A stretch of DNA of 64,000 nucleotides, from contig DAHVQG010000004.1 of the NCBI GenBank assembly GCA_027317865.1, positions 32,001 to 96,000 of the forward strand, in the 5' to 3' direction. How positions within the stretch are numbered: position 1 is the stretch's first letter; each line of letters begins with the position of its first letter. The notes below the pieces were generated by a model. The model made no database searches and had not been told where the DNA came from. It saw only the letters and a program-made list of their open reading frames with translations. Positions 1 to 64,000 of the stretch are shown piece by piece. Origin of the DNA: Bdellovibrionales bacterium (GTDB lineage: Bacteria > Bdellovibrionota > Bdellovibrionia > Bdellovibrionales > UBA1609). A program made the translations under genes and the position numbers.

Positions 1-1050
1 TTGCGAGATTTGCATATTGGCGCGCATACGCTCTTTATCCACGTAAAGACCGCTGAGCAAACTATCAAGTCGCGCCAATGCATAGTCGCAAACAATAAAC
101 GCGTCTGGGAGTATCACGCGCTCAACGCTTGAGTGGCTAATGTCACGCTCATGCCATAACGCCATATTTTCAAGGCCGGCCATTAGGTACCCGCGCAAAA
201 GCCGCGATAGACCCGTAATATTTTCAGCGCTAACCGGATTTTTTTTGTGGGGCATGGCACTCGATCCTTTTTGCCCTGGTGTAAAATCTTCGATGGCTTC
301 GCCGACCTCAGTCCGTTGCAAATGCCGCAATTCAACCGACACACGCTCCAAAAAGCCGCCGATGAGTGATAGAGCACATAAAACTTGAGCCACGCGATCA
401 CGCGGCACTACCTGAGTGGCGACAGTTTCAGGGGTGAGCCCCAATTCGCGGCAAACATCCGCTTCTAATTCTGCCGGCAAAGTCGTGTACGTACCTACCG
501 CCCCACTCAATTTGCCAATCGCCATTTGCTTAATTGCGTCTTCGAATCGCTCGCGATCGCGATTGAGCTCGGCTAAAAACCCAGCCAATTTTACGCCAAA
601 ACTTGTTATTTCAGCATGCATACCGTGCGTACGCCCGGCCATTAAGGTTGTGACATGTTTTTTTGCAAGTCTCGCAAGTGTTGCCGCCAAATGCTCCATT
701 GTCGCAGTCAATTCTTGACCCGCTTCTTGAATCGACAAACTTAAAGCTGTGTCGAGTACGTCGCTTGAGGTAAGCCCAAAGTGTACGTAAGCGCCACTGG
801 ATTCGCCGACACCTTCGGCTACCGATTGCACAAATGCGATCACGTCGTGTTTTGTCGTTTGCTCGATTTCGTTAATTCGATCAACGCGAAAACGGCCTTT
901 CGCCAAAATATCTCGCGCCGCTTTTCGCGGAATTATCCCTCTTCTTGCTTCAGCCCGCGCCACCGCTTTTTCAACTTCGAGCATGTGACGAAATTTGTTT
1001 TCAACAGACCATATACGGCTCATGTTTTTTCTGGAGTAACGCTCGATCAC
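1..1050 (-). CDS. purB: Adenylosuccinate lyase (3' end runs off the window)
   Basis: Not in the ORF track. Read by hand from GTG at 1050: MIERYSRKNMSRIWSVENKF...; fumarase-superfamily signature GSSAMPHKKNP near 235-270; GTGA overlap with the upstream stop. Confidence 0.93.
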   Translation of the reverse strand, partial: MIERYSRKNMSRIWSVENKFRHMLEVEKAVARAEARRGIIPRKAARDILAKGRFRVDRINEIEQTTKHDVIAFVQSVAEGVGESSGAYVHFGLTSSDVLDTALSLSIQEAGQELTATMEHLAATLARLAKKHVTTLMAGRTHGMHAEITSFGVKLAGFLAELNRDRERFEDAIKQMAIGKLSGAVGTYTTLPAELEADVCRELGLTPETVATQVVPRDRVAQVLCALSLIGGFLERVSVELRHLQRTEVGEAIEDFTPGQKGSSAMPHKKNPVSAENITGLSRLLRGYLMAGLENMALWHERDISHSSVERVILPDAFIVCDYALARLDSLLSGLYVDKERMRANMQISQ

Positions 1051-2378
1051 AGCGATCCCCCCCCCGGATGAATCCGGTTTGTTTTCGCCGCCATCTTTGC
1101 ATCTAGAAGTTCCCGCTCTTTCTTCCAGCGAACGATATTTTCAACCAGCGCTTTTTGCGACTCCATTCGCGCCGACCAATCGAGCGCGCCCCAAACTTCC
1201 GGACCGTCAAATTGCAAATTCCGAAGCGCACAGCGATTGAATTTATTTAAGACAGACGGCTCGAAAGACTGAAACAAGGCCGGGCCTAATTCATTCGGCT
1301 CATAGGTAAATTCTTGCGGAGGTTCGGCGACGTTCACATTCACGCCCGGCAAGCGCTCTTCTAGTGTTCCAACTATTTCGCGGCCCATCGCTTCGAGATA
1401 AGGTTTTTGAAACCGATGCACCGCCGGAATACGCACCCAACCGTCAAAAATTTCAGACGAAGTTGTTCGTTGGAGCCAAATGAGGTTGGCATGGCTCCAA
1501 GGCAACCCTAGGTCTTCGAGCACAAGAACTTTTAATGGCAGCGATTCCGTCACGTGTGACTTTGATAAGCCGATTCGATACCGAATCCATACCCACTCTG
1601 GCGTCAATTCACCGTGCGGGAACAATTCGTTAAATATGGGCGACGCAAGTCTTTTTGTTTCGCCGCTCGTTAAGCACCAAACGAACTGCTCGCCGTTTAA
1701 ACGACGGCCGTCTTCAAAAATAAATCCGTGCAGATAGTGACCGTGAAGGTCCAAAGTTTTCAATACCGCTTTCGATCGCGTGTTGACCCCTAAAGCTTCA
1801 ACCCATTGCAATGACTTCTCGAAACCGCGGCGGCTCACCCGGCGAATCGCATACGGTGCCGTAAGAGGTAGAGGGCGCCCAAACTGCAACGCCTCATGGT
1901 TCCGGTTCGAAAAGGGGCTCGCCAGCGAATGTGCCAAATTCACAAACCAATTTGCTGAAAACGGTTGGTGCCTCCAACCCTTTACTAATTCGTCACGCCG
2001 TTTTGGCGCGAGACCGTCGTAGTTGCCGACATATTCGAGCATGTCATTTGTAATCCCCGCTTTTTTAAGAGCGTAAACGGAATGCATGCTGCGCATATCG
2101 ATCGGGCCATTTTTTAACCAAAGAACAAAACCGTCGTCGAGCTGCTCTGAATAATCTTCTTCGTCGAGCCGCGCTTTTTGCGACAAAGTCAGGTTTGATG
2201 CATGAAAATAACCAAAAGGCCCTTCGACATCTTCAGGCGACCAACGGCCCATTTGATTCGAAAGCTCAACTAATGCCACCGAAACACCGTGGCCAGCAAG
2301 TTCCGCCGCCATCCAGTGCCCCCGACCAAAAACCGAAACAATGACAAGATCCGCACCCGTGTCACCAGGATTAACCAT
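1047..2378 (-). CDS. Hypothetical protein, degenerate FAD/Rossmann oxidoreductase-like
   Basis: 443 aa. N-terminal DLVIVSVFGRGHWMAAELA...VALVE resembles a beta-alpha-beta dinucleotide fold without the canonical GxGxxG; overlaps purM and purB. Confidence 0.5.
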   Translation of the reverse strand: MVNPGDTGADLVIVSVFGRGHWMAAELAGHGVSVALVELSNQMGRWSPEDVEGPFGYFHASNLTLSQKARLDEEDYSEQLDDGFVLWLKNGPIDMRSMHSVYALKKAGITNDMLEYVGNYDGLAPKRRDELVKGWRHQPFSANWFVNLAHSLASPFSNRNHEALQFGRPLPLTAPYAIRRVSRRGFEKSLQWVEALGVNTRSKAVLKTLDLHGHYLHGFIFEDGRRLNGEQFVWCLTSGETKRLASPIFNELFPHGELTPEWVWIRYRIGLSKSHVTESLPLKVLVLEDLGLPWSHANLIWLQRTTSSEIFDGWVRIPAVHRFQKPYLEAMGREIVGTLEERLPGVNVNVAEPPQEFTYEPNELGPALFQSFEPSVLNKFNRCALRNLQFDGPEVWGALDWSARMESQKALVENIVRWKKERELLDAKMAAKTNRIHPGGGSL

Positions 2379-3396
2379 TGAGCATCCCCCCTCTCAAATG
2401 CCATGCCTTCTTACGCGCATTTACCACTTCACCGAGATCAAAAGTGCGAAAACCTTTCGCTTCGACTTGCATTTGCATGCCCTCAAATTTCGATTTGCTA
2501 ACAAATAAAACAAGACCCACCCCACAGTTCAGAACACGCAAAATTTCAGGCCAATTCATTTTCGCCCGCTTTTTCGCTATCAAAAATTCTTCTGGCACAG
2601 GCCAACCGTTTAGCTCTAACGCTGTTCCATCGGGAATCACGCGCAGCAAATTATCGAGCCCACCGCCCGTCACGTGCGCCACCGCATGCAAATTCGATGG
2701 CGTTTGTTTCTTTAGGTGGTTAATGAGCGGGGAATACAAAAACGTCGGCCGCAATAAAACATCCGCCCATTTTTTCAAATCGCGCGCAAATATTTTTCGC
2801 AACAGCGAATACCCATTGCTGTGAAATCCGGAACTTGCGACGCCGATAAGGCGGTCACCGGCTTGTACCCGATGAGCGCCGAGAATCTGCGATTCATCGA
2901 CGACACCCACGGCGAATCCGGCGCAGTCAAAATCGCCCTTTTTGTAAATGCCGGGCATTTCGGCAGTTTCACCGCCGATGAGAACGCAACCCACCTCGTC
3001 GCACGCTTTGCGGACACTCAATAAAAAAGATTTTGCCGATTTTAAGTCGAGGCGCCCGCATGCGTAATAATCGAGAAAAAACAGCGGCTCGCCGCCGACA
3101 CAAGCAAGGTCGTTCACGCACATGGCAACAAGATCTTGCCCTATTCCGTCAAAGCGCTTGAAATCAGAAGCAAGCTTGACTTTAGTCCCAACTCCATCTG
3201 TCGAACTGACCAAGACAGGTGACTGCATATGAGCAAACCGCGCGCGAAAAAGCGCGGCAAATCCGCCGACACCGGCAATGACCGATGAGGACCCGACGTC
3301 TTTCGATTTTGCACTCTTTTTTAGCCAATCCACCAAATCGTCACCGGCGGCTATGTTGACACCGGCCTTCTGATAGGTCGTTGAAATTGCGGCCAA
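2371..3396 (-). CDS. purM: Phosphoribosylformylglycinamidine cyclo-ligase (AIR synthetase)
   Basis: YQKAGVNI, STDGVGTK, DLVAMCVNDL, GGETAEMPG, SSGFHSNGYSL, HVTGGG motifs. Confidence 0.96.
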   Translation of the reverse strand: MAAISTTYQKAGVNIAAGDDLVDWLKKSAKSKDVGSSSVIAGVGGFAALFRARFAHMQSPVLVSSTDGVGTKVKLASDFKRFDGIGQDLVAMCVNDLACVGGEPLFFLDYYACGRLDLKSAKSFLLSVRKACDEVGCVLIGGETAEMPGIYKKGDFDCAGFAVGVVDESQILGAHRVQAGDRLIGVASSGFHSNGYSLLRKIFARDLKKWADVLLRPTFLYSPLINHLKKQTPSNLHAVAHVTGGGLDNLLRVIPDGTALELNGWPVPEEFLIAKKRAKMNWPEILRVLNCGVGLVLFVSKSKFEGMQMQVEAKGFRTFDLGEVVNARKKAWHLRGGMLNG

Positions 3397-3704
3397 GAGT
3401 CGGCTCCTTTAGTGTTGCGATTGACGAGATGTATTCCAATTTTTAGCAAGTGATACCGTCTTTAGCAATGTACTCGACGAGCGGCCAGGTCCATCCTACA
3501 GCAGCGAGTCAACCGTTTGAACAATTGACTAAAGTTTGGACGCGTCTTCGCATAAAATGAAGGTCTAGCTAGGCTCTAATCCGCTGAAATTGACATTTGA
3601 GCAAAACTCAATTGGCGCCGATTTTGTAGTAGTAGATTAGACAGGCGGTTGACCGCCAAGAGTGTTTTCGTCGACTTGCGAGCTGCTATTTTCAGGGGGA
3701 GACT

Positions 3705-4541
3705 TTGCGCCGCTTATTATTTCGCCAATTTGTTATTACGCTTTTTATTTTAGCGAGTGCGGCGGTTTGTCTCATTTCGAGACGCGTTTATGCCCAGTCC
3801 GATAACTCCCAATCGGCGGCGAGCAGCAATTCGCAAAATCAATCTGGCGGTTCTCAAACGCAATCGGACAGTAGCGGCTCAGGCGGCAATGGGCTCAATA
3901 ATGCCTACGATCCATTCATCGATTACAACGAATATAATACAAGCGGCCAAGAAGAAGCGGATATTAACTTTTTTGAAAACGGCCGACTGCTGAGCGCCCA
4001 AATCGAAATTGGTGATCGCACCTTCACCGACGGCTTTCATAAACTTTACAGTGACGGAATGACTTATGGAGGGGCGTTTACCTACTTTTTTGATTTAAAT
4101 ATCGGCTTACAGTTTTCATTTACAACCAGTTCGCACAACATCTCGATTAGCGGCGGCGGAGTCAGCAAAACCGGCAATGTGACGTTTAACGAGTTTGGAC
4201 TCGATCTAAAATATTATTTCAACATGGCCGACGTCACGAAAGGACTCGCGAGTTTCAATCCGTATATCCTCATCGGGTTTTCGCCAATTACGCGAATTTC
4301 AACTGTTGACGGTGAATCCGAATTTTCGCGCGACAGTGCGGTCGCCTTTGACGGCGGCCTTGGGTTTGAAGTCCCGTTCAATCGCCATCAAATGTTTCTT
4401 GGCGCACAGGCGGAATACCAGGTTGTGAATTTTCCGGATCAAAATACCCAGATCACCCTGAACAGCGGCACGATCAATACCGGCATTTACCCCAACGGCG
4501 GCATCATTACGCTTCTTGGCTTCATTGGGATGAGTTTTTAA
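3705..4541 (+). CDS. Outer-membrane beta-barrel protein with Ser/Gln/Gly-rich linker
   Basis: Signal peptide, low-complexity linker, amphipathic beta strands (NPYILIG, FDGGLGFEVP), C-terminal Phe. Confidence 0.7.
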   Translation: MRRLLFRQFVITLFILASAAVCLISRRVYAQSDNSQSAASSNSQNQSGGSQTQSDSSGSGGNGLNNAYDPFIDYNEYNTSGQEEADINFFENGRLLSAQIEIGDRTFTDGFHKLYSDGMTYGGAFTYFFDLNIGLQFSFTTSSHNISISGGGVSKTGNVTFNEFGLDLKYYFNMADVTKGLASFNPYILIGFSPITRISTVDGESEFSRDSAVAFDGGLGFEVPFNRHQMFLGAQAEYQVVNFPDQNTQITLNSGTINTGIYPNGGIITLLGFIGMSF

Positions 4542-4551
4542 ATTGTTCAAA

Positions 4552-5976
4552 TCATCGGTGAAAAAACGCGACCGCTTGAAGCACAAGTGCGAGCATAATG
4601 AGCGGCGGTACAACCCACTTCATTAAAAATCTCCAGTGGGTGTACAAAATTTGTGACGAGACGCTGCCCATCGCGAAAAATTCGTCGCGCTTCGCTTTTT
4701 CGTTAACTTCGTGATTGACCACCCAACAGAGCAACAACGCCACAACCGGAACGCATCCATTTACAACCGTTAAGTCGATCAGCGAAAATAGACTGTGCCC
4801 GGCTATTCGAATTACAGAAAGAACCGACGAAGAGAACGCCGGCGCGACGGCCGCTAACACACCAACCATAACAGCAAAAAAACTGGCTTTACCGCGAGTC
4901 AAACGGGAGTTTTCACAAACGTTGGCGACGACGGTTTCGAGAATCGCGATCGTGGCCCCCAGTGCGGCCAGATACAGACACAGAAAAAAGAAAATTCCGA
5001 AGATGCCGCCACCCTTTATGTGCATTAGAAATTGCGGGACGGTTACAAATAAAAGTTCCGGGCCTTGAGCATGGCTCGCTCCTGAAAAAACAAGCGGAAA
5101 AATCAAAAGCCCGGCAATGACGGCGGTTAAAGCGTCGAACACCGCCACGCGAAAACCGGTTTCAGGCACAAGCGCATCGTCGCGTAAATAGCTGCCGAAG
5201 GTAATCATCGGTCCGAACCCGATGCTCAACGTAAAACACAGTTGCCCAACGGCGTAACCAAGCGAAGTAATCGTCAGCTTCGAAAAATCCGGATACATAA
5301 AATACCGTAGAGCCGCAATACTCGAATTCATTGAGAGAGATTTTAAAACCAAAACCGATAAAATGCCGACAAACACCGGCATGATCAGCCCCACCCAACG
5401 TTCGATACCTTCTTCGACTCCCTTGGCAACGATGACACCGGCAAGAACAATATGTGCAACAGCCAATGTCATTTGCAGCGAACCCGACGCTTTAATCTCG
5501 GCCATATTGTTGGCCATAAAATGATGCGGGAACTTGCCGAATGGCGCTTCAAGAAATTTCGCAAGAAAGAAGAGCACCCAACCGCATACGACCGAATAAT
5601 ATCCGAGAATCACGACGCAACAGAATAGACCCAAAACCGCAATCACCGGCATCAAGCGCATGAACGGTCGCATATTGCTTTGAGACTCGCCCACGCTATC
5701 GGTTTTAGACTCTATCATGCTGTCGCTTTGCGACTGGGCCACGAGTTGCTTTTGCGCGGCCAAAAGGCTTCGCCGCGTGAATTTGCCTATAAAAAGTTCG
5801 CCAATCAAAAGTGGCACGCCAAGAATTAACATGAGAAAAAAATAGAGAATGACAAAAGCGCCGCCGCCGTTTGCCGAAACAATGTACGGAAATCGCCACA
5901 AACTGCCGAGACCAAAAGCCGAACCGATGGCTGCGAAGTAGATTCCAAAACGTGTGGCCCATGCTCCCCGACGCAC
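4552..5976 (-). CDS. Sodium-dependent transporter, NSS/SNF family
   Basis: AAIGSAFGLGSLWRFPY...NGGGAF signature, FTLSIGFG, GPELLF; many transmembrane helices. Confidence 0.92.
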   Translation of the reverse strand: MRRGAWATRFGIYFAAIGSAFGLGSLWRFPYIVSANGGGAFVILYFFLMLILGVPLLIGELFIGKFTRRSLLAAQKQLVAQSQSDSMIESKTDSVGESQSNMRPFMRLMPVIAVLGLFCCVVILGYYSVVCGWVLFFLAKFLEAPFGKFPHHFMANNMAEIKASGSLQMTLAVAHIVLAGVIVAKGVEEGIERWVGLIMPVFVGILSVLVLKSLSMNSSIAALRYFMYPDFSKLTITSLGYAVGQLCFTLSIGFGPMITFGSYLRDDALVPETGFRVAVFDALTAVIAGLLIFPLVFSGASHAQGPELLFVTVPQFLMHIKGGGIFGIFFFLCLYLAALGATIAILETVVANVCENSRLTRGKASFFAVMVGVLAAVAPAFSSSVLSVIRIAGHSLFSLIDLTVVNGCVPVVALLLCWVVNHEVNEKAKRDEFFAMGSVSSQILYTHWRFLMKWVVPPLIMLALVLQAVAFFHR

Positions 5977-5990
5977 CCCAACTCCTTTCG

Positions 5991-7370
5991 CTACTTACTT
6001 TTCATCACAAAAACGCGAACGGGAACACCTTCAAGCCCCCATTGTTTTTGAATTCTGTTGATTAGAAACTTTCGATACGCCGGAGTGACTCCTTCAGGAT
6101 GATTGGCAAAGGCTATAAAACTCGGCGGCCGTTGTTCGGTCTGGGTCAAATAATAAAATTTCACATTCGTCGTTCGATAGACTGGAGCTGGCGCCTGCCG
6201 AATGACTTCGTAAAAAAAGTCATTCAATTCACGCGTCGAGACTTTAAACTCAAGCTTATGCGCCACCCTTACGACTTCATCCAGCAAATCGCGCACGTTC
6301 TGAGGGCCCACCGCCGTTGTAAATACAACAGGCACGTCGGGCGCGAAATGAAAAACAAAATCAAGACGCTCGCGAAACCATTTTTTCGGCTGGTCGTGCT
6401 CGGCCTTTAGCAAATCGAATTTGTTGGCAACGACTATGACCGCCTTGGCTTTTTCATAACTGTATTCGACAATGTGGGCGTCTTGCTCCGCCGGCCCTAA
6501 TACTGAATCGACCACAAGTAGAACGAGATCCGCCCGGTCAATTGCGTCAAATGATTTGTAAGCCGACAGAATTTCGACTTCGTCACGACCGCCCAATCGC
6601 TTACCCTGCCGCCGTAAACCAGCCGTATCAATGAACGTGAGTGCTTGCTTCACACTGCCGTTCGGCCCGCGATATTCGTATTCAAATTTTTCTTCAATGG
6701 CATCTACGGTTGTCCCGGGCGTTGCGGATACAAGCACTCGCTTTTCGCCTAATATGGCATTGACGATCGAACTCTTGCCGGCATTTGGTTTGCCAATGAC
6801 TGCAATGCGAATGGAGTTATCGTCAACTACTTCGCCTTCGGGGATCGCAGCGATGATTTTTTCAACAATGGCGTCAGTATGATCTCGCCTTTCAACCGAC
6901 GCATGCAAAACATCGACGCCCAATTCATAAAATTCGGATTTGAGCAGCTCGGCATCTTTCTCTCGATCGACTTTGTTGAGCACGACGAAAAACGGTTTGC
7001 CGCTTTCGTTGGCAATGCGCACCACATCGCGGTCTTCCGGGACCAAACCCGTTTTCGCATCCATCATTACGATAAGAAGGTCGACGTACTTAAGAACAGA
7101 CATTACTTGTTCATAAATAAGCGCCGAAAATTGCGAAGCCTTGCGTTCGTCAGTAGGGCGGCCGCGAGTTAACCCACCGGTATCTAGTACCTCAAACGAT
7201 TTACCCCACCAATCGGCGGTGCCGGTGATTATATCGCGTGTGACACCCGGTTCATTTTTAACGAGTGCCCGTCGCGATCGTGTCAGAAAATTAAATAATG
7301 ATGATTTACCGACGTTCGGGCGCCCGATAAGCGCGACGCGAAATCGCGATCGACTGGAATTCACGGTCAC
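5991..7370 (-). CDS. der: Ribosome biogenesis GTPase Der
   Basis: Two GTPase domains (GRPNVGKS/DTGG/NKVD and GKPNAGKS/DTAG/NKFD) plus a KH-like C-terminus. Confidence 0.96.
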   Translation of the reverse strand: MTVNSSRSRFRVALIGRPNVGKSSLFNFLTRSRRALVKNEPGVTRDIITGTADWWGKSFEVLDTGGLTRGRPTDERKASQFSALIYEQVMSVLKYVDLLIVMMDAKTGLVPEDRDVVRIANESGKPFFVVLNKVDREKDAELLKSEFYELGVDVLHASVERRDHTDAIVEKIIAAIPEGEVVDDNSIRIAVIGKPNAGKSSIVNAILGEKRVLVSATPGTTVDAIEEKFEYEYRGPNGSVKQALTFIDTAGLRRQGKRLGGRDEVEILSAYKSFDAIDRADLVLLVVDSVLGPAEQDAHIVEYSYEKAKAVIVVANKFDLLKAEHDQPKKWFRERLDFVFHFAPDVPVVFTTAVGPQNVRDLLDEVVRVAHKLEFKVSTRELNDFFYEVIRQAPAPVYRTTNVKFYYLTQTEQRPPSFIAFANHPEGVTPAYRKFLINRIQKQWGLEGVPVRVFVMKSK

Positions 7371-8074
7371 CTCAATGTCTCAAGTGCCATTCGCGCAGCT
7401 TCTTGTTCGGCTTGTTTTTTGCTGCGTCCCCGACCGCGCGCTATAATCTCGGTACCGACTCGTAGAATCACATGAAAAACTTTTTCGTGATCGGGGCCCT
7501 CTTCTCGCTCAACTTCGTATCGAGGTACGTGTCGTGCCTCAGCACTTCGTGCAGCTTGTATTTTTTCTTGGAGTCTCGTTTTGTAATCGTCATGATATTG
7601 CGATTCGAGATCCAATTTTTCGAGTCGAGCTTGAAACATTTGGCGGATTACCCGATTCGCGGTCGCATAGTCACTATCCACAAAAATCGCTCCCAAAACC
7701 GCCTCTAACGCACAGGCAAGAAGTCGCGGCTTTGAAGCCCCGCCGCTATTTCTTTCACCCTTGCCTAAGCGTAAAACTTGATCGATATGCAACTCTTTCG
7801 ATACCTCAGCCAACGCCGATTCGTTAACAAGACTGGCCCGCATTTTTGAAAGCGACCCCTCGTCGTGGCGTGGAAAGCGCTCCATCAGATCCGCAGATAG
7901 TACCAAATCTAAAACAGCATCGCCTAAAAATTCGAGCCGCTCATTGTCGCCACCTGTACTGTCCCCCATTTCGTTCTTATAGCTCTTGTGGGTCAAAGCC
8001 TGTGAAAGAAGATCGGGGTTTTGAAAAGTGTAACTGTACTGCAATAAGAGGGCGTCAACCAAATCCTTGGACAT
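7367..8074 (-). CDS. rnc: Ribonuclease III
   Basis: NERLEFLGDAVL signature and a C-terminal dsRBD (DYKTRLQE...SKKQAEQEAA). Confidence 0.97.
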   Translation of the reverse strand: MSKDLVDALLLQYSYTFQNPDLLSQALTHKSYKNEMGDSTGGDNERLEFLGDAVLDLVLSADLMERFPRHDEGSLSKMRASLVNESALAEVSKELHIDQVLRLGKGERNSGGASKPRLLACALEAVLGAIFVDSDYATANRVIRQMFQARLEKLDLESQYHDDYKTRLQEKIQAARSAEARHVPRYEVEREEGPDHEKVFHVILRVGTEIIARGRGRSKKQAEQEAARMALETLR

Positions 8075-8096
8075 ACCGCTATGTCCTTAGCACATT

Positions 8097-9446
8097 TCAT
8101 GTAGCGGCGGAAGGGTACTGTATAATTTCTCCGGTCAACAACGGCTCGATTTCGCTCGGTTTTGAAGAAAATGCCGTCACTTTTACGGGTACTTCACGGC
8201 CACCTAACCGATCAGCGGCGCCGTTTAAATCGATAGTCCAATAATCACGCGCTAAGCCCCTCTCGTTCTTCAAAATTAATGCTTTTTTGACGGCGCCAAT
8301 CTGTTCCCGCGCTTTGGCCAAAAATCGCTCTTGGCTGAGTTCACGAAGCTTTTGCGCGCGGCGAACAATCACCGGTTGAGCAAGCTTTCTGTCGAGCCGA
8401 GTTGCGTATGTGCCAGGGCGCTCGCTGTACGGAAAAACATGAATGCGCGTCCATGGGGCTTCGTTGAGGTGTTGATAAGTTTCAGAAAATTCTTCTTCGC
8501 CTTCACCCGGAAAGCCCACGATCACATCCATGCCAACGAATGCCTCAGGAACACGCCTTGAAATATTATGTAACGCCTTGACCACGTCATCTTTGGTGTA
8601 TTTTCGTTTCATGCGTGCGAGCACGGGAGTTGATGCGCTTTGAATACTCATGTGAAAATGGGGGCATAATCGCGGATCGGCAAAAAGTTCGAAAAGCCGA
8701 TCGCTTAACTCAACTGGCTCCAGACTGGTAAGACGCAATCGGGGCACTCGTGTACGAAGAAGCAAATCTTCAACGAGATTTTCAAGCCCAAACTCGTAGT
8801 CGCCAATGTGCACGCCCGTCAGGACCACTTCGCGCACGCCGTCAGCCAAAAGCTCGTTCACCCGCCGGCGCAAATCTTCTATCGGGAGCGAGCGACTCTT
8901 ACCGCGCGCAAACGGGATCACGCAAAATGTGCAAAAGCTATTGCAACCGTCCTGGATTTTTAAAAAAGCCCGCGTGTGACCGGATTCAAGCCCGCCACCC
9001 GCACCCAATTCGGCCTGTTTAAATATATTCGATTTAAAAACCCGCGACAAATTATTGCCGCCGCCCGATTGCGGGCCAAGCTTGCCCTTATTGAGCATTC
9101 GTTCGCGCAATATTTGTGAAAGACGTGATTTATGGGAATTCGCCACGATCAAATCGACGCTCGCGCAAGACTCAAGCTTTTCGGTGTCGACTTGAGCCGA
9201 ACATCCCGTGACAACGACAAAGCTTTCCGGATCGTCACGTTTAATCCGCCGAGCTTGGCGGATCACTTCGCGCGTCGCCTCCGCTGTCACGGCACAACTA
9301 TTGAGTATATGTACGCGTGGCACTCCATCCGGCGTAAACCCGTTTTCTTGGAGGTACTTTTCAAGCAATCCCGAATCGTAGGTATTCACCTTGCAACCGA
9401 AGGTTGTAAGCCGATAGTTCAGGCTGATGTCGTCTGAACCGCTCAC
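8097..9446 (-). CDS. mtaB: tRNA t6A37 methylthiotransferase MtaB
   Basis: TFGCKVNTYD, NSCAVT, KIQDGCNSFCTFC radical SAM motif, HVFPYSERPGT. Confidence 0.9.
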   Translation of the reverse strand: MSGSDDISLNYRLTTFGCKVNTYDSGLLEKYLQENGFTPDGVPRVHILNSCAVTAEATREVIRQARRIKRDDPESFVVVTGCSAQVDTEKLESCASVDLIVANSHKSRLSQILRERMLNKGKLGPQSGGGNNLSRVFKSNIFKQAELGAGGGLESGHTRAFLKIQDGCNSFCTFCVIPFARGKSRSLPIEDLRRRVNELLADGVREVVLTGVHIGDYEFGLENLVEDLLLRTRVPRLRLTSLEPVELSDRLFELFADPRLCPHFHMSIQSASTPVLARMKRKYTKDDVVKALHNISRRVPEAFVGMDVIVGFPGEGEEEFSETYQHLNEAPWTRIHVFPYSERPGTYATRLDRKLAQPVIVRRAQKLRELSQERFLAKAREQIGAVKKALILKNERGLARDYWTIDLNGAADRLGGREVPVKVTAFSSKPSEIEPLLTGEIIQYPSAAT

Positions 9447-10546
9447 TTCATATCTCCGGAATATATCCAGCCGCCGCCAAGAAGTTCCCGCCCACGGTAA
9501 AGTACTGCGGCTTGGCCGCGCGTCACCGCTCGTTGCGGCTCTAAAAATTGCAATTCGATACGCTCCCCATTAGCGTTTTTGCGCACAATCGCGTCGGCGC
9601 CTTTGTGGGCGTATCGAATTTTGGCCCTAACCGTTTCGCCGTCTGCGACGCCGGCAAGCCAATTCACGTCGCGCACCATAACCTGTGAAGAATATAAAAA
9701 ACTTTCGTCGCCCATCCACACGGTCGCGGCTTGCGCGTCAATTTTAACGACATAAATTGGCGAGCCAATAGCAATACCGAACCCTTTACGCTGCCCAATG
9801 GTAAAATTATGAATACCGCTGTGCTCGCCCAATACCTCGCCTGACGGATATTTTCGAATGACGCCCGGACGTAACTGCGACGGCGAGACTTGCGATTCTA
9901 TAAAACCAGCGTATCCGGTTTTGCCTATAAAACAAATTCCTGTGGAGTCTTTTTTGCGCGCAACAGGCAAACCGATTTTTTCGGCATAAGCGCGAACGTC
10001 AGGTTTTTGCCAGCTCCCGACCGGGAACAACAAACGCGTTAAAATTTCGCGATTCAAAGTAAATAAAAAATACGTTTGATCTTTCCACGAATCTTCACTG
10101 GTTACGATCGTCGCGAGCCCGTCTGTTCCGCGCTCGACACGGGCATAGTGGCCAGTTGCCAAATAATCGCACTGCAATTCGCGCATCTTGGTGAACAGAT
10201 GATCGAATTTTAAAAATGTATTACAATTCACGCACGGTATGGGGGTTTCGCCTTTCAAATATTCGCTGACAAAATCGTCGATGACGCTGGTTTTGAATTT
10301 TTCTTCGCAATTAATAACATAAAAAGGAATATTCAAATGATCAGCGACCGCACGAGCATCATCTACATCAAGGCTTGAGCAGCATGTTCCGTGGCCCTCC
10401 TCAATTGCGCAATGGTTAGCCGAGTAGTCCCAAACTTGCATTGTGACACCGACGACGTCATATCCCTGCTCGACAAGAACCGCCGCCGCGACCGAACTAT
10501 CGACTCCACCGGACATGGCAACTAGAACGCGCGGCTTATTAGACAT
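9443..10546 (-). CDS. mnmA: tRNA 2-thiouridylase MnmA
   Basis: AMSGGVDSS, PCVNCN, ATGHYA, KDQTYFL, DSTGICF, TIGQRKG. Confidence 0.96.
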   Translation of the reverse strand: MSNKPRVLVAMSGGVDSSVAAAVLVEQGYDVVGVTMQVWDYSANHCAIEEGHGTCCSSLDVDDARAVADHLNIPFYVINCEEKFKTSVIDDFVSEYLKGETPIPCVNCNTFLKFDHLFTKMRELQCDYLATGHYARVERGTDGLATIVTSEDSWKDQTYFLFTLNREILTRLLFPVGSWQKPDVRAYAEKIGLPVARKKDSTGICFIGKTGYAGFIESQVSPSQLRPGVIRKYPSGEVLGEHSGIHNFTIGQRKGFGIAIGSPIYVVKIDAQAATVWMGDESFLYSSQVMVRDVNWLAGVADGETVRAKIRYAHKGADAIVRKNANGERIELQFLEPQRAVTRGQAAVLYRGRELLGGGWIYSGDMK

Positions 10547-11846
10547 TTCTAACCTCGGTGTCTTTTTGAGCCAATTGCGACCGCGACGGAGATGGCGCCC
10601 AGCCGGAAATTAAACGTAACCGCGCGATCACCTTCTCTAGAGTTTCTGTGAATTTGGCAATTTCGTCGTCAGTGGTTCCCCAGCCGAGACTCACACGAAG
10701 ACTGCCTTGCGCTTCACGCCGGCTCAAGCCCATGGCGACTAATACCGGACTCGGCTCCGGATTGCCGCTAGAGCAAGCCGCACCCGTGCTCACAGAAATC
10801 CCCTCAAGATCGAGATTCATCAATAAGCTTTCACCATCGACGCCTTCAATAACGAGACTTGAGGTATTCGGCAGCCTCACGACTGTCGTCTTCGGCAGCC
10901 TCACGACTGTCGTCTTCGGCAAACGCTTAGCTGCTGTGCTTGGATTGTTTACATAACCAGTCACCGAAATTCCTGGTACGCGCGATAAAAGATCTTGCTC
11001 AAACCGATCGCGTAACCCCTGCATGCGGTTCGCGTGGTCGGAAATACTATTTTTGTGCTCATGAGCTGCCCACCCAAAAGCGGTTATCGCCAATACATTT
11101 TCTGTTCCCGCACGACGTCCTCGCTCTTGGCCTCCGCCTAAAACAAGACCCGTTAACCGCTCGCCTTTTTTTGCAAAAATGAGCCCCACACCTTTGAGAG
11201 CATACATTTTGTGGGAGGCAAAAGTGGCGAAATCCACTCCCCACTCTGAAACATTCACGGGGATTTTTCCGAGCGTTTGAACCGCATCGGTGTGAAATCT
11301 TGCACCCACCGCATGCGCTTTCTGCGCCATTTCGGTAACCGGAAACAGCGTGCCCGTTTCGTTATTGGCGGCCATAACTGAGACTAATGCCGTTCGCTCT
11401 GACAAAACACGATTGTAAAATTCAAGGTCGATTCGACCATCGCGGGCGACGGGAATTTCGTGAACAATCCCACCACGATCACGAATCCATTTAAAACATT
11501 CCGCCACGCTCGGATGTTCAACCGTCGAGGTAATATACTCATTTCGGCCGGTGGAATCAGACTGCGCAAATACACCTTTAATGACGGCATTATTGCTTTC
11601 GCTCCCGCCGCTCGTAAATACCAGTTCAAGCGGGTGGCAACCGATTAAATCGGCAAGCCTCTTTCGCGCTTCTCGAATCAAATTTTTCGGGCCTCGACCC
11701 GACCAATGGATACTGGACGGATTTCCCCATCGTGATGCCCAATCCGGCAATTGTTCAACAATTGAACTCAGCAGCGGAGTTGTGGCGTTGTGATCAAGGT
11801 AAATCCGACCTTTATCTTTAAGGGATAAGCTCGGAGTGTCTTTCAT
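10539..11846 (-). CDS. iscS: Cysteine desulfurase (IscS/NifS class V aminotransferase)
   Basis: YLDHNATTP, GNPSS, TSGGSESNN, HTDAVQ, SHK, STGAACSSG; likely ATG start at 11846; adjacent to mnmA. Confidence 0.9.
   Translation of the reverse strand: MKDTPSLSLKDKGRIYLDHNATTPLLSSIVEQLPDWASRWGNPSSIHWSGRGPKNLIREARKRLADLIGCHPLELVFTSGGSESNNAVIKGVFAQSDSTGRNEYITSTVEHPSVAECFKWIRDRGGIVHEIPVARDGRIDLEFYNRVLSERTALVSVMAANNETGTLFPVTEMAQKAHAVGARFHTDAVQTLGKIPVNVSEWGVDFATFASHKMYALKGVGLIFAKKGERLTGLVLGGGQERGRRAGTENVLAITAFGWAAHEHKNSISDHANRMQGLRDRFEQDLLSRVPGISVTGYVNNPSTAAKRLPKTTVVRLPKTTVVRLPNTSSLVIEGVDGESLLMNLDLEGISVSTGAACSSGNPEPSPVLVAMGLSRREAQGSLRVSLGWGTTDDEIAKFTETLEKVIARLRLISGWAPSPSRSQLAQKDTEVRNV
10867..10921. repeat. 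24-bp tandem repeat (2.3 copies) inside iscS
   Basis: ttcggcagcctcacgactgtcgtc twice plus ttcggca; translates as RLPKTTVV RLPKTTVV RLPN. Confidence 0.95.
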
Positions 11847-11922
11847 ATTGAGCGACAACCTAGCACATTCGCGCCCTGGATGAAAGTACAGGTCAAGCTT
11901 AAGGGGCCACATTCCGATGTAA

Positions 11923-13116
11923 ATGTGGATGAAGACTGTTAAAGACTGGGTTTCGGGCCTAAAAATCTCAAGCGAAAAATACGAGTCCTGGCTGCGAGAA
12001 GCTCCAGCCGGTGAGTCTTTTACGTACTGGTGTTTGCAAACCGGCCGCTTAGACGAAGACGCCTATATAGAATGGGCGCGAGAATTTTACCATTTGCCGT
12101 CACTCAATTCCGAGTTCTTTGCAAGACCTCCCCGGCATGACTTGTGGCAATCTATTCAAAGCGTCGCCAATTGGTCGGCTTCTCTCATACCGATTGCCGA
12201 ATGGGATGGCGTTATTTACATCGTTTGCGTCGAGCCGTCACCGGAAACACGATGGAGCTTTCCGGTACAATATCTGCTCGCTCGTGCACACGACTTAAAA
12301 AATTTTTGGCAGGCCCTTGTGGTAATGGATGAACCAGTTTTCGCAGCCATTCCGCCGACACCGGACAAACAAACAACCGGAGCGCCGCCCATTGAACCGC
12401 CACCGCTCGGCGCCGACAACCCTGCCGGTTTAAATTTGGGAGCGATTAAAATTCAATCCGCGTCAAACGAGCGCGATTTTATGTCAGAACTTGAAACGGC
12501 GGTGAGCCCGAAGGCAGATAATTTAAAAACCGCGTCCCCGGAAGGTGAAAAAGAAGCTACCGCCGATGACGACGCCACAGTTGCCCCCGAAGGTTTTGTT
12601 TTAAATACCGTCGCGCCGCCAAAAATCGAATTTTCTTCGGCTCCAGCTGAAGGTGCGAAAGCTGAAGGAACGGCATCCGAAGTCACGCAAATTCACACGC
12701 AATTTCTTTCGAAAATGGTTACAAAATTTAGCGGAGCGATGATTATCGAGGTGTCAGGTGATCATTTTGTTCCTTCGATTTGGAATGAAAGCTTTCGCGC
12801 GGTCAACGATCGCGCCCGACAACCCTGGGATTTAAATACGGCAAGTGCTTTTCGCATCGCCTTTCGGACCGGCCAACCCTATCTCGGTCATGTCGTACCG
12901 ACTGAGTTGAATTCGGAATTTTTTAAAGCATGGGGCTTTGAAGACGCCCCGAAATCCATACTCGTGCAGCCCGTAAAAAATGCCGGCGATAAAGTTAGCC
13001 ATCTTTTGCTATTTCTTGCCGACGATCAAAAGCATTTTCATCAATTGCTGACTGATGCCGAAAAGTTAGCGGCTGAATTTTCAGAATCACCAACTATTCA
13101 AAAAAGTGCCGCTTAG
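11923..13116 (+). CDS. Hypothetical protein with Pro/Ala-rich linker and possible GAF-like C-terminus
   Basis: 397-aa ORF filling the gap between iscS and tsaE; the domain call is tentative. Confidence 0.6.
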   Translation: MWMKTVKDWVSGLKISSEKYESWLREAPAGESFTYWCLQTGRLDEDAYIEWAREFYHLPSLNSEFFARPPRHDLWQSIQSVANWSASLIPIAEWDGVIYIVCVEPSPETRWSFPVQYLLARAHDLKNFWQALVVMDEPVFAAIPPTPDKQTTGAPPIEPPPLGADNPAGLNLGAIKIQSASNERDFMSELETAVSPKADNLKTASPEGEKEATADDDATVAPEGFVLNTVAPPKIEFSSAPAEGAKAEGTASEVTQIHTQFLSKMVTKFSGAMIIEVSGDHFVPSIWNESFRAVNDRARQPWDLNTASAFRIAFRTGQPYLGHVVPTELNSEFFKAWGFEDAPKSILVQPVKNAGDKVSHLLLFLADDQKHFHQLLTDAEKLAAEFSESPTIQKSAA

Positions 13117-13607
13117 CAACTCGAACTTACCGAAATTTCACGCGCCCCCGATTTTAATTGCAATAAACGCACGTCAATGATGTGCCATCCTGGGACACAA
13201 AACTTTGAATTGTTTGACATCCTCCCCGAAGGTTGCAATTTTTCCGGCCATTCGATGAATACAAGCCCATTACTTGCCGTCAGAACATCCCATAAACCAA
13301 CCGTTTCTAACTCATCCTCGCTATTGACCCGGTAAAGATCAAAATGATCAATTCGCCGGTTTGTCCCCAAGTTATAAACCTGATGAATCGCAAACGTGGG
13401 GCTAGCCACTTCCGCTTCGTGACTGGACGTTTCGCGTGACATCTCCCGCGCTACGGTTTCAACAAGCTTTGTCTTACCGACACCGAGCTCCCCCGTTAAT
13501 AACACAACCGTGCGATTGCCAAAGCGCTCAATTAATGCGCGCGCCACGGGAATTAAGTCTTCTAAGGTGGAAACAATAAATTTATTCGAGCGCTCCGAAT
13601 CGTTCAT
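13113..13607 (-). CDS. tsaE: tRNA t6A biosynthesis ATPase TsaE
   Basis: GELGVGKT, SPTF, HFDLYR, FIEWP. Confidence 0.95.
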   Translation of the reverse strand: MNDSERSNKFIVSTLEDLIPVARALIERFGNRTVVLLTGELGVGKTKLVETVAREMSRETSSHEAEVASPTFAIHQVYNLGTNRRIDHFDLYRVNSEDELETVGLWDVLTASNGLVFIEWPEKLQPSGRMSNNSKFCVPGWHIIDVRLLQLKSGAREISVSSSC

Positions 13608-13700
13608 TTAGTTCATTGTAAGACTCTCCTAACAAAACCGCAATGCGGAGCATCCGTCTTCTTGATTGACGAAAGAATTGAGATAGTTACAAATTGATTT

Positions 13701-14708
13701 ATTAAAACAAGAAGATTCACTTTTCTTTTTAAAATCGTACTGGCAGGCGGAATCCTTTTCTGGCTTGCACGCTCGCATTATTTGAATATCGCGGATCTCA
13801 AAAGAGCGCTCAACCCTATTTTTTTGCCTTTGGCGATCTTCGGTGAGTTCGCGATGTTTTTGTGTGCTGCCGAACGCTTTCGCAATCTTTTAAAGGCGCA
13901 AGGGGTCCTGCTCACTTTTCGTCATAATTTCGAGATTTTTTTTATCGGCCAATTTTTTAATTTTGTTCTGCCGGGCGGCGTTGGGGGCGACGCGGTCAAA
14001 GCGTTCTACATTCACAAAGACGTCGGTGAGCTGGCCGAAACATCTCCGTACACTGTATTGTTTGATCGCCTAATTGGATTTTTCGTGCTTTCATCAATGG
14101 CGGTGCTCGTCGTGATTTTTCATTGGTCACAGTTTCAAATGCGCCCCCAATTGCGTGCGCTTTCGTATATTGTGATTTGCGAGTTTTCACTACTCACTTC
14201 GATAATGGCCACTGGTTACTTCCGCCGCTCACGGGAGATGTTATTGCACCTTGCACCTAAAAAATTTAATCACCTACATAAATTTACTTCTAAGATAGTG
14301 AAGTCATTTGAATTTTACGCGGCTAATCCGAAATATGTTTTGCGTGGGCTTGCGTGGGGTATTTGCATGCAAACTTTTTCGGTTTTGGCGCTTGCTGCAG
14401 TCGGAGCCGCCGTACACATTGAAACGGTTCCGCTCAGTGCTTATTTTTTCATCGGACCTCTCGGATTTATGTTGGCATCTCTACCGATTTCTCCGGGCGG
14501 TATAGGCGTTGGACAGGCCGGATTTTATTTCTTTTTCAACGCTTATTTGGGCCATCGCTCTTCGCTCGGACCGATTGCCATAACCGTGGTTCAAATAATT
14601 ACTCTCGCTTGGTCAATGATTGGTTTATACTTTTATTTTGCCCGACGCGGCGGCATAGCAAAACCGCTTACAGCGTCGCCGCAATCGCCAAAAAATCTTT
14701 CGGTTTGA
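13701..14708 (+). CDS. Lysylphosphatidylglycerol synthase TM / UPF0104 flippase-like membrane protein
   Basis: FFNFVLPGGVGGDAVKA, DRLIG, LPISPGGIGVGQ. Start uncertain (TTG 13782 or ATT 13701). Confidence 0.85.
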   Translation: MKTRRFTFLFKIVLAGGILFWLARSHYLNIADLKRALNPIFLPLAIFGEFAMFLCAAERFRNLLKAQGVLLTFRHNFEIFFIGQFFNFVLPGGVGGDAVKAFYIHKDVGELAETSPYTVLFDRLIGFFVLSSMAVLVVIFHWSQFQMRPQLRALSYIVICEFSLLTSIMATGYFRRSREMLLHLAPKKFNHLHKFTSKIVKSFEFYAANPKYVLRGLAWGICMQTFSVLALAAVGAAVHIETVPLSAYFFIGPLGFMLASLPISPGGIGVGQAGFYFFFNAYLGHRSSLGPIAITVVQIITLAWSMIGLYFYFARRGGIAKPLTASPQSPKNLSV

Positions 14709-15459
14709 GGCTCGCTCCCCCGACTAGAAAGCCGTCGATGTTGGCTTGTGATGCGAGTTCTCGGGCGTTTTCGGGCTTAACACTACCACCGTAAAGGATC
14801 GGAATTTCATGAGCTCGCTTCTTACCAAGCAACGTTTCGAGTTCGGTACGAATTTCGGCGTGCATATCACTCGCCTGAGCTGGAGTCGCTACTTTGCCCG
14901 TTCCAATTGCCCATACGGGTTCGTAAGCGATTGTAAATCGACGGGATTGAGCAAAGTCACCAATTATGAGTTCAAGTCCGCCGCGCAGTTGACGTCCAAC
15001 AATGTCTTTTGTTTGGTTTGATTCTCGTTCAGCTAAAGATTCCCCCACGCATAGTATCGGCATTAAATCGGCCGACATCGACGCCTTTACTTTTTTAGCG
15101 ATTGCCTCGTCGGTTTCACCGAACAACGTCCGTCGCTCGCTGTGGCCAATAAGCGCTACCTCTGCCCCGAGCGCACGCACCGCCTGTGGAGAAATTTCGC
15201 CCGTAAATGCGCCGCTATTAACAAAATAGATATTCTGTGGGCCAATTTGAAATCCATTTTTAACGGCAAACTCTACTGCCACCGGTAAATCATAGGCCGG
15301 CGTAAAAAATACGACATCGCAGTTAAGAGGTGCGGTTTGCTCCGGTGTTTGTCTCGCCTGTTGTATCGTCCCGACCAATTCGCTCCACTCGACAAAATAG
15401 CGGCGGGCTTCGTCAGGTGAAAAATTTAATTTCCAGTTCGCCGCACAGATCTTTCTCAT
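14668..15459 (-). CDS. tpiA: Triosephosphate isomerase
   Basis: ANWKLN, GAFTGEIS, IGHSERR, AYEPVWAIGTG, LYGGSVK, LVGGASL. Confidence 0.98.
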   Translation of the reverse strand: MRKICAANWKLNFSPDEARRYFVEWSELVGTIQQARQTPEQTAPLNCDVVFFTPAYDLPVAVEFAVKNGFQIGPQNIYFVNSGAFTGEISPQAVRALGAEVALIGHSERRTLFGETDEAIAKKVKASMSADLMPILCVGESLAERESNQTKDIVGRQLRGGLELIIGDFAQSRRFTIAYEPVWAIGTGKVATPAQASDMHAEIRTELETLLGKKRAHEIPILYGGSVKPENARELASQANIDGFLVGGASLKPKDFLAIAATL

Positions 15460-15475
15460 AGAAATGGTCAACCTA

Positions 15476-15530
15476 CTATTTTCTCAAAGCTTCTATTTTC
15501 TCAAAGCCTCTATTTTCTCAAAGCCTCTAT
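15476..15530. repeat. 17-bp tandem repeat (3 copies) spanning the pgk stop codon
   Basis: ctattttctcaaagc(t/c)t three times, then ctat. Confidence 0.95.
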
Positions 15531-16739
15531 GCCGGGGAGTTTATCGCCTTGCAAAAATTCAAGGCTCGCACCGCCGCCCGTAGAAATGTGGGTGACTTGA
15601 TCCGCATATCCCGATGCTTTTATGGCTGCAGCCGAATCGCCGCCCCCGACAACGGTCGTGGCGTGTGGAATTTCAGTCAGCGCTTTGGCTACGGCAAATG
15701 TTCCGTCGGCAAACGCGCGCGTTTCAAAGACACCCATGGGGCCGTTCCAAAAAACTGTTTTCGCATTTTGAAGTTCGCGCCGAAACAATTCAACCGTTTT
15801 AGGACCGATATCGACTCCCAGCCAACCGCTAGGAATCGCCGGCGTGGCTGTTGTTTTTAAATCAGACGCCGAATCGATTTTTGTCACAATCTTGTGATCG
15901 ACCGGCAACACAATTTTCTTATCGCGGGCTTTTACGCGCTCGAAAAGATCGCCCGCGTATTTGACTTTGTCCTTTTCAACAAGCGATGACCCAACCGCAA
16001 CCTTTTGTGCCGCTAAAAACGTGTAAGCCATGGCACCGCCGATGAGAAACACGTCCACCTTGTCGATCAAATTTTCGATAACGCCAATCTTGTCGCTGAC
16101 TTTCGCGCCGCCGAGAATCGTAATAAACGGCGACTCGGGCGCAACCATGATTTTATCGAGCATCTCGATTTCTTTCTTCATTAAAAATCCGATGCCCTTT
16201 TGTTTTACTTTGGTCGGCATACCAACGATCGTCGCGTGTGCGCGGTGACTCGCGCCAAACGCATCGTTGATGTAGATATCGGTATAGGTGCAAATCGCAT
16301 CTGCCAATTCTTCGCCGTTTTTCGTTTCGTCTTTGTTAAAACGCAAATTTTCAAGCAAAATCATCTGATTCTTTTTCAAGGATCGAAGCAGCGCACTCGG
16401 TGCCTCACTTTCAGGTTCTTCAACGAGAATGACCTCGATATTCAAAAGCTCCTGAAGTTTTTTGGCTACCGGCTCAAGCGAATACTTAGCCAAACTTTCG
16501 TCAGTTGGCGTGCCTTCAGAATTCAGCTCGGGCCTGCCTAAATGCGAAGCAACGACGAGTTTTGCACCGTGTTCGAGAGCATAGCGAATGGTCGGTAACG
16601 CCGCATCGATACGAGTGGTGTCGGTGATCGTGCCGTTTTTAATCGGTACATTCAGATCGAGGCGCAAAAATACGCGTTGATCTTTAAGATCGAAATCTTC
16701 AATAGATCGTATTCCCGCCAGTGTGCTTTTTGCGCTCAT
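15510..16739 (-). CDS. pgk: Phosphoglycerate kinase
   Basis: [57 protein letters not shown]. Confidence 0.98.
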
Positions 16740-16751
16740 TTTGACCTCCAA

Positions 16752-17756
16752 CTACACGCCGCGACTTTGCAGATAAAGCGCAAGGTCCACCATGCGAAGC
16801 GAAAAACCAAATTCGTTGTCATACCACGAATAAACTTTTACAAGACGCGGGCCCATCGTCATGGTGCTTTCAATGTCGACGATGGAGCTATACGGATTAC
16901 CAATAAAATCGCAGCTCACAAGCGGAGCCTCTTCATAACTCAATATGCCTTTGAGCGAGCCGTGTGCTGCTTCTTTCAAAGCCGAGTTAACCGCCTCAAC
17001 TGTCACATCTTTTTTAGTTTGTGCAACAAGGTCAATCAAACTCACATCGGGTGTCGGCACGCGCACCGATATTCCATTGAGCTTACCGTTGAGTTCGGGG
17101 AGCACAAGGCCAACCGCTTTTGCGGCCCCTGTTGTTGTCGGTATCATTGACACGGCAGCCGCTCGCGCGCGTCTTAAATCTTTGTGAGGAGCATCGAGGG
17201 TGTGTTGATCGTTCGTGTAAGAATGAACCGTTGTCATGAGCCCGTATTCAATTCCAAACGCATCGTGAATGACTTTGGCCACAGGAGCCAAACAATTTGT
17301 TGTACAGGAAGCGTTACTCAGTACTGTATGCTTTTTCGGATCGTATTGTTCATGGTTTACGCCGTAAACAACCGTCAGATCCGCACCTTTTGCGGGAGCC
17401 GATACAATCACACGCTTAGCACCGGCCTGAACGTGCTTCATGGCATCTTCTTTGCCTGTGAATTTACCCGTGCACTCGAGAACGACGTCGACGCCCAATT
17501 CTTTCCACGGCAGTTCGGTCGGATCTTTAATTTTCGTGTACCGAATTTTTTTACCGGCGACGATCAAGTTCGATTCTTCGGCCTTCACATCAGCCGGAAA
17601 AATGCCGTGCGTGCTATCGTATTTCAAAAGATGGGCAGAAGTTTTTGCTTCTCCGAGATCGTTAATCGCGACGATGTCGAGTTTTTCAAATCCCGCTCGA
17701 AAAAGTATGCGGCCAATGCGGCCGAATCCGTTAATTGCCACTTTGAGTTTTGCCAC
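16752..17756 (-). CDS. gap: Glyceraldehyde-3-phosphate dehydrogenase type I
   Basis: INGFGRIGR, ASCTTNCL, PTTTGAAKA, WYDNE. Confidence 0.98.
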   Translation of the reverse strand: MAKLKVAINGFGRIGRILFRAGFEKLDIVAINDLGEAKTSAHLLKYDSTHGIFPADVKAEESNLIVAGKKIRYTKIKDPTELPWKELGVDVVLECTGKFTGKEDAMKHVQAGAKRVIVSAPAKGADLTVVYGVNHEQYDPKKHTVLSNASCTTNCLAPVAKVIHDAFGIEYGLMTTVHSYTNDQHTLDAPHKDLRRARAAAVSMIPTTTGAAKAVGLVLPELNGKLNGISVRVPTPDVSLIDLVAQTKKDVTVEAVNSALKEAAHGSLKGILSYEEAPLVSCDFIGNPYSSIVDIESTMTMGPRLVKVYSWYDNEFGFSLRMVDLALYLQSRGV

Positions 17757-17812
17757 TGATAGCTCCTTTCAGTCGCCATTAAATGACTTTTTGAAATCGC
17801 GCCAACAATACA

Positions 17813-18577
17813 TCAATTTAACTTAGCAAACAACCGGTGCGCGTTTTCATTTGTCGCGCGCGCGAGATCGTCAATCGTCACGGTTTTTAATTCGGCCACT
17901 ACTTGCGCTGTATGTACGAGAAATGCCGGTTCATTTTTCTTACCCCGATGCGGCACAGGAGCTAAAAATGGAGCATCTGTTTCAAGGTGTAAACGATCTA
18001 AGGGGATCGACTTCACGACGGTGCGCAAGGCATCGGCATTTTTAAACGTCACGACACCACTGATCGAAATGTTATAACCGTGCGCCAGACCTTGGTCCGC
18101 CAGCCACTGCGATCCTGTAAAACAGTGGAGCAGGCCGCGCACACGACCGTCGAACTCCTTTATAATTTCAACCGTATCGGTTTCGGCGTCGCGGGTGTGA
18201 ATTTCGACCGGCAAACCGAATTCAGCGGCGAGCGCCATTTGTTTTCGAAACACGGTCTTTTGTACATCGTGCTCCGAATGTGAGTAATAATAATCAAGAC
18301 CGATTTCACCCACCCCCACAATCCGGTCGTCGCGCAAATGTTGGCGCATATACACTTCATCTTGTTCCGTCCAGTCTTTGGCTTCGTGTGGATGAACGCC
18401 GAGGGTACCAAAGACCCACGGTTTAAGGCGCTCGGCCATATCGACAACTCGGGGATGGTCGTCGCGGCCTGTGCCGATTGTTATCATGCGCTCAATTCCG
18501 GCTTCGCGCGCCGCCGCCAAAACGGATTGCTCATCACGCTCCAGCATGTTGATGTGAGTGTGAACGTCGATCCACAT
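17813..18577 (-). CDS. tatD: TatD-family hydrolase/DNase
   Basis: IDVHTH, GVHPH, GEIGLDY, IHTRDA, HCFTG, LETDAPFL; start at MWIDVH. Confidence 0.92.
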   Translation of the reverse strand: MWIDVHTHINMLERDEQSVLAAAREAGIERMITIGTGRDDHPRVVDMAERLKPWVFGTLGVHPHEAKDWTEQDEVYMRQHLRDDRIVGVGEIGLDYYYSHSEHDVQKTVFRKQMALAAEFGLPVEIHTRDAETDTVEIIKEFDGRVRGLLHCFTGSQWLADQGLAHGYNISISGVVTFKNADALRTVVKSIPLDRLHLETDAPFLAPVPHRGKKNEPAFLVHTAQVVAELKTVTIDDLARATNENAHRLFAKLN

Positions 18578-18584
18578 TGCTTTG

Positions 18585-19496
18585 TTAACTCCCGGCGTTT
18601 TGATAAACCAAATTCTCAAGGGTTAAATTGACATCACAGTTTGATTGCAAATCGCGCTCCGCTTGCAGAATCGCGCGGCTTGCAAGCCCCAGCTTTTCAA
18701 AAGGGTACGCGCTCAAAACCTGCAACTGTTCGAGCAAATCGGAATTTAGCGACTCATTTTGCGTCGCCGCCGGCGCCTTCGTAACCCCAGCGGCCGATTT
18801 CAAAACCCAACTGTCGCGAATAAATTCCAGCCAAAGTTTAATATACAATAACGCCGTTTCGCGGTCGCCCGCCTGTTCACGAAGTTGCGCAACGGCATCA
18901 ACACGCCCTGAACCCAACATTTCAACCAAGACCTGAACGGCGCGGGTACGTATTTCGACATCTACGTCTTCGCCGCCAATAGCCGAGCGCTCCTCTCGAG
19001 TGAGCGAACCGAATCGCACAATCTGACTGCGGGAGCGAAGGGTGCCCAAAACTGAATCGCGGCTAGGAGCAATGAAGATGAAGTGCGTTCGCGGCGGAGG
19101 CTCTTCAACGGATTTAAGAAGTGCATTGGCCGCCTGTGCGGTCAATTTTTCTGCGTCATCGATTAGGACGACACGGCCGCGGCCAAGCGCCGTCAAACTT
19201 AAATCATTTACAATTTGCCGTGCCGACTCGATTTTAATCGTCGGCCCCTGTGGCTCCAATAAAATCAAACCTTCGCTTTGACGCCGGGCCACACGTTGAC
19301 ATGAAGGGCAATTCCCACAGGCCGCTCGCGAGCGTTCGCACAAAAAAGCTTGAGCGACCCCTAGAGCCACAAGTTTTTTACCTTGCTTTTGGGGGCCAAC
19401 AAATAACCAACTTGGCGGAAGCCGTTCCTGTTCAACAGTTCGCAAAAGTTTTTCGATGGCGACACGATGGCCAACGACCTGATCTAAAATTCTCAC
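18585..19496 (-). CDS. holB: DNA polymerase III subunit delta'
   Basis: C...ACGNCPSC zinc motif, AANALLKSVEEPP, TLRSR; tmk-holB-tatD synteny. Confidence 0.88.
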   Translation of the reverse strand: MRILDQVVGHRVAIEKLLRTVEQERLPPSWLFVGPQKQGKKLVALGVAQAFLCERSRAACGNCPSCQRVARRQSEGLILLEPQGPTIKIESARQIVNDLSLTALGRGRVVLIDDAEKLTAQAANALLKSVEEPPPRTHFIFIAPSRDSVLGTLRSRSQIVRFGSLTREERSAIGGEDVDVEIRTRAVQVLVEMLGSGRVDAVAQLREQAGDRETALLYIKLWLEFIRDSWVLKSAAGVTKAPAATQNESLNSDLLEQLQVLSAYPFEKLGLASRAILQAERDLQSNCDVNLTLENLVYQNAGS

Positions 19497-20110
19497 GACC
19501 ACCACCCGCGTTTTTGGAGCTCCTCAATTAACCGGTCGCGAATCTGCGGCATCGGCAGGCCGGCATTTAGCACGAGCCAATCGTCCGCATTTTCGCGCGC
19601 CAACGCGAGGTACCCGGCACGCACTCGTTCGTGAAAATCACGAGCTTCACGTTCAAAACGATCGAGTTCGCGGTTGGCGATTCGCTCTTGCGCTTCTACT
19701 GTGCTCAAATCAAGGAGTACCCATAAATCGGGCTTCACGTGGGCCGTTGCAAAATCATTCAACCAATCAATATCATGCCGAGCGAGGGTGCGACCTCCAG
19801 CTTGAAAGGCAATTGACGACGCTGTAAAGCGGTCACACAACACCCAGGATTTATTGGCGATCGCCGGCCGAATGACACGCTCAACGTGCTGTGCCCGCGC
19901 GGCTTCGTACAAAAGAAGTTCGGCGCGCGGCACGGGAGCATCACCACTCGTGCGCAAAAGCAAATGACGAATCTCGTCGCCTAACGGCGTCCCGCCAGGT
20001 TCGCGCGTCACGACAACCGTCTGGCCCTTGGTCGTTAACTGCGATTTGAGCTCTTGTATGAGCGTTGATTTGCCGGAACCATCCAGCCCCTCAAAAGCTA
20101 AAAACTTCAT
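19493..20110 (-). CDS. tmk: Thymidylate kinase
   Basis: FEGLDGSGKST, TREPGGT, LCDRF. Confidence 0.97.
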   Translation of the reverse strand: MKFLAFEGLDGSGKSTLIQELKSQLTTKGQTVVVTREPGGTPLGDEIRHLLLRTSGDAPVPRAELLLYEAARAQHVERVIRPAIANKSWVLCDRFTASSIAFQAGGRTLARHDIDWLNDFATAHVKPDLWVLLDLSTVEAQERIANRELDRFEREARDFHERVRAGYLALARENADDWLVLNAGLPMPQIRDRLIEELQKRGWWS

Positions 20111-20159
20111 AAACTTGTTCTACTCAAACCACGGCTCATTTCAACCGATAATAGGCTGT

Positions 20160-21116
20160 ATGACTGCGGCAAAAAAGGTCAAAGTTCGAAGCAGCGAAAA
20201 AATTCGAGTGCTGATTGCAGATAACGACGGGCTTTCAGCGCGCCGGATGTTTGAATTTCTTGTTCAAAATGGCTTTGAATGCCGCCTGACCTCCACCGGT
20301 ACGGAAACGAAAAAGCTTTTGACGGCGTGGCGCCCACGCATTCTGCTGATCGATTTGCTGCTCCCCGAGGCCAATGCGTTTGAAATACTCAAATTTGTCG
20401 GCGGTGAACCCTCATTGCGCGAACATCACGTCGCGGTCATGGTGATGTCGGGCCATAATACGCCACAAAACGTTCACGAAGCTTACGAGCGTGGCGCGCG
20501 AGACTATTTAGTCCGCCCCATAATGTTCAAAGATCTACTTGCTCGCATTGTGTTTCATTGCCGCAAACCACGCGAAGTTGACGGTCATGGTCACGAAAAA
20601 GACGCTATGCACCTGGCAAACCTCGTGGCTGCGCAGGCCCTTCAGTCGCTCCCGCTGGCCGAAAATTTATTTACCCTGACCAAAATGGCCGCAATGAAAG
20701 TAGGTGGACTTCGTTGCTCCATTGTTCAACAGCTCACACACGAAAAAGGAATCGTGCTCGCCTCAAACGACAAAAAAGACATTGCCGGGTTGCCGCTTGA
20801 CCTCAATAAATATCCTGAAATTCAGCTTGTCGTGAATACAGCCAAAACTGTCGTCATCGATAATTTGTCAGAAAGCCGCGCCCTAAGCAGTATTCGTGCG
20901 CATTTTAAAGAAATTGATTTCAATTCAATGGTGGTTTGCCCATTGTATTACCGGCAAAAGCCATTTGGGGTTCTCTCAACCCGAATGCCGTCAAATTGCA
21001 CAAAAATACTCGACCCGGACGTCATTTTTCTCGAATTTGTCGCTAAAGTTTTAAGCTTGTATTTGACGTCGCAGGAGCCCAAAATCCTCGGCCAATACGG
21101 CCTTGTGACAGCTTAA
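20160..21116 (+). CDS. Response regulator with REC and GAF domains
   Basis: RVLIADND...LLIDLLLP...MSG...GARDYLVRP receiver domain; C-terminal GAF (SMVVCPLY...FGVL); ATG at 20160. Confidence 0.8.
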   Translation: MTAAKKVKVRSSEKIRVLIADNDGLSARRMFEFLVQNGFECRLTSTGTETKKLLTAWRPRILLIDLLLPEANAFEILKFVGGEPSLREHHVAVMVMSGHNTPQNVHEAYERGARDYLVRPIMFKDLLARIVFHCRKPREVDGHGHEKDAMHLANLVAAQALQSLPLAENLFTLTKMAAMKVGGLRCSIVQQLTHEKGIVLASNDKKDIAGLPLDLNKYPEIQLVVNTAKTVVIDNLSESRALSSIRAHFKEIDFNSMVVCPLYYRQKPFGVLSTRMPSNCTKILDPDVIFLEFVAKVLSLYLTSQEPKILGQYGLVTA

Positions 21117-21215
21117 CCCATACGATAATATTTGCCCGAATTTTTTTCTGGACGACATGCGTAAACTCCCATATAAAATCTGGACTTATACCCGCGCAAA
21201 TTTTACGAGGACGCA

Positions 21216-21563
21216 ATGCTTTTATTTCTCTCAGTTATCCAAATTTTAGTCGCGATTTTTTTGGTCGCTATTGTTTTGCTTCAAGATGCTAAAGGCGGTG
21301 GAGCTTTCGGCATGGGTGGCGGCGGCGGTTCCAATCAAATCTTAAGCTCTACAGGAACGGCCAGTTTTCTCACTAATTTGACCTGGGGATTGGCCATTGT
21401 GTTTGCAGCAACTTCGATCGGTTTGACTTACTTGACCACGTCACATTCAGGCAGCGTAACGGACAACTACGTTGCGCCTTCGTCGGCATCTCATTCTGTG
21501 GGACCTACGAAATCCAGCGCGGCTCAACCAAGTGCACCGAAACCGAAGGGGCCCAAAAAATAA
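21216..21563 (+). CDS. secG: Preprotein translocase subunit SecG
   Basis: Two TMs with IVLLQDAKGGGAFG...FLTNLTWGLAIVF pattern. Confidence 0.9.
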   Translation: MLLFLSVIQILVAIFLVAIVLLQDAKGGGAFGMGGGGGSNQILSSTGTASFLTNLTWGLAIVFAATSIGLTYLTTSHSGSVTDNYVAPSSASHSVGPTKSSAAQPSAPKPKGPKK

Positions 21564-22489
21564 TGGGGTTGGAGCGGACGTCAGCTGCCATCACATTGAT
21601 TTCAGCAACTCTCGCCGGAATTTTCATTTATTATTCACACCCCATTTCCCAACAGCTAGTCCAATGGATGAACCATTCGGCCGCGGCCGACTCAAATCGC
21701 ATTGTTCTTGCTACAGTTGAAGGCACAACCGGTGTCGTAAATTTGCAGCGTTTAGGTGAAGAATCTGGCGAAACCCAACCGGTTTTCAAAAATGAACGCC
21801 TCTACAATCTTGACCAGCTGATCGTTGGGCCCGGTGGTGACGCTATTTTAGCGTTTTCATCCGGTTATCGATTAAATCTTATTTCAAACACCGACGCGAT
21901 CATTCAATCTTATCGGCCCAAAGAAGCCACCGCACCTGTATTATTGACCCTTGTTAGCGGCAATTATCAGATGAGTTCTACTTCAATTGGACAAAAAGGT
22001 GATCTTTATATCGCGATGAACGGCCAAATTTTTGCACCCGAAAACCGACCAGCTGCCGTCGACAATCAAATTCAACTTAATCAAACCCAGCACGTCGATG
22101 CCGTTTTGGCGACCCTCAAAGAAACATCGGCGAAATTTGCGCCGAAACCGCAGCATTTAAACAACCAACCCATCGCTGCCGACACGGTCGACATCAACGG
22201 TCAAGAAACACTGACCGATAGCTATATTTCGCGCACCATGCAGGAGCAATCTTCGGCCTTCAGAGACTGCCAGCTTAACAGTTTGCGCGACGATCTCACT
22301 GCTGACGGCTCCCTTCTTTTTTCTATTACAATCAATCCGCTGGGCACCATCGACCATATCGGGGTCTTAGAAGACGATATCCACAATAAAGAACTTTTAG
22401 ATTGCACACGCTCGGTGATTGAACGCATTCAGTTTAGACATTTCGATGGCAAATCCATGACGATCAATTACCCAATTGATTATCGATAA
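21563..22489 (+). CDS. Membrane-anchored protein with FecR-like N-domain and AgmX/PglI (TonB-C-like) C-domain
   Basis: N-terminal TM; C-terminus FRDC...G.L.FSITINPLG...LLDCT..VI.RI.F...INYPI. Confidence 0.65.
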   Translation: MGLERTSAAITLISATLAGIFIYYSHPISQQLVQWMNHSAAADSNRIVLATVEGTTGVVNLQRLGEESGETQPVFKNERLYNLDQLIVGPGGDAILAFSSGYRLNLISNTDAIIQSYRPKEATAPVLLTLVSGNYQMSSTSIGQKGDLYIAMNGQIFAPENRPAAVDNQIQLNQTQHVDAVLATLKETSAKFAPKPQHLNNQPIAADTVDINGQETLTDSYISRTMQEQSSAFRDCQLNSLRDDLTADGSLLFSITINPLGTIDHIGVLEDDIHNKELLDCTRSVIERIQFRHFDGKSMTINYPIDYR

Positions 22490-22503
22490 ATCCGACCGCC
22501 GAA

Positions 22504-23694
22504 TTAATTTCGAATTTGGGCGTTAAATTTGCGCGTCAGACTATGGTTAAATAGTGGTGCCACGAGTTCGTTGCTCTTTGGCAGGCTGTTCATGGCATTG
22601 AGCCAAACTTCGGGTGTCTCCATACAAAGAAAAATCGGCCATTCACGCGAATTTTGACGAAATTCATTCACGACAAAATGAAGCATCTCTTCGCGTAGCC
22701 GCTGATCATAACGAAGTTTGCCGTCCGAGCTCGAAAACATTTCGGCCCCCACAACCCATGACGTCGGTTGACGTTCTTGCTGATGTTCTGGACCCCACTC
22801 TTGCCCATCGCCGCGCGATTTCCCAAACCGCTCGCGCATCATGTGCCGCTGTTCAGGTTGAAAGCGAAGGGCTCCGACCGAAATGACATTGATATCTTGC
22901 GGGGCAAATGTCGTGCAGACTTGGCGCACCAAGCTGCGATACGAATCTTGCCAACCCATATGCCAAATCATTGGATCGATATGAAAGGCCACTTGAAACT
23001 TTTTATCTCGGGCTATTCGCGCAGCTCTTAGCCGACTTTCAAGTGAAGCCGTTCCGTATTCTTCATGTTCTATGACATTTTGAGGATTGATTGAAAAACT
23101 CACGACGACGTTGCCGGCATGCTCAACGTTTAAAAACTGCTCAACTTGACTCGACTTGGTTTTGAACTCAAGCCGCCAATTCGGATAGTTTCGAAAATAT
23201 TCAATGAGGCGTCGCGAGTACAACGTAAGAGGATCGAAACTGAGCGAATCTGTTGTTTCACCCGTACCGACGCGAAGAGATTCGTTACCAAGGTCTTTGC
23301 CCAATGCCGAAAGCTCATCTAGCGCCGTTTCGATATTGGCATAGATTTTCATCACCGGAGAATTGACGAAACTTTGCAAATAACAGTAGGAGCAATTCAT
23401 GTTACACTGCGAACCCAAATTCAACACAAAATAATTGCAACACGTAAGCCCCGGTCGAGCCCCCGGGCAACGTTTAAAAAAACGACCTTTAAATTCAGTG
23501 ATAAAAAGTAACCTTTTACTCGCCTCAAAATCGGGCGCAGAGAGTTCACCTTTTTTCTCTGTCAGCGGCTCATCGTCAACCCACGTGATTCGCTTGCGCG
23601 AAAAGAGTTCACGAGCCCGCATGGCAATTTGAGATTGCTCCAACTTGCGATCAATAAAAACCCGTTCAATCCGGTCTAGCCCCCATTCAGACAT
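22504..23694 (-). CDS. Spore photoproduct lyase-like radical SAM protein
   Basis: CPGA...CCNY, CNMNCSYCYLQ, GTGETTDSL, EFKTKS, FHIDPM, FLCME. Confidence 0.85.
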   Translation of the reverse strand: MSEWGLDRIERVFIDRKLEQSQIAMRARELFSRKRITWVDDEPLTEKKGELSAPDFEASKRLLFITEFKGRFFKRCPGARPGLTCCNYFVLNLGSQCNMNCSYCYLQSFVNSPVMKIYANIETALDELSALGKDLGNESLRVGTGETTDSLSFDPLTLYSRRLIEYFRNYPNWRLEFKTKSSQVEQFLNVEHAGNVVVSFSINPQNVIEHEEYGTASLESRLRAARIARDKKFQVAFHIDPMIWHMGWQDSYRSLVRQVCTTFAPQDINVISVGALRFQPEQRHMMRERFGKSRGDGQEWGPEHQQERQPTSWVVGAEMFSSSDGKLRYDQRLREEMLHFVVNEFRQNSREWPIFLCMETPEVWLNAMNSLPKSNELVAPLFNHSLTRKFNAQIRN

Positions 23695-24550
23695 CGGATT
23701 TTCTCTGAAGCTCGTTTGATCGCTGATGCCACTGTGTTGCGACGTTTTCAAGCGCCGCAATTTGTTTAGTCAAATCGTCGGCCGAATGCGCAAATAATTT
23801 AATTTCGACTCCGTCGGCATCACCGCGCCGAACCCAGTTGGCTTTCGTCTTTGTCGGCCAAGGCAATTTGGCTACTTGAAGTTCGTTTGACTCTTCTCGC
23901 TCAATAGTCTGTTGAAATCTCACTTGGCGAATATGTTCGCGAAATTGTACAAAGTTAGGAGCTTTTAAGATTTCGGGCCAGCGAAGGGCCATACTTTCTC
24001 GCCTAACATCATCGAGCATTATATCTACGAGCCACTCCAATGCCAGTATGCCGTCCGATCTTGACGGCTCAAACGCGACTGCTTTGAGCGCCAATTCGAA
24101 ATAACGGACCAGAAGATTTTCAGGCAACGCTTTTAAAGGGGCAAGATCGCGTGGCGAAACATCGCGAAGTTGCCACCACTCTTGCAGCTTGTCTGGTGCC
24201 TGAGACATTATTTGAAATAAACGCGGCCAATCGGAATTTGCATGATACCCCAAACGCGAACAAAAAATTTTCCACTCGATCACCAAATGCAATTTCTCGA
24301 TCTCATTAGATAACCGCGACAGTTCAACAAATGTCAGCTTCGGATATAAACTTGATAGCGCTTCTTCAAGCGAGAATTCATTTGGCGAAATAAAAATACA
24401 TGGCGCTTCACTGCTTAGCTCGACCTCGGCGCGATTAAAACCAGCTATTAAAATTTCATTCCATGCAACGGCTGGCAATACGGACGGCCAAATTGCGCTC
24501 GGCCTAAAATTTAAGTACCTTGTGCATTGCGAAACGGCGCCGATTTTCAT
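23687..24550 (-). CDS. Hypothetical protein, possibly degenerate ParB-like
   Basis: Real start likely ATG 24550 (the longer ORF overlaps the divergent gene); LPAV...LIAGFNR resembles ParB-N box; overlaps the SplB-like gene start. Confidence 0.5.
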   Translation of the reverse strand: MKIGAVSQCTRYLNFRPSAIWPSVLPAVAWNEILIAGFNRAEVELSSEAPCIFISPNEFSLEEALSSLYPKLTFVELSRLSNEIEKLHLVIEWKIFCSRLGYHANSDWPRLFQIMSQAPDKLQEWWQLRDVSPRDLAPLKALPENLLVRYFELALKAVAFEPSRSDGILALEWLVDIMLDDVRRESMALRWPEILKAPNFVQFREHIRQVRFQQTIEREESNELQVAKLPWPTKTKANWVRRGDADGVEIKLFAHSADDLTKQIAALENVATQWHQRSNELQRKSDV

Positions 24551-24595
24551 GACAGGACGGATACACGACCGGCATTCTAAAGTCGAGGAGTTGAT

Positions 24596-25672
24596 ATGGC
24601 CGAATGGAAAAAACACGCGAAAATCAACGATGACGTGGTTTATTTTCCGTTCGTTACCGATGATGCCACCGCACTCGCCCGCGAAGTATACGTCTGGGAC
24701 GTCGACAAAACTTATCTCGATACAAAACTCGAAACAGTTAAAGGGCTCATTCGTACGGCAACCGAAAAGCCGGCTCAGAAAAAAAATATTCCCGGTTCTG
24801 CCGAATTGGTGCGATGTCTGAACGATGCATGGACAAAACGTAGCGGCAGCCCGTCGTTTCCGATTTATTTTATCACGGCTTCGCCGCCGCAGATGGAACG
24901 TCGAATTCGCGGCAAGCTCGAACTCGACGGCGTCAAGCCATACGGTATTTTTTGTAAGGACAATTTGCCGAATTTGCGTCCGCGACGATTTTGGCGGCTC
25001 AACAAACAAGTGGGCTATAAACTTCAATCGCTTATGCAAATGCGGTCTCAACTTCACAAGGATGTTCGCCTTGTGATGTTCGGTGATGACGGCGAATACG
25101 ACGCGGTCATTTATTCCATTTTTTCAGATATTTGCGCTCGTCGCCTCGATACTTCGGAACTTCGACAAATTCTCAACGCGCTTTATGTTCTCGACGCCCA
25201 AGTCGACACTATTTTCCATTTACAAGATAAAGTTCCGACACAAGATCCGGTCGATAAAATATATATTAATCTCGCCGACGACACCGATTCGGATTACTAT
25301 TTGAAATTTGGACGGCGTACACTGCCGACAAGCAACACCTTTCAGTCGGCACTTGATTTGTTTCAGGATGACCGCATTGACGCCGATCACGTCGCCCGCA
25401 TCGCCGAAAATTTGATAAATGAATTCGATTTTACAGTGGACGAACTTGACCGCAGCCTTGACGAACTCATTCGCCGCGAAAAGTTAGGCGAACCTGCAGT
25501 TGCGGCAATTGTCCCGGTCTTGATGGAGCGTCACCTGCTCTCGCCTGATTTTCAACCTTCAGTTAAGCCAAGGCCTATTGAAGAAACACGTGGTGGGGTC
25601 GTCGTCAAACTCGGCGGCAATTTTGATCCGTGGATTCCCGACCGTATCGATTATTTGCACGACTACCGCTAA
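24596..25672 (+). CDS. HAD-superfamily phosphatase (App1/LNS2-like)
   Basis: WDVDKT (DxDxT), FITASP, YK, FGDDGEYD motifs. Confidence 0.75.
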   Translation: MAEWKKHAKINDDVVYFPFVTDDATALAREVYVWDVDKTYLDTKLETVKGLIRTATEKPAQKKNIPGSAELVRCLNDAWTKRSGSPSFPIYFITASPPQMERRIRGKLELDGVKPYGIFCKDNLPNLRPRRFWRLNKQVGYKLQSLMQMRSQLHKDVRLVMFGDDGEYDAVIYSIFSDICARRLDTSELRQILNALYVLDAQVDTIFHLQDKVPTQDPVDKIYINLADDTDSDYYLKFGRRTLPTSNTFQSALDLFQDDRIDADHVARIAENLINEFDFTVDELDRSLDELIRREKLGEPAVAAIVPVLMERHLLSPDFQPSVKPRPIEETRGGVVVKLGGNFDPWIPDRIDYLHDYR

Positions 25673-25696
25673 CCTGCACGGGACGACATTGCGTGC

Positions 25697-26689
25697 CTAA
25701 AACGCAATCAACAACACAAAGGCGAGGTTACCGATAAATGCCAATGACGTAATGAGCGGCTGACGCCGCTTTTGCGCTTCTGTCGGCTCGTTGTCATTGA
25801 GTTGATAAAGTTCAACCGCCAAATTTTTCGTAAGATCAGGTTGCAGCCCGTACGCCTTTTGCAACCGTTCAAATTCCGCCGGCACACGCACCAGCGCTCC
25901 TTCTTTGATTTTCGCCCCGGTTTGGCGCCGGTCGATTTGAATCGTAATGACCTGCTTGTCGACTTTTGTGACGACACCCTCGGCGTATACTTGAATGTTA
26001 AGTCCGGATTGAAAAACCGGCTTTAAACCAATCGCTCCCACGCGAATGAGTTGCACGTCGTCACCTTTAGAGATTTGCGAGTTTGCGCCAATCCGCGCCT
26101 TTGCCATGAGGTTGTCGTTTTCAACGTACGTGGCATGGCCGATAAGCGGGTCAACAATGACGTAGCCCTGATACGGTATCGACGCGATAAATTGATATAA
26201 CAATTTATCGGCCGCTGACCCGAATTGCCGGGACATCGGCAATGCGGGCGATAGCGCAATTTTGCCACTCCACAAAGTCAGTCCATTCGTTGTTTCATAA
26301 ACCCGCATGTTGAGGACATGTTCTTTGAGAAAAACGGTAACCAGCGCATCCGCCTCAAGCAGCCGTCCCAGAATGATCGCGTCCGCCGGCAGCAACTTGC
26401 CGCGCGGCTGAAACACTTCTTTGGCCTTCATAAAATCACGGCTTGCAACCAAAAAACGTTTCGTCTCGGTCAGTTTCTCGCGTACCGACCACCACGAATT
26501 AACAGCCGCATTCTGCAAATCCTTATCTTTACTTTCAGTTTCGGCCTCAAAGGGGAAAACAACAATCCGACTAATGTGTTCGTGTTCAAAAGTGGCAAAA
26601 GCGCTCGTCGACGAAAACAAAAATAGGGGCAAAATGAAAAATGCGGCAAAGACAAAGCTTTTGAGCCGGTTTGAAAGAGCGATAGCCAT
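25697..26689 (-). CDS. Exported hypothetical protein with C-terminal TM (TolB-N/CsgG-like N-domain)
   Basis: Signal peptide ...SAFA, IVVFPF, GRLLEADAL, C-terminal hydrophobic anchor. Confidence 0.55.
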   Translation of the reverse strand: MAIALSNRLKSFVFAAFFILPLFLFSSTSAFATFEHEHISRIVVFPFEAETESKDKDLQNAAVNSWWSVREKLTETKRFLVASRDFMKAKEVFQPRGKLLPADAIILGRLLEADALVTVFLKEHVLNMRVYETTNGLTLWSGKIALSPALPMSRQFGSAADKLLYQFIASIPYQGYVIVDPLIGHATYVENDNLMAKARIGANSQISKGDDVQLIRVGAIGLKPVFQSGLNIQVYAEGVVTKVDKQVITIQIDRRQTGAKIKEGALVRVPAEFERLQKAYGLQPDLTKNLAVELYQLNDNEPTEAQKRRQPLITSLAFIGNLAFVLLIAF

Positions 26690-26700
26690 CTTACTTGACG

Positions 26701-27603
26701 TTACCAGACGATATTTTCTTTGGGAATCTCTATCCAGCCCGCTCCAGACGGAAAGTCACGTGGCCGCTTCTCGCATTGGCCCCTAAATTTCAACACACCC
26801 GTTAACGCGCAAATAAAAGCGTCAAACGCATTTGGATTTTCGACCATTAGACGTACGTCTTGCTCATACAAAAATGCGATTTCACGGCGAACCATTTCTT
26901 TGAGAATCGCCATTCTCGCGTCGCTTCCGCCGATTTGATGTTTATGAAAACGTAGATAAGATTTTTGAATGTGCAACGCGTGTCCAATTCTCCACAAGCT
27001 GAGCTGCGGCTGCACTTCGATCGCTTTGAGCTTGAGCCGGCGGCGAATGAAAAATGCGCGAGCCAAAAGCGGGGCCATATTCGCGCCGAAGCTGTGCTGA
27101 ATTTGAAAATCGGCATTACGAAGATCCTCAAATTGATCGGAAACAAACCGCTCCACACAACGTTCGGTGTAAGGAGTAAATAGTTTATGTTTGCGATTTT
27201 TCGCTTCGTGTTTACGGTAATGTTGCCAAAGCCAAAGTATTTCGTCTTCTTGGCAAGCTTCGTATCCCGGGCATTTCAACCGGCAACGCAAGCATTTCGG
27301 GAGTGTTAATGGCACGTTAAACCCGATCACTTCGGTTTTCACACGGCTACGTGAAATCATTTCGTGCAAAACTAAATCAGCCGATAAGTCGCCCTCGCTC
27401 TTAATGCGATCGGCGATATCGCTTAAAAAAATCTTTTTGTGCTCCGGGTAATATTCGACATGCGCCAGACACGTACGATCGGATTTGCCTCCCGAAAGCG
27501 AAACGCCGATAAAACCGTGACGCTTAAGAGATCGCTCTAACCAAGCGCCGGTTGTGGGTTTGCTGGCCGGATGTTTATCGGTTGAAATCCGTTTTTTCGA
27601 CAT
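26701..27603 (-). CDS. DUF429-like RNase H-fold protein with Cys cluster
   Basis: FIGVSLSGG, NVPL, CLRCRLKCPGYEAC, IEVQP, FDAFICAL, GWIEIP. Confidence 0.65.
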   Translation of the reverse strand: MSKKRISTDKHPASKPTTGAWLERSLKRHGFIGVSLSGGKSDRTCLAHVEYYPEHKKIFLSDIADRIKSEGDLSADLVLHEMISRSRVKTEVIGFNVPLTLPKCLRCRLKCPGYEACQEDEILWLWQHYRKHEAKNRKHKLFTPYTERCVERFVSDQFEDLRNADFQIQHSFGANMAPLLARAFFIRRRLKLKAIEVQPQLSLWRIGHALHIQKSYLRFHKHQIGGSDARMAILKEMVRREIAFLYEQDVRLMVENPNAFDAFICALTGVLKFRGQCEKRPRDFPSGAGWIEIPKENIVW

Positions 27604-28610
27604 TCTTGGCGGATCCTCTCATGTTGCGACCGCTCCGCCCAAACTAACACGCATCCCCCACCGCCGGCGCCACAAATCTTAATGGCTTGCGCGCCGTGTT
27701 CAACCGTCAGCCTTTTTAACTGTTCAATCTCAGGACTGGTAAACGAAGCCGTGAGTCGAATTCGAGCTTCGAGCTCCTGCTGAAATAAATCCGGCATTAG
27801 ATTCCACTTTTGCTCGCGACAGGCATTGGCGACACGGTCCGAAACCTTCGCTATGTCTTTAAGCGCTGCAAGCGTTTTCGCATCACCGTCAATTACCGAT
27901 TTGATGACTTCCCAATTGTTGATTCCCGAATGATGGGCTCTCCCCGTATAAACAAGTATAAGATGGTCAAAAATTGGTTCAACCGGTATTGGTAGCTGTT
28001 CAAGGCGTACCCCGGCGGCACTGTAGTGAATTAAATTAAACCCCGATTGTATAGCCGGAAAGTAATCTTGTGTTCCGGTCGGCGTTCGAATAACTTTTGC
28101 CTCAAGATTAGACGCGAGGGTCACCATTTCATAAAGCGAAAGTTTAATGTCAAGCCATGAACAAAAAGCTTTTATCAAGCTAATACACAAACTGCTGGAC
28201 CCACCAAGCCCGCCGCCTACCGGACTCTGCGAATACGTTTTTATACGAAAACCGCTCGTGCTCTTGCTGTTCGAATAAAAATATTCGGAAATGGTCTGAA
28301 CGAGCTTTAATTCCGGGTCGTTCGCTGAAAAAAGCGCTCTTGCGTTTTCAAACGATCGACGAAAATTTAAATCGGTCATTTCGATTTCAACCGTGGGTTT
28401 GGCCAATGGTTCAAGTTCGCAGCCGGTGGTGACATCGATGGCTAGGTTGACCGTCACGCAGTCGCCAACAAAAAGATACAATGGCCAACAATCGAGCGTA
28501 CCGCCGGCAAGATCCACGCGCGTCGGCGATTGAATAGCCAAAATACGGCGCTGATCTGCCACTCGCTTTTGACCGGGCTTCTGCAATTGCGCGGGAGCGC
28601 CGGGTTTCAT
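27537..28610 (-). CDS. GHMP kinase (HddA/sugar kinase-like)
   Basis: PTRVDLAGGTLD, PVGGGLGGSS, GTQD, KICGAGGGG. Confidence 0.88.
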   Translation of the reverse strand: MKPGAPAQLQKPGQKRVADQRRILAIQSPTRVDLAGGTLDCWPLYLFVGDCVTVNLAIDVTTGCELEPLAKPTVEIEMTDLNFRRSFENARALFSANDPELKLVQTISEYFYSNSKSTSGFRIKTYSQSPVGGGLGGSSSLCISLIKAFCSWLDIKLSLYEMVTLASNLEAKVIRTPTGTQDYFPAIQSGFNLIHYSAAGVRLEQLPIPVEPIFDHLILVYTGRAHHSGINNWEVIKSVIDGDAKTLAALKDIAKVSDRVANACREQKWNLMPDLFQQELEARIRLTASFTSPEIEQLKRLTVEHGAQAIKICGAGGGGCVLVWAERSQHERIRQECRKNGFQPINIRPANPQPALG

Positions 28611-30121
28611 TTTCTGCCTTTGACGATTTTGGTCTCGTGTACAACTCCAATTGCGGTTTTCGAACCTGCCGGCGAAGATGCCGGCTTTTTTGGAGTTAAG
28701 AAATTCGGAACATTTTCAACCATATTTTTGTTTACCAAATCGTCCAATGTCGCTTGTGTTACAGCAAAATATTCATTCGAAGCGCTACTCTTACACGCAT
28801 AGTACTCAATTTTTGCGGTTTTGTTCAACTTATCGGTCACACTCCCGCCGAATTGCAGTCGATAAATCACCTTTCCGCTTTTATTTTTTATCACAACTTC
28901 GTTTTCTTTGAGCGCCTCCGGAACATTATATTTCAAAAATTTCGCCGCTCTCAATCCTCGTAGATAAGCTAAAAAGTCGCGCACCCCGACCTGGTTGACT
29001 TCCTTTTTAGGATTAGGCGTGTGAAGTTGCCAATTGCCGTTTACCTTATCCAGCGCGATGTATACCGGTTTAACCGGTTTTGCGCCTTTATGCCCGGTCG
29101 CCGCATCCGTAACGCGTTTGTATATCAAATGTGCCGCTTGAGTTTCATTAAATGCAAAAACATATTTCAGGTCCCGCAAATCATCGATGCTTTTAAGTAG
29201 CGGTTTCGCCTTACTTGAATCCATTTCGTAAATGGCCGGATTATCCGAAGCGTACCAATGAAGTTCGCTGTTCTTTGGTCCGCTGATTTCAATTTTGTGA
29301 AACGATTTGGGAGGGTTATTGTATGCCACCTCGAGCTCGATCTCCGGACTTATTAAACCATATTTTTGCAAATCGGACCGCGTCTTTGTATCAGACGCAA
29401 CTGTATCGGCCACGATATCGCGAATGGCGTTTATCCAAACATTGACCTTGTTTTTCGAAAGTCGAACTTCAGGTAACGCTGGGTCCACCCACTCACCCTT
29501 TTTTTCAACTATTGTAAAGTCGAGCCGTTTGCCTTTGAAAAAAGAACGAATTTTTACGAAGTGTAAATTGGCTCCTGACAATTCCGGTTTCATAAAACGA
29601 AAATCGTCGGCTCTTTTTTGAAGAATCGTATCCCAACCGCGATACCCCACCAAAAGTGCCGGTTCGTCGTCGCGGCGCAAGTAATAGCCATCGTCGTAAG
29701 TTCGCACGCGTCCGATTTTTAACGATTGCGTCTTACCGTCCGCAAAATGAAATTTAAACGTATATTCTGGAGTGACTAAACCAAATTTCGACCAATCCAC
29801 CGGCGTTTTACCTTTTTCGGCTATCGCAAACGGCTGGCTAAAAATACTTGAAAGAGTGGATTGCACGGCACTCTCATTGGCAAGATCCGAGAAAGGCGCG
29901 ACGACGTGCCATTTTGCACCCACCTTTTTTAATTTATACGAGTCTTTTGAACTCCGCATGTCGAATTCAACGACGTTATTCGACGCGAGGGAGTGAAAAA
30001 GCTTTGCGTTAGCCGTTTTTTCTTTCGCTTCGTGTTTACTGTGTTTATATTGCCACAGAGCCAGTCCCACAACGGCAGCGACAAAAACCGCAAAAATTAA
30101 GGTGCCGCGAAAGCCCTTCAT
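28607..30121 (-). CDS. DUF4340 domain protein
   Basis: N-terminal TM, repeated W....P and (F/Y)GL..P units; follows the GldG-like gene. Confidence 0.75.
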   Translation of the reverse strand: MKGFRGTLIFAVFVAAVVGLALWQYKHSKHEAKEKTANAKLFHSLASNNVVEFDMRSSKDSYKLKKVGAKWHVVAPFSDLANESAVQSTLSSIFSQPFAIAEKGKTPVDWSKFGLVTPEYTFKFHFADGKTQSLKIGRVRTYDDGYYLRRDDEPALLVGYRGWDTILQKRADDFRFMKPELSGANLHFVKIRSFFKGKRLDFTIVEKKGEWVDPALPEVRLSKNKVNVWINAIRDIVADTVASDTKTRSDLQKYGLISPEIELEVAYNNPPKSFHKIEISGPKNSELHWYASDNPAIYEMDSSKAKPLLKSIDDLRDLKYVFAFNETQAAHLIYKRVTDAATGHKGAKPVKPVYIALDKVNGNWQLHTPNPKKEVNQVGVRDFLAYLRGLRAAKFLKYNVPEALKENEVVIKNKSGKVIYRLQFGGSVTDKLNKTAKIEYYACKSSASNEYFAVTQATLDDLVNKNMVENVPNFLTPKKPASSPAGSKTAIGVVHETKIVKGRK

Positions 30122-31662
30122 AAGCTACGTCTCCGATACCAGAAAAAGCCGCTTAAGATGATAAAGAAAAGCGGCAATCCGAGACCCGACAATAAAAATA
30201 TAATTTGGTTGGTAGACGTCAGTTCAAGCGGCGTGGCCGTGGGTGTTCGAGGTCGAATCGAAATATTGGTCAAATCGTCGGCAAGCCACGCGACCGAGTT
30301 CATCGCTAAATCTTGATTCGCGCCAAAGCGAAAAAATGAATTATCGGTAAAATCGCTATCGCCAAACACCACCGCCTCAAAATTCTTTTGATATGTTGTG
30401 GGTGTTTTTGCACCCGAATCCAACTGGCCATGCGCTGCAACGGCTAGTGTAACAACTCTGTGCTGTGGGTTTGCCATAGGTTTCGGATTATTGCTCACGT
30501 AGGCTTCGGGTGATGTTTTCACAATAGGCGTGAGCGTCAACCCCGACGGCGCATTGTGCATGGGCGTCACTTCGCTCGCAACTAAGAATATTGAACCCAT
30601 AACTCGCCCGCCAATATAAAACTTCTTGGTGATTGGGTTGTTGCGGTCGTATTCAGCGCCAAGTGCGGCAAGCGGCCCTAATTCGTTGAGTTGTTCAAAT
30701 TCGTTAATCACGTAGTTATTGTGAAATTCGATTCCAAAAGCGTTCGTCAATTGTGCGAGATTATCTTGCGTACCCGGGTCAATACAAATCATGAGCCGGC
30801 CACCGGCCATTGCAAACTTGCGTAATTCACCGATTTCAGCGGGGAGATAAGGACTGGTCGGGCCATCAATCACCACGACGCCTGGTGGAGTGGGCAATTT
30901 ATCGCCTTTCATCAGATCAATTTGCGCTACTTTATAACCTTCGTTACGAAGCTCTTTGGCAAACCCACTGATATTACCACTTTGATTGCCGTCGATACTG
31001 CGCTCACCGTGACCCGTTAAGAAGTAAATCGTTTTTTGTTGTTTTGCTTCAACACGCAAAATTGCCGAAGTCGTTTGTTGCTCGCCATAGGGAGCATTAA
31101 TTTCAACACGCCGGCCTTCGTAATCGGCAATAACCGCAAACTGCTGATGTTCAAGATATTGTCGAGCTAAACTCGGGTGAGTGAGCGCGTTAACAAATTT
31201 CAATTTAACTTTACCGCTTGCGTCCAAATACTTTTCGAAATTCGCCCGTAGCTGAACGCGCAGCTGCTGATTTTCTCCGCTACGATAAAATACCAAAAGA
31301 TTTAAATCGTGTTTGAGGTGCGCCAATGCCGTAAGCGATTGGTCTGAAAGCGTGTTGATTTTGTTCCGGGTCATATCGAAGGTGTGATCAAATTGCACAC
31401 CCAAAAAATTGACCGCAACGATCAGAATAAACGCGAGGAGAATTATCACTCCCATATTCATCCCGTGCTTCGTCGTTTTCATCGTGAAAAATTCAAGATA
31501 GAATTTATAATCGACGATCAGAGCAAGGACGATGGCCGCAAGGCCCAAAAAAAATGGAATGTACAAATAATCGATCCACCCTTGCAGAATAAGCCGGGCC
31601 ACCAACATAATAAGAAGCGAAAGCCCGCCGACGAGATAACTGATTTTGCCCCACTTGCTCAT
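30118..31662 (-). CDS. GldG-like ABC transporter auxiliary protein
   Basis: DMTRNKINTLS, IYFLTGHGE, GGRLMICIDP, VVFGDSDF, NQDLAMNSVAWL, C-terminal TM followed by RRR. Confidence 0.85.
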   Translation of the reverse strand: MSKWGKISYLVGGLSLLIMLVARLILQGWIDYLYIPFFLGLAAIVLALIVDYKFYLEFFTMKTTKHGMNMGVIILLAFILIVAVNFLGVQFDHTFDMTRNKINTLSDQSLTALAHLKHDLNLLVFYRSGENQQLRVQLRANFEKYLDASGKVKLKFVNALTHPSLARQYLEHQQFAVIADYEGRRVEINAPYGEQQTTSAILRVEAKQQKTIYFLTGHGERSIDGNQSGNISGFAKELRNEGYKVAQIDLMKGDKLPTPPGVVVIDGPTSPYLPAEIGELRKFAMAGGRLMICIDPGTQDNLAQLTNAFGIEFHNNYVINEFEQLNELGPLAALGAEYDRNNPITKKFYIGGRVMGSIFLVASEVTPMHNAPSGLTLTPIVKTSPEAYVSNNPKPMANPQHRVVTLAVAAHGQLDSGAKTPTTYQKNFEAVVFGDSDFTDNSFFRFGANQDLAMNSVAWLADDLTNISIRPRTPTATPLELTSTNQIIFLLSGLGLPLFFIILSGFFWYRRRSL

Positions 31663-31665
31663 GAA

Positions 31666-32436
31666 TTACCTCCAACGAGACGATTCAACGACACGTTGAC
31701 TTAAAAACACAAAGAACGCTGTTGATGAAATGAAAAATACGCAGGAACTGACTTTGATCATTCCTTTTAAGAAATTCACTAGATGTTGACCGACTGAAAT
31801 ATACGTCGCAAACGACGACCACCACTGTATGCTCGAACCCGCACCCGTTTGGCCGATAAACCAAATCAAAAGGTTAAAAACAACGCCCATAAACACCGCG
31901 AGCATAGCCGACTCCGTTAGAGACGACGCAAATAAACCGGCCGCCGAATAAAGACCAGTTAAAAGCCAAATCCCTAAGTACAATACCAAAAGAGTTACCC
32001 AATCGAATTTTGCAAAAAGCCGTGTAAAGGCCGGATATAAAAATGAAATAAACAGCAAAACTGTTGCAATCCCAAATCCGGCTAAAAATTTGCCAATCGC
32101 AATTTCAGTCGAGCTCACGGGAGACGTTAGAAGCAAATCGTACGTGTGAACTTTCTTCTCTTCGGACAAAAGACGCATGGTCAACGCCGGGAGCGTAAAA
32201 ATCAATACCAGGTTCACAACCGAAATATGTTGAACAAATACTGTTGTCATGAGGCTTTGCCCGTGCCCCCCTTGCATCATCGACATCATTCCTTGCTCGG
32301 CAAACTGTTGAAGAAATGTGCGATACATGATCGTCCAAACCAGAGTACAAAGGAAGGCAATCAAAAAGAATAGTGGGCTTGTGACCACCTGCTTAAAGTC
32401 TTTGCGGGCGATAAGATAAATCTTTCGCATGTCCAA
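31666..32436 (-). CDS. ABC-2 permease, GldF-like
   Basis: PALTMRLLSEEKK...LLLTSP...GKF; six TMs; ends ESSRWR. Confidence 0.88.
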   Translation of the reverse strand: MDMRKIYLIARKDFKQVVTSPLFFLIAFLCTLVWTIMYRTFLQQFAEQGMMSMMQGGHGQSLMTTVFVQHISVVNLVLIFTLPALTMRLLSEEKKVHTYDLLLTSPVSSTEIAIGKFLAGFGIATVLLFISFLYPAFTRLFAKFDWVTLLVLYLGIWLLTGLYSAAGLFASSLTESAMLAVFMGVVFNLLIWFIGQTGAGSSIQWWSSFATYISVGQHLVNFLKGMIKVSSCVFFISSTAFFVFLSQRVVESSRWR

Positions 32437-32462
32437 CGCTCCTTATTCCTAAAGGGTGTCCC

Positions 32463-33398
32463 CTAATGTTGCGATGTAAGCTCAATAAAAATATTTTCGA
32501 GACCGGCATCGGGTTGGGTCAGTTCGACAAGCCCCGCACGCTGGTTAACCGCCGCTTCAGCAATGGCTTCAAGGCTATCCTCGCTCATGTTCCCTTGAAC
32601 GCGAATTTGCGTGCCGGACATATTCACATCCGTGACACCGGATACGCTTCGCAATGCTTCGGCCAGATTCGAAACATTTCTCCGTACGCGGATATAAACT
32701 TGGCTGTTGCCACGCAAACGCTGAGTCAACCCACTTAAAGTATCTTCAGCCACAATTTTACCGCTATTGATGATAATGGCGCGATCGCACGTCGCCTGAA
32801 CTTCAGATAGAATATGCGTCGACAATATAATGGTGTGACTGCCACGCAATTCCTGCAAAAGATTTCGTATCTCCGCTACTTGCCGCGGATCAAGGCCCAC
32901 TGTCGGCTCGTCGAGGATCAAAATCTCAGGATCACTCACGATCGCTTGCGCCAACCCCACGCGTTGTCGATATCCTTTTGATAAATTTTGAATCAAACGC
33001 TTTCGGACATCGGTGAGCTGAGTTCGCTCCAAAGCCCGGGTTACCAAACCCGCTACGCGAGAGTTGTCTACACCCTTAAGGCGCGCGACGAAATCGAGAT
33101 AATCGCTCACGATCATGTCGCCATACAGAGGCGGCGTCTCGGGCAAATAGCCGATCCGCTTTTTAACCTCAAAGGGATCTTCAAATACATCGTATCCTGC
33201 GATTTCGACCTTTCCGGATGTCGGCGCCATGAAACCGGTGATGATTTTCATCGTCGTAGTTTTACCGGCGCCGTTTGGGCCGAGAAAACCAACCACTTCG
33301 CCTTTTTTAACAGAAAAATTGAGGCGATCGATGGCTCGACGTTCACCGTAGTTTTTGGTCAAATCGTGAATTTCGATCATGCTCGTTGTACCACTCAT
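32463..33398 (-). CDS. ABC ATP-binding protein, GldA-like
   Basis: GPNGAGKTT, LSKGYRQRVG, LILDEPT, STH. Confidence 0.92.
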   Translation of the reverse strand: MSGTTSMIEIHDLTKNYGERRAIDRLNFSVKKGEVVGFLGPNGAGKTTTMKIITGFMAPTSGKVEIAGYDVFEDPFEVKKRIGYLPETPPLYGDMIVSDYLDFVARLKGVDNSRVAGLVTRALERTQLTDVRKRLIQNLSKGYRQRVGLAQAIVSDPEILILDEPTVGLDPRQVAEIRNLLQELRGSHTIILSTHILSEVQATCDRAIIINSGKIVAEDTLSGLTQRLRGNSQVYIRVRRNVSNLAEALRSVSGVTDVNMSGTQIRVQGNMSEDSLEAIAEAAVNQRAGLVELTQPDAGLENIFIELTSQH

Positions 33399-33435
33399 GT
33401 TGTACCTCGTCGGGTATGATCATTAAAAACTCTAA

Positions 33436-34710
33436 CTATAAGCCGCTATCGTCAACTCTTTTGTAACCGCGCAAAACAAATTGGTGGATGAACGTGCGCG
33501 CATTTGAATAGTTGACTCGCCCGACACGATCGCCTTTGATAGGCCGCACATATCGACACTCTGCTACTAAAATGTCGAATTTGTCGCCTGAATGCCGTGA
33601 CGCCTTATCGCCAAATTGGGTTCTTAATAAGCACTGTGCGCACTCATGTAAATCTGAATCAGTCACGTGGTCGCCCTTGTTTATTTGAAGAATTCCGTGA
33701 CTCCCCGGATAGTCTTTTAAATGCAGCCATAAATGCCAAGGCCGGGCTGCTCGCAAAAGCCTTAGGTTGTCAGCGGCCGATTTGCCAACAAAAAACTGAA
33801 ATGAACGAATCGTAAACGTCCGCCCGCGAGATTGCGCTTGTGCTAACAACGTTTTACGCTCACGATTTGAATTTGAATCGCGGCGCTTTGATTCGAATTC
33901 GATTGCGGCGGAAGGTAACACCGCAGTTGAATCGATCCGGGCCATCTCTGATTTCAGTTCGCGAATTTGTGTTTCAATTTCGTCACGTCTTTTTTTTGTC
34001 CCGATTATTTTGGAGCGAAGTTGTTTGGCCTTTTCAAAACAATGGTTCAAATTCCACGAAAATGACTGTTTTATGTCGAGGCAACCGGCGACTTCTACGG
34101 GAGCGCCTTGCAATGTCTGCGCACTTAAAAGCCACTGGCCGGCTTGCGTCCATAGTTCATCGCGCTTACGCGAAAGCTCTTCGCTCACCTTCTCGAGTGT
34201 TCGCTCGAGTTTTAATAGACGCCTTTTCAGATCGTCTTGCACGCTTGACGCTTTAGCGGTCTTTAGCCGCACAAGTTTTAGCGAGACCGCTTTGGCCTCA
34301 GCGAACGCCGTTATCTGTGGCCCATCTGACCGAATGCGAATTTCAATCACCCGTTCTTGCGAAAAATATAGCCGGGCAGCTGCGGTCGCGTCTACATCGA
34401 CGTATTCGACATCAACAACCGAACCGCCCATGAAATGCGAACGCAAAAATAAAATAAGCGGCTTCGTTACTGAACGAACGTTTGAGTTTGGTTTTTCATC
34501 AAGCAACTTAAGTTGAGACGCAAAATCGGTTCGCGCATTTTTTGCGGGTGCGGCCTCGATTTCGAGCCATAATTTCCGGCCGCGCTCTAAACGGGGCGAA
34601 TTTTCGCCCGACTGATCAAATCCATAAAATTCGAAAAGAAGGCGGTTTGAACCGTAGAGCTCAACTCCTTGCAGACGAGCTGATCGCAAATTTTCAAGTG
34701 CCTTAAGCAT
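33436..34710 (-). CDS. NFACT (RqcH/FbpA-like) protein with NFACT-R domain
   Basis: Coiled coil followed by VGKSAADN...WLHLKDYPGSH; start uncertain (34710-34773). Confidence 0.75.
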   Translation of the reverse strand: MLKALENLRSARLQGVELYGSNRLLFEFYGFDQSGENSPRLERGRKLWLEIEAAPAKNARTDFASQLKLLDEKPNSNVRSVTKPLILFLRSHFMGGSVVDVEYVDVDATAAARLYFSQERVIEIRIRSDGPQITAFAEAKAVSLKLVRLKTAKASSVQDDLKRRLLKLERTLEKVSEELSRKRDELWTQAGQWLLSAQTLQGAPVEVAGCLDIKQSFSWNLNHCFEKAKQLRSKIIGTKKRRDEIETQIRELKSEMARIDSTAVLPSAAIEFESKRRDSNSNRERKTLLAQAQSRGRTFTIRSFQFFVGKSAADNLRLLRAARPWHLWLHLKDYPGSHGILQINKGDHVTDSDLHECAQCLLRTQFGDKASRHSGDKFDILVAECRYVRPIKGDRVGRVNYSNARTFIHQFVLRGYKRVDDSGL

Positions 34711-34757
34711 AGGTTCAATTGTATGCTGAAATGCGTACAGCTCCAACAAGAGCCTAT

Positions 34758-36233
34758 TTACTCCAGCACGCAACCTTTTTCAGACGAAACATATTTCGCG
34801 TCAGCGTGTAAGAATAGTGACAACCACGGGATCACCGCGCGCGTTCGCTTTTGCGCCCAATCGATTTCAAGCTTCGCCATCGGAACCTGTGGAACATAAG
34901 AGAAATTGCGGCAGCGGGCCGCCGAACTTTTCGAAACAAAAAGGCAACTGCAAGCCATTTTTGACATGTACCCAAGAGCCAAAGGAGCCGCCTTCAACCG
35001 CCAAAGCAAGCTCGATGGCTGCAACTTTGAAGGTTTCGCGACGCGTGGAACGTACTTTTTTACGATAACCGGTTCGCCTCGTACAAGACGAACGGTCTGT
35101 TTAATATAATTGCCAATCGGAAACGAATCATCGCGCGTGTCGCCGATTCGAACCGCGATCAAATGCAGGGACGGAATAACGACCAAATATTGACCCCAGT
35201 GGCCAATTGTCGCAACCGTATCCGGCGGCGCAAACGGCCATGGCGCCGGTACATTCAATGCGCTCGACTCTTTGCCAATAGCGGGCTTGTTTATCCAAAG
35301 CGTCGCACCCGAAACATCATGTATATGCGGATCGGCCGGCCGGCGCATGGTAAATGCCGGCGGAATAGTTTCCATAAAATCAATAAAATGTGGGTCAACC
35401 AACCGCTTGCCGTTAATCTTGCCGTGATCCAAAAAAATCTGCCCAAGGCGAGCCAAATCGCGCGCCGAACTATAAAAATAAAACGCTCCGCCGATCGTTC
35501 CCGAAAGATCCGACTCCCAAATCCAATGCTTCATCCCGAGCGGGGCGAACAATTTTTGGCGAAAAACCGAGCGTATATTTTGACCGGCATAGACTTTTTG
35601 TAAAATATTAGCCGCAAGTAACGAGTCGCCGCTTGAATAGCGCCATGACGTACCGGGTTTAATGCCCGGCTCTAGCGGATGACCTAAAACGTATGCCGCC
35701 ATGTCGCGATGTCCGACCCCGTACAACATGGCAATTACCGACGAAGCCAATATGTTGCCTTTTTCGTAAATTTCGTTCCATTTGAGTCCGCTTGACCACT
35801 GCAACAGATCCCCGACCGTGATGCCGCACTGGCCGGGTTGTATCGCCGTGACGTATTTGCAAATCGAATCGCTCAAATTCACCCGATGCTCTTTAAGCGC
35901 GACGCCATACAGTAGAGCCATAACGGTCTTCGACGTTGACCACATGATGTGCTTTTTGTCTTTGTTATAGCCGCGTGCGTACTGTTCAAATACGGTGCGA
36001 CCGTTTACAATAACAATCGCGCCATCGGTACGTTTACCCTGCCGCCGCGAGGGGTTTAGCGATGTCGGGGCGATCGAATTTTGGGCAAATAAAAACCGTT
36101 GGTATGCAGTCAAATTTTGAGCTGAAATTTTCTCCGCTCGAGCTTTCGATACAAAACCAAAGGTGGCCGCGCTCACAATGACGCAAAATAGTAATGCGAC
36201 GCTTTTTTGATACAAGTTTGGCCCCCCATTCAC
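34758..36233 (-). CDS. Exported serine hydrolase (beta-lactamase/AmpC-like)
   Basis: Signal peptide, WSTSKT (SxxK), YSSG, LARLGQ, GHWGQ. Confidence 0.88.
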   Translation of the reverse strand: MNGGPNLYQKSVALLFCVIVSAATFGFVSKARAEKISAQNLTAYQRFLFAQNSIAPTSLNPSRRQGKRTDGAIVIVNGRTVFEQYARGYNKDKKHIMWSTSKTVMALLYGVALKEHRVNLSDSICKYVTAIQPGQCGITVGDLLQWSSGLKWNEIYEKGNILASSVIAMLYGVGHRDMAAYVLGHPLEPGIKPGTSWRYSSGDSLLAANILQKVYAGQNIRSVFRQKLFAPLGMKHWIWESDLSGTIGGAFYFYSSARDLARLGQIFLDHGKINGKRLVDPHFIDFMETIPPAFTMRRPADPHIHDVSGATLWINKPAIGKESSALNVPAPWPFAPPDTVATIGHWGQYLVVIPSLHLIAVRIGDTRDDSFPIGNYIKQTVRLVRGEPVIVKKYVPRVAKPSKLQPSSLLWRLKAAPLALGYMSKMACSCLFVSKSSAARCRNFSYVPQVPMAKLEIDWAQKRTRAVIPWLSLFLHADAKYVSSEKGCVLE

Positions 36234-36245
36234 GACAAACAGCCT

Positions 36246-36743
36246 TTATTTGTACTGAATATTCACTATTTCAACAACCGATTCGCCGGCCGGCCGCTTG
36301 ATTACAACTTCATCACCTTCTCGCTTGCCCAAAAGAGCTCTGGCCAAAGGTGATTGCCATGAAATTTGGCCCGCTTCGGGAGCGATTTCGTCTAAACCCA
36401 CGATCGTATAAGTTTTTTTACCGCCTTCTTCATTTTCAACAGTAACAGTTGCGCCAAATAGGACGCGATCACCCGATTGATTTTTGGGATCGACAACCTG
36501 CGCGTCTTCGATTTTTTTCGTTAGCTGCCCAATTCGCCGGTCAATTTCGCGCAAACGACGCTTGCCGTAAATGTAATCCGCATTTTCGCTCCGGTCACCG
36601 TTACTCGCCGCCCAGGCAACAGTTGCCACAACGGATGGACGTTCATTGTTAATTAAACCGCGCAGCTCATCTTTGAGCTTCTGTAACCCTCTCGGAGTAA
36701 TATAGTTGGGCGATAACGGTTTTACAGATGGCGATTGCTTCAT
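36246..36743 (-). CDS. greB: Transcription elongation factor GreB
   Basis: NYITPRG, WAASNGDRSENADYIYGKRRLREIDRR, ISWQSPLARAL. Confidence 0.96.
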   Translation of the reverse strand: MKQSPSVKPLSPNYITPRGLQKLKDELRGLINNERPSVVATVAWAASNGDRSENADYIYGKRRLREIDRRIGQLTKKIEDAQVVDPKNQSGDRVLFGATVTVENEEGGKKTYTIVGLDEIAPEAGQISWQSPLARALLGKREGDEVVIKRPAGESVVEIVNIQYK

Positions 36744-36805
36744 TGAACTCCATTACATAATCGTCGATTGACAGATTTTATGCCAAATTTTTAATTGCCT
36801 AGATA

Positions 36806-37879
36806 GTGAAAATCAACACTCTTTCCAACCATTTTCAATCTGATCATTTTGACGGCCGTCATTTTCATAACCCTGACGGCAGCTGCTGCCAAAAAGCGAG
36901 CGAATGGCTCCGTTGGATGCTCACAGAACCAAAAGCACAGTGGCCGCCCCAAGTGCCCAATTTAATTAAGCCGCAAATTTTTGATCGTGCGCCTGGCCAT
37001 AAGCCGCTCGTCACTTTTGTTTTGCACGCCTGCTTTTTGATACAATGGCACGGACTCAATATTCTGATCGACCCCATTTATTCTCGACGATGCAGCCCCG
37101 TTCCGTTTTGTGGGCCCGCGCGCGTACGTGAACCTGCTGTTGAATTCGATAAACTCCCGCCGATCGATTTTGTTCTCATCAGTCACAATCACTACGACCA
37201 TTTAGACGGCAACACCGTTCGCCGTTTGGAAGCCGCCCACGCTCCACAATTTATTTGCGGATTAGGCGACAGATCGCTGCTTAAAAAATTCGGAGCAAAA
37301 CAAATCACGGAACTCGATTGGTGGCAATCAGCCCCACTATTCGGCGCGCTCAAAGTTACATTCACTCAAGCGCAGCACTGGTCCGGACGCGGTTGGTTTG
37401 ATCATATGAAGTCGCTGTGGGGCGGATTTTTTATTGAAAATTCGGACTGCCGCATTTATTTCGCCGGCGACACGGGATATGGACCGCACTTTAGGACTAT
37501 CCGCGAGCGCCTAGGGATTCCCGACTTGTCGCTTTTACCGGTCGGGGCGTATAAACCTCGCTGGTTTATGCGGGAGCATCACATGGACCCCGAAGATGCC
37601 GTTCATGCCCATCTCGATTTGCAATCTCGCCTTTCTGTCGGAATGCATTTCGGTTCATTTCAACTATCAAACGAAGGTGTCGATGCTCCCCGCGAAGATT
37701 TGGCCCGCGCACGTACATTAATGGGAATTCCCGAAAACAAATTTCGGATAATTGAATTTGGCCAAACCATCACGGTTGAACCGGTTCGTATGCCCATGGT
37801 CAAGACCGCTGATACGCCGGCAATTAAACCTACCGTCAAAATTGATAGAGAAACTCAACCGATTTATCAATCGCTTTAG
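36806..37879 (+). CDS. Metallo-beta-lactamase-fold hydrolase (NAPE-PLD/RomA-like)
   Basis: LIDP, SHNHYDHLD, QHWSGR, YFAGDTGY, HMDPE, MHFGSF. Confidence 0.88.
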   Translation: MKINTLSNHFQSDHFDGRHFHNPDGSCCQKASEWLRWMLTEPKAQWPPQVPNLIKPQIFDRAPGHKPLVTFVLHACFLIQWHGLNILIDPIYSRRCSPVPFCGPARVREPAVEFDKLPPIDFVLISHNHYDHLDGNTVRRLEAAHAPQFICGLGDRSLLKKFGAKQITELDWWQSAPLFGALKVTFTQAQHWSGRGWFDHMKSLWGGFFIENSDCRIYFAGDTGYGPHFRTIRERLGIPDLSLLPVGAYKPRWFMREHHMDPEDAVHAHLDLQSRLSVGMHFGSFQLSNEGVDAPREDLARARTLMGIPENKFRIIEFGQTITVEPVRMPMVKTADTPAIKPTVKIDRETQPIYQSL

Positions 37880-38498
37880 GCCGCTGATTCTTATCTGCCA
37901 TTAGGTTAGAAAATTCCGAGTTGCCGAAGTAAATCTTCTTATTGTCTTTAACCATAACATCGTAAGTACGCTGACCACGCGAAATAGATTGCCCCCGACA
38001 CGGATGCCCGGTGACCTCTTTTTTTTCGCCAATTTGCCAATCGTCCCGATTACAATAGTGCGTCTCATTAAATTTTAGCGCTGTCGCTTGCGCGACTGGG
38101 GTTTCAAAAAAGCGGTTAATTATAAAATCAATTTTATATAGGTCGTGATTCGCAACCCGCTCAAGGCCCGTAATTTCGTAATTCCCCGAAAACGACCGGA
38201 TCTCTTCGAGCCCATCCATTAGACAATCTCTGTCAGAAAAAATATGTTGATCGCGTGTCCACGCATTATTTCTTGAGAAAAGAAGTGTATCTTCTACGTA
38301 GGTTCCATCTCCGATCTTATGACATTCGGCAAACCATTTACCTTTAAGTTTTATTTCGGGGTAAATCCTCTTTTGGGTGGTCTCGCTCAGTAATGCCCAT
38401 TTTTGTTGCTTATAGCCCGCGATCGCATTGGCCGCAACAATGAGCAAAAAGGCGCACAGTATTCTCCAACTGAACTTGTCGTCTAAATTCGCGTACAC
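37836..38498 (-). CDS. Exported hypothetical protein (beta-rich, paired Cys)
   Basis: Hydrophobic segment ILCAFLLIVAANAIAG, then GKWFAEC...; upstream extension overlaps dksA and is likely spurious; start approximate. Confidence 0.55.
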   Translation of the reverse strand: MYANLDDKFSWRILCAFLLIVAANAIAGYKQQKWALLSETTQKRIYPEIKLKGKWFAECHKIGDGTYVEDTLLFSRNNAWTRDQHIFSDRDCLMDGLEEIRSFSGNYEITGLERVANHDLYKIDFIINRFFETPVAQATALKFNETHYCNRDDWQIGEKKEVTGHPCRGQSISRGQRTYDVMVKDNKKIYFGNSEFSNLMADKNQRPKAIDKSVEFLYQF

Positions 38499-38666
38499 GT
38501 TTTGCCTCCCACTTGTGTGCAACGCTTTTGAATTGCAAATGCCGCTCCATGAGCCTTTGAACCGAAATTGGGGTGGGGGCGCGGAATTAATCCTCGCTCG
38601 CGGCGGGTTTTGTACGTTTAAAATAAGCTCACGCTGGTACAACCATTGCACTGTCTCGGAGCAACT

Positions 38667-39053
38667 ATGATTGATCTGGATGAGCAAAGGCGATTTCTTG
38701 AAAAACGCCGAAATGACATTTTGTCGCAAGAAAAATCCATCCGCACACAAGCGCTCGGGGAGCTTTCTCCTGAACAAACCGGCGAGATATCGGGCGCCCG
38801 TCTGCACCCCGCCGATTTGGGTTCCGACACACAAGAAATCGAAACTCTCGAAACGCTTTCAGAACGAAATATTCAAACATTACGCGATATTGACGACGCG
38901 TTTGAACGAATCGAAAGCGGCACATACGGCATTTGCGCGTCTTGCGGTAATACCATTGCCGCTGCCCGTCTTAAAATCTTACCCGAAACCCGTTTGTGCC
39001 AACAGTGTGAAATTCGATTGGAACAGTTGCCTTCGAAATCCCCGTTGGGGTAA
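38667..39053 (+). CDS. DksA/TraR C4 zinc-finger protein
   Basis: HPADLGSD, IDDAFERIESGTYGICASCG..I..ARL..LP..RLC..C. Confidence 0.9.
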   Translation: MIDLDEQRRFLEKRRNDILSQEKSIRTQALGELSPEQTGEISGARLHPADLGSDTQEIETLETLSERNIQTLRDIDDAFERIESGTYGICASCGNTIAAARLKILPETRLCQQCEIRLEQLPSKSPLG

Positions 39054-39080
39054 GAAATGCCAAACCGAAAAGGGGGGATT

Positions 39081-39779
39081 ATGAAAACATTAGTACTCGG
39101 GCTTTTACTCGCGTTAGCTTATCAGCCCTGCGCTCAAGCGCTACAGTTTCAATTAGCACCGCCGTGCGGACGACACGCGTCTGTTGGCGAAGTTTGTTCA
39201 CTGCCAATTCTTGCATTGCATCCGACGCAATTTACACTTGGGATGATCGAAGTCCGAGCCCGCGCAGCGCAATTCGAAAGAAAAAAACCGGCGAAATTCG
39301 CGAAATACATGAAAAAGCATAACGTACCGGTCGTCATCGGTCCGGACGGCGTCTTTTATATGACCGATCACCACCACTTGTCCCGCGCGCTATATGAAGA
39401 CGGCGTCCGAACAGTCAATGCGCAAGTGACACACGACTGGTCGAATTTGAACAGGGCGCAGTTTTGGTCCCGGATGGAGTCAACAAAGCAAGTTTATCTC
39501 TATGAAGATGGCCGCGGACCGCTTTCACCGAGCGAACTTCCGAATAACATCTTACAGTTAAAAAATGACTACTACCGCAGTTTAGCTTGGGCCGTGTGTT
39601 CCCAAACGAAAGCATTCAAAAAAGAAAAGGTCCTCTTTTTTAGTTTTTATTGGGCCAATTTTTTCAGAGCGCGCATACCGGATTCACTCGTTCGCAATCA
39701 TTTTGAACAGGCGGTACAGTTAGGCGCTCAATTAGCACGTTCACCAGCGGCAAAAGGAATGCCCGGCTATCGCGGCTAA
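39081..39779 (+). CDS. ParB/Srx-like (ParBc_2-type) protein with signal peptide
   Basis: MKTLVLGLLLALAYQPCAQA; LHPTQ, VPVVIGP, YMTDHHHLSRA, LKNDYYRSLAW, FYWANFFR. Confidence 0.78.
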   Translation: MKTLVLGLLLALAYQPCAQALQFQLAPPCGRHASVGEVCSLPILALHPTQFTLGMIEVRARAAQFERKKPAKFAKYMKKHNVPVVIGPDGVFYMTDHHHLSRALYEDGVRTVNAQVTHDWSNLNRAQFWSRMESTKQVYLYEDGRGPLSPSELPNNILQLKNDYYRSLAWAVCSQTKAFKKEKVLFFSFYWANFFRARIPDSLVRNHFEQAVQLGAQLARSPAAKGMPGYRG

Positions 39780-39792
39780 GATTTTCAAGCCA

Positions 39793-40878
39793 TCAGGGTT
39801 CAAAGCAAAACCAGCCACCGACGGGGAAATGGTCGGTGGCACCACTTCCGGTTACCGGGTCAAAAGCAAGCGGTTTGCCACTTGGCGAAATAAACTCGTG
39901 GTGCCGAAGCGGCCCAAAGCTCCCTTGCTGCAAATATTTTAAAAAGTTTTGCGAAACAATGATCTGATCAAAGACTTCCCAACGCTTGCCGGCTTCAAAA
40001 AAACAGGTGGCCCGCTCTTTGAGTAAGCTTTCGGCATAATCATCTATTGTTTGCTTGTTTGCGCCTGGGTGTGCGGCCTTAAAATCGGCCATCCGTTTTT
40101 TCAAATTGAATGACTCTTCCTCTAAGTTACGCAATTTCTCAGTCATGCTTAATCCAAGACCGGCTTTCATTTCCGGGCTGTCGGGTTCCGCATTGAAATC
40201 ACCCATAATGATAATATTCGCAATCGGATTTCGTGACAAAATTTGATCGGTGACTTTTTTTAAAAACCGCGCCGCTTGAAACCGCTGCAACGCCGACCAG
40301 TCACCCAGTTTTTTACTTGGCCAATGGTTTACAAAGACAATCAGCTCTTCATCGTTTGGTAACCTTAAATGATATTCGACGATGGGTCTGGTCAAAAGAC
40401 CGCCTGAAAATTCTTTGCGCCCAAACCGCTTACGTTGCCGCCATAACGGATCGTCTTCGCTCCAATAGATATGCGCAACGGGCCCCTTAAGCATTGGAAA
40501 CCGTGAAATTAGCCCCAAGTTATTGCCGCGATCGTCCGCCTGAGGAGCAACGCCGTGACTGGCAAGACCCGATTTTTTCATCAAAGGATGCCGTACAAGT
40601 TGTGTCAAAAAATCACCGTCAACTTCGACGACTGCCAATAAATCGGGCCCTTTGTTGTCGTTCATTGAAGAAACCAATTTGGCTACCGCTTCAACTTTTT
40701 TTATTTCACTCTGTTTGTTCGGAAGAAATTTCTTATCGTGAATCAATTTAAACGCGTTCATCGTCGCTAGAAGATGCCCGCAAGAATAATTTGCGGATTT
40801 CTGCCGAGTCACCCCAATCGCATATGCGGGAACAAAAAAAATCGCACCCGCAAGCAGCAGGCGTTTCAACTTAGTCAT
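39793..40878 (-). CDS. Exported endonuclease/exonuclease/phosphatase (EEP) family protein
   Basis: Signal peptide; LAVVEV, VNHWPSK, MGDFN, FDQIIVS, TDHFPV catalytic motifs; ATG 40878 overlaps the upstream stop. Confidence 0.88.
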   Translation of the reverse strand: MTKLKRLLLAGAIFFVPAYAIGVTRQKSANYSCGHLLATMNAFKLIHDKKFLPNKQSEIKKVEAVAKLVSSMNDNKGPDLLAVVEVDGDFLTQLVRHPLMKKSGLASHGVAPQADDRGNNLGLISRFPMLKGPVAHIYWSEDDPLWRQRKRFGRKEFSGGLLTRPIVEYHLRLPNDEELIVFVNHWPSKKLGDWSALQRFQAARFLKKVTDQILSRNPIANIIIMGDFNAEPDSPEMKAGLGLSMTEKLRNLEEESFNLKKRMADFKAAHPGANKQTIDDYAESLLKERATCFFEAGKRWEVFDQIIVSQNFLKYLQQGSFGPLRHHEFISPSGKPLAFDPVTGSGATDHFPVGGWFCFEP

Positions 40879-42379
40879 CGTAACCCGAAAGCAAATCATC
40901 GCAATTCAGCTCCAACTGAGCCGACATTTTTTCAAATAATTTACGCTCACCGCTATTTAACGAATTAAAAAGATATCGCCGCCCCAACGGGCTGGAGTCA
41001 ACCGCCCGCAAAAGGTTTTTAAAAAAATCACGATTATTCAGTAGCGATTGACCCTTAAATTTTTCACCTCGAAATATTCCGATCAATCGCTTGAAATTAT
41101 ATTCAGTGGCGGTGCCCCTTTCGGCCATCCCCAATAGATCCTTAAATAAATCAAGCGCTGTCATCGGGGGATAAAGGCTTTTTGAAATTCGTTTTTTCGC
41201 GACCTGCATATATATCGCCATCGAATCAGTTGAATAATCTTTACTTGAAGATGACGTTTCGTCCTTATTACGCCAGTGCGGCACTTCGCCCCAACCATCC
41301 GAAAAAGAGGAAAATAGTGTTCGCCTTTCTTTAAACAGATCGGGAGCGGGAACTTGATCTTTAGGTATAAAAGTCAACGATTCGGTTCGTTTAAGTGGAA
41401 ATTCATACCCAAGTTCCAGCGCCGCTTTCTTAACTAAATCGATAAAGGTTGGGTCTCTCACAATTTTCATCACGTCGAACATTTCGCCGAGAATAGTTTC
41501 ATGCGCGGATGGCACATCTGCCCCCGGCGTTGTGCTTACTCGGCCATCCGCCGTGCGATGAAACGGACCAAACATTTCATGCCATCCGGTGGTATATGTG
41601 AGCGATGACGTTACCTTAGGCAAATAAAACGGATGAACCGGGCCTTCGGTCGTTATGTGACTGCGCTCCGATTCTTTCAATTGTTCAATATTAAGCGATG
41701 GCCTAATCACGTTGCTTTCAGTGCCGCCGCTCATGCCTATGCCAACGAAATTAACGCGATCGTAAAGCTTCTTTAAATCGCCTCCTTGAAGCGAATAACT
41801 TTGGTAAGCGGCGCGAATCAACTGACGCGATTGACTCGTTGAACGCCAACTCGTTACATCAAAGACGACAAACGGATAATCGTCGTTCATCTTTTCGAAA
41901 CTCAGCCCATTGCTACGTAAAAAATCAAACAAAAGCTCTCTGTCGTTTTGTGACGACTCTGTTGTCGCATTATAATAGTGTGGAAAACTCGGCCCGCTGG
42001 CATCCAGGCGCCTCACGCGGTTCTGTTGACCGATTGATTGATAGAAACCATCAAGCAAATCGGTCAGAAGCGCAACGTCGCGCCCAAGTCCAAGATATGT
42101 CGCACCCGGAAAAGCTCTTTCCATTGACGCAATGATGATTGCCGCATTTTGCGGTGAAAGCGAAACACCGTTATAAAACGGATTTATTGACGGCCATGTA
42201 TTGATTCCATATTTTGCGTCCATCGCAGATACAAACTCGTTTACAGTCGGACGGTTTCTTTGCTCTAAAAGCATTTGAATTGAATCGGCCGACCTCACGT
42301 TCATGCCGGCGGCCCGGCGGCCGTTGAAAACGCCAACTGTAAAAACGCAAATAAACGCCAAGCTTATCCAATACTTCAT
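40871..42379 (-). CDS. Exported PRTase-like 'GRD' family protein, paralog 3
   Basis: Signal-like N-terminus; FPGATYLGLGRD, SIGQQNRVRRL, PFVVFD, LGYEFPLKR shared with 48785 and 53594; C-terminal NCDDLL. Confidence 0.6.
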   Translation of the reverse strand: MKYWISLAFICVFTVGVFNGRRAAGMNVRSADSIQMLLEQRNRPTVNEFVSAMDAKYGINTWPSINPFYNGVSLSPQNAAIIIASMERAFPGATYLGLGRDVALLTDLLDGFYQSIGQQNRVRRLDASGPSFPHYYNATTESSQNDRELLFDFLRSNGLSFEKMNDDYPFVVFDVTSWRSTSQSRQLIRAAYQSYSLQGGDLKKLYDRVNFVGIGMSGGTESNVIRPSLNIEQLKESERSHITTEGPVHPFYLPKVTSSLTYTTGWHEMFGPFHRTADGRVSTTPGADVPSAHETILGEMFDVMKIVRDPTFIDLVKKAALELGYEFPLKRTESLTFIPKDQVPAPDLFKERRTLFSSFSDGWGEVPHWRNKDETSSSSKDYSTDSMAIYMQVAKKRISKSLYPPMTALDLFKDLLGMAERGTATEYNFKRLIGIFRGEKFKGQSLLNNRDFFKNLLRAVDSSPLGRRYLFNSLNSGERKLFEKMSAQLELNCDDLLSGYDD

Positions 42380-44442
42380 ATACCTTCCAAATTCTCGTGA
42401 TCAATAAGCAAATCAGCGCAACTGTGATTTTCAAAAATATTTTTGTATTGTTTGTATAGCGTCTTCCGCGCATCGGGCTGCAATCGTTCGATAGCTTGCC
42501 GGAGTTGCTCGCGGTTAGGATGCAATTCCAAAAACTTTGCAAATGAAACTGCCACAAAATCCGACATACGCCGTTCATACTTCGGCGTCGGATCTTCTTG
42601 GTCGAACTGTATAAGCCTTACATATTCGCTTGGAGTACGGACATAAGCCCTCATGACCTTTTTCATGTATTCAATAAACGGGGGACCGTGGCGCACCAGC
42701 GTTTTCAGTTCGTTCAATTGGTCAAAGCCGGGATGGCTCGCCATGATTAAATCCAAATTGTCTACCACAATTTGGGCAATCTGAGGTTTATTGAGCGTTC
42801 GGACAACCATCATATTTTTCACATATGAAATAAATGTCTCAGGTGAAGTAAGCGCTTGGCTCCATTCGTAATTTGCCACAAGAGGTATCAGAAGCGCCGA
42901 ATACTTTTCTTTTCGTAAATCATTTTCATCATTGTCGAGATAGTCCTTAATATTCAAATATTCGCTTTCGTTTAACGTAGTGAAAAGATTGTACCGGCGA
43001 ATTACGTAGTCGATAAAATCCGGATCTGCATTCCGAGCAATCAGCGCCGTTAAATTTTCTCGCGAAATATTCAAAGTTTCTGGAATGAGACTTAAACTAT
43101 TCCGGTTATACACGCTGATGATTCCCGGCATAAGCACGCTAAAATCTTTATTTTGAACCGAACGGGGATTAACCTCAAAACCAACCCAAATTTCGCCCGG
43201 TTTTCGAACAGGCGTCTCAGATAAAATAATACCGGGAGGACCCCGCATTGGATTCGTTTTTTGGTCGGGCAGCAACAAGTTAGGAGCGTTGAGTTTACCC
43301 ATACGAAGACGCTCGAATGTTTCAAAGTCATAAATTTTCATATAGGCCGTTTTTATTCCAAGTTCGCCCGCTGTCGCACCCTGTACGCCGCCCAAAGAAA
43401 ACGCCGGCAATGGCTTTTGCTCCATTAACCATGCAAGCGAATCCGTATCACTGCGCGACCCAAACGTAGAAAGGTCTTTGCGCACACCCATTCTGTTTAA
43501 ATCAGCCCATGCGGCGTTTACGTCTAAGGCGTTGTTGATAAGCTTATTTGCGTTTTTTTCGATCCAGCGCAAAGCTCCGTGATATTGCGGATCTGTCTTA
43601 ATTTTTGAAAATGGTGCCGTTCGCAAGATCCTTTCAACAACTTTGAGGCTATTGCGATCGGGTTTAAGGCCATACTCAAATACTTTTATTAAAAACCTCA
43701 ATGCACTGATGACAACAGGATTGCCGGACGAAGATCGCGAAGTGGAATGATGAAGGCCGGTATTAAAATAGGTGATTTCTCCACGGGCGACGTCGTGAAA
43801 AAACAATCCTTCATCGCGGCGGAATTTTCTCAAATCTTGAATTCGTGATCGCTCACCCGTTGGGTCAGTAATCTCAATAAGGCCTGTGGATCCCGAGTCT
43901 GTATTTTGATTCTTAAAATCTTCATTGTTTAAAATGTCCGCCTTGAAACCGATGGAATACTGGAGCGGGCGCACTTCCCAAACCGAAATAGTTTTACCAC
44001 CCGTTGTCTTTTTGTAGGGGAATTTCATCTCAAGGTCATGCTGAAGTTCTTCCGCATATTGAGGTTTCGCGTCAACCACAATATCGATGTCCTGATTAAA
44101 ATGAAATATATTGACGATGCTAAAATCCAGCCGATCAGCGGAGAAGTCCCGCGAACCGAGTTCATATTGTTCCGCCCAACGGCAATAAACGGCAAAGGCC
44201 TCCGCCGCTCCACCAAAAAGATAAGCCCGTATGCCTCTTTTTTCCGCCCATTCCTTTATAAATTGAAACTCTTTTACACGGTCCAAATCAGTCTGGATTA
44301 GCTTTTCAAACTCGAGATACGATCCGTTTTGCCTCGAAATGGAAAGCATTTCGGGGGGATTTTCGTTCGCCGACGCGAACGAAGGCCCGCATATAAGTAC
44401 AAGTGCGAAAACTGGCAAAAGAAATAGATTTAAAACCTTCAT
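42376..44442 (-). CDS. Exported nucleotidyltransferase-like protein (CCA/poly(A) polymerase-like head)
   Basis: Signal peptide ...FASA; AYLFGGAA, QDIDIVVD, DFKNQNTDS, SALRFL; C-terminal SCADLL. Confidence 0.6.
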   Translation of the reverse strand: MKVLNLFLLPVFALVLICGPSFASANENPPEMLSISRQNGSYLEFEKLIQTDLDRVKEFQFIKEWAEKRGIRAYLFGGAAEAFAVYCRWAEQYELGSRDFSADRLDFSIVNIFHFNQDIDIVVDAKPQYAEELQHDLEMKFPYKKTTGGKTISVWEVRPLQYSIGFKADILNNEDFKNQNTDSGSTGLIEITDPTGERSRIQDLRKFRRDEGLFFHDVARGEITYFNTGLHHSTSRSSSGNPVVISALRFLIKVFEYGLKPDRNSLKVVERILRTAPFSKIKTDPQYHGALRWIEKNANKLINNALDVNAAWADLNRMGVRKDLSTFGSRSDTDSLAWLMEQKPLPAFSLGGVQGATAGELGIKTAYMKIYDFETFERLRMGKLNAPNLLLPDQKTNPMRGPPGIILSETPVRKPGEIWVGFEVNPRSVQNKDFSVLMPGIISVYNRNSLSLIPETLNISRENLTALIARNADPDFIDYVIRRYNLFTTLNESEYLNIKDYLDNDENDLRKEKYSALLIPLVANYEWSQALTSPETFISYVKNMMVVRTLNKPQIAQIVVDNLDLIMASHPGFDQLNELKTLVRHGPPFIEYMKKVMRAYVRTPSEYVRLIQFDQEDPTPKYERRMSDFVAVSFAKFLELHPNREQLRQAIERLQPDARKTLYKQYKNIFENHSCADLLIDHENLEGI

Positions 44443-44459
44443 CCTTTAATTCGCAACCT

Positions 44460-47400
44460 TCATTCCTCTTTTGTGTTTGCGCTAACGGGTTGACGTATCA
44501 TTTTCGATAATAGAGTTGCGCACGAAACCGGCTTTGCGTTTTTTGCGCGCGCCTGCCAATCTTCGTACGTCCGAACCGGCTGTTGTGCGCTCTTTAATTT
44601 TTCTTCAATTTTGTGTTCAAGATCCTGAGCTCGCGATTCGCTTATGTCCCCTTTACGCATCAGCTCGGCGACTATCGCGCGAACAAGCGGCCATTTTTCT
44701 TTAAGAACGGCGATCGCAATTTCATGAGCGCGCGAAATCATTTGGCTTTGCTTTTGTTCAAACAATTGCCTTTGTCGCGAAGTTGCAAGAATTGGATTGC
44801 CTTTTTTATCGACTTGAACTCCTACAAGGTCGGTATCCATTCCCCATGTGGTGAGATATTCGGTTGTTACATATCTCATCGATTTCAAATCGTTTTGCCA
44901 TCCAATGTCGGCAGGTAAGCCCGCAAGCTCTTGAGCCACTCGACCGCCCCAAGCTTTAACAAGAAATGCCATCGTCTTATCGTAGTTGAAATTCGTATCC
45001 GCCCCGGGGATCGGCTTGTAATGCGCGTAGCCTTTTGCCGTTATCATTTTGCCGGTGAAATCTTTGAGGCGAGAATAGCGGATCGTAATATAATTCAAGA
45101 TCTCATTGGTTAATTCGGGATCATTTAAAACCGCGTGGCCAGCTTCATGGTAAGCCACTGTCTCAGCGTGTTTACCTAGCGGAATTTCGACTTCGGGCGC
45201 GAATTCCGTAAAGTCTTTTTGTATATAATCGAGTTTTTTACCATCCTTGTACACTTCAACGCCGACTAGAACCTTACGCGGCTCCGATTTTTTCTGGCGG
45301 TACGGTTTATTCGTCAAATTATCTTGAACATCGAGTTTGAATACATACGAAGACAAATCGTGCCCGATGTCGCCAGTCTTCATCAGTGCGGCTCCAAGAA
45401 GCGCACCCAGCCGGTTATCAAGCGCATTTCGAACCGATCGGCCACCTGTATCCGGGGTAAAAAATGCTCGGGTAAAATTCTCAACAAATTTAGGGCCGTA
45501 TTCAACAATCAGGCCCACGTGCTGTTCTTGCAGTCTGCGAATTTGATTTTTAAGTTCCTTTTCTGTGACACCTTTCATTTCGGTGGAAAGAAGCGGTTTC
45601 GCCAGTATGACGTCGGCTAGGCGCCCGAGAAACGCTTCGGGAATCCCATTTTTCACAAGATTCGCGCGAATGATCTCTTTCTTATTATTTTCGTTGTACG
45701 CATCCATTCTCAATTTATCGGTACTGAGACTCGTGAAGAATTCCTGCAAATCGTTGCCGGTGAATTCAAAAATATGATTTCGAAGATCGTATGTTCGGCC
45801 TGTTGCTGTCGACGTCCATTTGCCTTCGTCTAAAATTTCGTAGAAGTATTGCTTAAGCAGCTCTTCTTTGCGTTTGATGTCACCCCCGCCCATGTTAGAA
45901 AATTCATCGAAAACAATCACCCCGCCGTTTGGAGTGTTCATGAGCGCTCGCTCGAATTTTCCGATTTTGTGAGAGTCGACGTACCCGGCCGGTGAATTGA
46001 ATACGTCGTTCAAACGGCCCTCGAAATTAACATTGCCGAGTGGAATGACTTCAACTCGATCGGGTGAACCAAAAAGCGCCTCCGCAATTGCGCGGCCCAA
46101 TTCCGTCTTACCGACGCCCGTTGGGCCCACAATGGCAAACGATACGGCGGTTTTTCGACCCACGTCCGCATATTTCGACAATACGGCATCCGCTGCGCTT
46201 CGAACCGCTTCGTCTTGCCCGATAATCCGCGTCTTCATTCGTTCGGGCATCGATTGGATTTTTTCTAAAATTTCTTTGTCTTGAAGAGGATTAAAAAATT
46301 TCTGCTCGGGAGCGGCAACATCCAGGCTCTCGCTGTTGGTCCCATTTGTTACGCTCAATTTCACATCGGATGAGTTTTCGTTTTTGACTAAACCGATTTT
46401 AACTGTCCCATCCCGAGGGATATCCCAGTGGGCGCGTGCCTCGCGAATGGCAACTTTAAGATACGAATCGACCTGTTTGGCAACTTGCCGGTAGCCGTCC
46501 GTAACCGAAAATCCGGTCAGCGCTAAATGTTCAACCACAGCCGGCGAGACGTCGAGATGGAGATGATATTCAAACTCCATTTCGTTTTGCAATTTTTCAG
46601 TTTCACGGCGGGCAACCTCAATCGCGCCTTCTCGTGAACCCGGGTTGGCAATCGCCCACTCGTCGATTCGGCCCAAAACTTCCGGAGGTAATTGAAATTT
46701 GTCTTCGCCATCCGTCTTTTCGCGAAACAGTGCCGCGACGTCTTTTGATTTAAAACCTGCAAGTCGGCGATCGATTTCAGCCTGACTCCACATCGTAATA
46801 TTGTCCGGAAAAACGAGCTTCGCTCCCCGATTACTCGTGAGGATAACGATGTGACGGTTTGCCCGGCGAACTTTGCCATCGCCGCATGTAATTTCACCTT
46901 TATCAAAAAACTCCATTAACCGCTTCCACACATCAGGATGCATTTTTTCGGCTTCATTAATTACGATCACGCCGCCCATCTTGCCGCGAGAGGGGTCATC
47001 AAGGTATTCGCACAAAATACCGGACCTCTTATCTGAAGTTACCGTGCCGTTCGGTGAACCCACCAAAGTATTCACCGACAAGTCGCCGGTCTGATAGGTA
47101 TTGCCGTCTATAATGAGCGCTCTTCTTTTTGAACCGAATACTTTTTCAGCCAACGTTTCGGCAATTAAAGTCTTGCCGGTACCGGTAGTCCCGATAATCG
47201 CCATGACTTGCGGGCGCCTCGGGGTTCCGATTAATAAATTACCGACGCGTTCGACAAGCTTGTGAACCAAAGATTTCTGTTCAACAACAACGGAATCGAT
47301 CTCTTTTTCTTTCTCAGCTAAATATTCTTGAAAAGCCTTACCGTCGTGAGGGTTCGCCGGCAGCCCCGTGATCTCTTTTGCGTAATCGTAGATTTCGCTA

Positions 47401-48812
47401 TCGGTAATTTTGGCTGGTGCCCCGTCGTTCAGTCTGTGTACGTGAATGGCGAGACCTTGCAAAACTTTAAACGGACCGTCCGGGCGTGCCGTATCCGGTT
47501 GCAACAGCGGCGCGACTTTAACCGCAGCTTCGATCGCGTCGTCAGTGAATTCCACATTATACTTCTTTTCGATAACGGGAACCCAACTTGCCTTCAAAAT
47601 CCTAATCGTCGTTGCTTCATCGAACTCAGTAAGACCGATTTGTTCCACACGGCGAAGAAGCGCTTCATTATCTTTGAATTTATTCTGAAACTTATCCGAA
47701 TTACTTGCGCCCAAAATGGTAATGCCGCGATCTCTGGCATCCATGTAAGGCAATAACGCTTCAATCTGCGCCTCGTTAAACGTGTGAAATTCATCCACGA
47801 ATACGATGATTGGCTTACGTTCGCCGTTGTGATCCTGAGCATATGATTGCTCATAAAAAAGAACCGCGTCAAAAAATTGTTCTACCGCTTCGGCCATCGA
47901 ATTCGGATCATTCGATTTTGCAAGCCGCGAGATCCTTGCGGGCGTAACTTGAATCATCTCCGCATTATCAAATGCCTCATTAAAAACTTCGGTATCCGGG
48001 TATAAATGTTCCACCAAGATTTGGGCTACGCGTTCGGCGGCCGCAGTTTTACCCACTCCGGGTATACCGATAAAAACCGGATTTTTGCCTTTTATCCGCA
48101 CAAGAGTGTCAAGCGCTCGCTCAGCTTCTTTGTCACGCCCCAGTGTTTCGACGAACGAGCCGTTTTCAATGCTCTTTTTCACTTCGTCGGTCATAAAATT
48201 AGTAGTCGCGGTCAGTATGATCTTCGCCGCGGCCATTTTTTCTTCACCTTCCGCTCCGGTGGAATCGCGCAAAAGTTGATCTTTAAACGACTGACCGTCT
48301 TGCGCACTTGCCGTTTGTTCCACCGGTAACGGTGTCGGATTCGAGCGAATGCGCTCTCGAATTTCTAAAAACAAGTCGTCCAATTTATTTTTAGTTTGAG
48401 CGTTGAACGCCGTAGACGCGCGAAATTTTTCGTAAATCTTGTTGAATTGTTCAACTTCAGCGACACTCCCCATCGATCCGATACCGTTAAGATACTCTGA
48501 AATGTGAAAAGAGTTCGGTTTAGGTTTCGCTACCTCGATCTTTAGTTTCGCCATTAGAAAATTTAAAACCATGCGATACGGAAAATCTTTCAGCGACGAA
48601 ATTAATTTGGATGTTTCGACGGGATCACGGCTCGTATCGACGGCTTTCATTTTGCCGATCATGAGATTATATTCTTTTTCAGACGGCGTTCGGCCCGACT
48701 TATTTAAAGACTGTGCAAATCCGCAAGCGCCGAAAAAAATTCCGGCCACAAGCGCGAAAGCGACTAAAATCTCACTTTTTGAATCTAAGATTCGTTTATA
48801 ACTTCGGCGCAT
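44460..48812 (-). CDS. Exported triple-AAA+ (ClpA/B-like) ATPase fused to FtsH-type M41 peptidase
   Basis: Walker A GIPGVGKT, GTTGTGKT, GPTGVGKT; Walker B VFVDE, VINE, VFDE; IIGQDEAV; AYHEAGH...GGRVAQEL...NDL; RBS AAGGGG upstream of the ATG. Confidence 0.85.
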   Translation of the reverse strand: MRRSYKRILDSKSEILVAFALVAGIFFGACGFAQSLNKSGRTPSEKEYNLMIGKMKAVDTSRDPVETSKLISSLKDFPYRMVLNFLMAKLKIEVAKPKPNSFHISEYLNGIGSMGSVAEVEQFNKIYEKFRASTAFNAQTKNKLDDLFLEIRERIRSNPTPLPVEQTASAQDGQSFKDQLLRDSTGAEGEEKMAAAKIILTATTNFMTDEVKKSIENGSFVETLGRDKEAERALDTLVRIKGKNPVFIGIPGVGKTAAAERVAQILVEHLYPDTEVFNEAFDNAEMIQVTPARISRLAKSNDPNSMAEAVEQFFDAVLFYEQSYAQDHNGERKPIIVFVDEFHTFNEAQIEALLPYMDARDRGITILGASNSDKFQNKFKDNEALLRRVEQIGLTEFDEATTIRILKASWVPVIEKKYNVEFTDDAIEAAVKVAPLLQPDTARPDGPFKVLQGLAIHVHRLNDGAPAKITDSEIYDYAKEITGLPANPHDGKAFQEYLAEKEKEIDSVVVEQKSLVHKLVERVGNLLIGTPRRPQVMAIIGTTGTGKTLIAETLAEKVFGSKRRALIIDGNTYQTGDLSVNTLVGSPNGTVTSDKRSGILCEYLDDPSRGKMGGVIVINEAEKMHPDVWKRLMEFFDKGEITCGDGKVRRANRHIVILTSNRGAKLVFPDNITMWSQAEIDRRLAGFKSKDVAALFREKTDGEDKFQLPPEVLGRIDEWAIANPGSREGAIEVARRETEKLQNEMEFEYHLHLDVSPAVVEHLALTGFSVTDGYRQVAKQVDSYLKVAIREARAHWDIPRDGTVKIGLVKNENSSDVKLSVTNGTNSESLDVAAPEQKFFNPLQDKEILEKIQSMPERMKTRIIGQDEAVRSAADAVLSKYADVGRKTAVSFAIVGPTGVGKTELGRAIAEALFGSPDRVEVIPLGNVNFEGRLNDVFNSPAGYVDSHKIGKFERALMNTPNGGVIVFDEFSNMGGGDIKRKEELLKQYFYEILDEGKWTSTATGRTYDLRNHIFEFTGNDLQEFFTSLSTDKLRMDAYNENNKKEIIRANLVKNGIPEAFLGRLADVILAKPLLSTEMKGVTEKELKNQIRRLQEQHVGLIVEYGPKFVENFTRAFFTPDTGGRSVRNALDNRLGALLGAALMKTGDIGHDLSSYVFKLDVQDNLTNKPYRQKKSEPRKVLVGVEVYKDGKKLDYIQKDFTEFAPEVEIPLGKHAETVAYHEAGHAVLNDPELTNEILNYITIRYSRLKDFTGKMITAKGYAHYKPIPGADTNFNYDKTMAFLVKAWGGRVAQELAGLPADIGWQNDLKSMRYVTTEYLTTWGMDTDLVGVQVDKKGNPILATSRQRQLFEQKQSQMISRAHEIAIAVLKEKWPLVRAIVAELMRKGDISESRAQDLEHKIEEKLKSAQQPVRTYEDWQARAKNAKPVSCATLLSKMIRQPVSANTKEE

Positions 48813-50401
48813 GATTCCCCTTTTAGGTTTTGCTTAACCCTTTCAAATAACCTTATTTTTTTCAGCGTCCAGTAGAGCGTCTTTTTCTGGTCGATCTCGT
48901 AAATTTTTTTCTTCAAGTTCGGAACCGTTCTAAAAAGTTTTGCGTATGCTTCGAGAAACGACGACGTAATTTTAAAGTCGCTACTAAGGGCGGCAATCAC
49001 CATGTCGGCCACATCGGCTTGAGTGGCCCACGCGCTCGAATAAGCATTGGATAGGTAATTTAAAAAGCGCGGCATTATTGCGCTAAGCTTGCTCACTGAA
49101 CTGTGTCGTGCCCGTATATGTTGCCAGGTACTCTGAAGGTAATTGAAATTGACGCCGTTTTGTCCCGCCCCATTGCTTTGTGCAACTTGCATAGCGGTTT
49201 CGTTCACAGCTCGCGCTTTAGGCGTGAAATTTGAAAAATCAAACCCGGGAGCGTTCGCCTTTTTCACCATATCGTCATTGTGTTGCAAATCCTGCCTGAT
49301 GATATCGGTGAGGTTCGTCGCGGCAGATGACGGCTCACTCGCCTCAGGTGACGGTCTTTTAAGTGGGAATTCATAACCAAGCTTTTTAGCAGCCTCGTAA
49401 ACTTGATGGTGAAATGTCTCAGAGTTGACTGCGTTCCAAATTTCTTTTTGCATCCATAATATATTTTCGTGCGTTCTCAGATCCGTAATATTTCCGGGAG
49501 TTGCCTTTAACTTTCCGTCTATTGAAACAATCGGCCCGAATGACTCTGTCCACGCCCCGGAAAAATGCTCGTATCCAGCCTCGTTCGATTTGTCTTGGTT
49601 TTCTGAAAAGCCCGTAAGTTTGAACTCGTCCCCGAAATTATGGGGCCGATCTCCGGTCAGGCTAAACTGGATTTCAAGATCACGCGATACGCTCTTGATC
49701 GCTGAAGACGGTACTGGAGCTGATCTAAACGTGCTCACAAACAACGCAAACATGTTTAGCTTTTTAATTAGATCCGCCGGTTTGCCTTTAAGATCATTGG
49801 CGTAATGGGAATACAAGGCGTTCAAAAACATTCGCCCTTGCTGTCCGCCTCCGGTTGAAACGGTATCGACAAACACGTACGGTTCGCGACGTTTGATATC
49901 CTTGAAACTAAAACCGTGTTCCAAAACAAAATGAACCAATGTTTGCGGAGTAACGCCGTTGAAACTGGCCTTGCTTACCATCAACCGCACAACCCGGTTT
50001 TGTTGCCCAATCGAGAGGTAAAATCCTTCGAGCATGTCCGCAATTGCCTGCGAATCGCGGCCGATAAATGCCCATGTCGCACCCGGAAATGTTTTTTCCA
50101 TCGCCGCGATCAGAGTTGGCCCATGCTTAAGCATCACTTTAACCCAATGCTCAGGCTGGTAAACGTGCGCATTTTTGACCTGAATAACGCTCGGTACATC
50201 TTCAAATTCAGGCAACTGGTTTAAAAAAGGTACTGATTCAGCCATCGTCGGGCGCGACGGCATTTCAAGCAGTCGAACAATATCCGGAGGAATATTCACG
50301 GCCCAACTGTTGTCTTGTTGCTGTCCTCGCGAAGTCGCGGACACCGAAACCGTCAGCAAAAAAGTAAAACTATAAATTAAAACTTGTGACGCAATTCTCA
50401 T
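48785..50401 (-). CDS. Exported PRTase-like 'GRD' family protein, paralog 2
   Basis: Signal peptide ...SVSA; FPGATWAFIGRDS, YVFVDTVSTGGG (PRPP-loop-like), LGYEFPLKR; C-terminal SCAEVI. Confidence 0.62.
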   Translation of the reverse strand: MRIASQVLIYSFTFLLTVSVSATSRGQQQDNSWAVNIPPDIVRLLEMPSRPTMAESVPFLNQLPEFEDVPSVIQVKNAHVYQPEHWVKVMLKHGPTLIAAMEKTFPGATWAFIGRDSQAIADMLEGFYLSIGQQNRVVRLMVSKASFNGVTPQTLVHFVLEHGFSFKDIKRREPYVFVDTVSTGGGQQGRMFLNALYSHYANDLKGKPADLIKKLNMFALFVSTFRSAPVPSSAIKSVSRDLEIQFSLTGDRPHNFGDEFKLTGFSENQDKSNEAGYEHFSGAWTESFGPIVSIDGKLKATPGNITDLRTHENILWMQKEIWNAVNSETFHHQVYEAAKKLGYEFPLKRPSPEASEPSSAATNLTDIIRQDLQHNDDMVKKANAPGFDFSNFTPKARAVNETAMQVAQSNGAGQNGVNFNYLQSTWQHIRARHSSVSKLSAIMPRFLNYLSNAYSSAWATQADVADMVIAALSSDFKITSSFLEAYAKLFRTVPNLKKKIYEIDQKKTLYWTLKKIRLFERVKQNLKGESCAEVINES

Positions 50402-52158
50402 TCTTCAGCATCCATCGGTTCAAATTCATCTTTGGGGAATTCATGTCTGTCAGACCTTGGGTTCACCAATGATCTTTCAATCTCAACCTTCTTTTGGCTT
50501 TCTAGCTCTTCAACAACGGACGCGACCTTCTCGGCGCTATCGGCAACCAGTATGTGGCTCTTGATTTCTGGCGAAAGCGAACTGTTCGCTATAAATTTAA
50601 GTAAATACGAGTAGTACTTTGAATTTTGAATCACGACGTACGGGGGCCGCTTCGAGTATTGAATCGCCACGAGCGTCGCCGCGAGCTCGCGCATGGTTCC
50701 GTTACCGCCGGGCTCAATAATTACTAAATCACGATTGTTTACTAGCAACGGTATCCGTGAATGGTAATCAAGCGTCGGAATCGTGTGCGATTGAACTTCG
50801 CTTCTTGTATCCGTCTCGTAAGGCAGCGCTCCACGACCGACGCGGGGTATTCCAATTGAAGGTCCACCCGCATCGTAGGCCCCCATGTTTGCCGCGTACA
50901 TAACTCCACCAGCACCTCCGGTAACCACCGGAATGCCGCGGCTCCCGAACCAATATGCCGTTTGATACGTGTCGGGGGCGACTTCTTCGTCTAAACGGCT
51001 CGACCCGAAAACAGCGGCACCGCGAACGCCAGAAAGAACTCTTACACCTGAACGAGTAACGTCCACGTGCTCAAGAAGAGCAATGATTTCACCAAGACTC
51101 ATATTATTTGGCGAAATGCTAAATGCTTTTAGATTAACTGGATCTTTTACGGCCGGGAAAACCGAATACCGTACTGATTCCAAAACGCGAGTGGCGTTGA
51201 CGATTGCAGATATCGAGTTTGTGATGCCAAGCCGCCGGTAGGATATTCCAAAACCCCTTTTTTCAGATTCCAGTAGACTCGACCAATCGTGAAGGCGATT
51301 TTTTGTATTACCGTCGAGGTCGAGAACAAATCCCGCATCATTATTGAGGAGTGCGGCCATCCCTAACGTCGAGTCCGGGCTTACAATTGCCGGCAAGGCA
51401 TGTGAAACGACTTCAAGAAATGAATACGAATTATTGAAATGTAAAACAATGCCAGGACGGCCTCTTTCATTTCTTGCCCCGGCTTCGGGTAACATTGAAA
51501 TTCCGATGCCGCAGGGACCCGCCGCTCGAGCAATTATTTCCGCCGCTTTGTTGTCGGCATCGTAGATAATTGTATAGTTTTTTGCCACGAGCTGAGCGAC
51601 AAGCCGTTCGTACTTCGTGGCTTCGGTGTCTGTTGGCGCACGATCGGACGAACCAACGAGAACCGAAACCAGTTTCGAGCGCGGCAACCTGTACACTTCT
51701 AATATTTGTTTGTAGTCTTCAAAAAATCCTCTATCTTCGGGTACAGCCAACCGCTCTTTTAGAACCGGGATCAACGACAACCGGTTTTTTTCTTTTAATT
51801 CTTCGATCAACCCCTCGAGTTTTTTTATTTTAAATTTGAGGTCAGCTATCTTCTTTTTGACTTCCGCGCGTTTTTCCGGTGAACGGGCTGCTGGTGATTT
51901 TTCGGCGTATTCGAGGTAAAAACCCCAAAAATCGCTTGCATCACTTGACTCAAGTTTGTTTTTTAATGACCTAATCTCGCGTTCCATTTCGCGAAGTTTT
52001 TCTATTGCTTCGACGAGTTGCGGGCTGCGGTATTCGGCAAGTTTAAAGGCCTGGGCTTTTTCACCTTTTAAGACACGGTCGCAAGGCTGCCCGTAGGCGC
52101 TAGAAATCGCGAAGGTTGAAACCACAAAAGCGCATAAAAACAAGCGGCGCGAAATCAT
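50398..52158 (-). CDS. Exported tandem LOG/SLOG nucleotide phosphoribohydrolase
   Basis: AAVFGSS, VTGGAGGVM, SIGI, SRIPLL, PGGNGTMREL; preceding degenerate LOG copy; N-terminus SRRLFL...AYG. Confidence 0.82.
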   Translation of the reverse strand: MISRRLFLCAFVVSTFAISSAYGQPCDRVLKGEKAQAFKLAEYRSPQLVEAIEKLREMEREIRSLKNKLESSDASDFWGFYLEYAEKSPAARSPEKRAEVKKKIADLKFKIKKLEGLIEELKEKNRLSLIPVLKERLAVPEDRGFFEDYKQILEVYRLPRSKLVSVLVGSSDRAPTDTEATKYERLVAQLVAKNYTIIYDADNKAAEIIARAAGPCGIGISMLPEAGARNERGRPGIVLHFNNSYSFLEVVSHALPAIVSPDSTLGMAALLNNDAGFVLDLDGNTKNRLHDWSSLLESEKRGFGISYRRLGITNSISAIVNATRVLESVRYSVFPAVKDPVNLKAFSISPNNMSLGEIIALLEHVDVTRSGVRVLSGVRGAAVFGSSRLDEEVAPDTYQTAYWFGSRGIPVVTGGAGGVMYAANMGAYDAGGPSIGIPRVGRGALPYETDTRSEVQSHTIPTLDYHSRIPLLVNNRDLVIIEPGGNGTMRELAATLVAIQYSKRPPYVVIQNSKYYSYLLKFIANSSLSPEIKSHILVADSAEKVASVVEELESQKKVEIERSLVNPRSDRHEFPKDEFEPMDAEE

Positions 52159-53597
52159 TGAGAACCTTTCAGTATCGCCTGACAGTCGCCAGCGGATTTA
52201 TCATGTGGTTTAACAATAAGATCTTCGACAGCACGGCCGAGTTCCTCACCGATCGGGACAATGACGAGTTTGGAATTCTGTTTTACGACCGCATTTGATA
52301 CGGGATACGAATCCGTCACAACCAGTTGATCAATAGATGCACTATTGAGCGCTTTACCGCCGTCGCCCGCGAGGTGTGTAACGACCGCAATAACTTTAGT
52401 CGCCCCTGCTTTCTTCAAATAATCAGCCACGTCCGCTAATGTGCCCCCGGTTGACGTTTCATCGTCTACAATAGCGACAACTTTGCCCGCCGGGCTCGGT
52501 CCGCTGAATCCGTAAAATTTTGTTTGAGCAGTGAGTGGATCGCGCTGTTTATTGGCGACAGCAACAGGCAACTTCAGCATGTCCGCATAAAGCGTGGCAT
52601 CTTTTTGAAATCCCGTATCCGGTGAAACAATCATTTCAACATCGGCATTTCGCAAGTACGCGCACAATGTATTAAGGCCCAAAACATTAAAGCTCGGAAT
52701 ATCAAAAAAGCCCTGTGATTGCGGAGCGTGTGCCCGAGCAAATTCGATAGCCTCTGTGCCAACACTTTCAATTAAGTCGGCAATCAGACGGCCAATCACC
52801 GTTACACCTTTTTGATCCGCCTTATCCGATCGCGCCCACGGCAACGGCGTTACCCACGTTACGGCGGCTCCATCTCTTGTCATCTGCGCAACTCGCGCCA
52901 AGGCGGCAAAAAAGGTTTCACTTTTGGGGATTACGACTGGCCTCACAAAAATTATTTGCGCGCCCTTTACCGCTCCTCTCGGGAGAGAACCTGGATTATA
53001 AACCGGCAAATTCAGAACACGCCCCATATCGCGAGCAATCGAATCGTGGGAGTCTTGAAGAATAAAACTGTGTGTCAGATGATGCCTGCCGGGCCAAACA
53101 CGACGGATTCTAATGGTTCGCGGATGGTTCCCGTTTTCAACAAACTTGGTCGCACCCGCTATGCCGATAAGCGATTCCACCGGTAAGGCAAGCGAACCGT
53201 TTGCGGTCGTGACCCGTATTTTTGAAATCGAAGTATTAAGAAAAGCAACAATCTCTCGTGCACCGAGCGTTCTTGCCGTTCGAATCTTAATCAAAGCCTC
53301 CATAAACATTTGGGGCGTCATTTCATCTGGAATCAAAATCCCGACTCGTTTGCCAGTAAGATTGGTCTGCACGCGCACGAAAGTGTCGCCGTTAGAAAAC
53401 TCTTGAGTTTTTTCTTCAATCATCCGGCAGCCAGGGTGTGACGTGCAGAATCGATTAGCAGCTTCTGAAAAATTACGTACAGAGAATAGTAATACGCTTC
53501 GATTGCGGGCGCTGGCGTAACCCGAGCCGACGAGCATAAGGGTCGTCATGCTCAAAAATGCAATTTTATTTAAACCCAACCCTTTCATCGTCCTCAC
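52155..53597 (-). CDS. Exported ribose-phosphate pyrophosphokinase (PRPP synthetase)-like protein with duplicated N-domain
   Basis: FSNGD, PWARSDK, HAPQSQGFFDIP, VSPDTG, KQR, IVDDETSTGGTL; signal peptide ...YASA; C-terminal DCQAIL. Confidence 0.88.
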   Translation of the reverse strand: MRTMKGLGLNKIAFLSMTTLMLVGSGYASARNRSVLLFSVRNFSEAANRFCTSHPGCRMIEEKTQEFSNGDTFVRVQTNLTGKRVGILIPDEMTPQMFMEALIKIRTARTLGAREIVAFLNTSISKIRVTTANGSLALPVESLIGIAGATKFVENGNHPRTIRIRRVWPGRHHLTHSFILQDSHDSIARDMGRVLNLPVYNPGSLPRGAVKGAQIIFVRPVVIPKSETFFAALARVAQMTRDGAAVTWVTPLPWARSDKADQKGVTVIGRLIADLIESVGTEAIEFARAHAPQSQGFFDIPSFNVLGLNTLCAYLRNADVEMIVSPDTGFQKDATLYADMLKLPVAVANKQRDPLTAQTKFYGFSGPSPAGKVVAIVDDETSTGGTLADVADYLKKAGATKVIAVVTHLAGDGGKALNSASIDQLVVTDSYPVSNAVVKQNSKLVIVPIGEELGRAVEDLIVKPHDKSAGDCQAILKGSQ

Positions 53598-55198
53598 CCT
53601 GCAGGTTTCAAAACGTCACTACACGTGGCTTCTAACATTTTACTTAACCGCTCATATGCCTTCGATCCGAGCGGACCGGATTTATGTTCGTTATTTAAAA
53701 AATATTCCCTCTTTGAGTTCCAAACTTCTTCGAAGGTGCGGCTGTTATGGTAGAGATGCGCCAAGCCGCTTTCAAATTTCTCACGCTCGCTCACGGCCGC
53801 GCCATTAACCGTGTCTTCACTTGCAATTGGATAGTTCGCAAGTAAACGCTTGATTAGGCGGCGAAGATCGCGCGCGCTAATTTTGCCATTTTCAAATGCA
53901 TGTACCGAACCCGCTAAAAACATGAGCGCAATTTGACCCGAATTTTTGTCAGTGCGGCCGTAAACATCCGATTTCATAAGAGACAAAATCTTCATTCCGT
54001 TTTCAGTCATCGGTTCGGCATCTTCACCAACAGGGCCAAGCTCTGAAATTATATCTTTGAACGATCTCTGCGCTTCAGCTATACGCTGTTCGGCAATTTC
54101 GTCGGCCGTTAGCATTCGAATGTCCGTTCGTTCGCGCGCGCGCCCCTCTGGGAACTCATACCCCAGTTCTCTAGCCGCTTTTTGCACTTCACTATAAAAC
54201 TCTTTTGTCGAAACAATTCCTATGATGTCGTACAGACCACCTAAAATTGTTTGGCGTATTTCAACGCTGGACAGACCTCCAGGTGGAGCGAAAACGCGCC
54301 CGTCTTGCATGCGCTGAAGTTGAAGGAATGGGCCGTGCCACTCTGAGCTGTAAGCAAGTTGGGCGCCATCGATTTTCAAAATTCGATCAGGACCGGTTGG
54401 CTGAGCATTCGATGTTTTAATGTACTTTTCGATTTTTTTTACAGTTTCATAATTTTGCGATCCAATTATCGGGTAGTTCGAATTTTTTATGTCAATGACA
54501 TTGACCTTCATCAAAAGGTTCGTGAGCGGCTTTTGTGTGCCTTGGTACACACTATAAAACGCACCAATATATTGGCGGCTTTGGCTCGTAGGGCTGTAAC
54601 TGGTCGCATCGATAATAATAAACGGCGGGTCTTGATCCACAGACTGCAGATGAAGTCCGTTAGTCGCCAAAAAATCGACCAAAATATCGGGCGTGCTGCC
54701 AACCAAAGATTGCCCGCTTGCATTGAGCCGCACGACGCGATGGTTTTGCCCGTGAGCTCGGTAAAAAGCGTCGACCATATCGGCAATCAATGCGGAGTCG
54801 CGACCCAAAAACGCATACGTTCCGCCCGGGTAGGCCGCTTCAAGACTAGCAATAATTTTTGGCCCGTCAGCCTTGGTTACAGCCACGGCTTGCGAACGTT
54901 CACCGGCATTTCTAAAGGGATTTTTTCTTGGCCACGGCGTTAACGCATTTTCGATTTCGGCAATGGTCGGGCGAGATTGCATGTTAAGCAATTCATTGAT
55001 TTTTTCATCACGAGCCTTTTTAGCTAATTGCTCCTGAACTTGCGGTTCGCCCCCATCGCTCAAATTAGTTGTCGTTATAGTCCCAAAGGCTCCGTGCCAG
55101 GACGTCCGGCTATTCGCCGCACGAACCTTCGCCGACACCGAAGCTGCTACAATTAAACCGGCGATCAACATTGATAACGCCTTACCCATTTTCCCCAC
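53594..55198 (-). CDS. Exported PRTase-like 'GRD' family protein, paralog 1
   Basis: Signal peptide ...SVSA; YPGGTYAFLGRDS, RVVRLNAS, PFIIID, LGYEFP; C-terminal TCSDVL. Confidence 0.6.
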   Translation of the reverse strand: MGKMGKALSMLIAGLIVAASVSAKVRAANSRTSWHGAFGTITTTNLSDGGEPQVQEQLAKKARDEKINELLNMQSRPTIAEIENALTPWPRKNPFRNAGERSQAVAVTKADGPKIIASLEAAYPGGTYAFLGRDSALIADMVDAFYRAHGQNHRVVRLNASGQSLVGSTPDILVDFLATNGLHLQSVDQDPPFIIIDATSYSPTSQSRQYIGAFYSVYQGTQKPLTNLLMKVNVIDIKNSNYPIIGSQNYETVKKIEKYIKTSNAQPTGPDRILKIDGAQLAYSSEWHGPFLQLQRMQDGRVFAPPGGLSSVEIRQTILGGLYDIIGIVSTKEFYSEVQKAARELGYEFPEGRARERTDIRMLTADEIAEQRIAEAQRSFKDIISELGPVGEDAEPMTENGMKILSLMKSDVYGRTDKNSGQIALMFLAGSVHAFENGKISARDLRRLIKRLLANYPIASEDTVNGAAVSEREKFESGLAHLYHNSRTFEEVWNSKREYFLNNEHKSGPLGSKAYERLSKMLEATCSDVLKPAG

Positions 55199-55201
55199 TG
55201 G

Positions 55202-57613
55202 TTATTCCCTCAACCTTTCAGTTTTAACGCTTTTCGCGCCGTTATCTAAATATTTCGTATTTATATCACTTAACGCATTTCGAATGTCGTCCGCCGAATT
55301 CACCAAATATATCCTCGACAAAACCGATGCTGGTAACTTCGATTCTTTAAGATAGTTGGCAAGCGATCCGTAGAAATCGTTGGCCACAAAAATGATGCTT
55401 TGGCTCTTATTGAGGCCCGATGCGAAATTGACAAAAGCTGTCGCCAGTTCTTGAAGCGTCCCCTTACCGCCCGGCATGACCACGACAACGTTGTTCATAT
55501 AGAGCAACAACGGGATACGCGTTCGATAGTCAGTCGTTGATAAGGTCAGATTATGGACATCTGTCGCTGCCGATTTTTCACGCCATAGACTGCCACTCTC
55601 AAGCGGAATACCGATCGAAATGCCACCCGAGTTTATGGCGGCATCGTTGGCAATTCTCATAAACCCGTCCGCTCCACCAGTCGCAATGGCCAAACCGCTT
55701 TGCGCGATGGTTTTCGAGATGCTGTAAACCATCGAATCATATTTTGACTCTCGGGTACTTGAACCGAAAACGACCGCGCCCCCGGGAGTTTTTTGGCGTA
55801 ACGCCTGAACGGCTTCGGTCATTTCACGCTGATAATTCGAAATTTGTGAAAGTTGGTGGCGATCTAATTTCGCGATAAATTGGCCGTCATTTAATCGAAC
55901 CGGTTCCGTTTCTGCGAAGACAATTCCCGGCGTATCGCTATATTTTTCATAATCACTATATTTGCTATATTTTGATTTTTTACCGCGAAGACTTTCAATC
56001 GCTTCGTTGTTTGTTTTAAATTTTTGGATGCTAAGAAAGTGGTAATTGTCTCGAATCCCAAACGAGTAACCGTCAATGTTGTCAGTCCATTTGCGTAAGC
56101 CACCTAAGATGGGAAAATCAGAATTGTTGATAGTGCCGTCAATGTCCTTTTGAAGAAGCAATCCAAACCCGGTGACCGAGTCAGCCGTCATGATTCGATT
56201 GTTCGAATATGCAAACGCCTTCATTCTTAGGTACGGATTGGGTATCGATAAAATCTGGCTATTGTGGAGCATTGTTTCCGAACCGGCGGTCACTTCGCTC
56301 GTAATACCGACTCCACGGTCACCGACGGCTTCTGCGATAAGCGGCGCTGTCGGCACGTCGGCATCAAAAAAAACTATATAACCGTTCTTCGCCGCCGATC
56401 GAGCCAGCTCCACCGCTTCATTGGCATCGGCGTTGTTTGCGGCGCCCGTCAGAAGTGTCAGAGTTTTTGAAGTTCCGTCGCAGATAGCTTGCACCCAACG
56501 ATAATTCAGCATTTCACGGAGGTAGCCGCTATTTGCGTTTTCTTGTTTCAGTGCCGATATAAAATTGGCTTGAAGTTCGGCCGTCTGCTTTAACTCTCGT
56601 TCACGTTCCGCAATAAGCCGTTTTCGCTCGTTTTCTCTTTGTTTGGCGGCTATCTCTTCGTAATTTTCTTGAAGTTCGCTCAATGCGACTCCCTTCGGAT
56701 AATCGCTCTCTTTTAGAAATTTGAAATTCCAGTCAGCGGTACGCACGAGACGCGGCTTACCGTCATCGTCGAAAAATGAAACCACGTAGTCAGAGTTAAT
56801 TAATGAATCCCTTGCCCGGCCATAAACCAATGCGATCCGTTTCGACTTCGTCTTTATGCCTGAAACGGATGAGCCCGTAACCGGATCACGAAAGAACGAA
56901 TTTGAACTCAATACAGCAGCAGCCACTGCATGTTCCGGCTTTAATCCCTCGGTTTTGCGAATCACGGTGTTGATTGCCAACAACTCCTTCGTCGGAGATT
57001 CAACTTTTGTCGACGGAATCGGCACTTCCGCGGCAGCTAGCGATTCTGTTTTATTTTCTAAAGCATTGAGTTTCGGCGATTCTCGTCGTAACAATACCGA
57101 CGCCGCGACCAACGTCGAGTGGCCTTTGATTCGTGAAAATTCCGTTCCGTGTCTTTTAAAAGCAGAATCGTTGTAAAACTCTAATTCTTCTGGTTCAACC
57201 CAAGCGATTCGACGGCCATGAGTTGTCCATCCAGAAATTGCGACGGATGTTCCGCCTAACTTAAAATCATTGTTTTTAACCCCATAGACATAAATATCGT
57301 TCAACGGCGAAAGCACGACGTTACCGCTTAAGGCAATTGGCGAGGTCAATTTGGCGAGAGCGATCGGTTTCGTTTCGGCACTAACCTCAGCTATGTCCGT
57401 TGTGAGTGCTTTGATCGCTTTTTTAAAAGTCGGCTCTGTGGTATTTGTCCCACGCAGAATCAATTCGCAAACTGTAGACTTCTTTTCACTTTTCCCATTT
57501 TTCTTTGTGGCCGCGTGGGCCGAATTAAAGCTGAACAATATCAACAATGAAACAAGCAAAAGGGCTTGAGAATTACAGTCGTGAGACTTGAGCTTTAATG
57601 GCGCCCCCTTCAT
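55202..57613 (-). CDS. Exported tandem LOG/SLOG protein with extra N-terminal region
   Basis: Signal peptide ...SAHA; AVVFGSS, ATGGADGFM, SIGI, TRIPLL, PGGKGTLQEL; degenerate first LOG copy; RBS-like AAGGTGAGGGG upstream. Confidence 0.82.
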   Translation of the reverse strand: MKGAPLKLKSHDCNSQALLLVSLLILFSFNSAHAATKKNGKSEKKSTVCELILRGTNTTEPTFKKAIKALTTDIAEVSAETKPIALAKLTSPIALSGNVVLSPLNDIYVYGVKNNDFKLGGTSVAISGWTTHGRRIAWVEPEELEFYNDSAFKRHGTEFSRIKGHSTLVAASVLLRRESPKLNALENKTESLAAAEVPIPSTKVESPTKELLAINTVIRKTEGLKPEHAVAAAVLSSNSFFRDPVTGSSVSGIKTKSKRIALVYGRARDSLINSDYVVSFFDDDGKPRLVRTADWNFKFLKESDYPKGVALSELQENYEEIAAKQRENERKRLIAERERELKQTAELQANFISALKQENANSGYLREMLNYRWVQAICDGTSKTLTLLTGAANNADANEAVELARSAAKNGYIVFFDADVPTAPLIAEAVGDRGVGITSEVTAGSETMLHNSQILSIPNPYLRMKAFAYSNNRIMTADSVTGFGLLLQKDIDGTINNSDFPILGGLRKWTDNIDGYSFGIRDNYHFLSIQKFKTNNEAIESLRGKKSKYSKYSDYEKYSDTPGIVFAETEPVRLNDGQFIAKLDRHQLSQISNYQREMTEAVQALRQKTPGGAVVFGSSTRESKYDSMVYSISKTIAQSGLAIATGGADGFMRIANDAAINSGGISIGIPLESGSLWREKSAATDVHNLTLSTTDYRTRIPLLLYMNNVVVVMPGGKGTLQELATAFVNFASGLNKSQSIIFVANDFYGSLANYLKESKLPASVLSRIYLVNSADDIRNALSDINTKYLDNGAKSVKTERLRE

Positions 57614-57986
57614 TGCCGACCCCTCACCTTCTTTGGAAGCTGTCGACTTACACGAAATGTCAAAATTTGGTCAAGAATTCAAAACATGAAGCGGTAATAC
57701 CGTAAAAAACTTTCTCAAATTTATGAAATTAATACGGTGATGTTGAACTTTAATCGGAATTGTTCTAGCTGCGGCGAACTTGACTGGATTTTGATATTTT
57801 TGCGCAAAATGAAAAACTGCTTTTAATATCTCATCTGCAACTGCTATGTCTGTTTGACAGTGGTAAGACATCGTCGCCGCCGCGGATTAACAGATTGATT
57901 GCAACCCGGCGGCGATTTTTTCGCAAATTCGCGCCCTACCCCAAAAAATAACAAGCCAGAAAAGACCCAATAGGGGTTTGTTGGTT
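57614..57986 (-). promoter_or_regulatory. AT-rich intergenic region, probable promoter of the nine-gene operon
   Basis: Non-coding and AT-rich; 12-bp palindrome ttttgcgcaaaa at 57798-57809; inverted repeat tcgccgccg/cggcggcga at 57874-57915. Confidence 0.45.
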
Positions 57987-58063
57987 TGGCGTCCCCGGCA
58001 AGAATTGAACTTGCGGCCTGCAGTTTAGGAAACTGCTGCTCTATCCGGCTGAGCTACGGGGAC
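57987..58063 (-). tRNA. tRNA-Arg (anticodon CCT)
   Basis: GTCCCCGTAGCTCAGCCGGATAGAGCAGCAGTTTCCTAAACTGCAGGCCGCAAGTTCAATTCTTGCCGGGGACGCCA folds as a cloverleaf, anticodon CCT, encoded CCA. Confidence 0.96.
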
Positions 58064-58088
58064 AAACTCATAGACTCGTCAATGCCGT

Positions 58089-64000: not shown

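Follow-up and report, generated by a model that had tools for sequence, protein, structure and literature searches.

Three of the nine genes of an operon in the analysed window (the whole stretch of 64,000 nucleotides) code for anciently diverged members of an unnamed protein family, here called GRD, whose products are predicted to be Sec-exported enzymes. According to our best explanation they would act at the end of an exported pathway leading from nucleoside monophosphates via ribose-5-phosphate and PRPP to a phosphoribosylated acceptor. We give this reading as a whole, including the proposed transfer, a probability of about one half.

The earlier note on this DNA had regarded the three reading frames as related. 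The analysis confirmed that they are exact minus-strand open reading frames and true paralogs, with pairwise BLASTP E-values of 9e-34 (34%, 321 aa), 3e-54 (31%, 497 aa) and 1e-39 (30%, 343 aa). A three-way alignment recovered all motifs that had been listed as shared: RPT..E; PG.T(Y/W)...GRD; FY...GQ..RV.RL..S; P(F/Y)hhhD; W...F; PG; and AA..LGYEFP. The described loop variants were also found: paralog 2 has YVFVDTVSTGGG, whereas paralogs 1 and 3 have D(V/A)TS(W/Y)..TSQ. The last ~170 residues, noted before as divergent and helical, are indeed diverged and predicted to be helical, and the similarity of paralog 2 to paralogs 1 and 3 stops at about residue 350.

Searching 1.84 billion representatives with a profile retrieved 345 family members at E<=1e-3 and 280 at E<=1e-30. 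In an alignment of 103 GRD sequences P124, G132, D197, Q206 and W287 (numbering of paralog 3) are invariant, and R76, P77, E120, G125, R133, D134, D140, Y146, G150, R154 and S161 are conserved in at least 90%. In a quick tree paralog 1 falls within a clade of orthologs comprising 7 rows (SH-aLRT 95) and paralog 2 within one spanning 7 genomes (SH-aLRT 98); the three lineages are maintained together in at least four genomes. None of the three paralogs matched a Pfam, NCBIfam or PADLOC model, and 32 further members of the family matched no Pfam family.

Table 1. Features of the island and its operon, with positions in the window
Feature	Position	Strand	Description
Island, ~20 kb	36806..57613		Lactamase_B_2 gene, 332-aa ORF, ParB-like nuclease gene, nine-gene operon
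Exported EEP (endonuclease/exonuclease/phosphatase) family protein (predicted export)	39793..40899	minus	368 aa; last operon gene
GRD paralog 1	40871-42379	minus	502 aa; signal-like N-terminus, predicted gPRT-fold core, helical C-terminal domain, NCDDLL
Exported 688-aa protein (predicted export)	42376..44442	minus	family without name; invariant LFGG.A...QD.D motif; SCADLL end
Exported 1450-aa ClpA/ClpB-like AAA+ protein (predicted export)	44460..48812	minus	multiple AAA+ domains and FtsH-type M41 zinc peptidase; SCATLL end
GRD paralog 2	48785-50401	minus	538 aa; predicted signal peptide, predicted gPRT-fold core, YVFVDTVSTGGGQQGR loop, SCAEVI at C-terminus
Exported 586-aa protein (predicted export)	50398..52158	minus	coiled-coil N-terminal part and C-terminal SLOG/LOG domain (382-546)
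Exported divergent ribose-phosphate diphosphokinase (PRPP synthase, PRS; predicted export)	52155..53597	minus	480 aa; C-terminal DCQAIL
GRD paralog 3	53594-55198	minus	534 aa; predicted signal peptide, predicted gPRT-fold core (~52-360), helical C-terminal domain, TCSDVL
Exported 803-aa protein (predicted export)	55202..57613	minus	first operon gene; uncharacterised N-terminal ~600 aa and C-terminal SLOG/LOG domain (615-777)
tRNA-Arg(CCT)	57987..58063	minus	ARAGORN; directly upstream of operon, one island edge; synteny break

The predicted structure of the GRD core consists of a PRTase-like alpha/beta catalytic core with helical bundles on its flanks. A Foldseek search with the GRD model gave no match at E<=1e-3; the gPRT domain of the Thermobacillus composti polysaccharide ribofuranosyltransferase (PDB 7SHG, chain 7shg_B) was found at rank 2 with an E-value of 0.02. 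Structural alignments with gPRT structures showed 8-10% identity, namely 10% for the Thermobacillus domain and 8%, with no profile-level similarity, for the CriT domain of Bcs3, the capsule polymerase of Haemophilus influenzae type b (PDB 8A0C, 8A0M). The predicted fold appears to match only enzymes that transfer ribose-phosphate from PRPP to sugars. The likeness to gPRTs and PRTases which the earlier note had suggested is partly supported: it holds for the predicted fold, which is PRTase-like and of the gPRT type, but no relationship with gPRTs or type I PRTases was found at the level of sequence. A profile of 103 GRD sequences matched eight of all PDB sequences at E<=10, helical or designed proteins only and no gPRT, and hhalign of the family against the alignment of the operon PRS gave a probability below 1%. 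Assignment to the type I phosphoribosyltransferases (HGPRT, OPRT, UPRT, PyrR; PF00156), which are marked by an adjacent acidic pair plus a TG.T loop, was rejected: the GRD proteins have no PF00156 match and a single acidic residue instead of the adjacent acidic pair. Type I enzymes are cytoplasmic and form N-glycosidic bonds to bases.

For CriT a split 'DD motif' is described (PMC10299916), in which D680 lies in the loop past strand 1 and E818 closes strand 3, and PRPP sits at the sheet edge bearing both residues. In the GRD model G132-R133-D134 come after strand 1 and D197 closes strand 3. This placement of D134 and D197 agrees with the loop description for CriT and with the aligned ranges, the equivalences being taken from secondary-structure order and aligned ranges without residue-by-residue superposition. 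The near-invariant acidic residues of the family, namely the Asp in the GRD motif and the one that closes hhhhD, probably occupy the site of the split acidic pair of CriT. A clearly conserved GRD counterpart of E874, the proposed base of CriT, was not found.

The operon partners include candidate enzymes for the supply of PRPP. The PRS (NCBIfam TIGR01251, 152.1 bits, subfamily cut-off 113; Pfam Pribosyltran_N, Pribosyl_synth and Pribosyltran) is an extra copy, as the genome also encodes an ordinary 314-aa PRS without signal peptide. The SLOG domains of the 803-aa and the 586-aa protein score above the cut-offs of Pfam LDcluster4 (53.5 and 51.4 bits) and Lysine_decarbox (37.6 and 47.9 bits), and these LOG proteins reach 48-56 bits with TIGR00730 at an equivalog cut-off of 96. 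The translation of the 803-aa protein contains GGxDGxM and PGGKGTLQE, which we take to be the LOG signature, and that of the 586-aa protein GGAGGVM and PGGNGTMRE; the N-terminal 600 aa of the former matched no Pfam family at E<=5. Among 13 loci examined, from several families, GRD genes are adjoined by a PRS gene in seven and by genes for SLOG/LOG proteins in eight; no PRS was seen in six loci, some of them interrupted by contig ends.

The 1450-aa AAA+ protein matches Pfam AAA_2, AAA, ClpB_D2-small and Peptidase_M41 (49.3 bits, HEAGH present) and partially the NCBIfam models of ClpV1, ClpB and ClpA. The GRD locus of one other genome (G169) encodes a 1434-aa homolog with 32% identity and also a homolog of the 688-aa protein. 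For the 688-aa protein itself, whose invariant residues were read from its family alignment, no Pfam family and no PDB sequence match was found; a protein-atlas feature search pointed, with a value of no more than 0.85, to Gad2 and PolyA_pol-head clusters, and the protein is possibly a Pol-beta-type nucleotidyltransferase, which we mention as a lead only. A HAD domain was not found in the operon, in the locus of another genome (G037) or in 17 further neighbours, and a Pfam scan of the operon revealed neither a glycosyltransferase nor a polymer-export gene. The EEP protein (Pfam Exo_endo_phos_3, 78 bits) could substitute for a HAD phosphatase; it is not conserved in other GRD loci, where BLASTP at 1e-4 to 1e-5 did not find it.

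It is also conceivable that the same fold serves another chemistry, the core binding a different phosphorylated ligand (nucleotide, nucleotide sugar or ribose-5-phosphate) or acting as a non-catalytic binding module. We regard this as unlikely. The low identity to gPRT structures and the missing profile link would agree with it, a common fold is no proof of a common substrate, and SLOG domains are also thought to be nucleotide sensors. However, the best-conserved residues cluster at the sheet edge which is the PRPP site in PRTases and CriT, and a dedicated PRPP synthase recurs as neighbour.

All nine operon products, including the PRPP synthase and the AAA+ protease, carry Sec-type signal peptides according to a simple rule based on hydrophobicity and charge, which is lenient and scores 45% of the open reading frames of at least 150 aa as signal-like. 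The N-termini comprise a positive n-region, an uncharged hydrophobic stretch of 17-24 residues and mostly AxA-like ends, as in the 803-aa protein (...LFSFNSAHA/AT), the PRS (...GSGYASA/RN) and the EEP protein (...VPAYA/IG); the N-terminus of the 586-aa protein is likewise signal-like. Within the family 137 of 150 representatives show a signal-type N-terminus. The mean flank charge is +2.76 ahead of the hydrophobic segment and -0.25 behind it. Most operon products end with a C-terminal Cys motif (CxxLL), and each mature GRD protein has its sole cysteine in this motif: paralog 1 contains cysteines at positions 11, within the signal segment, and 493, paralog 2 only at position 531. The Sec-type N-termini, the Cys motif and the tRNA-adjacent island had been overlooked in the earlier reading.

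LOG enzymes convert nucleoside monophosphates into base and ribose-5-phosphate, and PRPP synthase converts ribose-5-phosphate and ATP into PRPP and AMP. The operon partners contain the same domains, and these known reactions would feed a PRPP-using transferase; the partners differ from the known enzymes by their predicted export and by being fused to or extended by uncharacterised parts. In the proposed pathway the LOG-type phosphoribohydrolases would release ribose-5-phosphate, the dedicated exported synthase would produce PRPP on the spot, and each GRD protein would take ribose-5-phosphate from PRPP and attach it to a hydroxyl group of an acceptor, which is probably polymeric. The ~300-aa core is predicted to have the fold of the gPRT (glycan phosphoribosyltransferase) domain, the part of bacterial ribofuranosyltransferases that depends on PRPP. 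The candidate active site comprises the nearly invariant GRD Asp past strand 1 and the invariant Asp closing strand 3, the Ser/Thr-rich loop and the invariant Gln behind this second Asp form a putative phosphate cradle, and the divergent helical C-terminal domains may shape the choice of acceptor.

As a signal peptide is predicted for every component, and as ATP and nucleotides are required by the pathway, we infer a site outside the cytoplasm of the producer that offers these molecules, most likely within or at the surface of a target (prey) cell and less likely in the producer's own periplasm. No supply of ATP is known for the bacterial periplasm. PRPP-dependent transferases are considered to be bound to the cytoplasm, where they must act for access to PRPP, because PRPP is found there (PMC11127046). 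Here GRD proteins predicted to be secreted occur beside likewise predicted secreted enzymes able to make PRPP, and the chemistry may therefore take place outside the producing cell.

The same set of enzymes could alternatively form a toxin-like module that drains ATP and nucleoside monophosphates in the target compartment, with the GRD proteins mainly disposing of PRPP by hydrolysis or small-molecule transfer to keep the cycle running. On paper the cycle of PRS, LOG (acting on AMP to give adenine and ribose-5-phosphate) and GRD is closed, PRS and SLOG proteins recur more often than any other conserved neighbour of GRD, all components are predicted to be exported, and the AAA+ protease and the EEP nuclease/phosphatase would suit a degradative theme. 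Nevertheless, we consider this module improbable: three lineages with large conserved helical domains in at least four genomes exceed the needs of a PRPP sink, and the fold matches transferases whose open site accepts polymers rather than hydrolases.

The island with the operon is flanked by GreA on one side and by the tRNA-Arg gene and a sigma-54 response regulator on the other. The distance from GreA to the response regulator is 21.3 kb here versus ~1.5 kb in a genome of the same genus (G004), which has no island; a further genome (G006) has other gene content at this site. Direct repeats of at least 12 nt were not found at the island edges. The GRD family was not found in 36 other genomes searched within the family of the host, and relatives carrying it are labelled Bdellovibrionota or Myxococcota.

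The gPRTs known so far work in the cytoplasm and have a HAD phosphatase as partner, whereas the GRD proteins have signal-type N-termini, and no HAD domain was found in them or in the neighbours scanned. The Thermobacillus enzyme is bipartite with a HAD-family phosphatase, and CriT, encoded in a capsule locus, forms a fusion with a HAD phosphatase and a ribitol-phosphate transferase. In contrast to CriT, the GRD proteins are stand-alone with predicted signal peptides, have neither the 80-residue HB-2 insert nor a HAD-type phosphatase partner, and possess their own C-terminal helical domain with the Cys motif. Both characterised structural relatives act on polysaccharides, which would fit a periplasmic or membrane-anchored GRD protein that modifies a surface polysaccharide or a polymer of the producer's cell wall with ribofuranose-5-phosphate. 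We give little credence to such a role in the own envelope, as the operon lacks genes for a glycosyltransferase, polymer export and a HAD phosphatase, the N-termini and flank charges indicate that the catalytic domain is exported away from cytoplasmic PRPP, the exported AAA+ protease and PRPP synthase fit poorly, the island is missing from genome G004, and the family was not found in the 36 genomes mentioned above. A cytoplasmic defence or conflict system directed against phages or plasmids, with the N-termini as membrane anchors or mis-called starts, is very improbable. The operon does lie in a variable island by a tRNA gene, nucleotide-based conflict systems repeatedly contain SLOG, PRTase-like and AAA+ parts, and PADLOC-DB 2.0 gave weak partial matches in the operon to the AAA+, SLOG and PRS proteins only, but the three GRD paralogs matched none of its families at E<=0.01, the N-terminal segment of the family has the charge bias typical of Sec signals, and Cys-poor mature proteins with a common C-terminal Cys motif resemble a secretome feature.

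Taken together, the exported phosphoribosylation pathway remains our preferred reading, and the GRD proteins appear to be a separate, unannotated family with a gPRT fold, predicted to be exported beside its own PRPP synthase and source of ribose-5-phosphate. That glycosyl transfer from PRPP can also reach acceptors other than bases was not recognised until 2022-2023 (PMC11127046). If the chemistry holds, the gPRT fold would reach a new sequence family, and extracytoplasmic or inter-cellular modification by phosphoribose (+212 Da) would be directly searchable. More tentatively, some predatory-type bacteria (by label relatives of Bdellovibrionota and Myxococcota) may export a complete and self-supplying phosphoribosylation kit of LOG, PRPP synthase and three specialised gPRT-fold transferases, which would act in or on another cell and use the nucleotides and ATP of that cell to place ribose-5-phosphate on its macromolecules. 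Such a kit would be the first PRPP-dependent modification system outside the cytoplasm of its producer. In that case the shared single-Cys C-terminal motif would serve as a handle for delivery, for example by a disulfide to a carrier that is freed by reduction in the target, and would mark a wider, mostly unannotated exported set including ATP-dependent unfoldase-proteases. The transfer chemistry, if it holds, would provide a concrete biochemical entry into the little-known proteins that predatory-type bacteria export, including a candidate C-terminal motif for sorting or attachment.

The three GRD genes, which the earlier note had described as a triplicated family with a shared core, correspond exactly to minus-strand ORFs, and pairwise BLASTP comparisons (E values of 9e-34, 3e-54 and 1e-39) identified their products as true paralogs. 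All of the sequence motifs proposed to be common to them were present in a three-way alignment. The genes are part of a run of nine ORFs in which adjacent reading frames share 4-29 nt or leave gaps of 3-17 nt, and because of this spacing on the same strand the run was read as one operon. Domains were assigned using Pfam and NCBIfam.

Features of the GRD operon and its surroundings. The C-terminal motif is the short cysteine-centred motif found in six of the nine operon proteins.
Feature	Product	Coordinates	Strand	Assignment	C-terminal motif
Gene run	nine ORFs	57613 to 39793	minus
Gene 1	SLOG/LOG protein, 803 aa		minus	N-terminal part unassigned, C-terminal SLOG/LOG domain
Gene 2	GRD paralog 3, 534 aa	53594-55198	minus	unnamed family	TCSDVL
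Gene 3	PRPP synthase, 480 aa	52155-53597	minus	divergent ribose-phosphate diphosphokinase	DCQAIL
Gene 4	SLOG/LOG protein, 586 aa		minus	C-terminal SLOG/LOG domain
Gene 5	GRD paralog 2, 538 aa	48785-50401	minus	unnamed family	SCAEVI
Gene 6	AAA+ protease, 1450 aa	44460-48812	minus	ClpA/B-like AAA+ fused to M41 (FtsH-type) peptidase	SCATLL
Gene 7	688-aa protein	42376-44442	minus	no family	SCADLL
Gene 8	GRD paralog 1, 502 aa	40871-42379	minus	unnamed family	NCDDLL
Gene 9	EEP protein, 368 aa		minus	endonuclease/exonuclease/phosphatase family
Island	about 20 kb	36806-58063
Regulatory pair	sigma-54-dependent response regulator and PAS histidine kinase	58089-61220

The PRPP synthase (PRS) that had been proposed as a neighbour of the GRD genes passed the TIGR01251 cut-off of 113 with 152 bits. 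It is an extra copy, since the genome encodes a second, ordinary PRS of 314 aa without a hydrophobic N-terminus, and its catalytic motifs (FSNGD, WARSDKA, NKQRD and VDDETSTGGT) differ from those of this housekeeping enzyme. The N-terminal PRS domain model matched the operon protein twice, at residues 37-118 and from about residue 210, with about 90 extra residues in between, a pattern that points to an insertion or a partial duplication. Both SLOG proteins passed the Pfam cut-offs of LDcluster4 and Lysine_decarbox, and their translations contain GGxGGxM-like and PGGxGTxxE-like motifs, which we take to be the LOG signature. The 586-aa protein was also considered for a second, duplicated SLOG domain, a reading dropped because BLASTP gave only a marginal E value of 0.068. 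The 688-aa protein shows an invariant LFGG.A ... QD.D pattern resembling the signature of Pol-beta-type nucleotidyltransferases, a lead that makes it a candidate nucleotidyltransferase. The protein atlas gave a weak pointer (score 0.85) to Gad2 and poly(A)-polymerase-head clusters; Pfam searches with its halves (E<=5) and with 11 family members, and a profile search of the PDB, left it unplaced.

None of the three GRD paralogs was matched by Pfam, NCBIfam or PADLOC models at E<=0.01, and Pfam gave no match at E<=1e-4 for 32 family members, including long ones. Just 5 relatives came out of a word-indexed search of 5.8 billion proteins, and a profile search of 1.84 billion representatives yielded 345 members at E<=1e-3 (280 at E<=1e-30), some of them very large (up to 1925 aa) and each matched in several places. 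In an alignment of 103 sequences P124, G132, D197, Q206 and W287 (paralog-3 numbering) are invariant, and R76, P77, E120, G125, R133, D134, D140, Y146, G150, R154 and S161 are at least 90% conserved. A quick maximum-likelihood tree assigned paralog 2 and paralog 1 to different clades, each of 7 rows (SH-aLRT 98 and 95), with paralog-3-like sequences not resolved; the paralog split is therefore old and was retained. The C-terminal helical part of the family profile (positions ~315-470) also matched two non-GRD proteins (L035:7921-9795 from genome G169 and L011:1960-4059; 50.6 bits and 38.5 bits), one of which is the G169 homolog of the 688-aa protein, so that the tail may be a module common to different enzymes of GRD loci.

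The proposal that the GRD proteins resemble phosphoribosyltransferases, in particular the glycan phosphoribosyltransferase (gPRT) domains, held at the level of the predicted fold and found no counterpart in sequence. A second model of residues 52-360, computed from the 103 sequences, reached a pLDDT of 92.6 and a pTM of 0.91, and the predicted core matched PDB entry 8A0C, the Hib capsule polymerase, in its PRPP-dependent ribofuranosyltransferase domain, CriT. Foldseek searches of the PDB with both models gave no match at E<=1e-3, with gPRT entries just as weak rows. The 103-sequence profile opened no route to a named family among PDB sequences, hhalign related the GRD and operon PRS families with a probability below 1%, and protein-atlas features produced no usable match. 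Co-folding of the three cores scored 0.00, which is neutral as to whether the paralogs bind each other. On the predicted structure, we regard a gPRT fold of the GRD core as highly probable.

As described for CriT (PMC10299916), this domain has a five-stranded PRTase-like core flanked by helical bundles, and PRPP docks at one edge of the sheet. Activity needs both residues of a split DD motif, D680, in the loop following the first strand, and E818, with which the third strand ends; R708 lies close to the ribose and E874 is the proposed base. The GRD model places G132-R133-D134 after strand 1 and D197 at the end of strand 3, followed by a Ser/Thr-rich loop and the invariant Q206. We infer from the order of the strands that D134 would correspond to D680 and D197 to E818, an assignment with which the aligned ranges are compatible. 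No conserved counterpart of E874 was found in the GRD proteins.

To describe the gene neighbourhood we used 13 GRD loci (the window, G037, the four named MAG contigs L009-L012, G169, G067, G347, G288, G088, G324 and G190). Eight of them encode a SLOG/LOG protein next to the GRD genes, 7 a PRS and 6 both, and some of the loci without partners end at contig ends. At least two GRD genes occur in 7/13 loci and three in 4/13. In the G169 locus, the AAA+ protease (32% identical along its entire length) and the 688-aa protein likewise have homologs.

The operon lies on an island next to tRNA-Arg(CCT), which is located directly upstream of it. The distance from GreA to the sigma-54 response regulator is 21.3 kb here versus about 1.5 kb in a genome of the same genus (G004), where the island is absent and synteny is otherwise kept. 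Another genome (G006) has other genes at this site, namely an RCC1-repeat protein, an aldo-keto reductase, another AAA+-M41 protein and a LysR regulator. No direct repeat of at least 12 nt was found at the island edges, and no integrase was seen. The regulatory pair is located just upstream of the tRNA and the operon; the sigma-54 consensus occurs 32 times in the window versus 30.6 expected, with no match upstream of the operon. The family was found in 2/61 close-relative genomes, the window genome included, in none of 36 other genomes searched within the organism's own family, and in 10/401 genomes sampled across the phylum. A metagenome scan yielded no relative, and the taxon labels of the named contigs carrying GRD genes are Oligoflexia, Oligoflexales (both Bdellovibrionota) and Myxococcota.

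All nine operon proteins begin with a positively charged stretch followed by an uncharged hydrophobic segment of 17-24 residues, mostly with an AxA-like end. A signal-like N-terminus is present in 137 of 150 family representatives by a lenient hydrophobicity and charge rule that passes 45% of the genome's ORFs of at least 150 aa. In 131 usable representatives the net charge flanking the hydrophobic segment averages +2.76 on its N-terminal side and -0.25 on its C-terminal side, oriented as in Sec signals. Judged from these sequence features, export of the operon proteins is likely. Fusions of ClpA/B-like AAA+ proteins to FtsH-type M41 peptidases occur three times in the genome (the operon copy, C22:92359-95850 and C38:191229-194516); each has a signal-like N-terminus and the C-terminal Cys motif, and these ATP-dependent machines appear to be exported.

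The Cys motif has roughly the form [ST]-C-A/x-x-[IL]-L followed by 2-20 residues. Its cysteine is the sole one of each mature GRD protein and the only one in the mature part of 24 of 36 motif-bearing family representatives. The pattern C..[LIV]L occurs in the last 25 residues of 35 of 2099 genome ORFs, nearly all with signal-like N-termini, against counts of 7 and 4 for two internal windows used as controls, and in 40/150 family representatives versus 1/150 in a control window. No Pfam family matched 15 of 20 motif proteins encoded elsewhere than in the operon; the remainder are 2 further AAA+-M41 fusions and 3 proteins of the GH15, DUF7790 and TraB/PrgY/GumN types. The motif has the look of a so far undescribed tag for sorting, attachment or delivery.

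Taken together, the simplest account using all conserved parts would be a three-step pathway. LOG-type enzymes would release ribose-5-phosphate from nucleoside monophosphates, the exported PRS would convert it with ATP into PRPP, and the GRD enzymes would move the phosphoribose onto acceptors selected by their divergent helical domains. We give PRPP as the donor a probability of about 0.6. Less likely rivals are a cassette draining the nucleotide pool, envelope glycan synthesis for the producer itself, the same fold with another chemistry and, least likely, a cytoplasmic defence system, with which the export signals on all parts fit poorly.

The GRD proteins would work like gPRT domains and probably share their ancestry. 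In contrast to known gPRTs, the GRD proteins show no detectable sequence similarity to them, lack a HAD phosphatase partner (none found in the operon, the G037 locus or 17 further neighbours scanned), are predicted to be exported rather than cytoplasmic, and do not have the polysaccharide-locus setting of the known family. Since several defining features failed, we set them beside the gPRTs as a variant and not as members. Among the papers listed, literature searches found no description of the family or of an exported PRPP-dependent system. According to PMC11127046, known PRPP-dependent ribofuranosyltransferases must act in the cytoplasm to reach PRPP, and it would therefore be unexpected for a transferase to be exported together with a PRPP synthase of its own. 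The weakest link of the argument is the place of action. Because all parts carry export signals and both the AAA+ protease and the PRS need ATP, the system would act where nucleotides and ATP exist outside the producer's cytoplasm; action in another cell is a tentative reading, and a target or prey cell is the place we favour.

Follow-up and report, generated by a model that had tools for sequence, protein, structure and literature searches.

The window, a 64-kb stretch of DNA, contains an operon of nine minus-strand ORFs (39793-57613), every one of which encodes a protein with a Sec-type signal peptide. The signal peptides were called by eye for all nine proteins, together with a crude hydrophobicity rule, and a basic n-region, a hydrophobic core and small residues at the cleavage site were discernible by eye in 9/9. 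The proteins belong to six families (Table 1). ORF2, ORF5 and ORF8 are paralogs of 25-34% identity, termed family A here, ORF1 and ORF4 have a SLOG domain in common, ORF3 scores 152 bits against TIGR01251 (cut-off 113), and the M41 domain of ORF6 retains an intact HEAGH motif. Judged from these domains, the cluster appears to encode a set of Sec-exported nucleotide-handling enzymes, i.e. two SLOG/LOG-like proteins, a PRPP-synthetase-like enzyme, an endonuclease/exonuclease/phosphatase (EEP) phosphoesterase and three family A proteins, along with one uncharacterised protein and a triple-AAA+/M41 protease. Comparison of ORF7 with PDB sequences returned only a weak stretch of likeness to Erv/ALR sulfhydryl oxidases (E 0.09-0.47), which we regard as chance; ORF7 has no CxxC in the matching stretch. 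PADLOC gave only weak domain-level matches for the cluster, to SLOG, PRTase and AAA+ models, and scans for promoters and terminators gave no signal above shuffled sequence. The start of ORF9 may be an inner Met 7 codons downstream of the annotated one. Further along the window, the pilT/pilC genes (61220-63990) are ordinary type IV pilus genes.

Table 1 Operon proteins, their tags and the convergent nuclease gene, in coordinates of the window
Feature	Coordinates	Strand	Description
ORF1	55202..57613	-	803 aa; signal peptide, N-terminal tag Cys49, uncharacterised middle, C-terminal SLOG/LOG-like domain
ORF1 tag CELIL	57455..57469	-	N-terminal, ~15 residues past likely signal-peptide cleavage site
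ORF2	53594..55198	-	534 aa; signal peptide; family A; single Cys is the tag Cys
ORF2 tag CSDVL	53609..53623	-	C-terminal, 8 residues from end
ORF3	52155..53597	-	480 aa; signal peptide; ribose-phosphate diphosphokinase (PRPP synthetase)-like
ORF3 tag CQAIL	52170..52184	-	C-terminal, 8 residues from end
ORF4	50398..52158	-	586 aa; signal peptide, N-terminal tag Cys26, helical region, SLOG/LOG-like domain
ORF4 tag CDRVL	52069..52083	-	N-terminal, ~3 residues past likely cleavage site
ORF5	48785..50401	-	538 aa; signal peptide; family A paralog; single Cys is the tag Cys
ORF5 tag CAEVI	48797..48811	-	C-terminal, 7 residues from end; within 28-base ORF5/ORF6 overlap
ORF6	44460..48812	-	1450 aa; signal peptide, three Clp/Hsp100-like AAA+ modules, C-terminal M41 (FtsH-type) peptidase domain
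ORF6 tag CATLL	44508..44522	-	19 residues from C-terminus
ORF7	42376..44442	-	688 aa; signal peptide; matches no family, but has a homolog in L001
ORF7 tag CADLL	42406..42420	-	C-terminal, 13 residues from end
ORF8	40871..42379	-	502 aa; signal peptide; family A paralog; no Cys beyond the signal peptide except that of the tag
ORF8 tag CDDLL	40889..40903	-	C-terminal, 9 residues from end
ORF9	39793..40899	-	368 aa; signal peptide, N-terminal tag Cys40, endonuclease/exonuclease/phosphatase domain
ORF9 tag CGHLL	40768..40782	-	N-terminal, after signal peptide
ParB-like nuclease (PF08857)	39057..39779	+	Convergent with ORF9; signal peptide, then YQPCAQAL
ParB-like nuclease tag	39129-39143	+	Candidate

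Each of the nine operon ORFs contains exactly one match to C-x-x-[LIV]-[LI], hereafter the tag, and the coordinates of all nine were checked by translation. The original prediction had quoted nine terminal strings of this kind, all of which are present in the translations, so that the strict motif occurs in 9/9 operon proteins; the coordinates attached to the strings were the low ends of the ORFs, which for the three N-terminal tags is the wrong end of the gene. The claim that the tag spans unrelated folds stands for six families, and not for nine, given the paralogy and the shared SLOG domain described above. As was also claimed, the tag lies outside the catalytic domains and at either end, both in the operon and in its relatives, and it appears to go to whichever terminus is free, either near the C-terminus (4-25 residues from it) or past the signal-peptide cleavage site (by a few to ~15 residues). 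A pairing of N-terminal with C-terminal tags was considered and dropped on account of unequal counts (3-4 N-terminal versus 6 C-terminal in the window, and 1-2 versus 6 in the related cluster L001). Other exported proteins of the window were predicted to lack the tag, which is true in general, with the exception of the convergent ParB-like nuclease: its sequence after the signal-peptide core fits the wider consensus derived below, and it is therefore probably a tenth tagged protein.

The terminal frequency of the tag is well above background, with the strict motif in the matching terminal zones of 9/9 operon proteins and 1/42 other window ORFs, the latter a cytoplasmic PilT-like ORF. Relative to cysteine content, there are 9 motifs per 25 Cys in the operon and 8 per 160 in the window background. 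Shuffling of the operon proteins (2000 shuffles per protein) gave a terminal-zone match at a frequency of 0.002-0.0205 per protein; the product of these frequencies, ~4e-20, is to be read as an order of magnitude only, the motif and the zones having been set post hoc. A loose motif in wide terminal zones occurs in 9/42 background ORFs, and is therefore common alone. The codons of the motif differ synonymously among the operon ORFs, which indicates that the tag is conserved at the level of protein and is not a DNA repeat. These synonymous codons, together with N-terminal tags that lie far from gene junctions, rule out a DNA-level repeat or a junction artefact.

Family A allowed us to follow the tag across a larger set of proteins, the sample being the best 150 of 344 hits (344 representative clusters), of which 144/150 have a signal peptide by the crude rule. 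The last Cys lies 4-25 residues from the end in 134 of these best 150 representatives, and the residue at +4 from it is hydrophobic in 132/134 (L 90, F 17, I 10, Y 7, M 4, V 4). Preferences also exist at -1 (S30/D14/G12/T10 of 134) and at -3 (P21/G17/A16/K14 of 134), and +1 and +2 are mostly E/A/D/R. The relatives hence give a wider consensus of C-x-x-x-[L/F/I/Y] with A/L/V/I at +3, or in full [S/D/G/T]-C-x-x-[A/L/V/I]-[L/F/I/Y]. In the same best 150 of 344, 84 of the 134 tagged representatives have no other Cys beyond residue 35. Across family A, Cys density is 4.1% in the tail window and 0.10% in the body, and only 27/80 body Cys have a hydrophobic residue at +4. From the lone-Cys counts and the Cys-poor bodies we conclude, on sequence grounds, that the tag Cys is the focus of selection. 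The number of residues after it is 4-25 with a mode of 7 (n=132), and it stands 5 to 764 residues beyond an LGYEF-like marker of the end of the catalytic domain (57 marker-bearing of 132 tagged representatives), a variable distance that points to modularity. The tag is absent in 18/149 representatives from the best 150 of 344, with at least 10 changes on the tree. The family itself has no Pfam or NCBIfam match, 18 of its long fusions gave no Pfam domain at E <= 1e-5, and a sequence profile found nothing in PDB below E 0.08. A separate homolog search recovered only two family A proteins, i.e. P0001, a 99% copy that is the relative of ORF2, and P0002.

A locus search with a 20-sequence family A alignment yielded two related loci of 21 kb each (L001 and L002), from an 'uncultured delta proteobacterium' MAG and an 'Oligoflexia bacterium' MAG, and no others; an earlier genome scan with the three family A paralogs had produced 573 pattern matches, of which 0 were confirmed. 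In L001 the tag is kept on five families, being C-terminal on the ORF7-like protein, the AAA+/M41 protein, the PRPP-synthetase-like protein and three family A proteins, and N-terminal on a SLOG protein; two of the set (CGSHV, CAEGV) are weak. In ORF6 and its AAA+ homolog in L001 the tag Cys occupies different alignment columns, which argues that the tag is kept by selection and not by positional descent. One SLOG paralog of L001 that lacks a signal peptide also lacks the tag, which suggests a link between tag and export. Searches for homologs of ORF4, with a single query or a six-row alignment, found only two proteins, a 98% copy and P0152 (35% identical), the latter with an N-terminal C-E-K-T-L directly after its signal peptide. 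L002 encodes related exported proteins from which the tag is absent throughout, and this, along with its absence from some family A proteins, indicates that the enzymes themselves do not depend on the tag. Among the exported proteins of the window and L001, the tag is restricted to the gene cluster. The tag is thus real, conserved, modular, export-linked and cluster-specific, with cluster specificity referring to the 64 kb of the window and the two 21-kb loci. The part of the original prediction that saw a terminal tag on exported proteins is accordingly upheld. A general second-step export signal is argued against by the cluster-confined tag and its absence from L002, and a role in secretion or sorting, or delivery of the cargo beyond the periplasm, is no more than possible.

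The nine proteins are probably marked by the tag for a common handling step, and we tentatively favour the explanation, drawn from the sequence features above, that it is a modular, thiol-dependent docking tag specific to the enzyme cluster. The tag Cys would open a short amphipathic helix, which after export would dock on one partner common to all tagged proteins, and the thiol would form a disulfide or another thiol-dependent covalent link with that partner. The products of the cluster would thus be gathered or tethered on a carrier, on a scaffold or on each other, and be retained, packaged or delivered jointly, possibly with release by reduction. In an AF2 model of P0001 (114-sequence alignment, mean pLDDT 87.9), which replaced an earlier model from 4 sequences (pLDDT 57.5), Cys526 opens a short helix (526-530); this placement comes from one model, whose tail is of lower confidence than the rest (tail block means 77 and 62). 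Foldseek matched the P0001 model to nothing in PDB at E <= 0.001 (best TM 0.19), and a search of the ESM Atlas gave no lead (best score 0.81). For exported proteins, PMC2823432 reports even-number or exclusion patterns of Cys, with which a lone Cys in an exported protein contrasts, and this contrast suggests an intermolecular role for the thiol. No gene for a partner, a carrier or a thiol oxidoreductase was found in the window or L001.

Two known systems resemble the proposed docking tag in different respects. Microcompartment encapsulation peptides and encapsulin cargo-loading peptides are short helical tags at either terminus which gather the unrelated enzymes of one cluster on one partner. 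As with the operon tag, they lie outside the catalytic domain and are common to one cluster's unrelated enzymes; they are, however, cytoplasmic, require a shell protein whose gene is close by and lack an invariant Cys, whereas the operon proteins have signal peptides, and no BMC, encapsulin or other shell-protein family is present among the window ORFs. In AB-type toxins a single Cys near the end of the chain ties the catalytic chain to a carrier, from which it is released by reduction in the target cell. This interchain disulfide may serve as a working analogy for the docking tag, with the differences that no carrier chain was found in the window or L001 and that the tag is present on at least six enzyme families.

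A possible but doubtful alternative is that an outer-membrane translocator recognises the tag as a second-step secretion signal and passes the enzymes out of the periplasm, e.g. into prey. The periplasm is not expected to hold the ATP that AAA+ ATPases and a PRPP-synthetase-like enzyme require, so that a site of action in the cytoplasm of another cell is plausible. The tag is found only on signal-peptide-bearing proteins, and related loci were found only in the delta proteobacterium and Oligoflexia MAGs, from a group to which bacterial predators belong (PMC8067016). Against this alternative, the other exported proteins of the window and L001 are untagged, and the tag is therefore not a general export signal; the related exported proteins of L002 likewise lack it. 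The cluster contains no secretin, translocator or sortase-like gene, no translocator or lipid-transfer gene was found anywhere in the window, and the nearby pilT/pilC are pilus genes of the ordinary kind. It is likewise no better than a modest possibility that the tag represents a new class of sorting tag in Oligoflexia/Bdellovibrionota-like bacteria, i.e. a thiol signal at either terminus by which Sec-exported enzymes of cytoplasmic type, joined to a carrier by a reducible covalent bond, would leave the periplasm and enter a target cell, to be freed there by reduction. A keyword search of the literature found no description of the motif, which does not in itself prove that none exists. A short, portable single-Cys tag would give a direct handle on the means by which predators and other deltaproteobacteria-like bacteria deliver folded, ATP-dependent enzymes past the periplasm, and the tagged cargo set of a whole genome could be listed by motif scan. 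Family A (344 representative clusters, with no Pfam, NCBIfam or PDB match) is often fused to further uncharacterised domains, and the tag marks this large group of proteins as functionally belonging together. Should the tag prove to serve only docking or turnover, it is still unusual for exported proteins that are otherwise free of Cys to keep a single conserved one.

Turnover is the basis of another explanation, which we consider unlikely, namely that the tag serves as a degron or recognition tag for ORF6, the AAA+/M41 protease of the cluster, which like other AAA+ proteases could take hold of its substrates at either terminus. Substrates of AAA+ proteases typically bear short recognition tags at one end or the other, and ssrA-type degrons share with the operon tag its shortness, its portability and the presence of an AAA+/FtsH-like protease in the operon. 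The M41 HEAGH motif of ORF6 is intact, and an AAA+/M41 protein is encoded in both tagged clusters (the window and L001), with none in the 21 kb that make up the untagged L002; this correlation, however, comes from three loci (2 tagged, 1 untagged) set against 344 family A clusters. Known AAA+ protease degrons are cytoplasmic and lack an invariant Cys, whereas ORF6 itself bears a signal peptide and the tag, and a degron leaves the invariant Cys unexplained. A predicted complex of the N-terminal region of ORF6 (residues 36-200) with the C-terminal part of P0001 (440-534) scored 0.04 against a mark of 0.32, which counts neither for nor against an interaction.

Lipidation of the Cys, which the original prediction had allowed, or some other S-modification would anchor the enzymes to a membrane or surface, as has been suggested for signals of the MYXO-CTERM family, but is quite unlikely. 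The operon tag is like MYXO-CTERM-type signals in being a short signature with an invariant Cys (9/9 operon proteins; 134/150 family A proteins, from the best 150 of 344) that Sec-exported proteins from many unrelated families share, the Cys of those signals being the presumed site of a covalent modification, and some long family A proteins do have basic amphipathic stretches at the end, after the Cys. MYXO-CTERM-type signals, however, occur only at the C-terminus, are tripartite (motif, transmembrane helix and Arg-rich end) and undergo cleavage by a CPBP intramembrane protease. A hydrophobic segment (12 or more consecutive hydrophobic residues) follows the Cys in 0/132 family A tails, which are rich in G, K, E, A and S, and the window tails are hydrophilic; two or more Arg occur in the last six residues of only 7/132 family A tails and 0/6 C-terminal window tails. 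The placement is not strictly C-terminal, with N-terminal tags on ORF1, ORF4, ORF9, the L001 SLOG protein and P0152; a Pfam scan found no CPBP/Rce1-like family among 51 window ORFs, and no NCBIfam sorting-domain model matched the nine proteins at E <= 0.01. A MYXO-CTERM-type signal is ruled out by the tails without a transmembrane segment or Arg cluster, the N-terminal cases and the absence of an NCBIfam sorting match. The three N-terminal tags recall a lipoprotein lipobox in having an invariant Cys near the signal peptide, but they are set apart from it, with the Cys 3-15 residues past the likely cleavage site and preceded by TV, QP and YS, in place of [LVI][ASTVI][GAS]C at the signal-peptide end; in family A the residues around the Cys are polar, and the other six operon tags are C-terminal. 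A lipobox is rejected on these grounds. A CaaX box does not fit either, as the tag Cys is followed by 4-25 residues and not by exactly three (the last Cys is three residues from the end in 1/150 of the best 150 of 344 family A representatives), with mostly E/A/D/R, in place of two aliphatic residues, at the first two positions after it.

It is very unlikely that the Cys acts as a redox switch that toggles each enzyme without a common partner, through oxidation in the periplasm and reduction where the enzyme works. Such a switch would be in keeping with a lone Cys at a modelled helix start in Cys-depleted exported proteins; the tag, however, lies outside the catalytic domains, at the family A distances given above, it is difficult to see how six unrelated folds would share a single mechanism, and the conserved Leu at +4 suggests a docking surface. 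Finally, that the pattern is due to chance, is purely structural or is a by-product of gene overlaps or ribosome-binding sites at junctions is scarcely credible: two tags do lie in or beside gene overlaps (ORF5/ORF6 and ORF8/ORF9) and the motif was set after the fact, but shuffle frequencies are 0.002-0.02 per protein for nine proteins, the codons vary synonymously, the N-terminal tags are far from gene junctions, and the tag is kept in L001 and in 132/150 family A representatives from the best 150 of 344.

Each of the nine proteins encoded by the minus-strand operon, a set of exported enzymes of cytoplasmic type (ORF1 to ORF9), contains a single match to C-x-x-[LIV]-[LI], here called the tag. 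This agrees with the original prediction of a terminal tag on all nine at either end, as six tags are C-terminal (ORF2, ORF3, ORF5, ORF6, ORF7 and ORF8; 7–19 residues from the C-terminus) and three are N-terminal, all past the signal peptide; the coordinates predicted for these three had been taken from the wrong end of the genes. The proteins had also been described as nine unrelated folds and in fact represent six families, ORF2, ORF5 and ORF8 being paralogues (25–34% identity) of one unnamed family (family A) and ORF1 and ORF4 both being SLOG/LOG-like. The tag Cys is the sole Cys in ORF2 and ORF5, and in ORF8 the sole Cys outside the signal peptide. An excess of the terminal motif over background was borne out within the window: all nine operon proteins carry it, and of the 42 other ORFs only a cytoplasmic PilT-like one has it in the corresponding terminal zones; counted per Cys, there are 9 motifs for 25 Cys in the operon versus 8 for 160 in those 42 ORFs. 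The fifteen-base stretches encoding the tags differ by synonymous codons, and conservation is therefore at the protein level and not that of a DNA repeat. The other exported proteins of the window had been predicted to lack the tag, and none was found on its other signal-peptide or membrane proteins, including ORFs 3705 and 25697, the DUF4340 protein and a beta-lactamase-like protein; the exception is the ParB-like nuclease, convergent with ORF9, which is probably a tenth tagged protein, because the YQPCAQAL immediately past its signal-peptide core resembles the N-terminal tag of ORF4 (GQPCDRVL) and fits a wider consensus (C-x-x-x-[L/F/I/Y] with A/L/V/I at +3).

Features of the window and of two related loci, with tags where present
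Feature	Position (strand)	Content	Tag
Operon	39793-57613 (-)	ORF1 to ORF9	
ORF1, ORF4	(-)	C-terminal SLOG/LOG-like domains (PF18306, PF03641)	residues 49 and 26, respectively
ORF2	53594-55198 (-)	family A	C-terminal
ORF3	(-)	PRPP-synthetase-like (TIGR01251, 152 bits, cut-off 113)	C-terminal
ORF5	48785-50401 (-)	family A	C-terminal
ORF6	44460-48812 (-)	1450 aa; signal peptide, three Clp/Hsp100-like AAA+ modules, M41 (FtsH-type) peptidase, HEAGH intact	C-terminal
ORF7	42376-44442 (-)		C-terminal
ORF8	40871-42379 (-)	family A	C-terminal
ORF9	(-)	endonuclease/exonuclease/phosphatase protein	residue 40
ORF5/ORF6 overlap	48785-48812	28 bases	
ORF8/ORF9 overlap	40871-40899	29 bases	
ParB-like nuclease	39057-39779 (+)	PF08857	probable
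AgmX/PglI ORF	21563-22489 (+)	AgmX/PglI C-terminal domain (NF033768, 40.2 bits, cut-off 40)	
Putative ORF	37836-38834 (-)	332 residues, 9 Cys, no family match	
L001 ORF7-like		ORF7-like	CARAI, C-terminal
L001 AAA+/M41		AAA+/M41	CGSHV (weak), C-terminal
L001 family A, 1		family A	CHNII, C-terminal
L001 family A, 2		family A	CATLI, C-terminal
L001 family A, 3		family A	CAEGV, C-terminal
L001 PRPP		PRPP-synthetase-like	CSDQI, C-terminal
L001 SLOG		SLOG protein	CAWSI, residue 44 (N-terminal)
L001 hydrolase	12228-13220 (-)	alpha/beta hydrolase, signal peptide	possible (CGVYL, residue 53)
L002 cluster	7593-15309	two family A and two SLOG genes	none

The nine ORFs fill the operon and are tightly packed, with a 3-base gap, four 4-base overlaps, overlaps of 28 and 29 bases and one 17-base gap at their junctions. 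A Sec-like start, i.e. a basic n-region followed by a hydrophobic core, is present in all nine as judged by eye, signal peptides having been called by eye and with a crude rule. Because of the two long overlaps, the tags of ORF5 and ORF8 are dual-coded with the start of the next gene; the true start of ORF9 may be an inner Met seven codons downstream. A gene with an N-terminal tag adjoins each family A gene (ORF1/2, ORF4/5 and ORF8/9). The apparent export of an ATP-dependent machine such as ORF6 is odd in itself. The search against domain and family models found no match for ORF7, and the weak likeness of its residues 613-660 to Erv/ALR sulfhydryl oxidases (E 0.09–0.47) is probably due to chance, because this stretch contains no CxxC.

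Family A is a large uncharacterised family, and it allowed us to follow the tag well beyond the operon. A profile search of 1.84 billion proteins (E ≤ 0.001) yielded 344 representatives (50% clusters), and among the best 150 of these, which range from 285 to 1925 residues in length, 134 have their last Cys 4–25 residues from the C-terminus. The residue at +4 to this Cys is hydrophobic in 132 of the 134 (L 90, F 17, I 10, Y 7, M 4, V 4), with A/L/V/I preferred at +3 and S/D/G/T at -1; past residue 35, 84 of them contain no Cys besides that of the tag. In the tail window, 136 of 3300 residues are Cys (4.1%), versus 80 of 76,664 in the bodies (0.10%), and a hydrophobic residue stands at +4 to only 27 of those 80 body Cys. 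At the level of sequence, selection acts on both the tag Cys and a hydrophobic +4 residue. Among the 57 tagged representatives with an LGYEF-like marker of the catalytic-domain end, the tag Cys follows the marker by 5 to 764 residues; as judged by this placement, the tag is modular. A Cys so placed is absent from 16 of the 150, 11 of which are free of Cys altogether. A FastTree phylogeny of 149 catalytic domains includes 18 rows lacking a full tag, whose distribution requires no fewer than 10 changes; well-supported branches force 6 of these. Those rows cluster on the tree, none of 500 shuffles giving so low a number of changes. The tag is thus widespread and has been lost repeatedly. P0002, a relative 33% identical to ORF2, ends in C-G-K-Y-L-E-K.

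A genome scan led us to read two related loci, L001 (from a MAG labelled "uncultured delta proteobacterium") and L002 (from a MAG labelled "Oligoflexia bacterium"). L001 holds a cluster homologous to the operon, and, from the positions of its tags, every family carries the tag at the terminus where its window counterpart has it. The tag Cys of the AAA+ pair occupy different alignment columns, and a second L001 SLOG paralogue lacks both signal peptide and tag. P0152, a protein 35% identical to ORF4, has C-E-K-T-L immediately past its signal peptide. The alpha/beta hydrolase inside the L001 cluster may represent a further tagged family, or its CGVYL may be part of the fold. In L002 the family A and SLOG genes lie side by side and encode signal peptides without tags, one family A protein being Cys-free; the cluster is followed by a DegP-like protease and one of the papain family. 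Taken at the level of sequence comparison, these results show that the terminal motif is conserved, portable and linked to export and that, among the exported proteins seen in the window, L001 and L002, it is limited to one gene cluster.

The structural setting of the tag was viewed in a confident AlphaFold2 model of P0001, a 99%-identical relative of ORF2 (114-sequence alignment, mean pLDDT 87.9). In the model, a short helix, 526-530, begins at Cys526 and follows helix 508-523, with confidence dropping over the final two ten-residue blocks (77, then 62). P124, G132, D197, Q206 and W287, numbered as in P0001, are invariant in the 114 sequences. We found no structural neighbour of the model in the PDB (best E 9.4e-3, TM ≤ 0.19), no relative of family A in a PDB profile search, no Pfam or NCBIfam match to the family and no Pfam domain in 18 long family A fusions.

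Lone Cys are reported to be normally avoided in exported proteins (PMC2823432), and because the tagged proteins are otherwise nearly Cys-free, the tag thiol most likely forms an intermolecular covalent link. Our leading, still tentative, reading is that this link would be to a common partner, on which the short helix with its Leu would dock, and that the partner would gather or tether the products of the cluster. A signal for export across the outer membrane is a less likely role. MYXO-CTERM-type signals are described as C-terminal only and cleaved by CPBP proteases, whereas the tag can be N-terminal; among 132 family A tails, in which the tag Cys lies 4–25 and mostly 5–12 residues from the end, none has a hydrophobic stretch of at least 12 residues, and two or more Arg occur close to the C-terminus in only 7. 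The nine operon proteins gave no match to an NCBIfam sorting model, and a keyword search of the literature found no description of the motif. Recognition of the tag by the cluster's own AAA+/M41 protease, homologues of which stand in both the operon and L001, is unlikely. Lipidation of the Cys is somewhat more doubtful again, and the tag fits the definition of neither a lipobox nor a CaaX motif. A redox switch at the same Cys appears improbable. Chance is scarcely credible, since in 2000 shuffles of each protein a terminal-zone match arose at frequencies of 0.002–0.0205, with a product of about 4e-20 that is an order of magnitude only, because the definition of the motif was post hoc.

The remainder of the window is ordinary chromosome, with purB, purM, der, rnc, miaB, mnmA, tpiA, pgk, gap, secG, greB, pilR/S/C/T and an ABC transporter with DUF4340. 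The AgmX/PglI domain found elsewhere in the window derives its name from myxobacterial proteins, in keeping with a deltaproteobacteria-like origin of this DNA. The putative ORF with 9 Cys lies beyond the ParB-like gene.

Follow-up and report, generated by a model that had tools for sequence, protein, structure and literature searches.

In a relative of the predatory Bdellovibrio group, nine co-oriented, near-abutting genes occupy positions 39793-57613 on the minus strand of the window (the whole stretch of 64,000 nucleotides that was analysed), and all of their products have an export-like N-terminus and a short cysteine tag near one mature terminus. In order, the genes encode a LOG protein, a GRD protein, a PRPP-synthetase-like (PRS) protein, a second LOG, a second GRD, a triple-AAA+/M41 protease, a CCA-adding-like nucleotidyltransferase, a third GRD and an EEP hydrolase. 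The operon represents a conserved Oligoflexia/Bdellovibrionota gene module, best explained as a core of LOG-type nucleotide N-ribohydrolases, two GRD subtypes and a long-form PRPP synthetase, with the protease, the nucleotidyltransferase and the EEP hydrolase as accessory members. Tentatively, an exported PRS and LOG cycle (ATP to adenine and PRPP) may feed phosphoribosyl transfer by GRD on prey-derived material, a reading from sequence that we consider possible rather than probable. A sequence-only reading of the same DNA had proposed one exported nucleotide-to-PRPP-to-phosphoribosyl-transfer pathway acting in prey; its observation of the gene set is confirmed, and its interpretation is partly supported.

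Results

The ORFs were found exactly where the sequence-only reading had placed them, and the intergenic gaps from g1 to g9 (3, -4, -4, -4, -28, 17, -4 and -29 nt) show that its statement of gaps of 17 nt or less was correct. Its domain assignments (LOG, PRS, AAA+/M41, nucleotidyltransferase, EEP and three GRD paralogues) agree with Pfam, TIGR01251 and, for g7, Foldseek. It had also described a signal-like start on every product. Using a crude rule of our own (a 12-residue hydrophobic window, N-terminal positive charge, an uncharged core and a small-x-small site), we found such N-termini in 9/9 operon proteins compared to 7/42 other ORFs in the window (Fisher p = 3.8e-6), and most homologues of the operon proteins have them as well. 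Every alternative start codon of the operon genes precedes the hydrophobic core, and none of the nine proteins has a further hydrophobic 19-mer. The nine contain very few Cys, which is common among exported proteins. For B. bacteriovorus, a passage in PMC12622784 describes that a Sec signal peptide alone took NanoLuc into the supernatant.

The tag, Cys-x-x-[LIV]-[LIVF], was present in 9/9 operon proteins and in 0/42 other ORFs of the window (p = 3.3e-10), and had not been mentioned in the sequence-only reading. Translation on the minus strand placed it N-terminally in both LOG proteins and the EEP hydrolase: CELIL at residue 49 of g1 (57455-57469), CDRVL at residue 26 of g4 (52069-52083) and CGHLL at residue 40 of g9 (40768-40782). 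It is C-terminal in the other six, as CSDVL at residue 526 of g2 (53609-53623), CQAIL at residue 472 of g3 (52170-52184), CAEVI at residue 531 of g5 (48797-48811), CATLL at residue 1431 of g6 (44508-44522), CADLL at residue 675 of g7 (42406-42420) and CDDLL at residue 493 of g8 (40889-40903), and it holds the only Cys of g2 and g5 and the only mature Cys of g8. The GRD family has a median of one Cys per protein, with 135 of 274 Cys within the last 30 residues; C-x3-[LIVMFY] occurs in this tail in 129/155 proteins, compared to 31 of 2421 internal 30-residue windows. Position +4 was Leu in 87 of the 133 GRD tags with a tail Cys, and the tag Cys was at least 90% conserved in an alignment of 101 sequences. 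The tag was also found in 39/50 long PRS-like proteins but in 1/48 PRS of housekeeping length, in 10/10 members of the nucleotidyltransferase family and, N-terminally, in 7/11 LOG homologues. It was missing from 26/155 GRD proteins, 11/50 long PRS-like proteins and 4/11 LOG homologues, some of which are fragments or have uncertain starts. The predicted models place the tag at exposed termini of low confidence, with a pLDDT under 50 for residues 529-538 in g5 and 682-688 in g7. No NCBIfam sorting domain matched the operon proteins. As a short terminal motif common to unrelated exported proteins, the tag resembles MYXO-CTERM, PEP-CTERM, GlyGly-CTERM and CaaX, and MYXO-CTERM and CaaX likewise have an invariant Cys. 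However, it has no membrane helix or basic cluster after the Cys, is found at either terminus and keeps no fixed distance to the end (median 8 residues after the Cys, range 3-25). This shared tag is the strongest sign in the sequences that the nine proteins may form one handled set.

The LOG-type proteins are g1 (803 aa, 55202-57613) and g4 (586 aa, 50398-52158). In g1, the signal-like N-terminus and tag are followed by approximately 560 unannotated residues that include a degenerate Rossmann domain (YDAD...GIGIS), with no Pfam match for residues 35-610, and by a C-terminal LOG/SLOG domain at residues 615-784 (LDcluster4 53.5 bits, Lysine_decarbox 37.6 bits). In g4, they are followed by a coiled-coil-like stretch, a degenerate Rossmann domain and a LOG domain at residues 382-546 (Pfam), and the protein matches PDB 1wek_A at 2.1e-13 as well as cytokinin riboside 5'-monophosphate phosphoribohydrolases. 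The motifs PGGxGTxxE and GGxGGxM are invariant in the LOG alignment that includes g1 and g4, and the phosphate-site Arg is also kept. The C-terminal domains score above Pfam cut-offs as in LOG/PpnN-type nucleotide 5'-monophosphate N-ribohydrolases (Lysine_decarbox, SLOG), but g1 and g4 differ from these in the predicted signal peptide, the N-terminal Cys tag and 380-600 extra N-terminal residues that include the second, degenerate Rossmann domain. With 56.2 and 48.2 bits they also fall short of the 96.35 required by TIGR00730, and thus their substrate may not be AMP.

The PRS-like protein g3 (480 aa, 52155-53597) passes TIGR01251 (152.1 bits, cut-off 113) and lies below every equivalog cut-off. 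Aligned to human PRPS2, it retains the HAxQ His, the KxR loop and DDxxxTGGT, with one acidic residue of the ribose-5-phosphate loop replaced by Ser. While these features are those of a class I ribose-phosphate diphosphokinase, g3 differs in its signal-like N-terminus, its C-terminal tag, about 150 additional aa in which the N-terminal half of PRS seems to be partly repeated, and its membership of a distinct clade comprising about 50 long PRS-like proteins of 443-487 aa. Within this clade H[AS]xQ is found in 50/50, DDxxxxGx[TS] in 49/50 and [NHK]KxR in 49/50, and 31/50 have signal-like N-termini compared to 0/48 PRS of housekeeping length. We know of no exported PRS, and a literature search for one found none. 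With the catalytic motifs kept in g3, g1, g4 and their relatives, PRS and LOG are not obviously inactive, which leaves standing the activities that the sequence-only reading gave them.

The GRD proteins g2 (GRD-1, 534 aa, 53594-55198), g5 (GRD-2, 538 aa, 48785-50401) and g8 (GRD-3, 502 aa, 40871-42379), all with signal-like N-termini, are paralogues of one unannotated family of 352 clusters. No Pfam or NCBIfam match was obtained for the three, and no Pfam match for 20/20 members of the wider family or for 30/30 long members. The GRD-2 clade (support 100/100) is represented once in the window and once in every one of the related loci L001-L005, the GRD-3 clade has a support of 97/95, and every locus with at least two GRDs has one GRD-2-type plus one GRD-1/3-type. 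In the predicted model of g5 (pLDDT 82.5), an alpha/beta catalytic part at about residues 30-355 precedes a variable helical C-terminal part. The sequence-only reading had taken the family to be PRTase-like. In favour of this, the best Foldseek match in PDB was the PRPP-dependent Bcs3 multienzyme (8a0m_D, E 0.024, probability 0.99, TM 0.27), the same list contained the PRPP-dependent ribofuranosyltransferases 8a0c_B and 7shg_B and PyrR, a hydrophobic strand ending in Asp is followed by a Ser/Gly-rich loop that is PRPP-loop-like, and the GRD genes are linked in the genome to a gene for a PRPP-making enzyme. Against it, Foldseek gave 0 PDB matches at E <= 1e-3, many SIS-domain phosphosugar proteins scored about equal to the PRPP enzymes, and hhalign found no relation between GRD and PRS (probability 0.4 and 0.1). 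According to the part of PMC10299916 on CriT, this portion of Bcs3 uses PRPP and has a PRTase-like core between helical bundles. The GRD model, too, has helical parts beside an alpha/beta core, but in contrast to CriT/gPRT (Bcs3, PDB 8a0m; T. composti enzyme, 7shg) the GRD proteins have no phosphatase partner, are predicted to be exported and are tagged, and the match is below significance with no sequence similarity. A PRTase/CriT-like fold is only suggested by the model, and GRD is best explained as a new family of phosphosugar-type alpha/beta enzymes with two old subtypes.

Protein g6 (1450 aa, 44460-48812) has a signal-like N-terminus, three Clp/Hsp100-like AAA+ modules, a ClpB D2-small domain, an M41 metalloprotease domain and the C-terminal tag (Pfam AAA_2 131.1 bits, AAA 73.8 bits, Peptidase_M41 49.3 bits). 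Its Walker A motifs lie at 249, 541 and 896, the Walker B motifs read DE, NE and DE, and HEAGH (HExxH) is at 1226; the L003 orthologue shares the AAA+ and M41 motifs. It shares M41 with FtsH and ClpA/B/V-like modules with Clp/Hsp100, but fuses three AAA+ modules to M41, has just the signal-like N-terminus instead of a membrane-helix pair, has Asn-Glu in the second Walker B of both orthologues, carries the tag and scores far under all equivalog cut-offs. For g7 (688 aa, 42376-44442; model pLDDT 85.3), Foldseek gave 10 PDB matches at E <= 1e-3, all to class-II CCA- or A-adding tRNA nucleotidyltransferases, and the Atlas lead was Gad2/PolyA_pol (score 0.85). The first approximately 300 aa are predicted to have this fold, also seen in the poly(A) polymerase head, with the GG...DxD (G77 G78 D118 D120) invariant in the family; g7 differs from class II CCA-adding enzymes in several ways: it has no Pfam match, 38 residues separate GG from DxD, a signal peptide is predicted, the C-terminal half is large and helical, and the Cys tag is present at the C-terminus. 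The EEP-family hydrolase g9 (368 aa, 39793-40899), with a signal-like N-terminus and N-terminal tag, matches Exo_endo_phos_3 with 78 bits against a cut-off of 27 and has no PDB sequence match.

The operon was compared with six related loci (L001-L006) from five Oligoflexia/Bdellovibrionia MAGs. The LOG gene adjoins a GRD gene in 6/6 of them with variable flanking genes, so that the association is more than chance and the co-occurrence in other genomes expected by the sequence-only reading is seen. Its nine-gene set holds less well as a unit: PRS was found in 2/6 loci (two of the four PRS-free loci being short contigs), the protease and nucleotidyltransferase in 1/6 and an EEP homologue in 0/6. 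The last count speaks against a nuclease that makes NMPs as a conserved step of the pathway. The operon also resembles ShosTA/PsyrTA (PRTase or other toxin plus DprA-like SLOG) in pairing a phosphoribosyltransferase-type enzyme with a SLOG-superfamily protein. These are, however, cytoplasmic two-gene systems, while export signals are predicted on all operon proteins and PADLOC gave weak, domain-level matches only: PsyrA to g1 (7.8e-4) and g4 (5e-6), ShosT to g3 (1.4e-4) but not to GRD, and PDC-M37B/DolB to the AAA+ part of g6.

Discussion

In the preferred reading, the products would follow the Sec export route and be treated as a single set by way of the terminal tag. The most likely role of this tag would be that of a shared handle for sorting or assembly, such as in a second secretion step or in disulfide-linked assembly. 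Going by the reactions known for these families, PRS would convert ribose-5-phosphate and ATP to PRPP and AMP, and LOG would split AMP to adenine and ribose-5-phosphate. Together they would turn ATP into adenine and PRPP with ribose-5-phosphate merely catalytic, and the GRD enzymes would consume the PRPP to phosphoribosylate one or more acceptors. The most likely site of action would be one with prey-derived ATP, either prey cytoplasm or a permeabilised prey cell surrounding the predator, because three enzymes need ATP or NTPs. Delivery into prey is suggested by the taxonomy of the relatives (Oligoflexia/Bdellovibrionia MAGs) together with the lack of ATP in the periplasm, and we infer the predatory lifestyle solely from the MAG names of the relatives.

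The same chemistry could serve nutrient salvage only, with leaked prey nucleotides turned around the predator into importable bases, ribose-5-phosphate and PRPP-derived nucleotides, with no toxic role or new modification and with GRD as an ordinary base phosphoribosyltransferase. According to titles of work cited in PMC13689555, B. bacteriovorus reportedly uses nucleoside monophosphates of the prey as well as ribose from RNA, and has an ATP transport system. Nevertheless, we regard this as unlikely: if a base PRTase acted after LOG, ATP would be spent in a futile loop, the GRD sequences do not resemble those of base PRTases, and three GRD paralogues of two old subtypes, a protease and a nucleotidyltransferase exceed the needs of salvage.

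It is rather improbable that the set modifies glycan or cell wall outside the cytoplasm. In that case, the GRD proteins would be O-phosphoribosyltransferases of the CriT type, transferring ribofuranose-5-phosphate from PRPP onto a surface polymer, either in the cell's own envelope or in the peptidoglycan or LPS of the prey; exported PRS would make the donor on site and LOG would supply ribose-5-phosphate. All operon proteins look exported, and the closest structural neighbours of GRD (8a0m_D, 8a0c_B, 7shg_B) are capsule or O-antigen enzymes; CriT itself yields O-linked ribofuranose-5-phosphate from PRPP, as stated in the section of PMC10299916 on its product. However, these weak structural matches have E-values no better than 0.024, neither a HAD-type phosphatase (CrpP-like) nor glycan-export genes were found in the operon or the six related loci, an extracytoplasmic source of ATP would still be required, and the AAA+ protease and CCA-adding-like enzyme are left unexplained.

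As to the tag, there is little to favour a degron, by which terminal Cys-x3-Leu would direct g6 to degrade the enzymes, and also itself, in a timed manner and limit the life of the set. Known terminal degrons are similarly placed at exposed termini and the operon itself encodes an unfoldase-protease, but the protease gene is beside tagged genes in 1/6 related loci only, and the near-invariant single Cys suggests thiol chemistry over mere recognition. Least credible is an anti-phage or toxin-antitoxin-like conflict system in the cytoplasm, in which the hydrophobic stretches are not export signals and LOG neutralises the GRD product, for although the LOG-then-GRD order with 4-nt overlaps is like that of antidote-toxin pairs, the N-termini have positive n-regions and small-x-small sites, Cys residues are as few as is common in exported proteins, the PADLOC matches concern generic PRTase, SLOG and AAA+ domains with none for GRD or g7, and no mobile-element or defence-island context was found around the operon.

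We found no description in print of a system like the exported cycle proposed here. In Legionella, Ceg14 is a secreted actin-activated ATP/dATPase that lowers target-cell ATP, according to the text on this effector in PMC12092593. Ceg14 is, however, a single type IV effector with other chemistry, while the operon encodes a multi-enzyme set with Sec signals and a proposed catalytic cycle. The combination of ATP-using, normally cytoplasmic nucleotide enzymes with export signals and a common tag points to an undescribed extracellular enzyme set, probably acting on prey nucleotides. If the proposed cycle is true, the adenylate and nucleotide pool of the prey would be irreversibly drained or harvested, and a new phosphoribosyl modification might be made as well.

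Results

The nine-gene operon proposed in the sequence-only reading proved to be nine minus-strand open reading frames, g1 to g9, lying precisely where it had been placed (39793-57613), with plausible ribosome-binding sequences upstream of the gene starts and successive intergenic spacings, from g1 to g9, of 3, -4, -4, -4, -28, 17, -4 and -29 nt. Pattern scans within the operon block gave chance levels of both promoters (20 found, 23.8 expected) and terminators (28 found, 26.8 expected). The nine genes are consistent with one transcription unit, short of proof, and their G+C of 0.44-0.49 is near that of the surroundings. On the downstream side the operon is bounded by a convergent gene for a ParB-like nuclease (39057-39779, plus strand; ParBc_2, 176 bits), while a tRNA-Arg(CCT) gene (57987-58063, minus strand), the sole match of an Rfam search, lies 373 nt upstream of it. 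A genomic island at this tRNA was considered and rejected, as the tRNA 3' end has no second copy in the window. Farther upstream (58089-63990, minus strand) are genes for a sigma-54 response regulator, a PAS histidine kinase and PilC/PilT-like T2SSF and T2SSE proteins, and farther downstream (28607-33398, minus strand) an ABC-2 transporter with GldG-like auxiliary proteins.

That all nine products start with a signal-peptide-like sequence, as the same reading had claimed, agrees with a simple in-house rule (not SignalP), which flags 9/9 operon proteins and 7/42 of the other ORFs in the window (p = 3.8e-6). Every alternative start codon in the nine genes precedes the hydrophobic N-terminal core, and additional membrane-type segments were found in none of the proteins. 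Relatives of the PRPP synthetase (PRS)-like protein g3 provide an internal control, 31 of 50 long PRS being signal-like by this rule compared to 0 of 48 PRS of housekeeping length. The rule also flags the ParB-like nuclease beside the operon, which may on this sequence feature be another exported nuclease. The N-terminus of g4 (50398-52158, minus strand) reads SRRLFL, which we take to resemble the twin-arginine motif; it is probably a chance likeness, since the g4 homologues are without it, and Tat export was rejected, such an SRRxFL-like start being found in g4 alone among the nine. In B. bacteriovorus, a reporter is described as reaching the supernatant with a Sec signal peptide alone (PMC12622784).

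A second feature common to the nine proteins is a terminal Cys-x-x-[LIV]-[LIVF] sequence, here called the tag, found no more than 30 residues from one mature end in 9/9 operon proteins versus 0/42 other ORFs (p = 3.3e-10); the ParB-like nuclease lacks it. In g1, g4 and g9 it sits close to the N-terminus, in the remaining six proteins close to the C-terminus, and in the three operon proteins of the GRD family (g2, g5 and g8) its Cys is the only one of the mature chain. Across this family C-x3-[LIVMFY] occurs within the last 30 residues of 129/155 proteins compared to 31/2421 internal windows. The median GRD protein has a single Cys, 135 of the family's 274 Cys fall in the C-terminal 30-residue tails, and of the 133 tags with a tail Cys, 87 have Leu at position +4. 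The residues following the tag Cys are mostly polar (median 8, range 3-25), the Cys itself is at least 90% conserved in a 101-sequence alignment, and even short GRD forms without the helical C-terminal part end in the tag. It was likewise found in 10/10 members of the nucleotidyltransferase family of g7, at the N-terminus of 7/11 LOG homologues, and in 39/50 proteins of the long PRS clade versus 1/48 ordinary PRS. Judged from these sequences, the tag is a feature of whole families, beyond the single operon, and it probably sits in flexible ends, which are low-confidence regions of the models.

An origin of the tag as a by-product of the ribosome-binding site of the next gene was rejected, as the Cys codon lies at least 20 nt upstream of the next start and the tag is also found at N-termini, ahead of gaps and in genes that come last. 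No NCBIfam sorting model matched it. The signature of MYXO-CTERM and its relatives precedes a membrane helix and a basic cluster, and the Cys of CaaX is exactly four residues from the end, whereas the tag has neither a C-terminal hydrophobic 19-mer nor a basic cluster after the Cys and its distance to the end varies. A search for a partner gene found nothing in common, beyond the module itself, in the flanks of six related loci (L001 to L006). Beside the LOG gene of L006, a 188-aa ORF (5289-5855, minus strand) without a Pfam match has a signal-like N-terminus with Cys-x3-Phe just after it, and may represent a further tagged protein family.

The GRD proteins are paralogues of one family that has no sequence match in Pfam, NCBIfam, PADLOC or PDB. 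At E <= 1, Pribosyltran was found in 0/20 members, and 30 long members gave no Pfam domain. Searches of PDB with profiles built from 20 and from 101 sequences produced no family link; a 26-residue helix motif of lpg1496-type chains recurred in these searches (E 0.15-1.1) and was treated as chance. The hhalign comparison with PRS gave probabilities of 0.4 and 0.1, and an Atlas search ended at a best score of 0.81 and no family. A full profile search gathered 352 clusters of GRD proteins (50% identity), and for 284 of these E was <= 1e-30; weak matches were few, and GRD is therefore a discrete family without a bridge to named families.

The model of g5 (48785-50401, minus strand; pLDDT 82.5) has an alpha/beta core. 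According to the model and the alignments, one strand of the core is followed by an invariant Gly-Arg-Asp loop, and another ends in invariant D179, after which a Ser/Gly-rich loop, itself containing invariant Q188, leads into a helix. Presumably, these loops are arranged like the pyrophosphate and PRPP loops in type I PRTases. In addition, an Arg-Pro-Thr motif is found about 20-30 residues past the signal peptide, with R50 and P51 conserved in at least 90% of 101 proteins. Foldseek comparison of the g5 model with PDB gave 0 matches with E <= 1e-3, the best being Bcs3 (8a0m_D; E 0.024, probability 0.99, TM 0.27), a match that may or may not fall in its CriT part. A second Bcs3 entry ranked lower, as did the T. 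composti ribofuranosyltransferase and PyrR, and numerous SIS-domain phosphosugar proteins reached scores similar to those of the PRPP enzymes. Among viral models, the closest to g5 were uncharacterised giant-virus proteins, the best from Harvfovirus (E 1.1e-3) and another from Klosneuvirus (E 3.2e-2), none of them named. We therefore call GRD a putative phosphosugar-type alpha/beta enzyme; that it uses PRPP is our best guess, mainly because it travels with a PRPP-making enzyme.

PRS converts ribose-5-phosphate and ATP to PRPP and AMP. The g3 product (52155-53597, minus strand) scores 152.1 bits against the ribose-phosphate diphosphokinase subfamily model TIGR01251 (cut-off 113), and falls short of equivalog level (best NF002844, 134.3 bits versus a cut-off of 438). 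When aligned to PRPS2 it keeps the catalytic His (HAxQ), the Lys/Arg flexible loop and the DD....GGT ribose-5-phosphate loop, in which one Asp is replaced by Ser. These motifs are invariant in 2-3 g3 orthologues, and in the long PRS clade (50 g3 relatives of 443-487 aa, E <= 7e-51) the His is present in 50/50 and the other two motifs in 49/50 each. With 480 aa and a signal-like N-terminus, g3 stands apart from the usual PRS, which is about 315 aa long and cytoplasmic. Residues ~37-118 and 184-270 of g3 both map onto one and the same stretch of the N-terminal domain of PRS, which suggests a partial internal duplication that would account for the ~150 extra aa.

LOG/PpnN-type enzymes cleave a nucleoside 5'-monophosphate into base and ribose-5-phosphate. 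Both g1 and g4 have a C-terminal LOG/SLOG domain (LDcluster4, 53.5 and 51.4 bits, Pfam cut-off 26.3; Lysine_decarbox, 37.6 and 47.9 bits, cut-off 27), and with 56.2 and 48.2 bits, respectively, they miss the TIGR00730 cut-off of 96.35. The LOG-type motifs are known as PGGxGTxxE and GGGxGxM-type; among 11 aligned homologues, P483, G484, T488 and E491 of PGGxGTxxE and G415 and G418 of GGxGGxM are invariant. The domains align to solved LOG proteins in PDB (1wek_A at 2.1e-13). The long N-terminal parts of g1 and g4 carry no annotation and include a second, degenerate Rossmann-like domain; no Pfam family was found in the N-terminal regions of g1, g4 and g6, with coiled-coil-type noise matches only in g4. 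Complex prediction for g4 (residues 150-586) with GRD-2 (g5, residues 30-355) returned 'no answer', with a score of 0.00 in two runs without controls, and counts neither for nor against a complex.

The g6 protein (44460-48812, minus strand) combines three Walker A motifs, a ClpB D2-small domain and an M41 domain with HExxH (49.3 bits versus a Pfam cut-off of 29.9), all kept in a 34%-identical orthologue, including HEAGH. FtsH has a pair of membrane helices at its N-terminus and just one AAA+ module, whereas g6 has one N-terminal hydrophobic stretch and three Walker A motifs, and it scores 47 bits against the FtsH model TIGR01241 (cut-off 600). The Walker B sequences of g6 are DE, NE and DE, the Asn-Glu of the second module being found also in the L003 orthologue. 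Its signal region ends in FFGAC, which presumably fits the lipobox pattern; the orthologue is without Cys at that place. For g7, a model with pLDDT 85.3 had 10 PDB matches with E <= 1e-3, all of them class-II CCA-/A-adding enzymes, matching the head-and-neck fold with probability 1.00 over ~280-320 aligned columns. The GG...DxD metal-binding motif of its family (G77, G78, D118 and D120) is invariant in 10 sequences with an unusually long spacer, and Pfam PolyA_pol matched neither g7 nor any of the 10 family members at E <= 1. The last gene, g9, encodes an EEP-family hydrolase (78 bits versus a Pfam cut-off of 27).

The set had been expected to recur in other genomes, and LOG adjoins GRD in 6/6 related loci. 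These were found by searching a single genome of each species for one GRD peptide pattern, because of which divergent loci were missed, and all lie in MAGs named Oligoflexia, Bdellovibrionia, Bdellovibrionales or 'delta proteobacterium', two of them in one MAG. A PRS-like homologue is present in 2/6 loci (L002 and L003), homologues of the AAA+/M41 protease and the nucleotidyltransferase in 1/6 (L003) and an EEP homologue in 0/6; the order of the genes differs among loci, and the genes to either side of the module are not related. In a tree of the GRD catalytic parts, a GRD-2 clade with support of 100/100 has one member each from the window and L001-L005, and a GRD-3 clade is supported at 97/95, so that each locus with at least two GRD genes has both old subtypes. 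GRD and long-PRS matches were also found on contigs of equal size (8452, 53586, 28276 and 146651 nt), which suggests further co-location of the two. In L003, an alpha/beta-hydrolase gene lies inside the module and a holin-superfamily-IV gene directly after it (11501-13220 and 19820-20164).

Discussion

What we observe here is a recurring gene set whose products combine intact catalytic motifs, export-like N-termini and a common terminal tag. Outside the cytoplasm one would not expect ATP-dependent 'housekeeping' enzymes such as a PRPP synthetase, a Clp/FtsH-type unfoldase-protease or a CCA-adding-like enzyme. Since the periplasm is without the ATP or other NTPs that PRS, the AAA+ protease and the nucleotidyltransferase require, the set most probably works at a site supplied with ATP from prey. 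The site could be the prey cytoplasm or a permeabilised prey cell, in which PRS and LOG together would turn ATP into adenine and PRPP while ribose-5-phosphate is regenerated. The GRD enzymes would then consume the PRPP, and the aim might be killing, harvesting or a new modification. As for the tag, we prefer a role as a sorting or secretion handle, followed by disulfide-based assembly, and place the rival explanation, a degron for the g6 protease, last.

We consider it unlikely, and state it as a tentative proposal, that the Cys-x3-Leu tag marks a route dedicated to export or assembly in Oligoflexia predators and delivering ATP-dependent enzymes into prey, with PRS and LOG forming a self-sustaining conversion of ATP and GRD, as a new branch of PRPP-dependent transferases, phosphoribosylating prey macromolecules. 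A candidate target of GRD would be the 2'/3'-hydroxyls of RNA, at tRNA ends that the CCA-adding-like protein presents. As a rival, the GRD proteins could be CriT-like enzymes that modify an extracytoplasmic glycan; according to the Bcs3 study, CriT has a PRTase-like core between helical bundles and moves ribofuranose-5-phosphate from PRPP onto a hydroxyl group (PMC10299916). Alternatively, the set could serve pure salvage. A cytoplasmic conflict system like ShosTA has weak domain-level PADLOC matches and no other support, but the ShosTA/PsyrTA matches cover short stretches only (60-62 residues of PsyrA and 37 of ShosT, E 5e-6 to 7.8e-4) and these models do not match GRD.

A full-text literature search, with subscription papers and supplements outside its scope, turned up no account of the operon, an exported PRPP synthetase or the tag. 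Taken singly, the domains are known ones. Not known, and apparently new, are the GRD family, the tag, the long exported PRS clade, the signal-bearing triple-AAA+/M41 protein and the combination of all these. The several hundred clusters of GRD form an enzyme family without annotation, and the cycle of PRS and LOG from ATP to adenine and PRPP makes a simple biochemical prediction that is directly testable. The Cys tag would add a new kind of terminal signal, for sorting or for assembly, that is searchable genome-wide, and if delivery by a tagged route and phosphoribosylation of prey were true, they would be new on two counts, as a protein-sorting signal and as a toxic modification. A conserved exported enzyme set would reveal a new route for predatory bacteria to attack or harvest the nucleotide pools of their prey, and it bears on how Bdellovibrio-like predators bring enzymes to prey contents.

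Follow-up and report, generated by a model that had tools for sequence, protein, structure and literature searches.

The window analysed here, 64,000 nucleotides from an uncultured Bdellovibrionales bacterium, contains a nine-gene operon that we interpret, on balance, as an exported O-phosphoribosylation kit, most likely at work inside an attacked cell. A predatory lifestyle of the source genome is inferred from its order. The chemistry would be carried out by a PRPP synthetase (PRS), three GRD proteins of predicted gPRT/CriT fold and two LOG proteins. As a first-pass annotation of the sequence had described, the nine ORFs are co-oriented and coupled, all on the minus strand, with intergenic distances from LOG-1 to EEP of 3, -4, -4, -4, -28, 17, -4 and -29 nt. 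Its labels for the LOG proteins, PRS, AAA-M41 (three AAA modules plus M41) and EEP agree with Pfam, that of the NTase agrees with its fold (class II, CCA-adding type), and the three GRD proteins are indeed paralogues of one another. The features are as follows.

57987..58063, minus strand: tRNA-Arg(cct).
55202..57613, minus strand: LOG-1, 803 aa; signal-like N terminus, Cys motif at C49; first half SLOG-like but degenerate, second half a C-terminal LOG domain that carries PGGKGTLQE and the catalytic Arg.
53594..55198, minus strand: gPRT-1 (GRD-1), 534 aa; signal-like N terminus, Cys motif at C526; predicted gPRT/CriT-fold domain at ~96-347, then helical C-terminal domain; residues G132-R133-D134, R154, S161, D197, Q206, W287.
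52155..53597, minus strand: exported-type PRPP synthetase, 480 aa; signal-like N terminus, duplicated N-terminal domain, Cys motif at C472.
50398..52158, minus strand: LOG-2, 586 aa; signal-like N terminus, Cys motif at C26; two-half build as in LOG-1; catalytic residues R468 and PGGNGTMRE (E491).
48785..50401, minus strand: gPRT-2 (GRD-2), 538 aa; signal-like N terminus, IGRD...VDTVS core, Cys motif at C531.
44460..48812, minus strand: AAA-M41, 1450 aa; signal-like N terminus, three Clp-type AAA modules, M41 with HEAGH, Cys motif at C1431.
42376..44442, minus strand: class II (CCA-adding/poly(A) polymerase-type) nucleotidyltransferase (NTase), 688 aa; signal-like N terminus, GG, D118-x-D120, Cys motif at C675.
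40871..42379, minus strand: gPRT-3 (GRD-3), 502 aa; signal-like N terminus, LGRD...FDVTS core, Cys motif at C493.
39793..40899, minus strand: EEP nuclease/phosphatase, 368 aa; signal-like N terminus, Cys motif at C40, catalytic motifs intact.

The operon lies in a stretch of ~21 kb on the 3' side of the tRNA-Arg(cct) that is near-empty in two genomes of the same genus. Upstream of it, no sigma-70-type promoter was found, and our own sigma-54 and sigma-28 patterns gave none that was convincing. PADLOC returned partial matches at the domain level only (PsyrA, ShosT and AAA models), with no match for GRD, NTase or EEP. The annotation knew of no described system with this make-up; we likewise found neither the system nor the Cys-x3-hydrophobic motif of its products in the literature searched, which covered few subscription journals.

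The PRTase fold proposed for the GRD proteins is borne out by a predicted structure of GRD-1 (pLDDT 87.9), the one paralogue of the three that was modelled. Among 48,161 chains, the first match to this model is CriT of Bcs3 (Z 11.3, rmsd 3.9, 197 residues aligned) and the second 7SHG (Z 10.5, rmsd 4.1, 202 aligned), covering model residues 96-345 at 8-9% identity; Foldseek by itself placed 7SHG at rank 19 with a non-significant E-value of 0.08. Sequence searches were blank: GRD belongs to no Pfam, NCBIfam, PHROG or PADLOC family, a sequence profile found no solved relative, 30 long members of the family carry no informative Pfam fusion, and a single-protein scan of genome contigs with GRD-1 gave no match. 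Across 122 sequences, conserved positions include D134 (99%), D197 (100%), R154 (99%) and R157 (83%), the aspartates following strands 1 and 3 of the model and the arginines lying around strand 2. CriT has a split acidic pair, D680 in loop 1 and E818 in loop 3 (PMC10299916, available portion), and, judged by strand order, D134/D197 would be placed in the same way. The family is large, with 357 clusters at 50% identity, and its loci, which in metagenomes were reached through PRS only, carry two to six divergent paralogues with variable C-terminal domains and kinase fusions.

PRPP for such enzymes could be supplied within the operon. The PRS scores 152 bits with TIGR01251 (cut-off 113) and has the ATP-binding loop, catalytic Lys/Arg and R5P loop of two-domain PRS; aligned to human PRPS2, it keeps R256/D258, H290, D327, K350/R352 and D378/D379. 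R288 replaces human D128, the Asp of the DLH motif; of the 18 long PRS checked, 17 have Arg at this position and one has Lys. The same change occurs in long PRS beside NAD-salvage enzymes, where the expected product is PRPP. No long-PRS relative was confirmed among 44 pattern matches in viral contigs.

Comparison with ribofuranosyltransferases that pair a glycan phosphoribosyltransferase with a HAD phosphatase (gPRT-PRP; 7SHG of Thermobacillus composti; CriT/CrpP of H. influenzae Bcs3, 8A0C and 8A0M) brings out both likeness and difference. Enzymes of this kind transfer Ribf-5-P from PRPP to the hydroxyl of a glycan. The predicted catalytic fold over ~200 residues (Z 10.5-11.3) is shared, the placing of conserved acidic residues on two loops apart from each other may be so too, and a sister cassette to ours couples gPRT with HAD phosphatases as they do. 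GRD proteins differ in their signal-like N termini, Cys motif, several paralogues and kinase fusions, and here a dedicated exported-type PRS is present, with LOG instead of HAD in the window's genome. Moreover, gPRT-PRP is cytoplasmic and encoded in a polysaccharide-synthesis locus, whereas the operon has no glycan-synthesis gene.

These comparisons bear on an unlikely alternative, extracytoplasmic glycan ribosylation, in which the kit would act in the periplasm or in the lumen of the bdelloplast and, using ATP and nucleotides leaked from dying prey, decorate either the predator's own surface glycan or the wall or LPS of the prey. Sec on its own delivers to the periplasm only, and a loop of PRS and LOG would require ATP alone. 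All gPRTs characterised in the literature covered act on glycans, and the sister cassette is a classic gPRT and HAD pair. B. bacteriovorus, for its part, alters prey walls and has reported uptake of ATP and NMP (PMC13689555, available portion). However, no glycosyltransferase, flippase or sugar-nucleotide gene is present in the operon or was recognised in the related cassettes examined, the described extracytoplasmic pentofuranose route has lipid-linked donors, and the same tag is carried by a CCA-type NTase, RelA/SpoT-like proteins and an NAD synthase, whose substrates are cytoplasmic.

In the LOG proteins, PGGxGTxxE and the catalytic Arg are found in 14 of 15 copies, including both in the window, and the best solved matches are TT1465 (1WEK, E 1.5e-21) and Cg1261 (5WQ3, E 1.2e-12). 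Compared with type II LOGs, the closest solved relatives, the catalytic Arg, Glu and PGGxGT loop are retained; the window proteins differ in having roughly double the length, a first half that is degenerate, a signal-like N terminus and the Cys motif. Both adenine-binding positions are also replaced, that of Cg1261 Lys156 by I/V and that of Asp177 by K/R/Q, in all 14 motif-bearing copies. Type II LOGs split AMP into adenine and R5P, and Asp177Ala almost abolished AMP hydrolysis by Cg1261 (PMC5379747, available portion).

LOG also alternates with a HAD phosphatase. Among the nine genomes of the order with exported-type PRS, six have LOG, three have HAD and none has both; overall, LOG occurs without HAD in eight genomes and HAD without LOG in three, and relatives of the type B HAD, the one HAD family searched for, were found neither in the window's genome by tblastn nor in seven other LOG-type genomes. 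The phosphatase is a separate gene in three genomes and one further locus. This split matches two gPRT clades and may reflect a single event, two of the three HAD genomes belonging to one genus. The replaced residues and the alternation make it doubtful that LOG releases R5P from NMPs, as had been proposed; its remodelled base pocket suggests instead that it may erase a phosphoribose mark.

The annotation had named nucleotide harvesting or depletion as a possible outcome, and we rate this below glycan ribosylation: PRS, gPRT and LOG would run as a futile cycle at the expense of prey ATP, or would turn prey nucleotides into bases and ribose phosphates for uptake, the acceptor being incidental. 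Writing and erasing do sum to ATP -> AMP + PPi, the AMP-splitting type II LOGs are the nearest solved relatives, and an ITPase-PRTase fusion adjoins related exported PRS in three of the loci scanned. A drain, however, has no need for two to six divergent gPRT paralogues per locus, drawn from a family of 357 clusters whose C-terminal domains vary and which includes kinase fusions; the adenine pocket of LOG is altered, and the NAD cassette found next to this PRS type is an anabolic one.

Two sequence features suggest export of the kit. All nine products begin, as had been noted, with a signal-peptide-like sequence; by our own heuristic, each has among its first 30 residues a 10-residue window of hydrophobic character (mean 2.0-3.35). 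In related loci this heuristic called signals in 21 of 23 long PRS, 22 of 23 GRD, 12 of 14 LOG, 14 of 16 AAA-M41 and 8 of 8 NTase proteins, and in 142 of 152 GRD-family proteins from protein sets, against 6 of 72 ordinary PRS; it is loose, a variant permitting alternative starts flagging 808 of 2037 genome ORFs. The window's genome has a separate ordinary PRS without a signal.

The second feature, absent from the annotation, is a Cys-x3-hydrophobic motif in 9/9 operon products. In six it lies 8-20 residues from the C terminus without a TM helix, and in three it follows a hydrophobic segment and polar spacer. Its fifth residue tracks the genome and not the protein family (147/205 vs 141/797 pairs; permutation p 1e-4), and thus behaves as a sorting signal would; GC content does not account for this flavour, the residues Y, L and I going with GC values of 0.50, 0.48 and 0.49, respectively. 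Genome-wide, the C-terminal form is enriched in signal-class ORFs (27/641 vs 7/963; mid-protein control 4/641) and the N-terminal form barely so (16/641 vs 16/963); the strict filter used regained just four of the nine operon proteins, so its 43 matches are neither complete nor clean. C40 of EEP abuts the first strand and is possibly structural, and some GRD relatives lack the motif.

Known short Cys motifs common to unrelated exported proteins are built differently: the lipobox has its Cys at +1 of the mature chain, and in the MYXO-CTERM type a TM helix and basic tail follow. Here neither lies behind the motif, which occupies either end of the mature protein, and NCBIfam models for such signals gave no match among the operon proteins. 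Two further AAA ATPases and one RelA/SpoT-like protein were tagged among 36 proteins of the window's genome that were scanned. These, like the tagged NAD-salvage enzymes beside exported PRS, act on cytoplasmic substrates, which we count in favour of our reading.

It is very unlikely that the N termini stay uncleaved and serve as anchors or targeting segments, keeping the enzymes on the cytoplasmic side of the bacterium's own membrane: the ATP paradox would disappear and the heuristic does over-call, but the hydrophobic segments are short, in many cases end in an A-x-A-like site and occur on unrelated families, the genome keeps its own unsignalled PRS, and the C-terminal motif is enriched in signal-class ORFs.

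The clusters of export-tagged PRS, LOG and GRD that the annotation led one to expect do occur in distant genomes. Among 384 genomes of the order, long PRS is found in nine and GRD in eight, with an overlap of seven; the remaining two long-PRS genomes carry divergent gPRTs, so that an exported-type gPRT accompanies all nine. The cassette is rare (~2% of the order; 0/6 genomes of the same genus) and therefore not core to predation. AAA-M41 and NTase form a commoner module, present in 48 of the 384, and at E<=1e-60 no other cassette genome of the order has it. In 8 of the 14 loci examined, AAA-M41 has as its partner an NTase-ART-like protein that bears a signal, and the two modules adjoin in the window's genome, one other genome and one further locus. 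No EEP relative was found in the other PRS/GRD loci examined; EEP probably travels with NTase. The operon thus joins a PRS/gPRT/LOG module to AAA-M41 and NTase (with EEP) at a tRNA-Arg island, and is not a nine-step pathway.

Within this second module, AAA-M41 has an intact Walker A in all three AAA modules and NE in the second Walker B. It shares AAA modules and HExxH with ClpA/ClpB and FtsH (M41), and differs as a soluble three-AAA and M41 fusion with a signal-like N terminus. The NTase has the head and neck of class II CCA-adding enzymes and poly(A) polymerases, a class that works on 3' ends of tRNA or RNA, with GG and DxD (Foldseek E 3.8e-6; VIA Z 10.9); unlike them, it bears a signal, is paired with AAA-M41 and has a second, weakly ART-like domain that has lost that family's His and Tyr. 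We dropped, as the core function, a tag-and-degrade partnership of gPRT with AAA-M41, given the absence of AAA-M41 from the order's other cassette genomes at E<=1e-60. Some helical and membrane proteins encoded next to other cassettes could be parts of a translocon; they had no tblastn match in the window's genome and so are not a required delivery module. Of the findings that would have told against the first-pass annotation, namely signals unsupported for most genes, no co-occurrence in other genomes, and GRD without a PRTase fold while PRS and LOG are inactive, none was encountered; PRS and LOG retain their main catalytic residues and are predicted to be active. Its single pathway is not supported, and its LOG step is doubtful.

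In two loci, a fully export-tagged NAPRTase-NadD-PncA and NAD synthase pathway stands beside the same PRS type. Phage NARP1-3 are NAD reconstitution pathways (PMC13464706); on the available portion of that source, they too are small PRS- or PRTase-based pathways run by an invader inside its victim, and NAPRTase-NadD-PncA with NadE and PRS looks like the predator's counterpart. The differences are that proteins appear to be exported here, rather than genes expressed in the host, and that gPRTs, but no NAD enzymes, are found in the cassette of the window.

Returning to the O-phosphoribosylation kit, we infer from sequence the export of the nine proteins, their destination and their acceptor. Sec would carry each protein over the inner membrane, and a lineage-specific machine may then read the Cys-x3-hydrophobic motif and route it to a compartment with ATP, in all likelihood the cytoplasm of the prey; the analysis turned up no path by which a protein in the predator's periplasm would get there. 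Since PRPP chemistry needs ATP, it probably runs inside the attacked cell. There, PRS would make PRPP from ATP and R5P, and the three gPRT paralogues may put 5-phosphoribose on hydroxyl groups, their variable helical domains selecting different acceptors. Precedent speaks most for a sugar hydroxyl, on a glycan or an RNA ribose; the kinase fusions suggest protein Ser/Thr/Tyr. LOG would then hydrolyse a phosphoribosyl bond. It is an even call whether it takes off the gPRT mark, so recycling R5P, in the slot of the sister cassette's HAD phosphatase; somewhat less probable is that it splits NMPs, including AMP from PRS, so that ATP alone would give PRPP and adenine. AAA-M41, NTase and EEP would not be needed for this chemistry.

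More tentatively, and as a proposal more likely wrong than right, Bdellovibrionota may move ATP-dependent pathways to the prey cytoplasm along a Sec-dependent route, not described before, in which a genome-tuned Cys-x3-hydrophobic tag is read, the operon being an O-phosphoribosylation writer (gPRT, from PRPP) and eraser (LOG) acting on prey protein or RNA, while sister cassettes rebuild prey NAD. The cargo would then include multi-enzyme synthetic pathways, not hydrolases alone; were the enzymes to stay periplasmic, a pathway that depends on ATP would be a surprise in that compartment. The GRD family extends the predicted gPRT fold to a large, uncharacterised group outside glycan synthesis. 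For the question of how predatory Bdellovibrionota gain access to the prey cytoplasm and control it, this locus offers a candidate sorting tag amenable to mutation and a list of candidate cargo.

The nine open reading frames that the first-pass annotation had placed at 39793..57613 are indeed found there on the minus strand, in the order LOG-1, GRD-1, PRS, LOG-2, GRD-2, AAA-M41, NTase, GRD-3 and EEP, and the translational coupling it described was borne out by gaps of 3, -4, -4, -4, -28, 17, -4 and -29 nt. Its labels also agree with Pfam for the two LOG/SLOG proteins (phosphoribohydrolase-type), the PRPP synthetase (PRS), whose N-terminal domain is duplicated, the three-AAA plus M41 protein (AAA-M41) and the EEP enzyme (nuclease/phosphatase). 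Pfam returned no informative family for the three GRD paralogues or for the class II nucleotidyltransferase (NTase). The operon lies on the 3' side of tRNA-Arg(cct). From this tRNA to the gene matching window positions 36246-36743, the distance is about 1.5 kb at most in two same-genus genomes and about 21 kb in the present genome (G000), while a third same-genus genome has a different insert at the tRNA-Arg site, AAA-M41 gene included; because spacing and insert content differ in this way, the stretch is a variable island.

Features of the island and its surroundings (window positions)
39057-39779, plus strand: ParBc_2 nuclease-like gene, within the same island and convergent with the last operon gene; its product has a signal-like start
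39793..57613, minus strand: the nine-gene operon
58089-64000, minus strand: immediately upstream of the tRNA and island, genes for a sigma-54 response regulator, a sensor kinase and type IV pilus components (pilR, pilS, pilC, pilT and pilB named by sequence reading, the family scan covering the regulator alone)

A 14-sequence profile defines a GRD family of 357 clusters at 50% identity. An AlphaFold model of GRD-1, built from 122 sequences, reached a pLDDT of 87.9. Foldseek gave nothing significant with this model, yet the glycan phosphoribosyltransferase (gPRT) structure 7SHG, at rank 19 (E 0.08), had the top listed probability, 0.66. VIA-align against 48,161 chains placed first the CriT domain of Bcs3 (residues 639-936; Z 11.3, rmsd 3.9, 197 aligned) and second the ribofuranosyl transferase 7SHG (Z 10.5, rmsd 4.1, 202 aligned), both covering model residues 96-345; the next row (Z 7.7) fell on the helical part of GRD-1. 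A second structural search agrees, so that gPRT/CriT-domain structures top both structural ranks and the phosphoribosyltransferase-type fold proposed for GRD holds for the GRD-1 model. Conservation is 98-100% at G132, R133, D134, R154, S161, D197, Q206 and W287. CriT relies on D680 and E818, in separate loops, plus R708 (PMC10299916), a split-loop layout with which D134 and D197 are compatible as candidate counterparts. Known gPRTs use PRPP to place Ribf-5-P on the hydroxyl of a sugar, after which a HAD domain strips the phosphate; according to PMC11127046 and PMC11231755 their operation is necessarily cytoplasmic. Whereas these enzymes have a HAD partner and a cytoplasmic glycan locus, GRD proteins fail both defining features; for this reason we do not file them as ribofuranosyltransferases, though they are probably gPRT-like in their working. 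ESM Atlas structure rows for GRD-1 included HAD-fused proteins (TM about 0.5). Rows for window 53594-55198 held proteins of 270-330 aa that are common in Actinomycetota (TM 0.65), and one of 926 aa from Saccharimonadota. Fold sharing in the ESM Atlas suggests that gPRT-like stand-alone proteins may exist outside glycan loci.

The signal-bearing form of PRS (long PRS) occurs in 9 of the 384 Bdellovibrionales genomes, spread over four families, and GRD profile matches in 8; seven genomes have both, against 0.19 expected by simple arithmetic. Since the remaining two long-PRS genomes, G115 and G118, carry divergent gPRT members (FLARDG...VDSG motifs), all nine hold a gPRT. In G345 (80% complete) a gPRT is present and long PRS was not found. 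Full-length PRS matches, six among the 80 loci kept, include Bdellovibrionales, Pseudobdellovibrionaceae, Oligoflexia and Bacteriovoracaceae. Clusters of PRS, LOG and GRD, the synteny that the first-pass annotation proposed to look for, recur in other genomes as type A loci: PRS, one to three LOGs and at least two gPRTs. Some of these loci also carry kinase fusions, HipA-like kinases or RelA/SpoT-like proteins. Type B loci combine PRS with divergent gPRTs and HAD phosphatases of the NIF type; two of them also have BtpA.

Distribution of cassette types
Type A (with LOG), within the order: genomes G000, G025, G048, G170, G226, G246
Type A, outside the order: genomes G390, G487; metagenome contig L150
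Type B (with HAD phosphatase): genomes G343, G115, G118; locus L147

Searches of all 8 type A genomes found no type B HAD, and the LOG profile had zero matches among the 3 type B genomes. This LOG/HAD split parallels two gPRT clades and may stem from a single event. In G343 the type B cassette (L025:8954-18102 and L026:2291-10294) encodes PRS and BtpA together with six gPRT-like proteins and four HAD phosphatases, and almost every one of them is tagged. Several cassettes adjoin helical proteins of about 220 aa with a Cys-Val tail and large hydrophobic-helix proteins (L020:1453-2103 and 4350-8246, L019:199-855, L147:3-2110, L007:11667-16923), possible delivery parts that had no match in G000.

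AAA-M41 and NTase, probably with EEP, make up a second module. AAA-M41 relatives occur in 48 of the 384 genomes, and at E<=1e-60 none was found in the order's other cassette genomes. In the 14 loci read, every AAA-M41 protein has HExxH and a Cys in its last 25 residues, and an NTase relative is adjacent in eight. The operon NTase model (pLDDT 88.9) matches CCA-adding enzymes (Foldseek E 3.8e-6; Z 10.9); its downstream domain resembles ART/PARP weakly (Z 3.6-4.7), with the ART/PARP-type His and Tyr kept in about half of 19 relatives and absent from the window copy. In loci L181-L188 an exported-type AAA-M41 is paired with a class II NTase as a two-gene module; the NTase carries an ART-like domain that retains His and GxGFY. 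Several of these NTases end in a domain presumably resembling FGE-sulfatase. In L183 and L184 an identical nine residues serve as the AAA C-terminal and the NTase N-terminal motif. For EEP and for NTase alike, the four nearest relatives come from contigs of the same four lengths, which suggests that they are neighbours. A type A cassette is joined to NTase and AAA-M41 in G487 and to AAA-M41 in L150; the joining of the two modules is thus recurrent and optional, and the first-pass view of the nine genes as one pathway is not supported.

Operon PRS passes TIGR01251 and, aligned to human PRPS2, keeps the ATP loop, H290, D327, K350/R352 and D378/D379; of the 18 long PRS checked, 17 have Arg in place of the DLH-motif Asp. 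Exported-type LOGs have type II LOGs as closest relatives. Type II LOGs break AMP down into adenine plus ribose-5-phosphate (R5P) via Arg155 and Glu178 and bind adenine by Lys156 and Asp177, Asp177Ala almost abolishing activity (PMC5379747). The catalytic Arg and PGGxGTxxE are kept in 14 of 15 exported-type LOGs; at the adenine-binding positions every one of these 14 has I/V and K/R/Q, so the leaving group may be other than adenine. The altered pocket and the LOG/HAD alternation make LOG slightly more likely to be an eraser of a gPRT mark than a supplier of R5P. Should LOG accept AMP, PRS itself would provide it and the nuclease would be unnecessary.

All nine operon products contain C-x-x-x-hydrophobic, 8-20 residues from the C terminus in six and shortly after the signal in both LOGs and EEP; in EEP it adjoins the first strand and may have a structural role. 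A Cys lies among the last 25 residues of 137 of 152 GRD-family proteins (312-1925 aa). Eleven members with signal-like starts have zero cysteines (P0047, P0054, P0055, P0064, P0069, P0090, P0111, P0131, P0136, P0145, P0148), and some lineages may accordingly export a GRD enzyme without the motif. A matrix derived from GRD-family tails matched C termini of 27/641 signal-class ORFs of G000 against 7/963 cytoplasmic-class ones, and 4/641 mid-protein control windows of the signal class; the N-terminal form was hardly enriched (16/641 against 16/963). Among the 36 motif-list proteins of G000 scanned, the majority without family, are C1B and S51 peptidases, GH15 and, on other contigs with signal-like starts, a RelA/SpoT-like protein (L030:1049-2590), a second AAA-M41 (L036:60-3551) and another AAA ATPase (L043:30-3317). 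In 80 motif instances, hand-picked among cassette genes in 12 genomes or contigs, the +4 residue was identical in 147/205 same-genome, different-family pairs against 141/797 same-family, different-genome pairs; within-family shuffling gave a mean of 48.9 (p 1e-4, related genomes not being independent). GC content does not account for the pattern. A genome-specific +4 residue would be expected if a host-encoded machine read the motif.

Gene set, folds, residue conservation, co-occurrence and the genome-specific motif are established. From them we infer that the operon proteins would be exported by Sec, the Cys motif directing onward sorting, and would work in prey cytoplasm, where PRS would synthesise PRPP, gPRT-fold GRD proteins would O-phosphoribosylate acceptors and LOG would erase the mark or supply R5P. 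That the kit performs a specific modification inside prey is the reading we somewhat favour. B. bacteriovorus reportedly secretes enzymes toward prey cytoplasm via Sec, the predator being compartmentalised from it (PMC2797640), and modifies prey walls (PMC13689555); the passages available from both name no translocation route. Ribosylation of glycans, in the periplasm or in the bdelloplast lumen, is a distinctly less probable account. Nucleotide drain or harvest is rather unlikely. The components are members of known folds or function like them, and the whole matches no system found; the literature searched, including PMC12419801, PMC12622784 and bioRxiv 10.1101/2025.06.06.658234, with subscription journals and supplements (secretome tables) largely outside its scope, does not describe it.

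Export was called by a hydropathy heuristic on N termini. It was positive in the fetched loci for 21/23 long PRS (one of the 23 being an ordinary PRS with a wrong start), 22/23 GRD, 12/14 LOG, 14/16 AAA-M41 and 8/8 NTase proteins, and in the protein sets for 142/152 GRD-family members, three of the 152 being nearly identical to window proteins. With alternative starts it flagged 808/2037 ORFs, an over-calling that makes the paired comparison with ordinary PRS (6/72 flagged) the useful control; G000 also encodes an ordinary PRS elsewhere. That the proteins are not exported at all is very doubtful.

The same PRS stands beside other export-tagged pathways. At two loci, in G407 and L072, its gene comes after those for a NAPRTase-NadD-nicotinamidase fusion and a NAD synthase of the glutamine-dependent type. 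Every product has a signal-like start and a Cys tail, and judged by gene content the set is a complete NAD salvage route. In G560, L152 and L154 a PRS form without Cys tail adjoins a signal-bearing ITPase (YjjX)-PRTase fusion.

Other loci with signal-bearing or exported-type PRS
L170:7401-16136 (G407) and L072:2906-9614: NAD salvage, a metallophosphoesterase close by in both; L170 also has an aldehyde dehydrogenase and a zeta-toxin-like kinase
L172:15664-18229 (G560), L152:7993-10576 and L154:6999-9606: signal-bearing PRS with ITPase-PRTase
L151:406-6469 and L070:6387-11281: exported-type PRS with tagged acetyl-CoA hydrolase/transferase and alpha/beta hydrolase; 1002 aa PRS fusion with tagged aldehyde dehydrogenase

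The NAD-salvage and ITPase-PRTase contexts support PRPP as the probable product of long PRS. The NAD cassette is similar in logic to phage NAD reconstitution, as outlined in PMC13464706. Taken at the level of predicted proteins, these loci show the recurrence, within the phylum, of ATP-dependent pathways with export tags.
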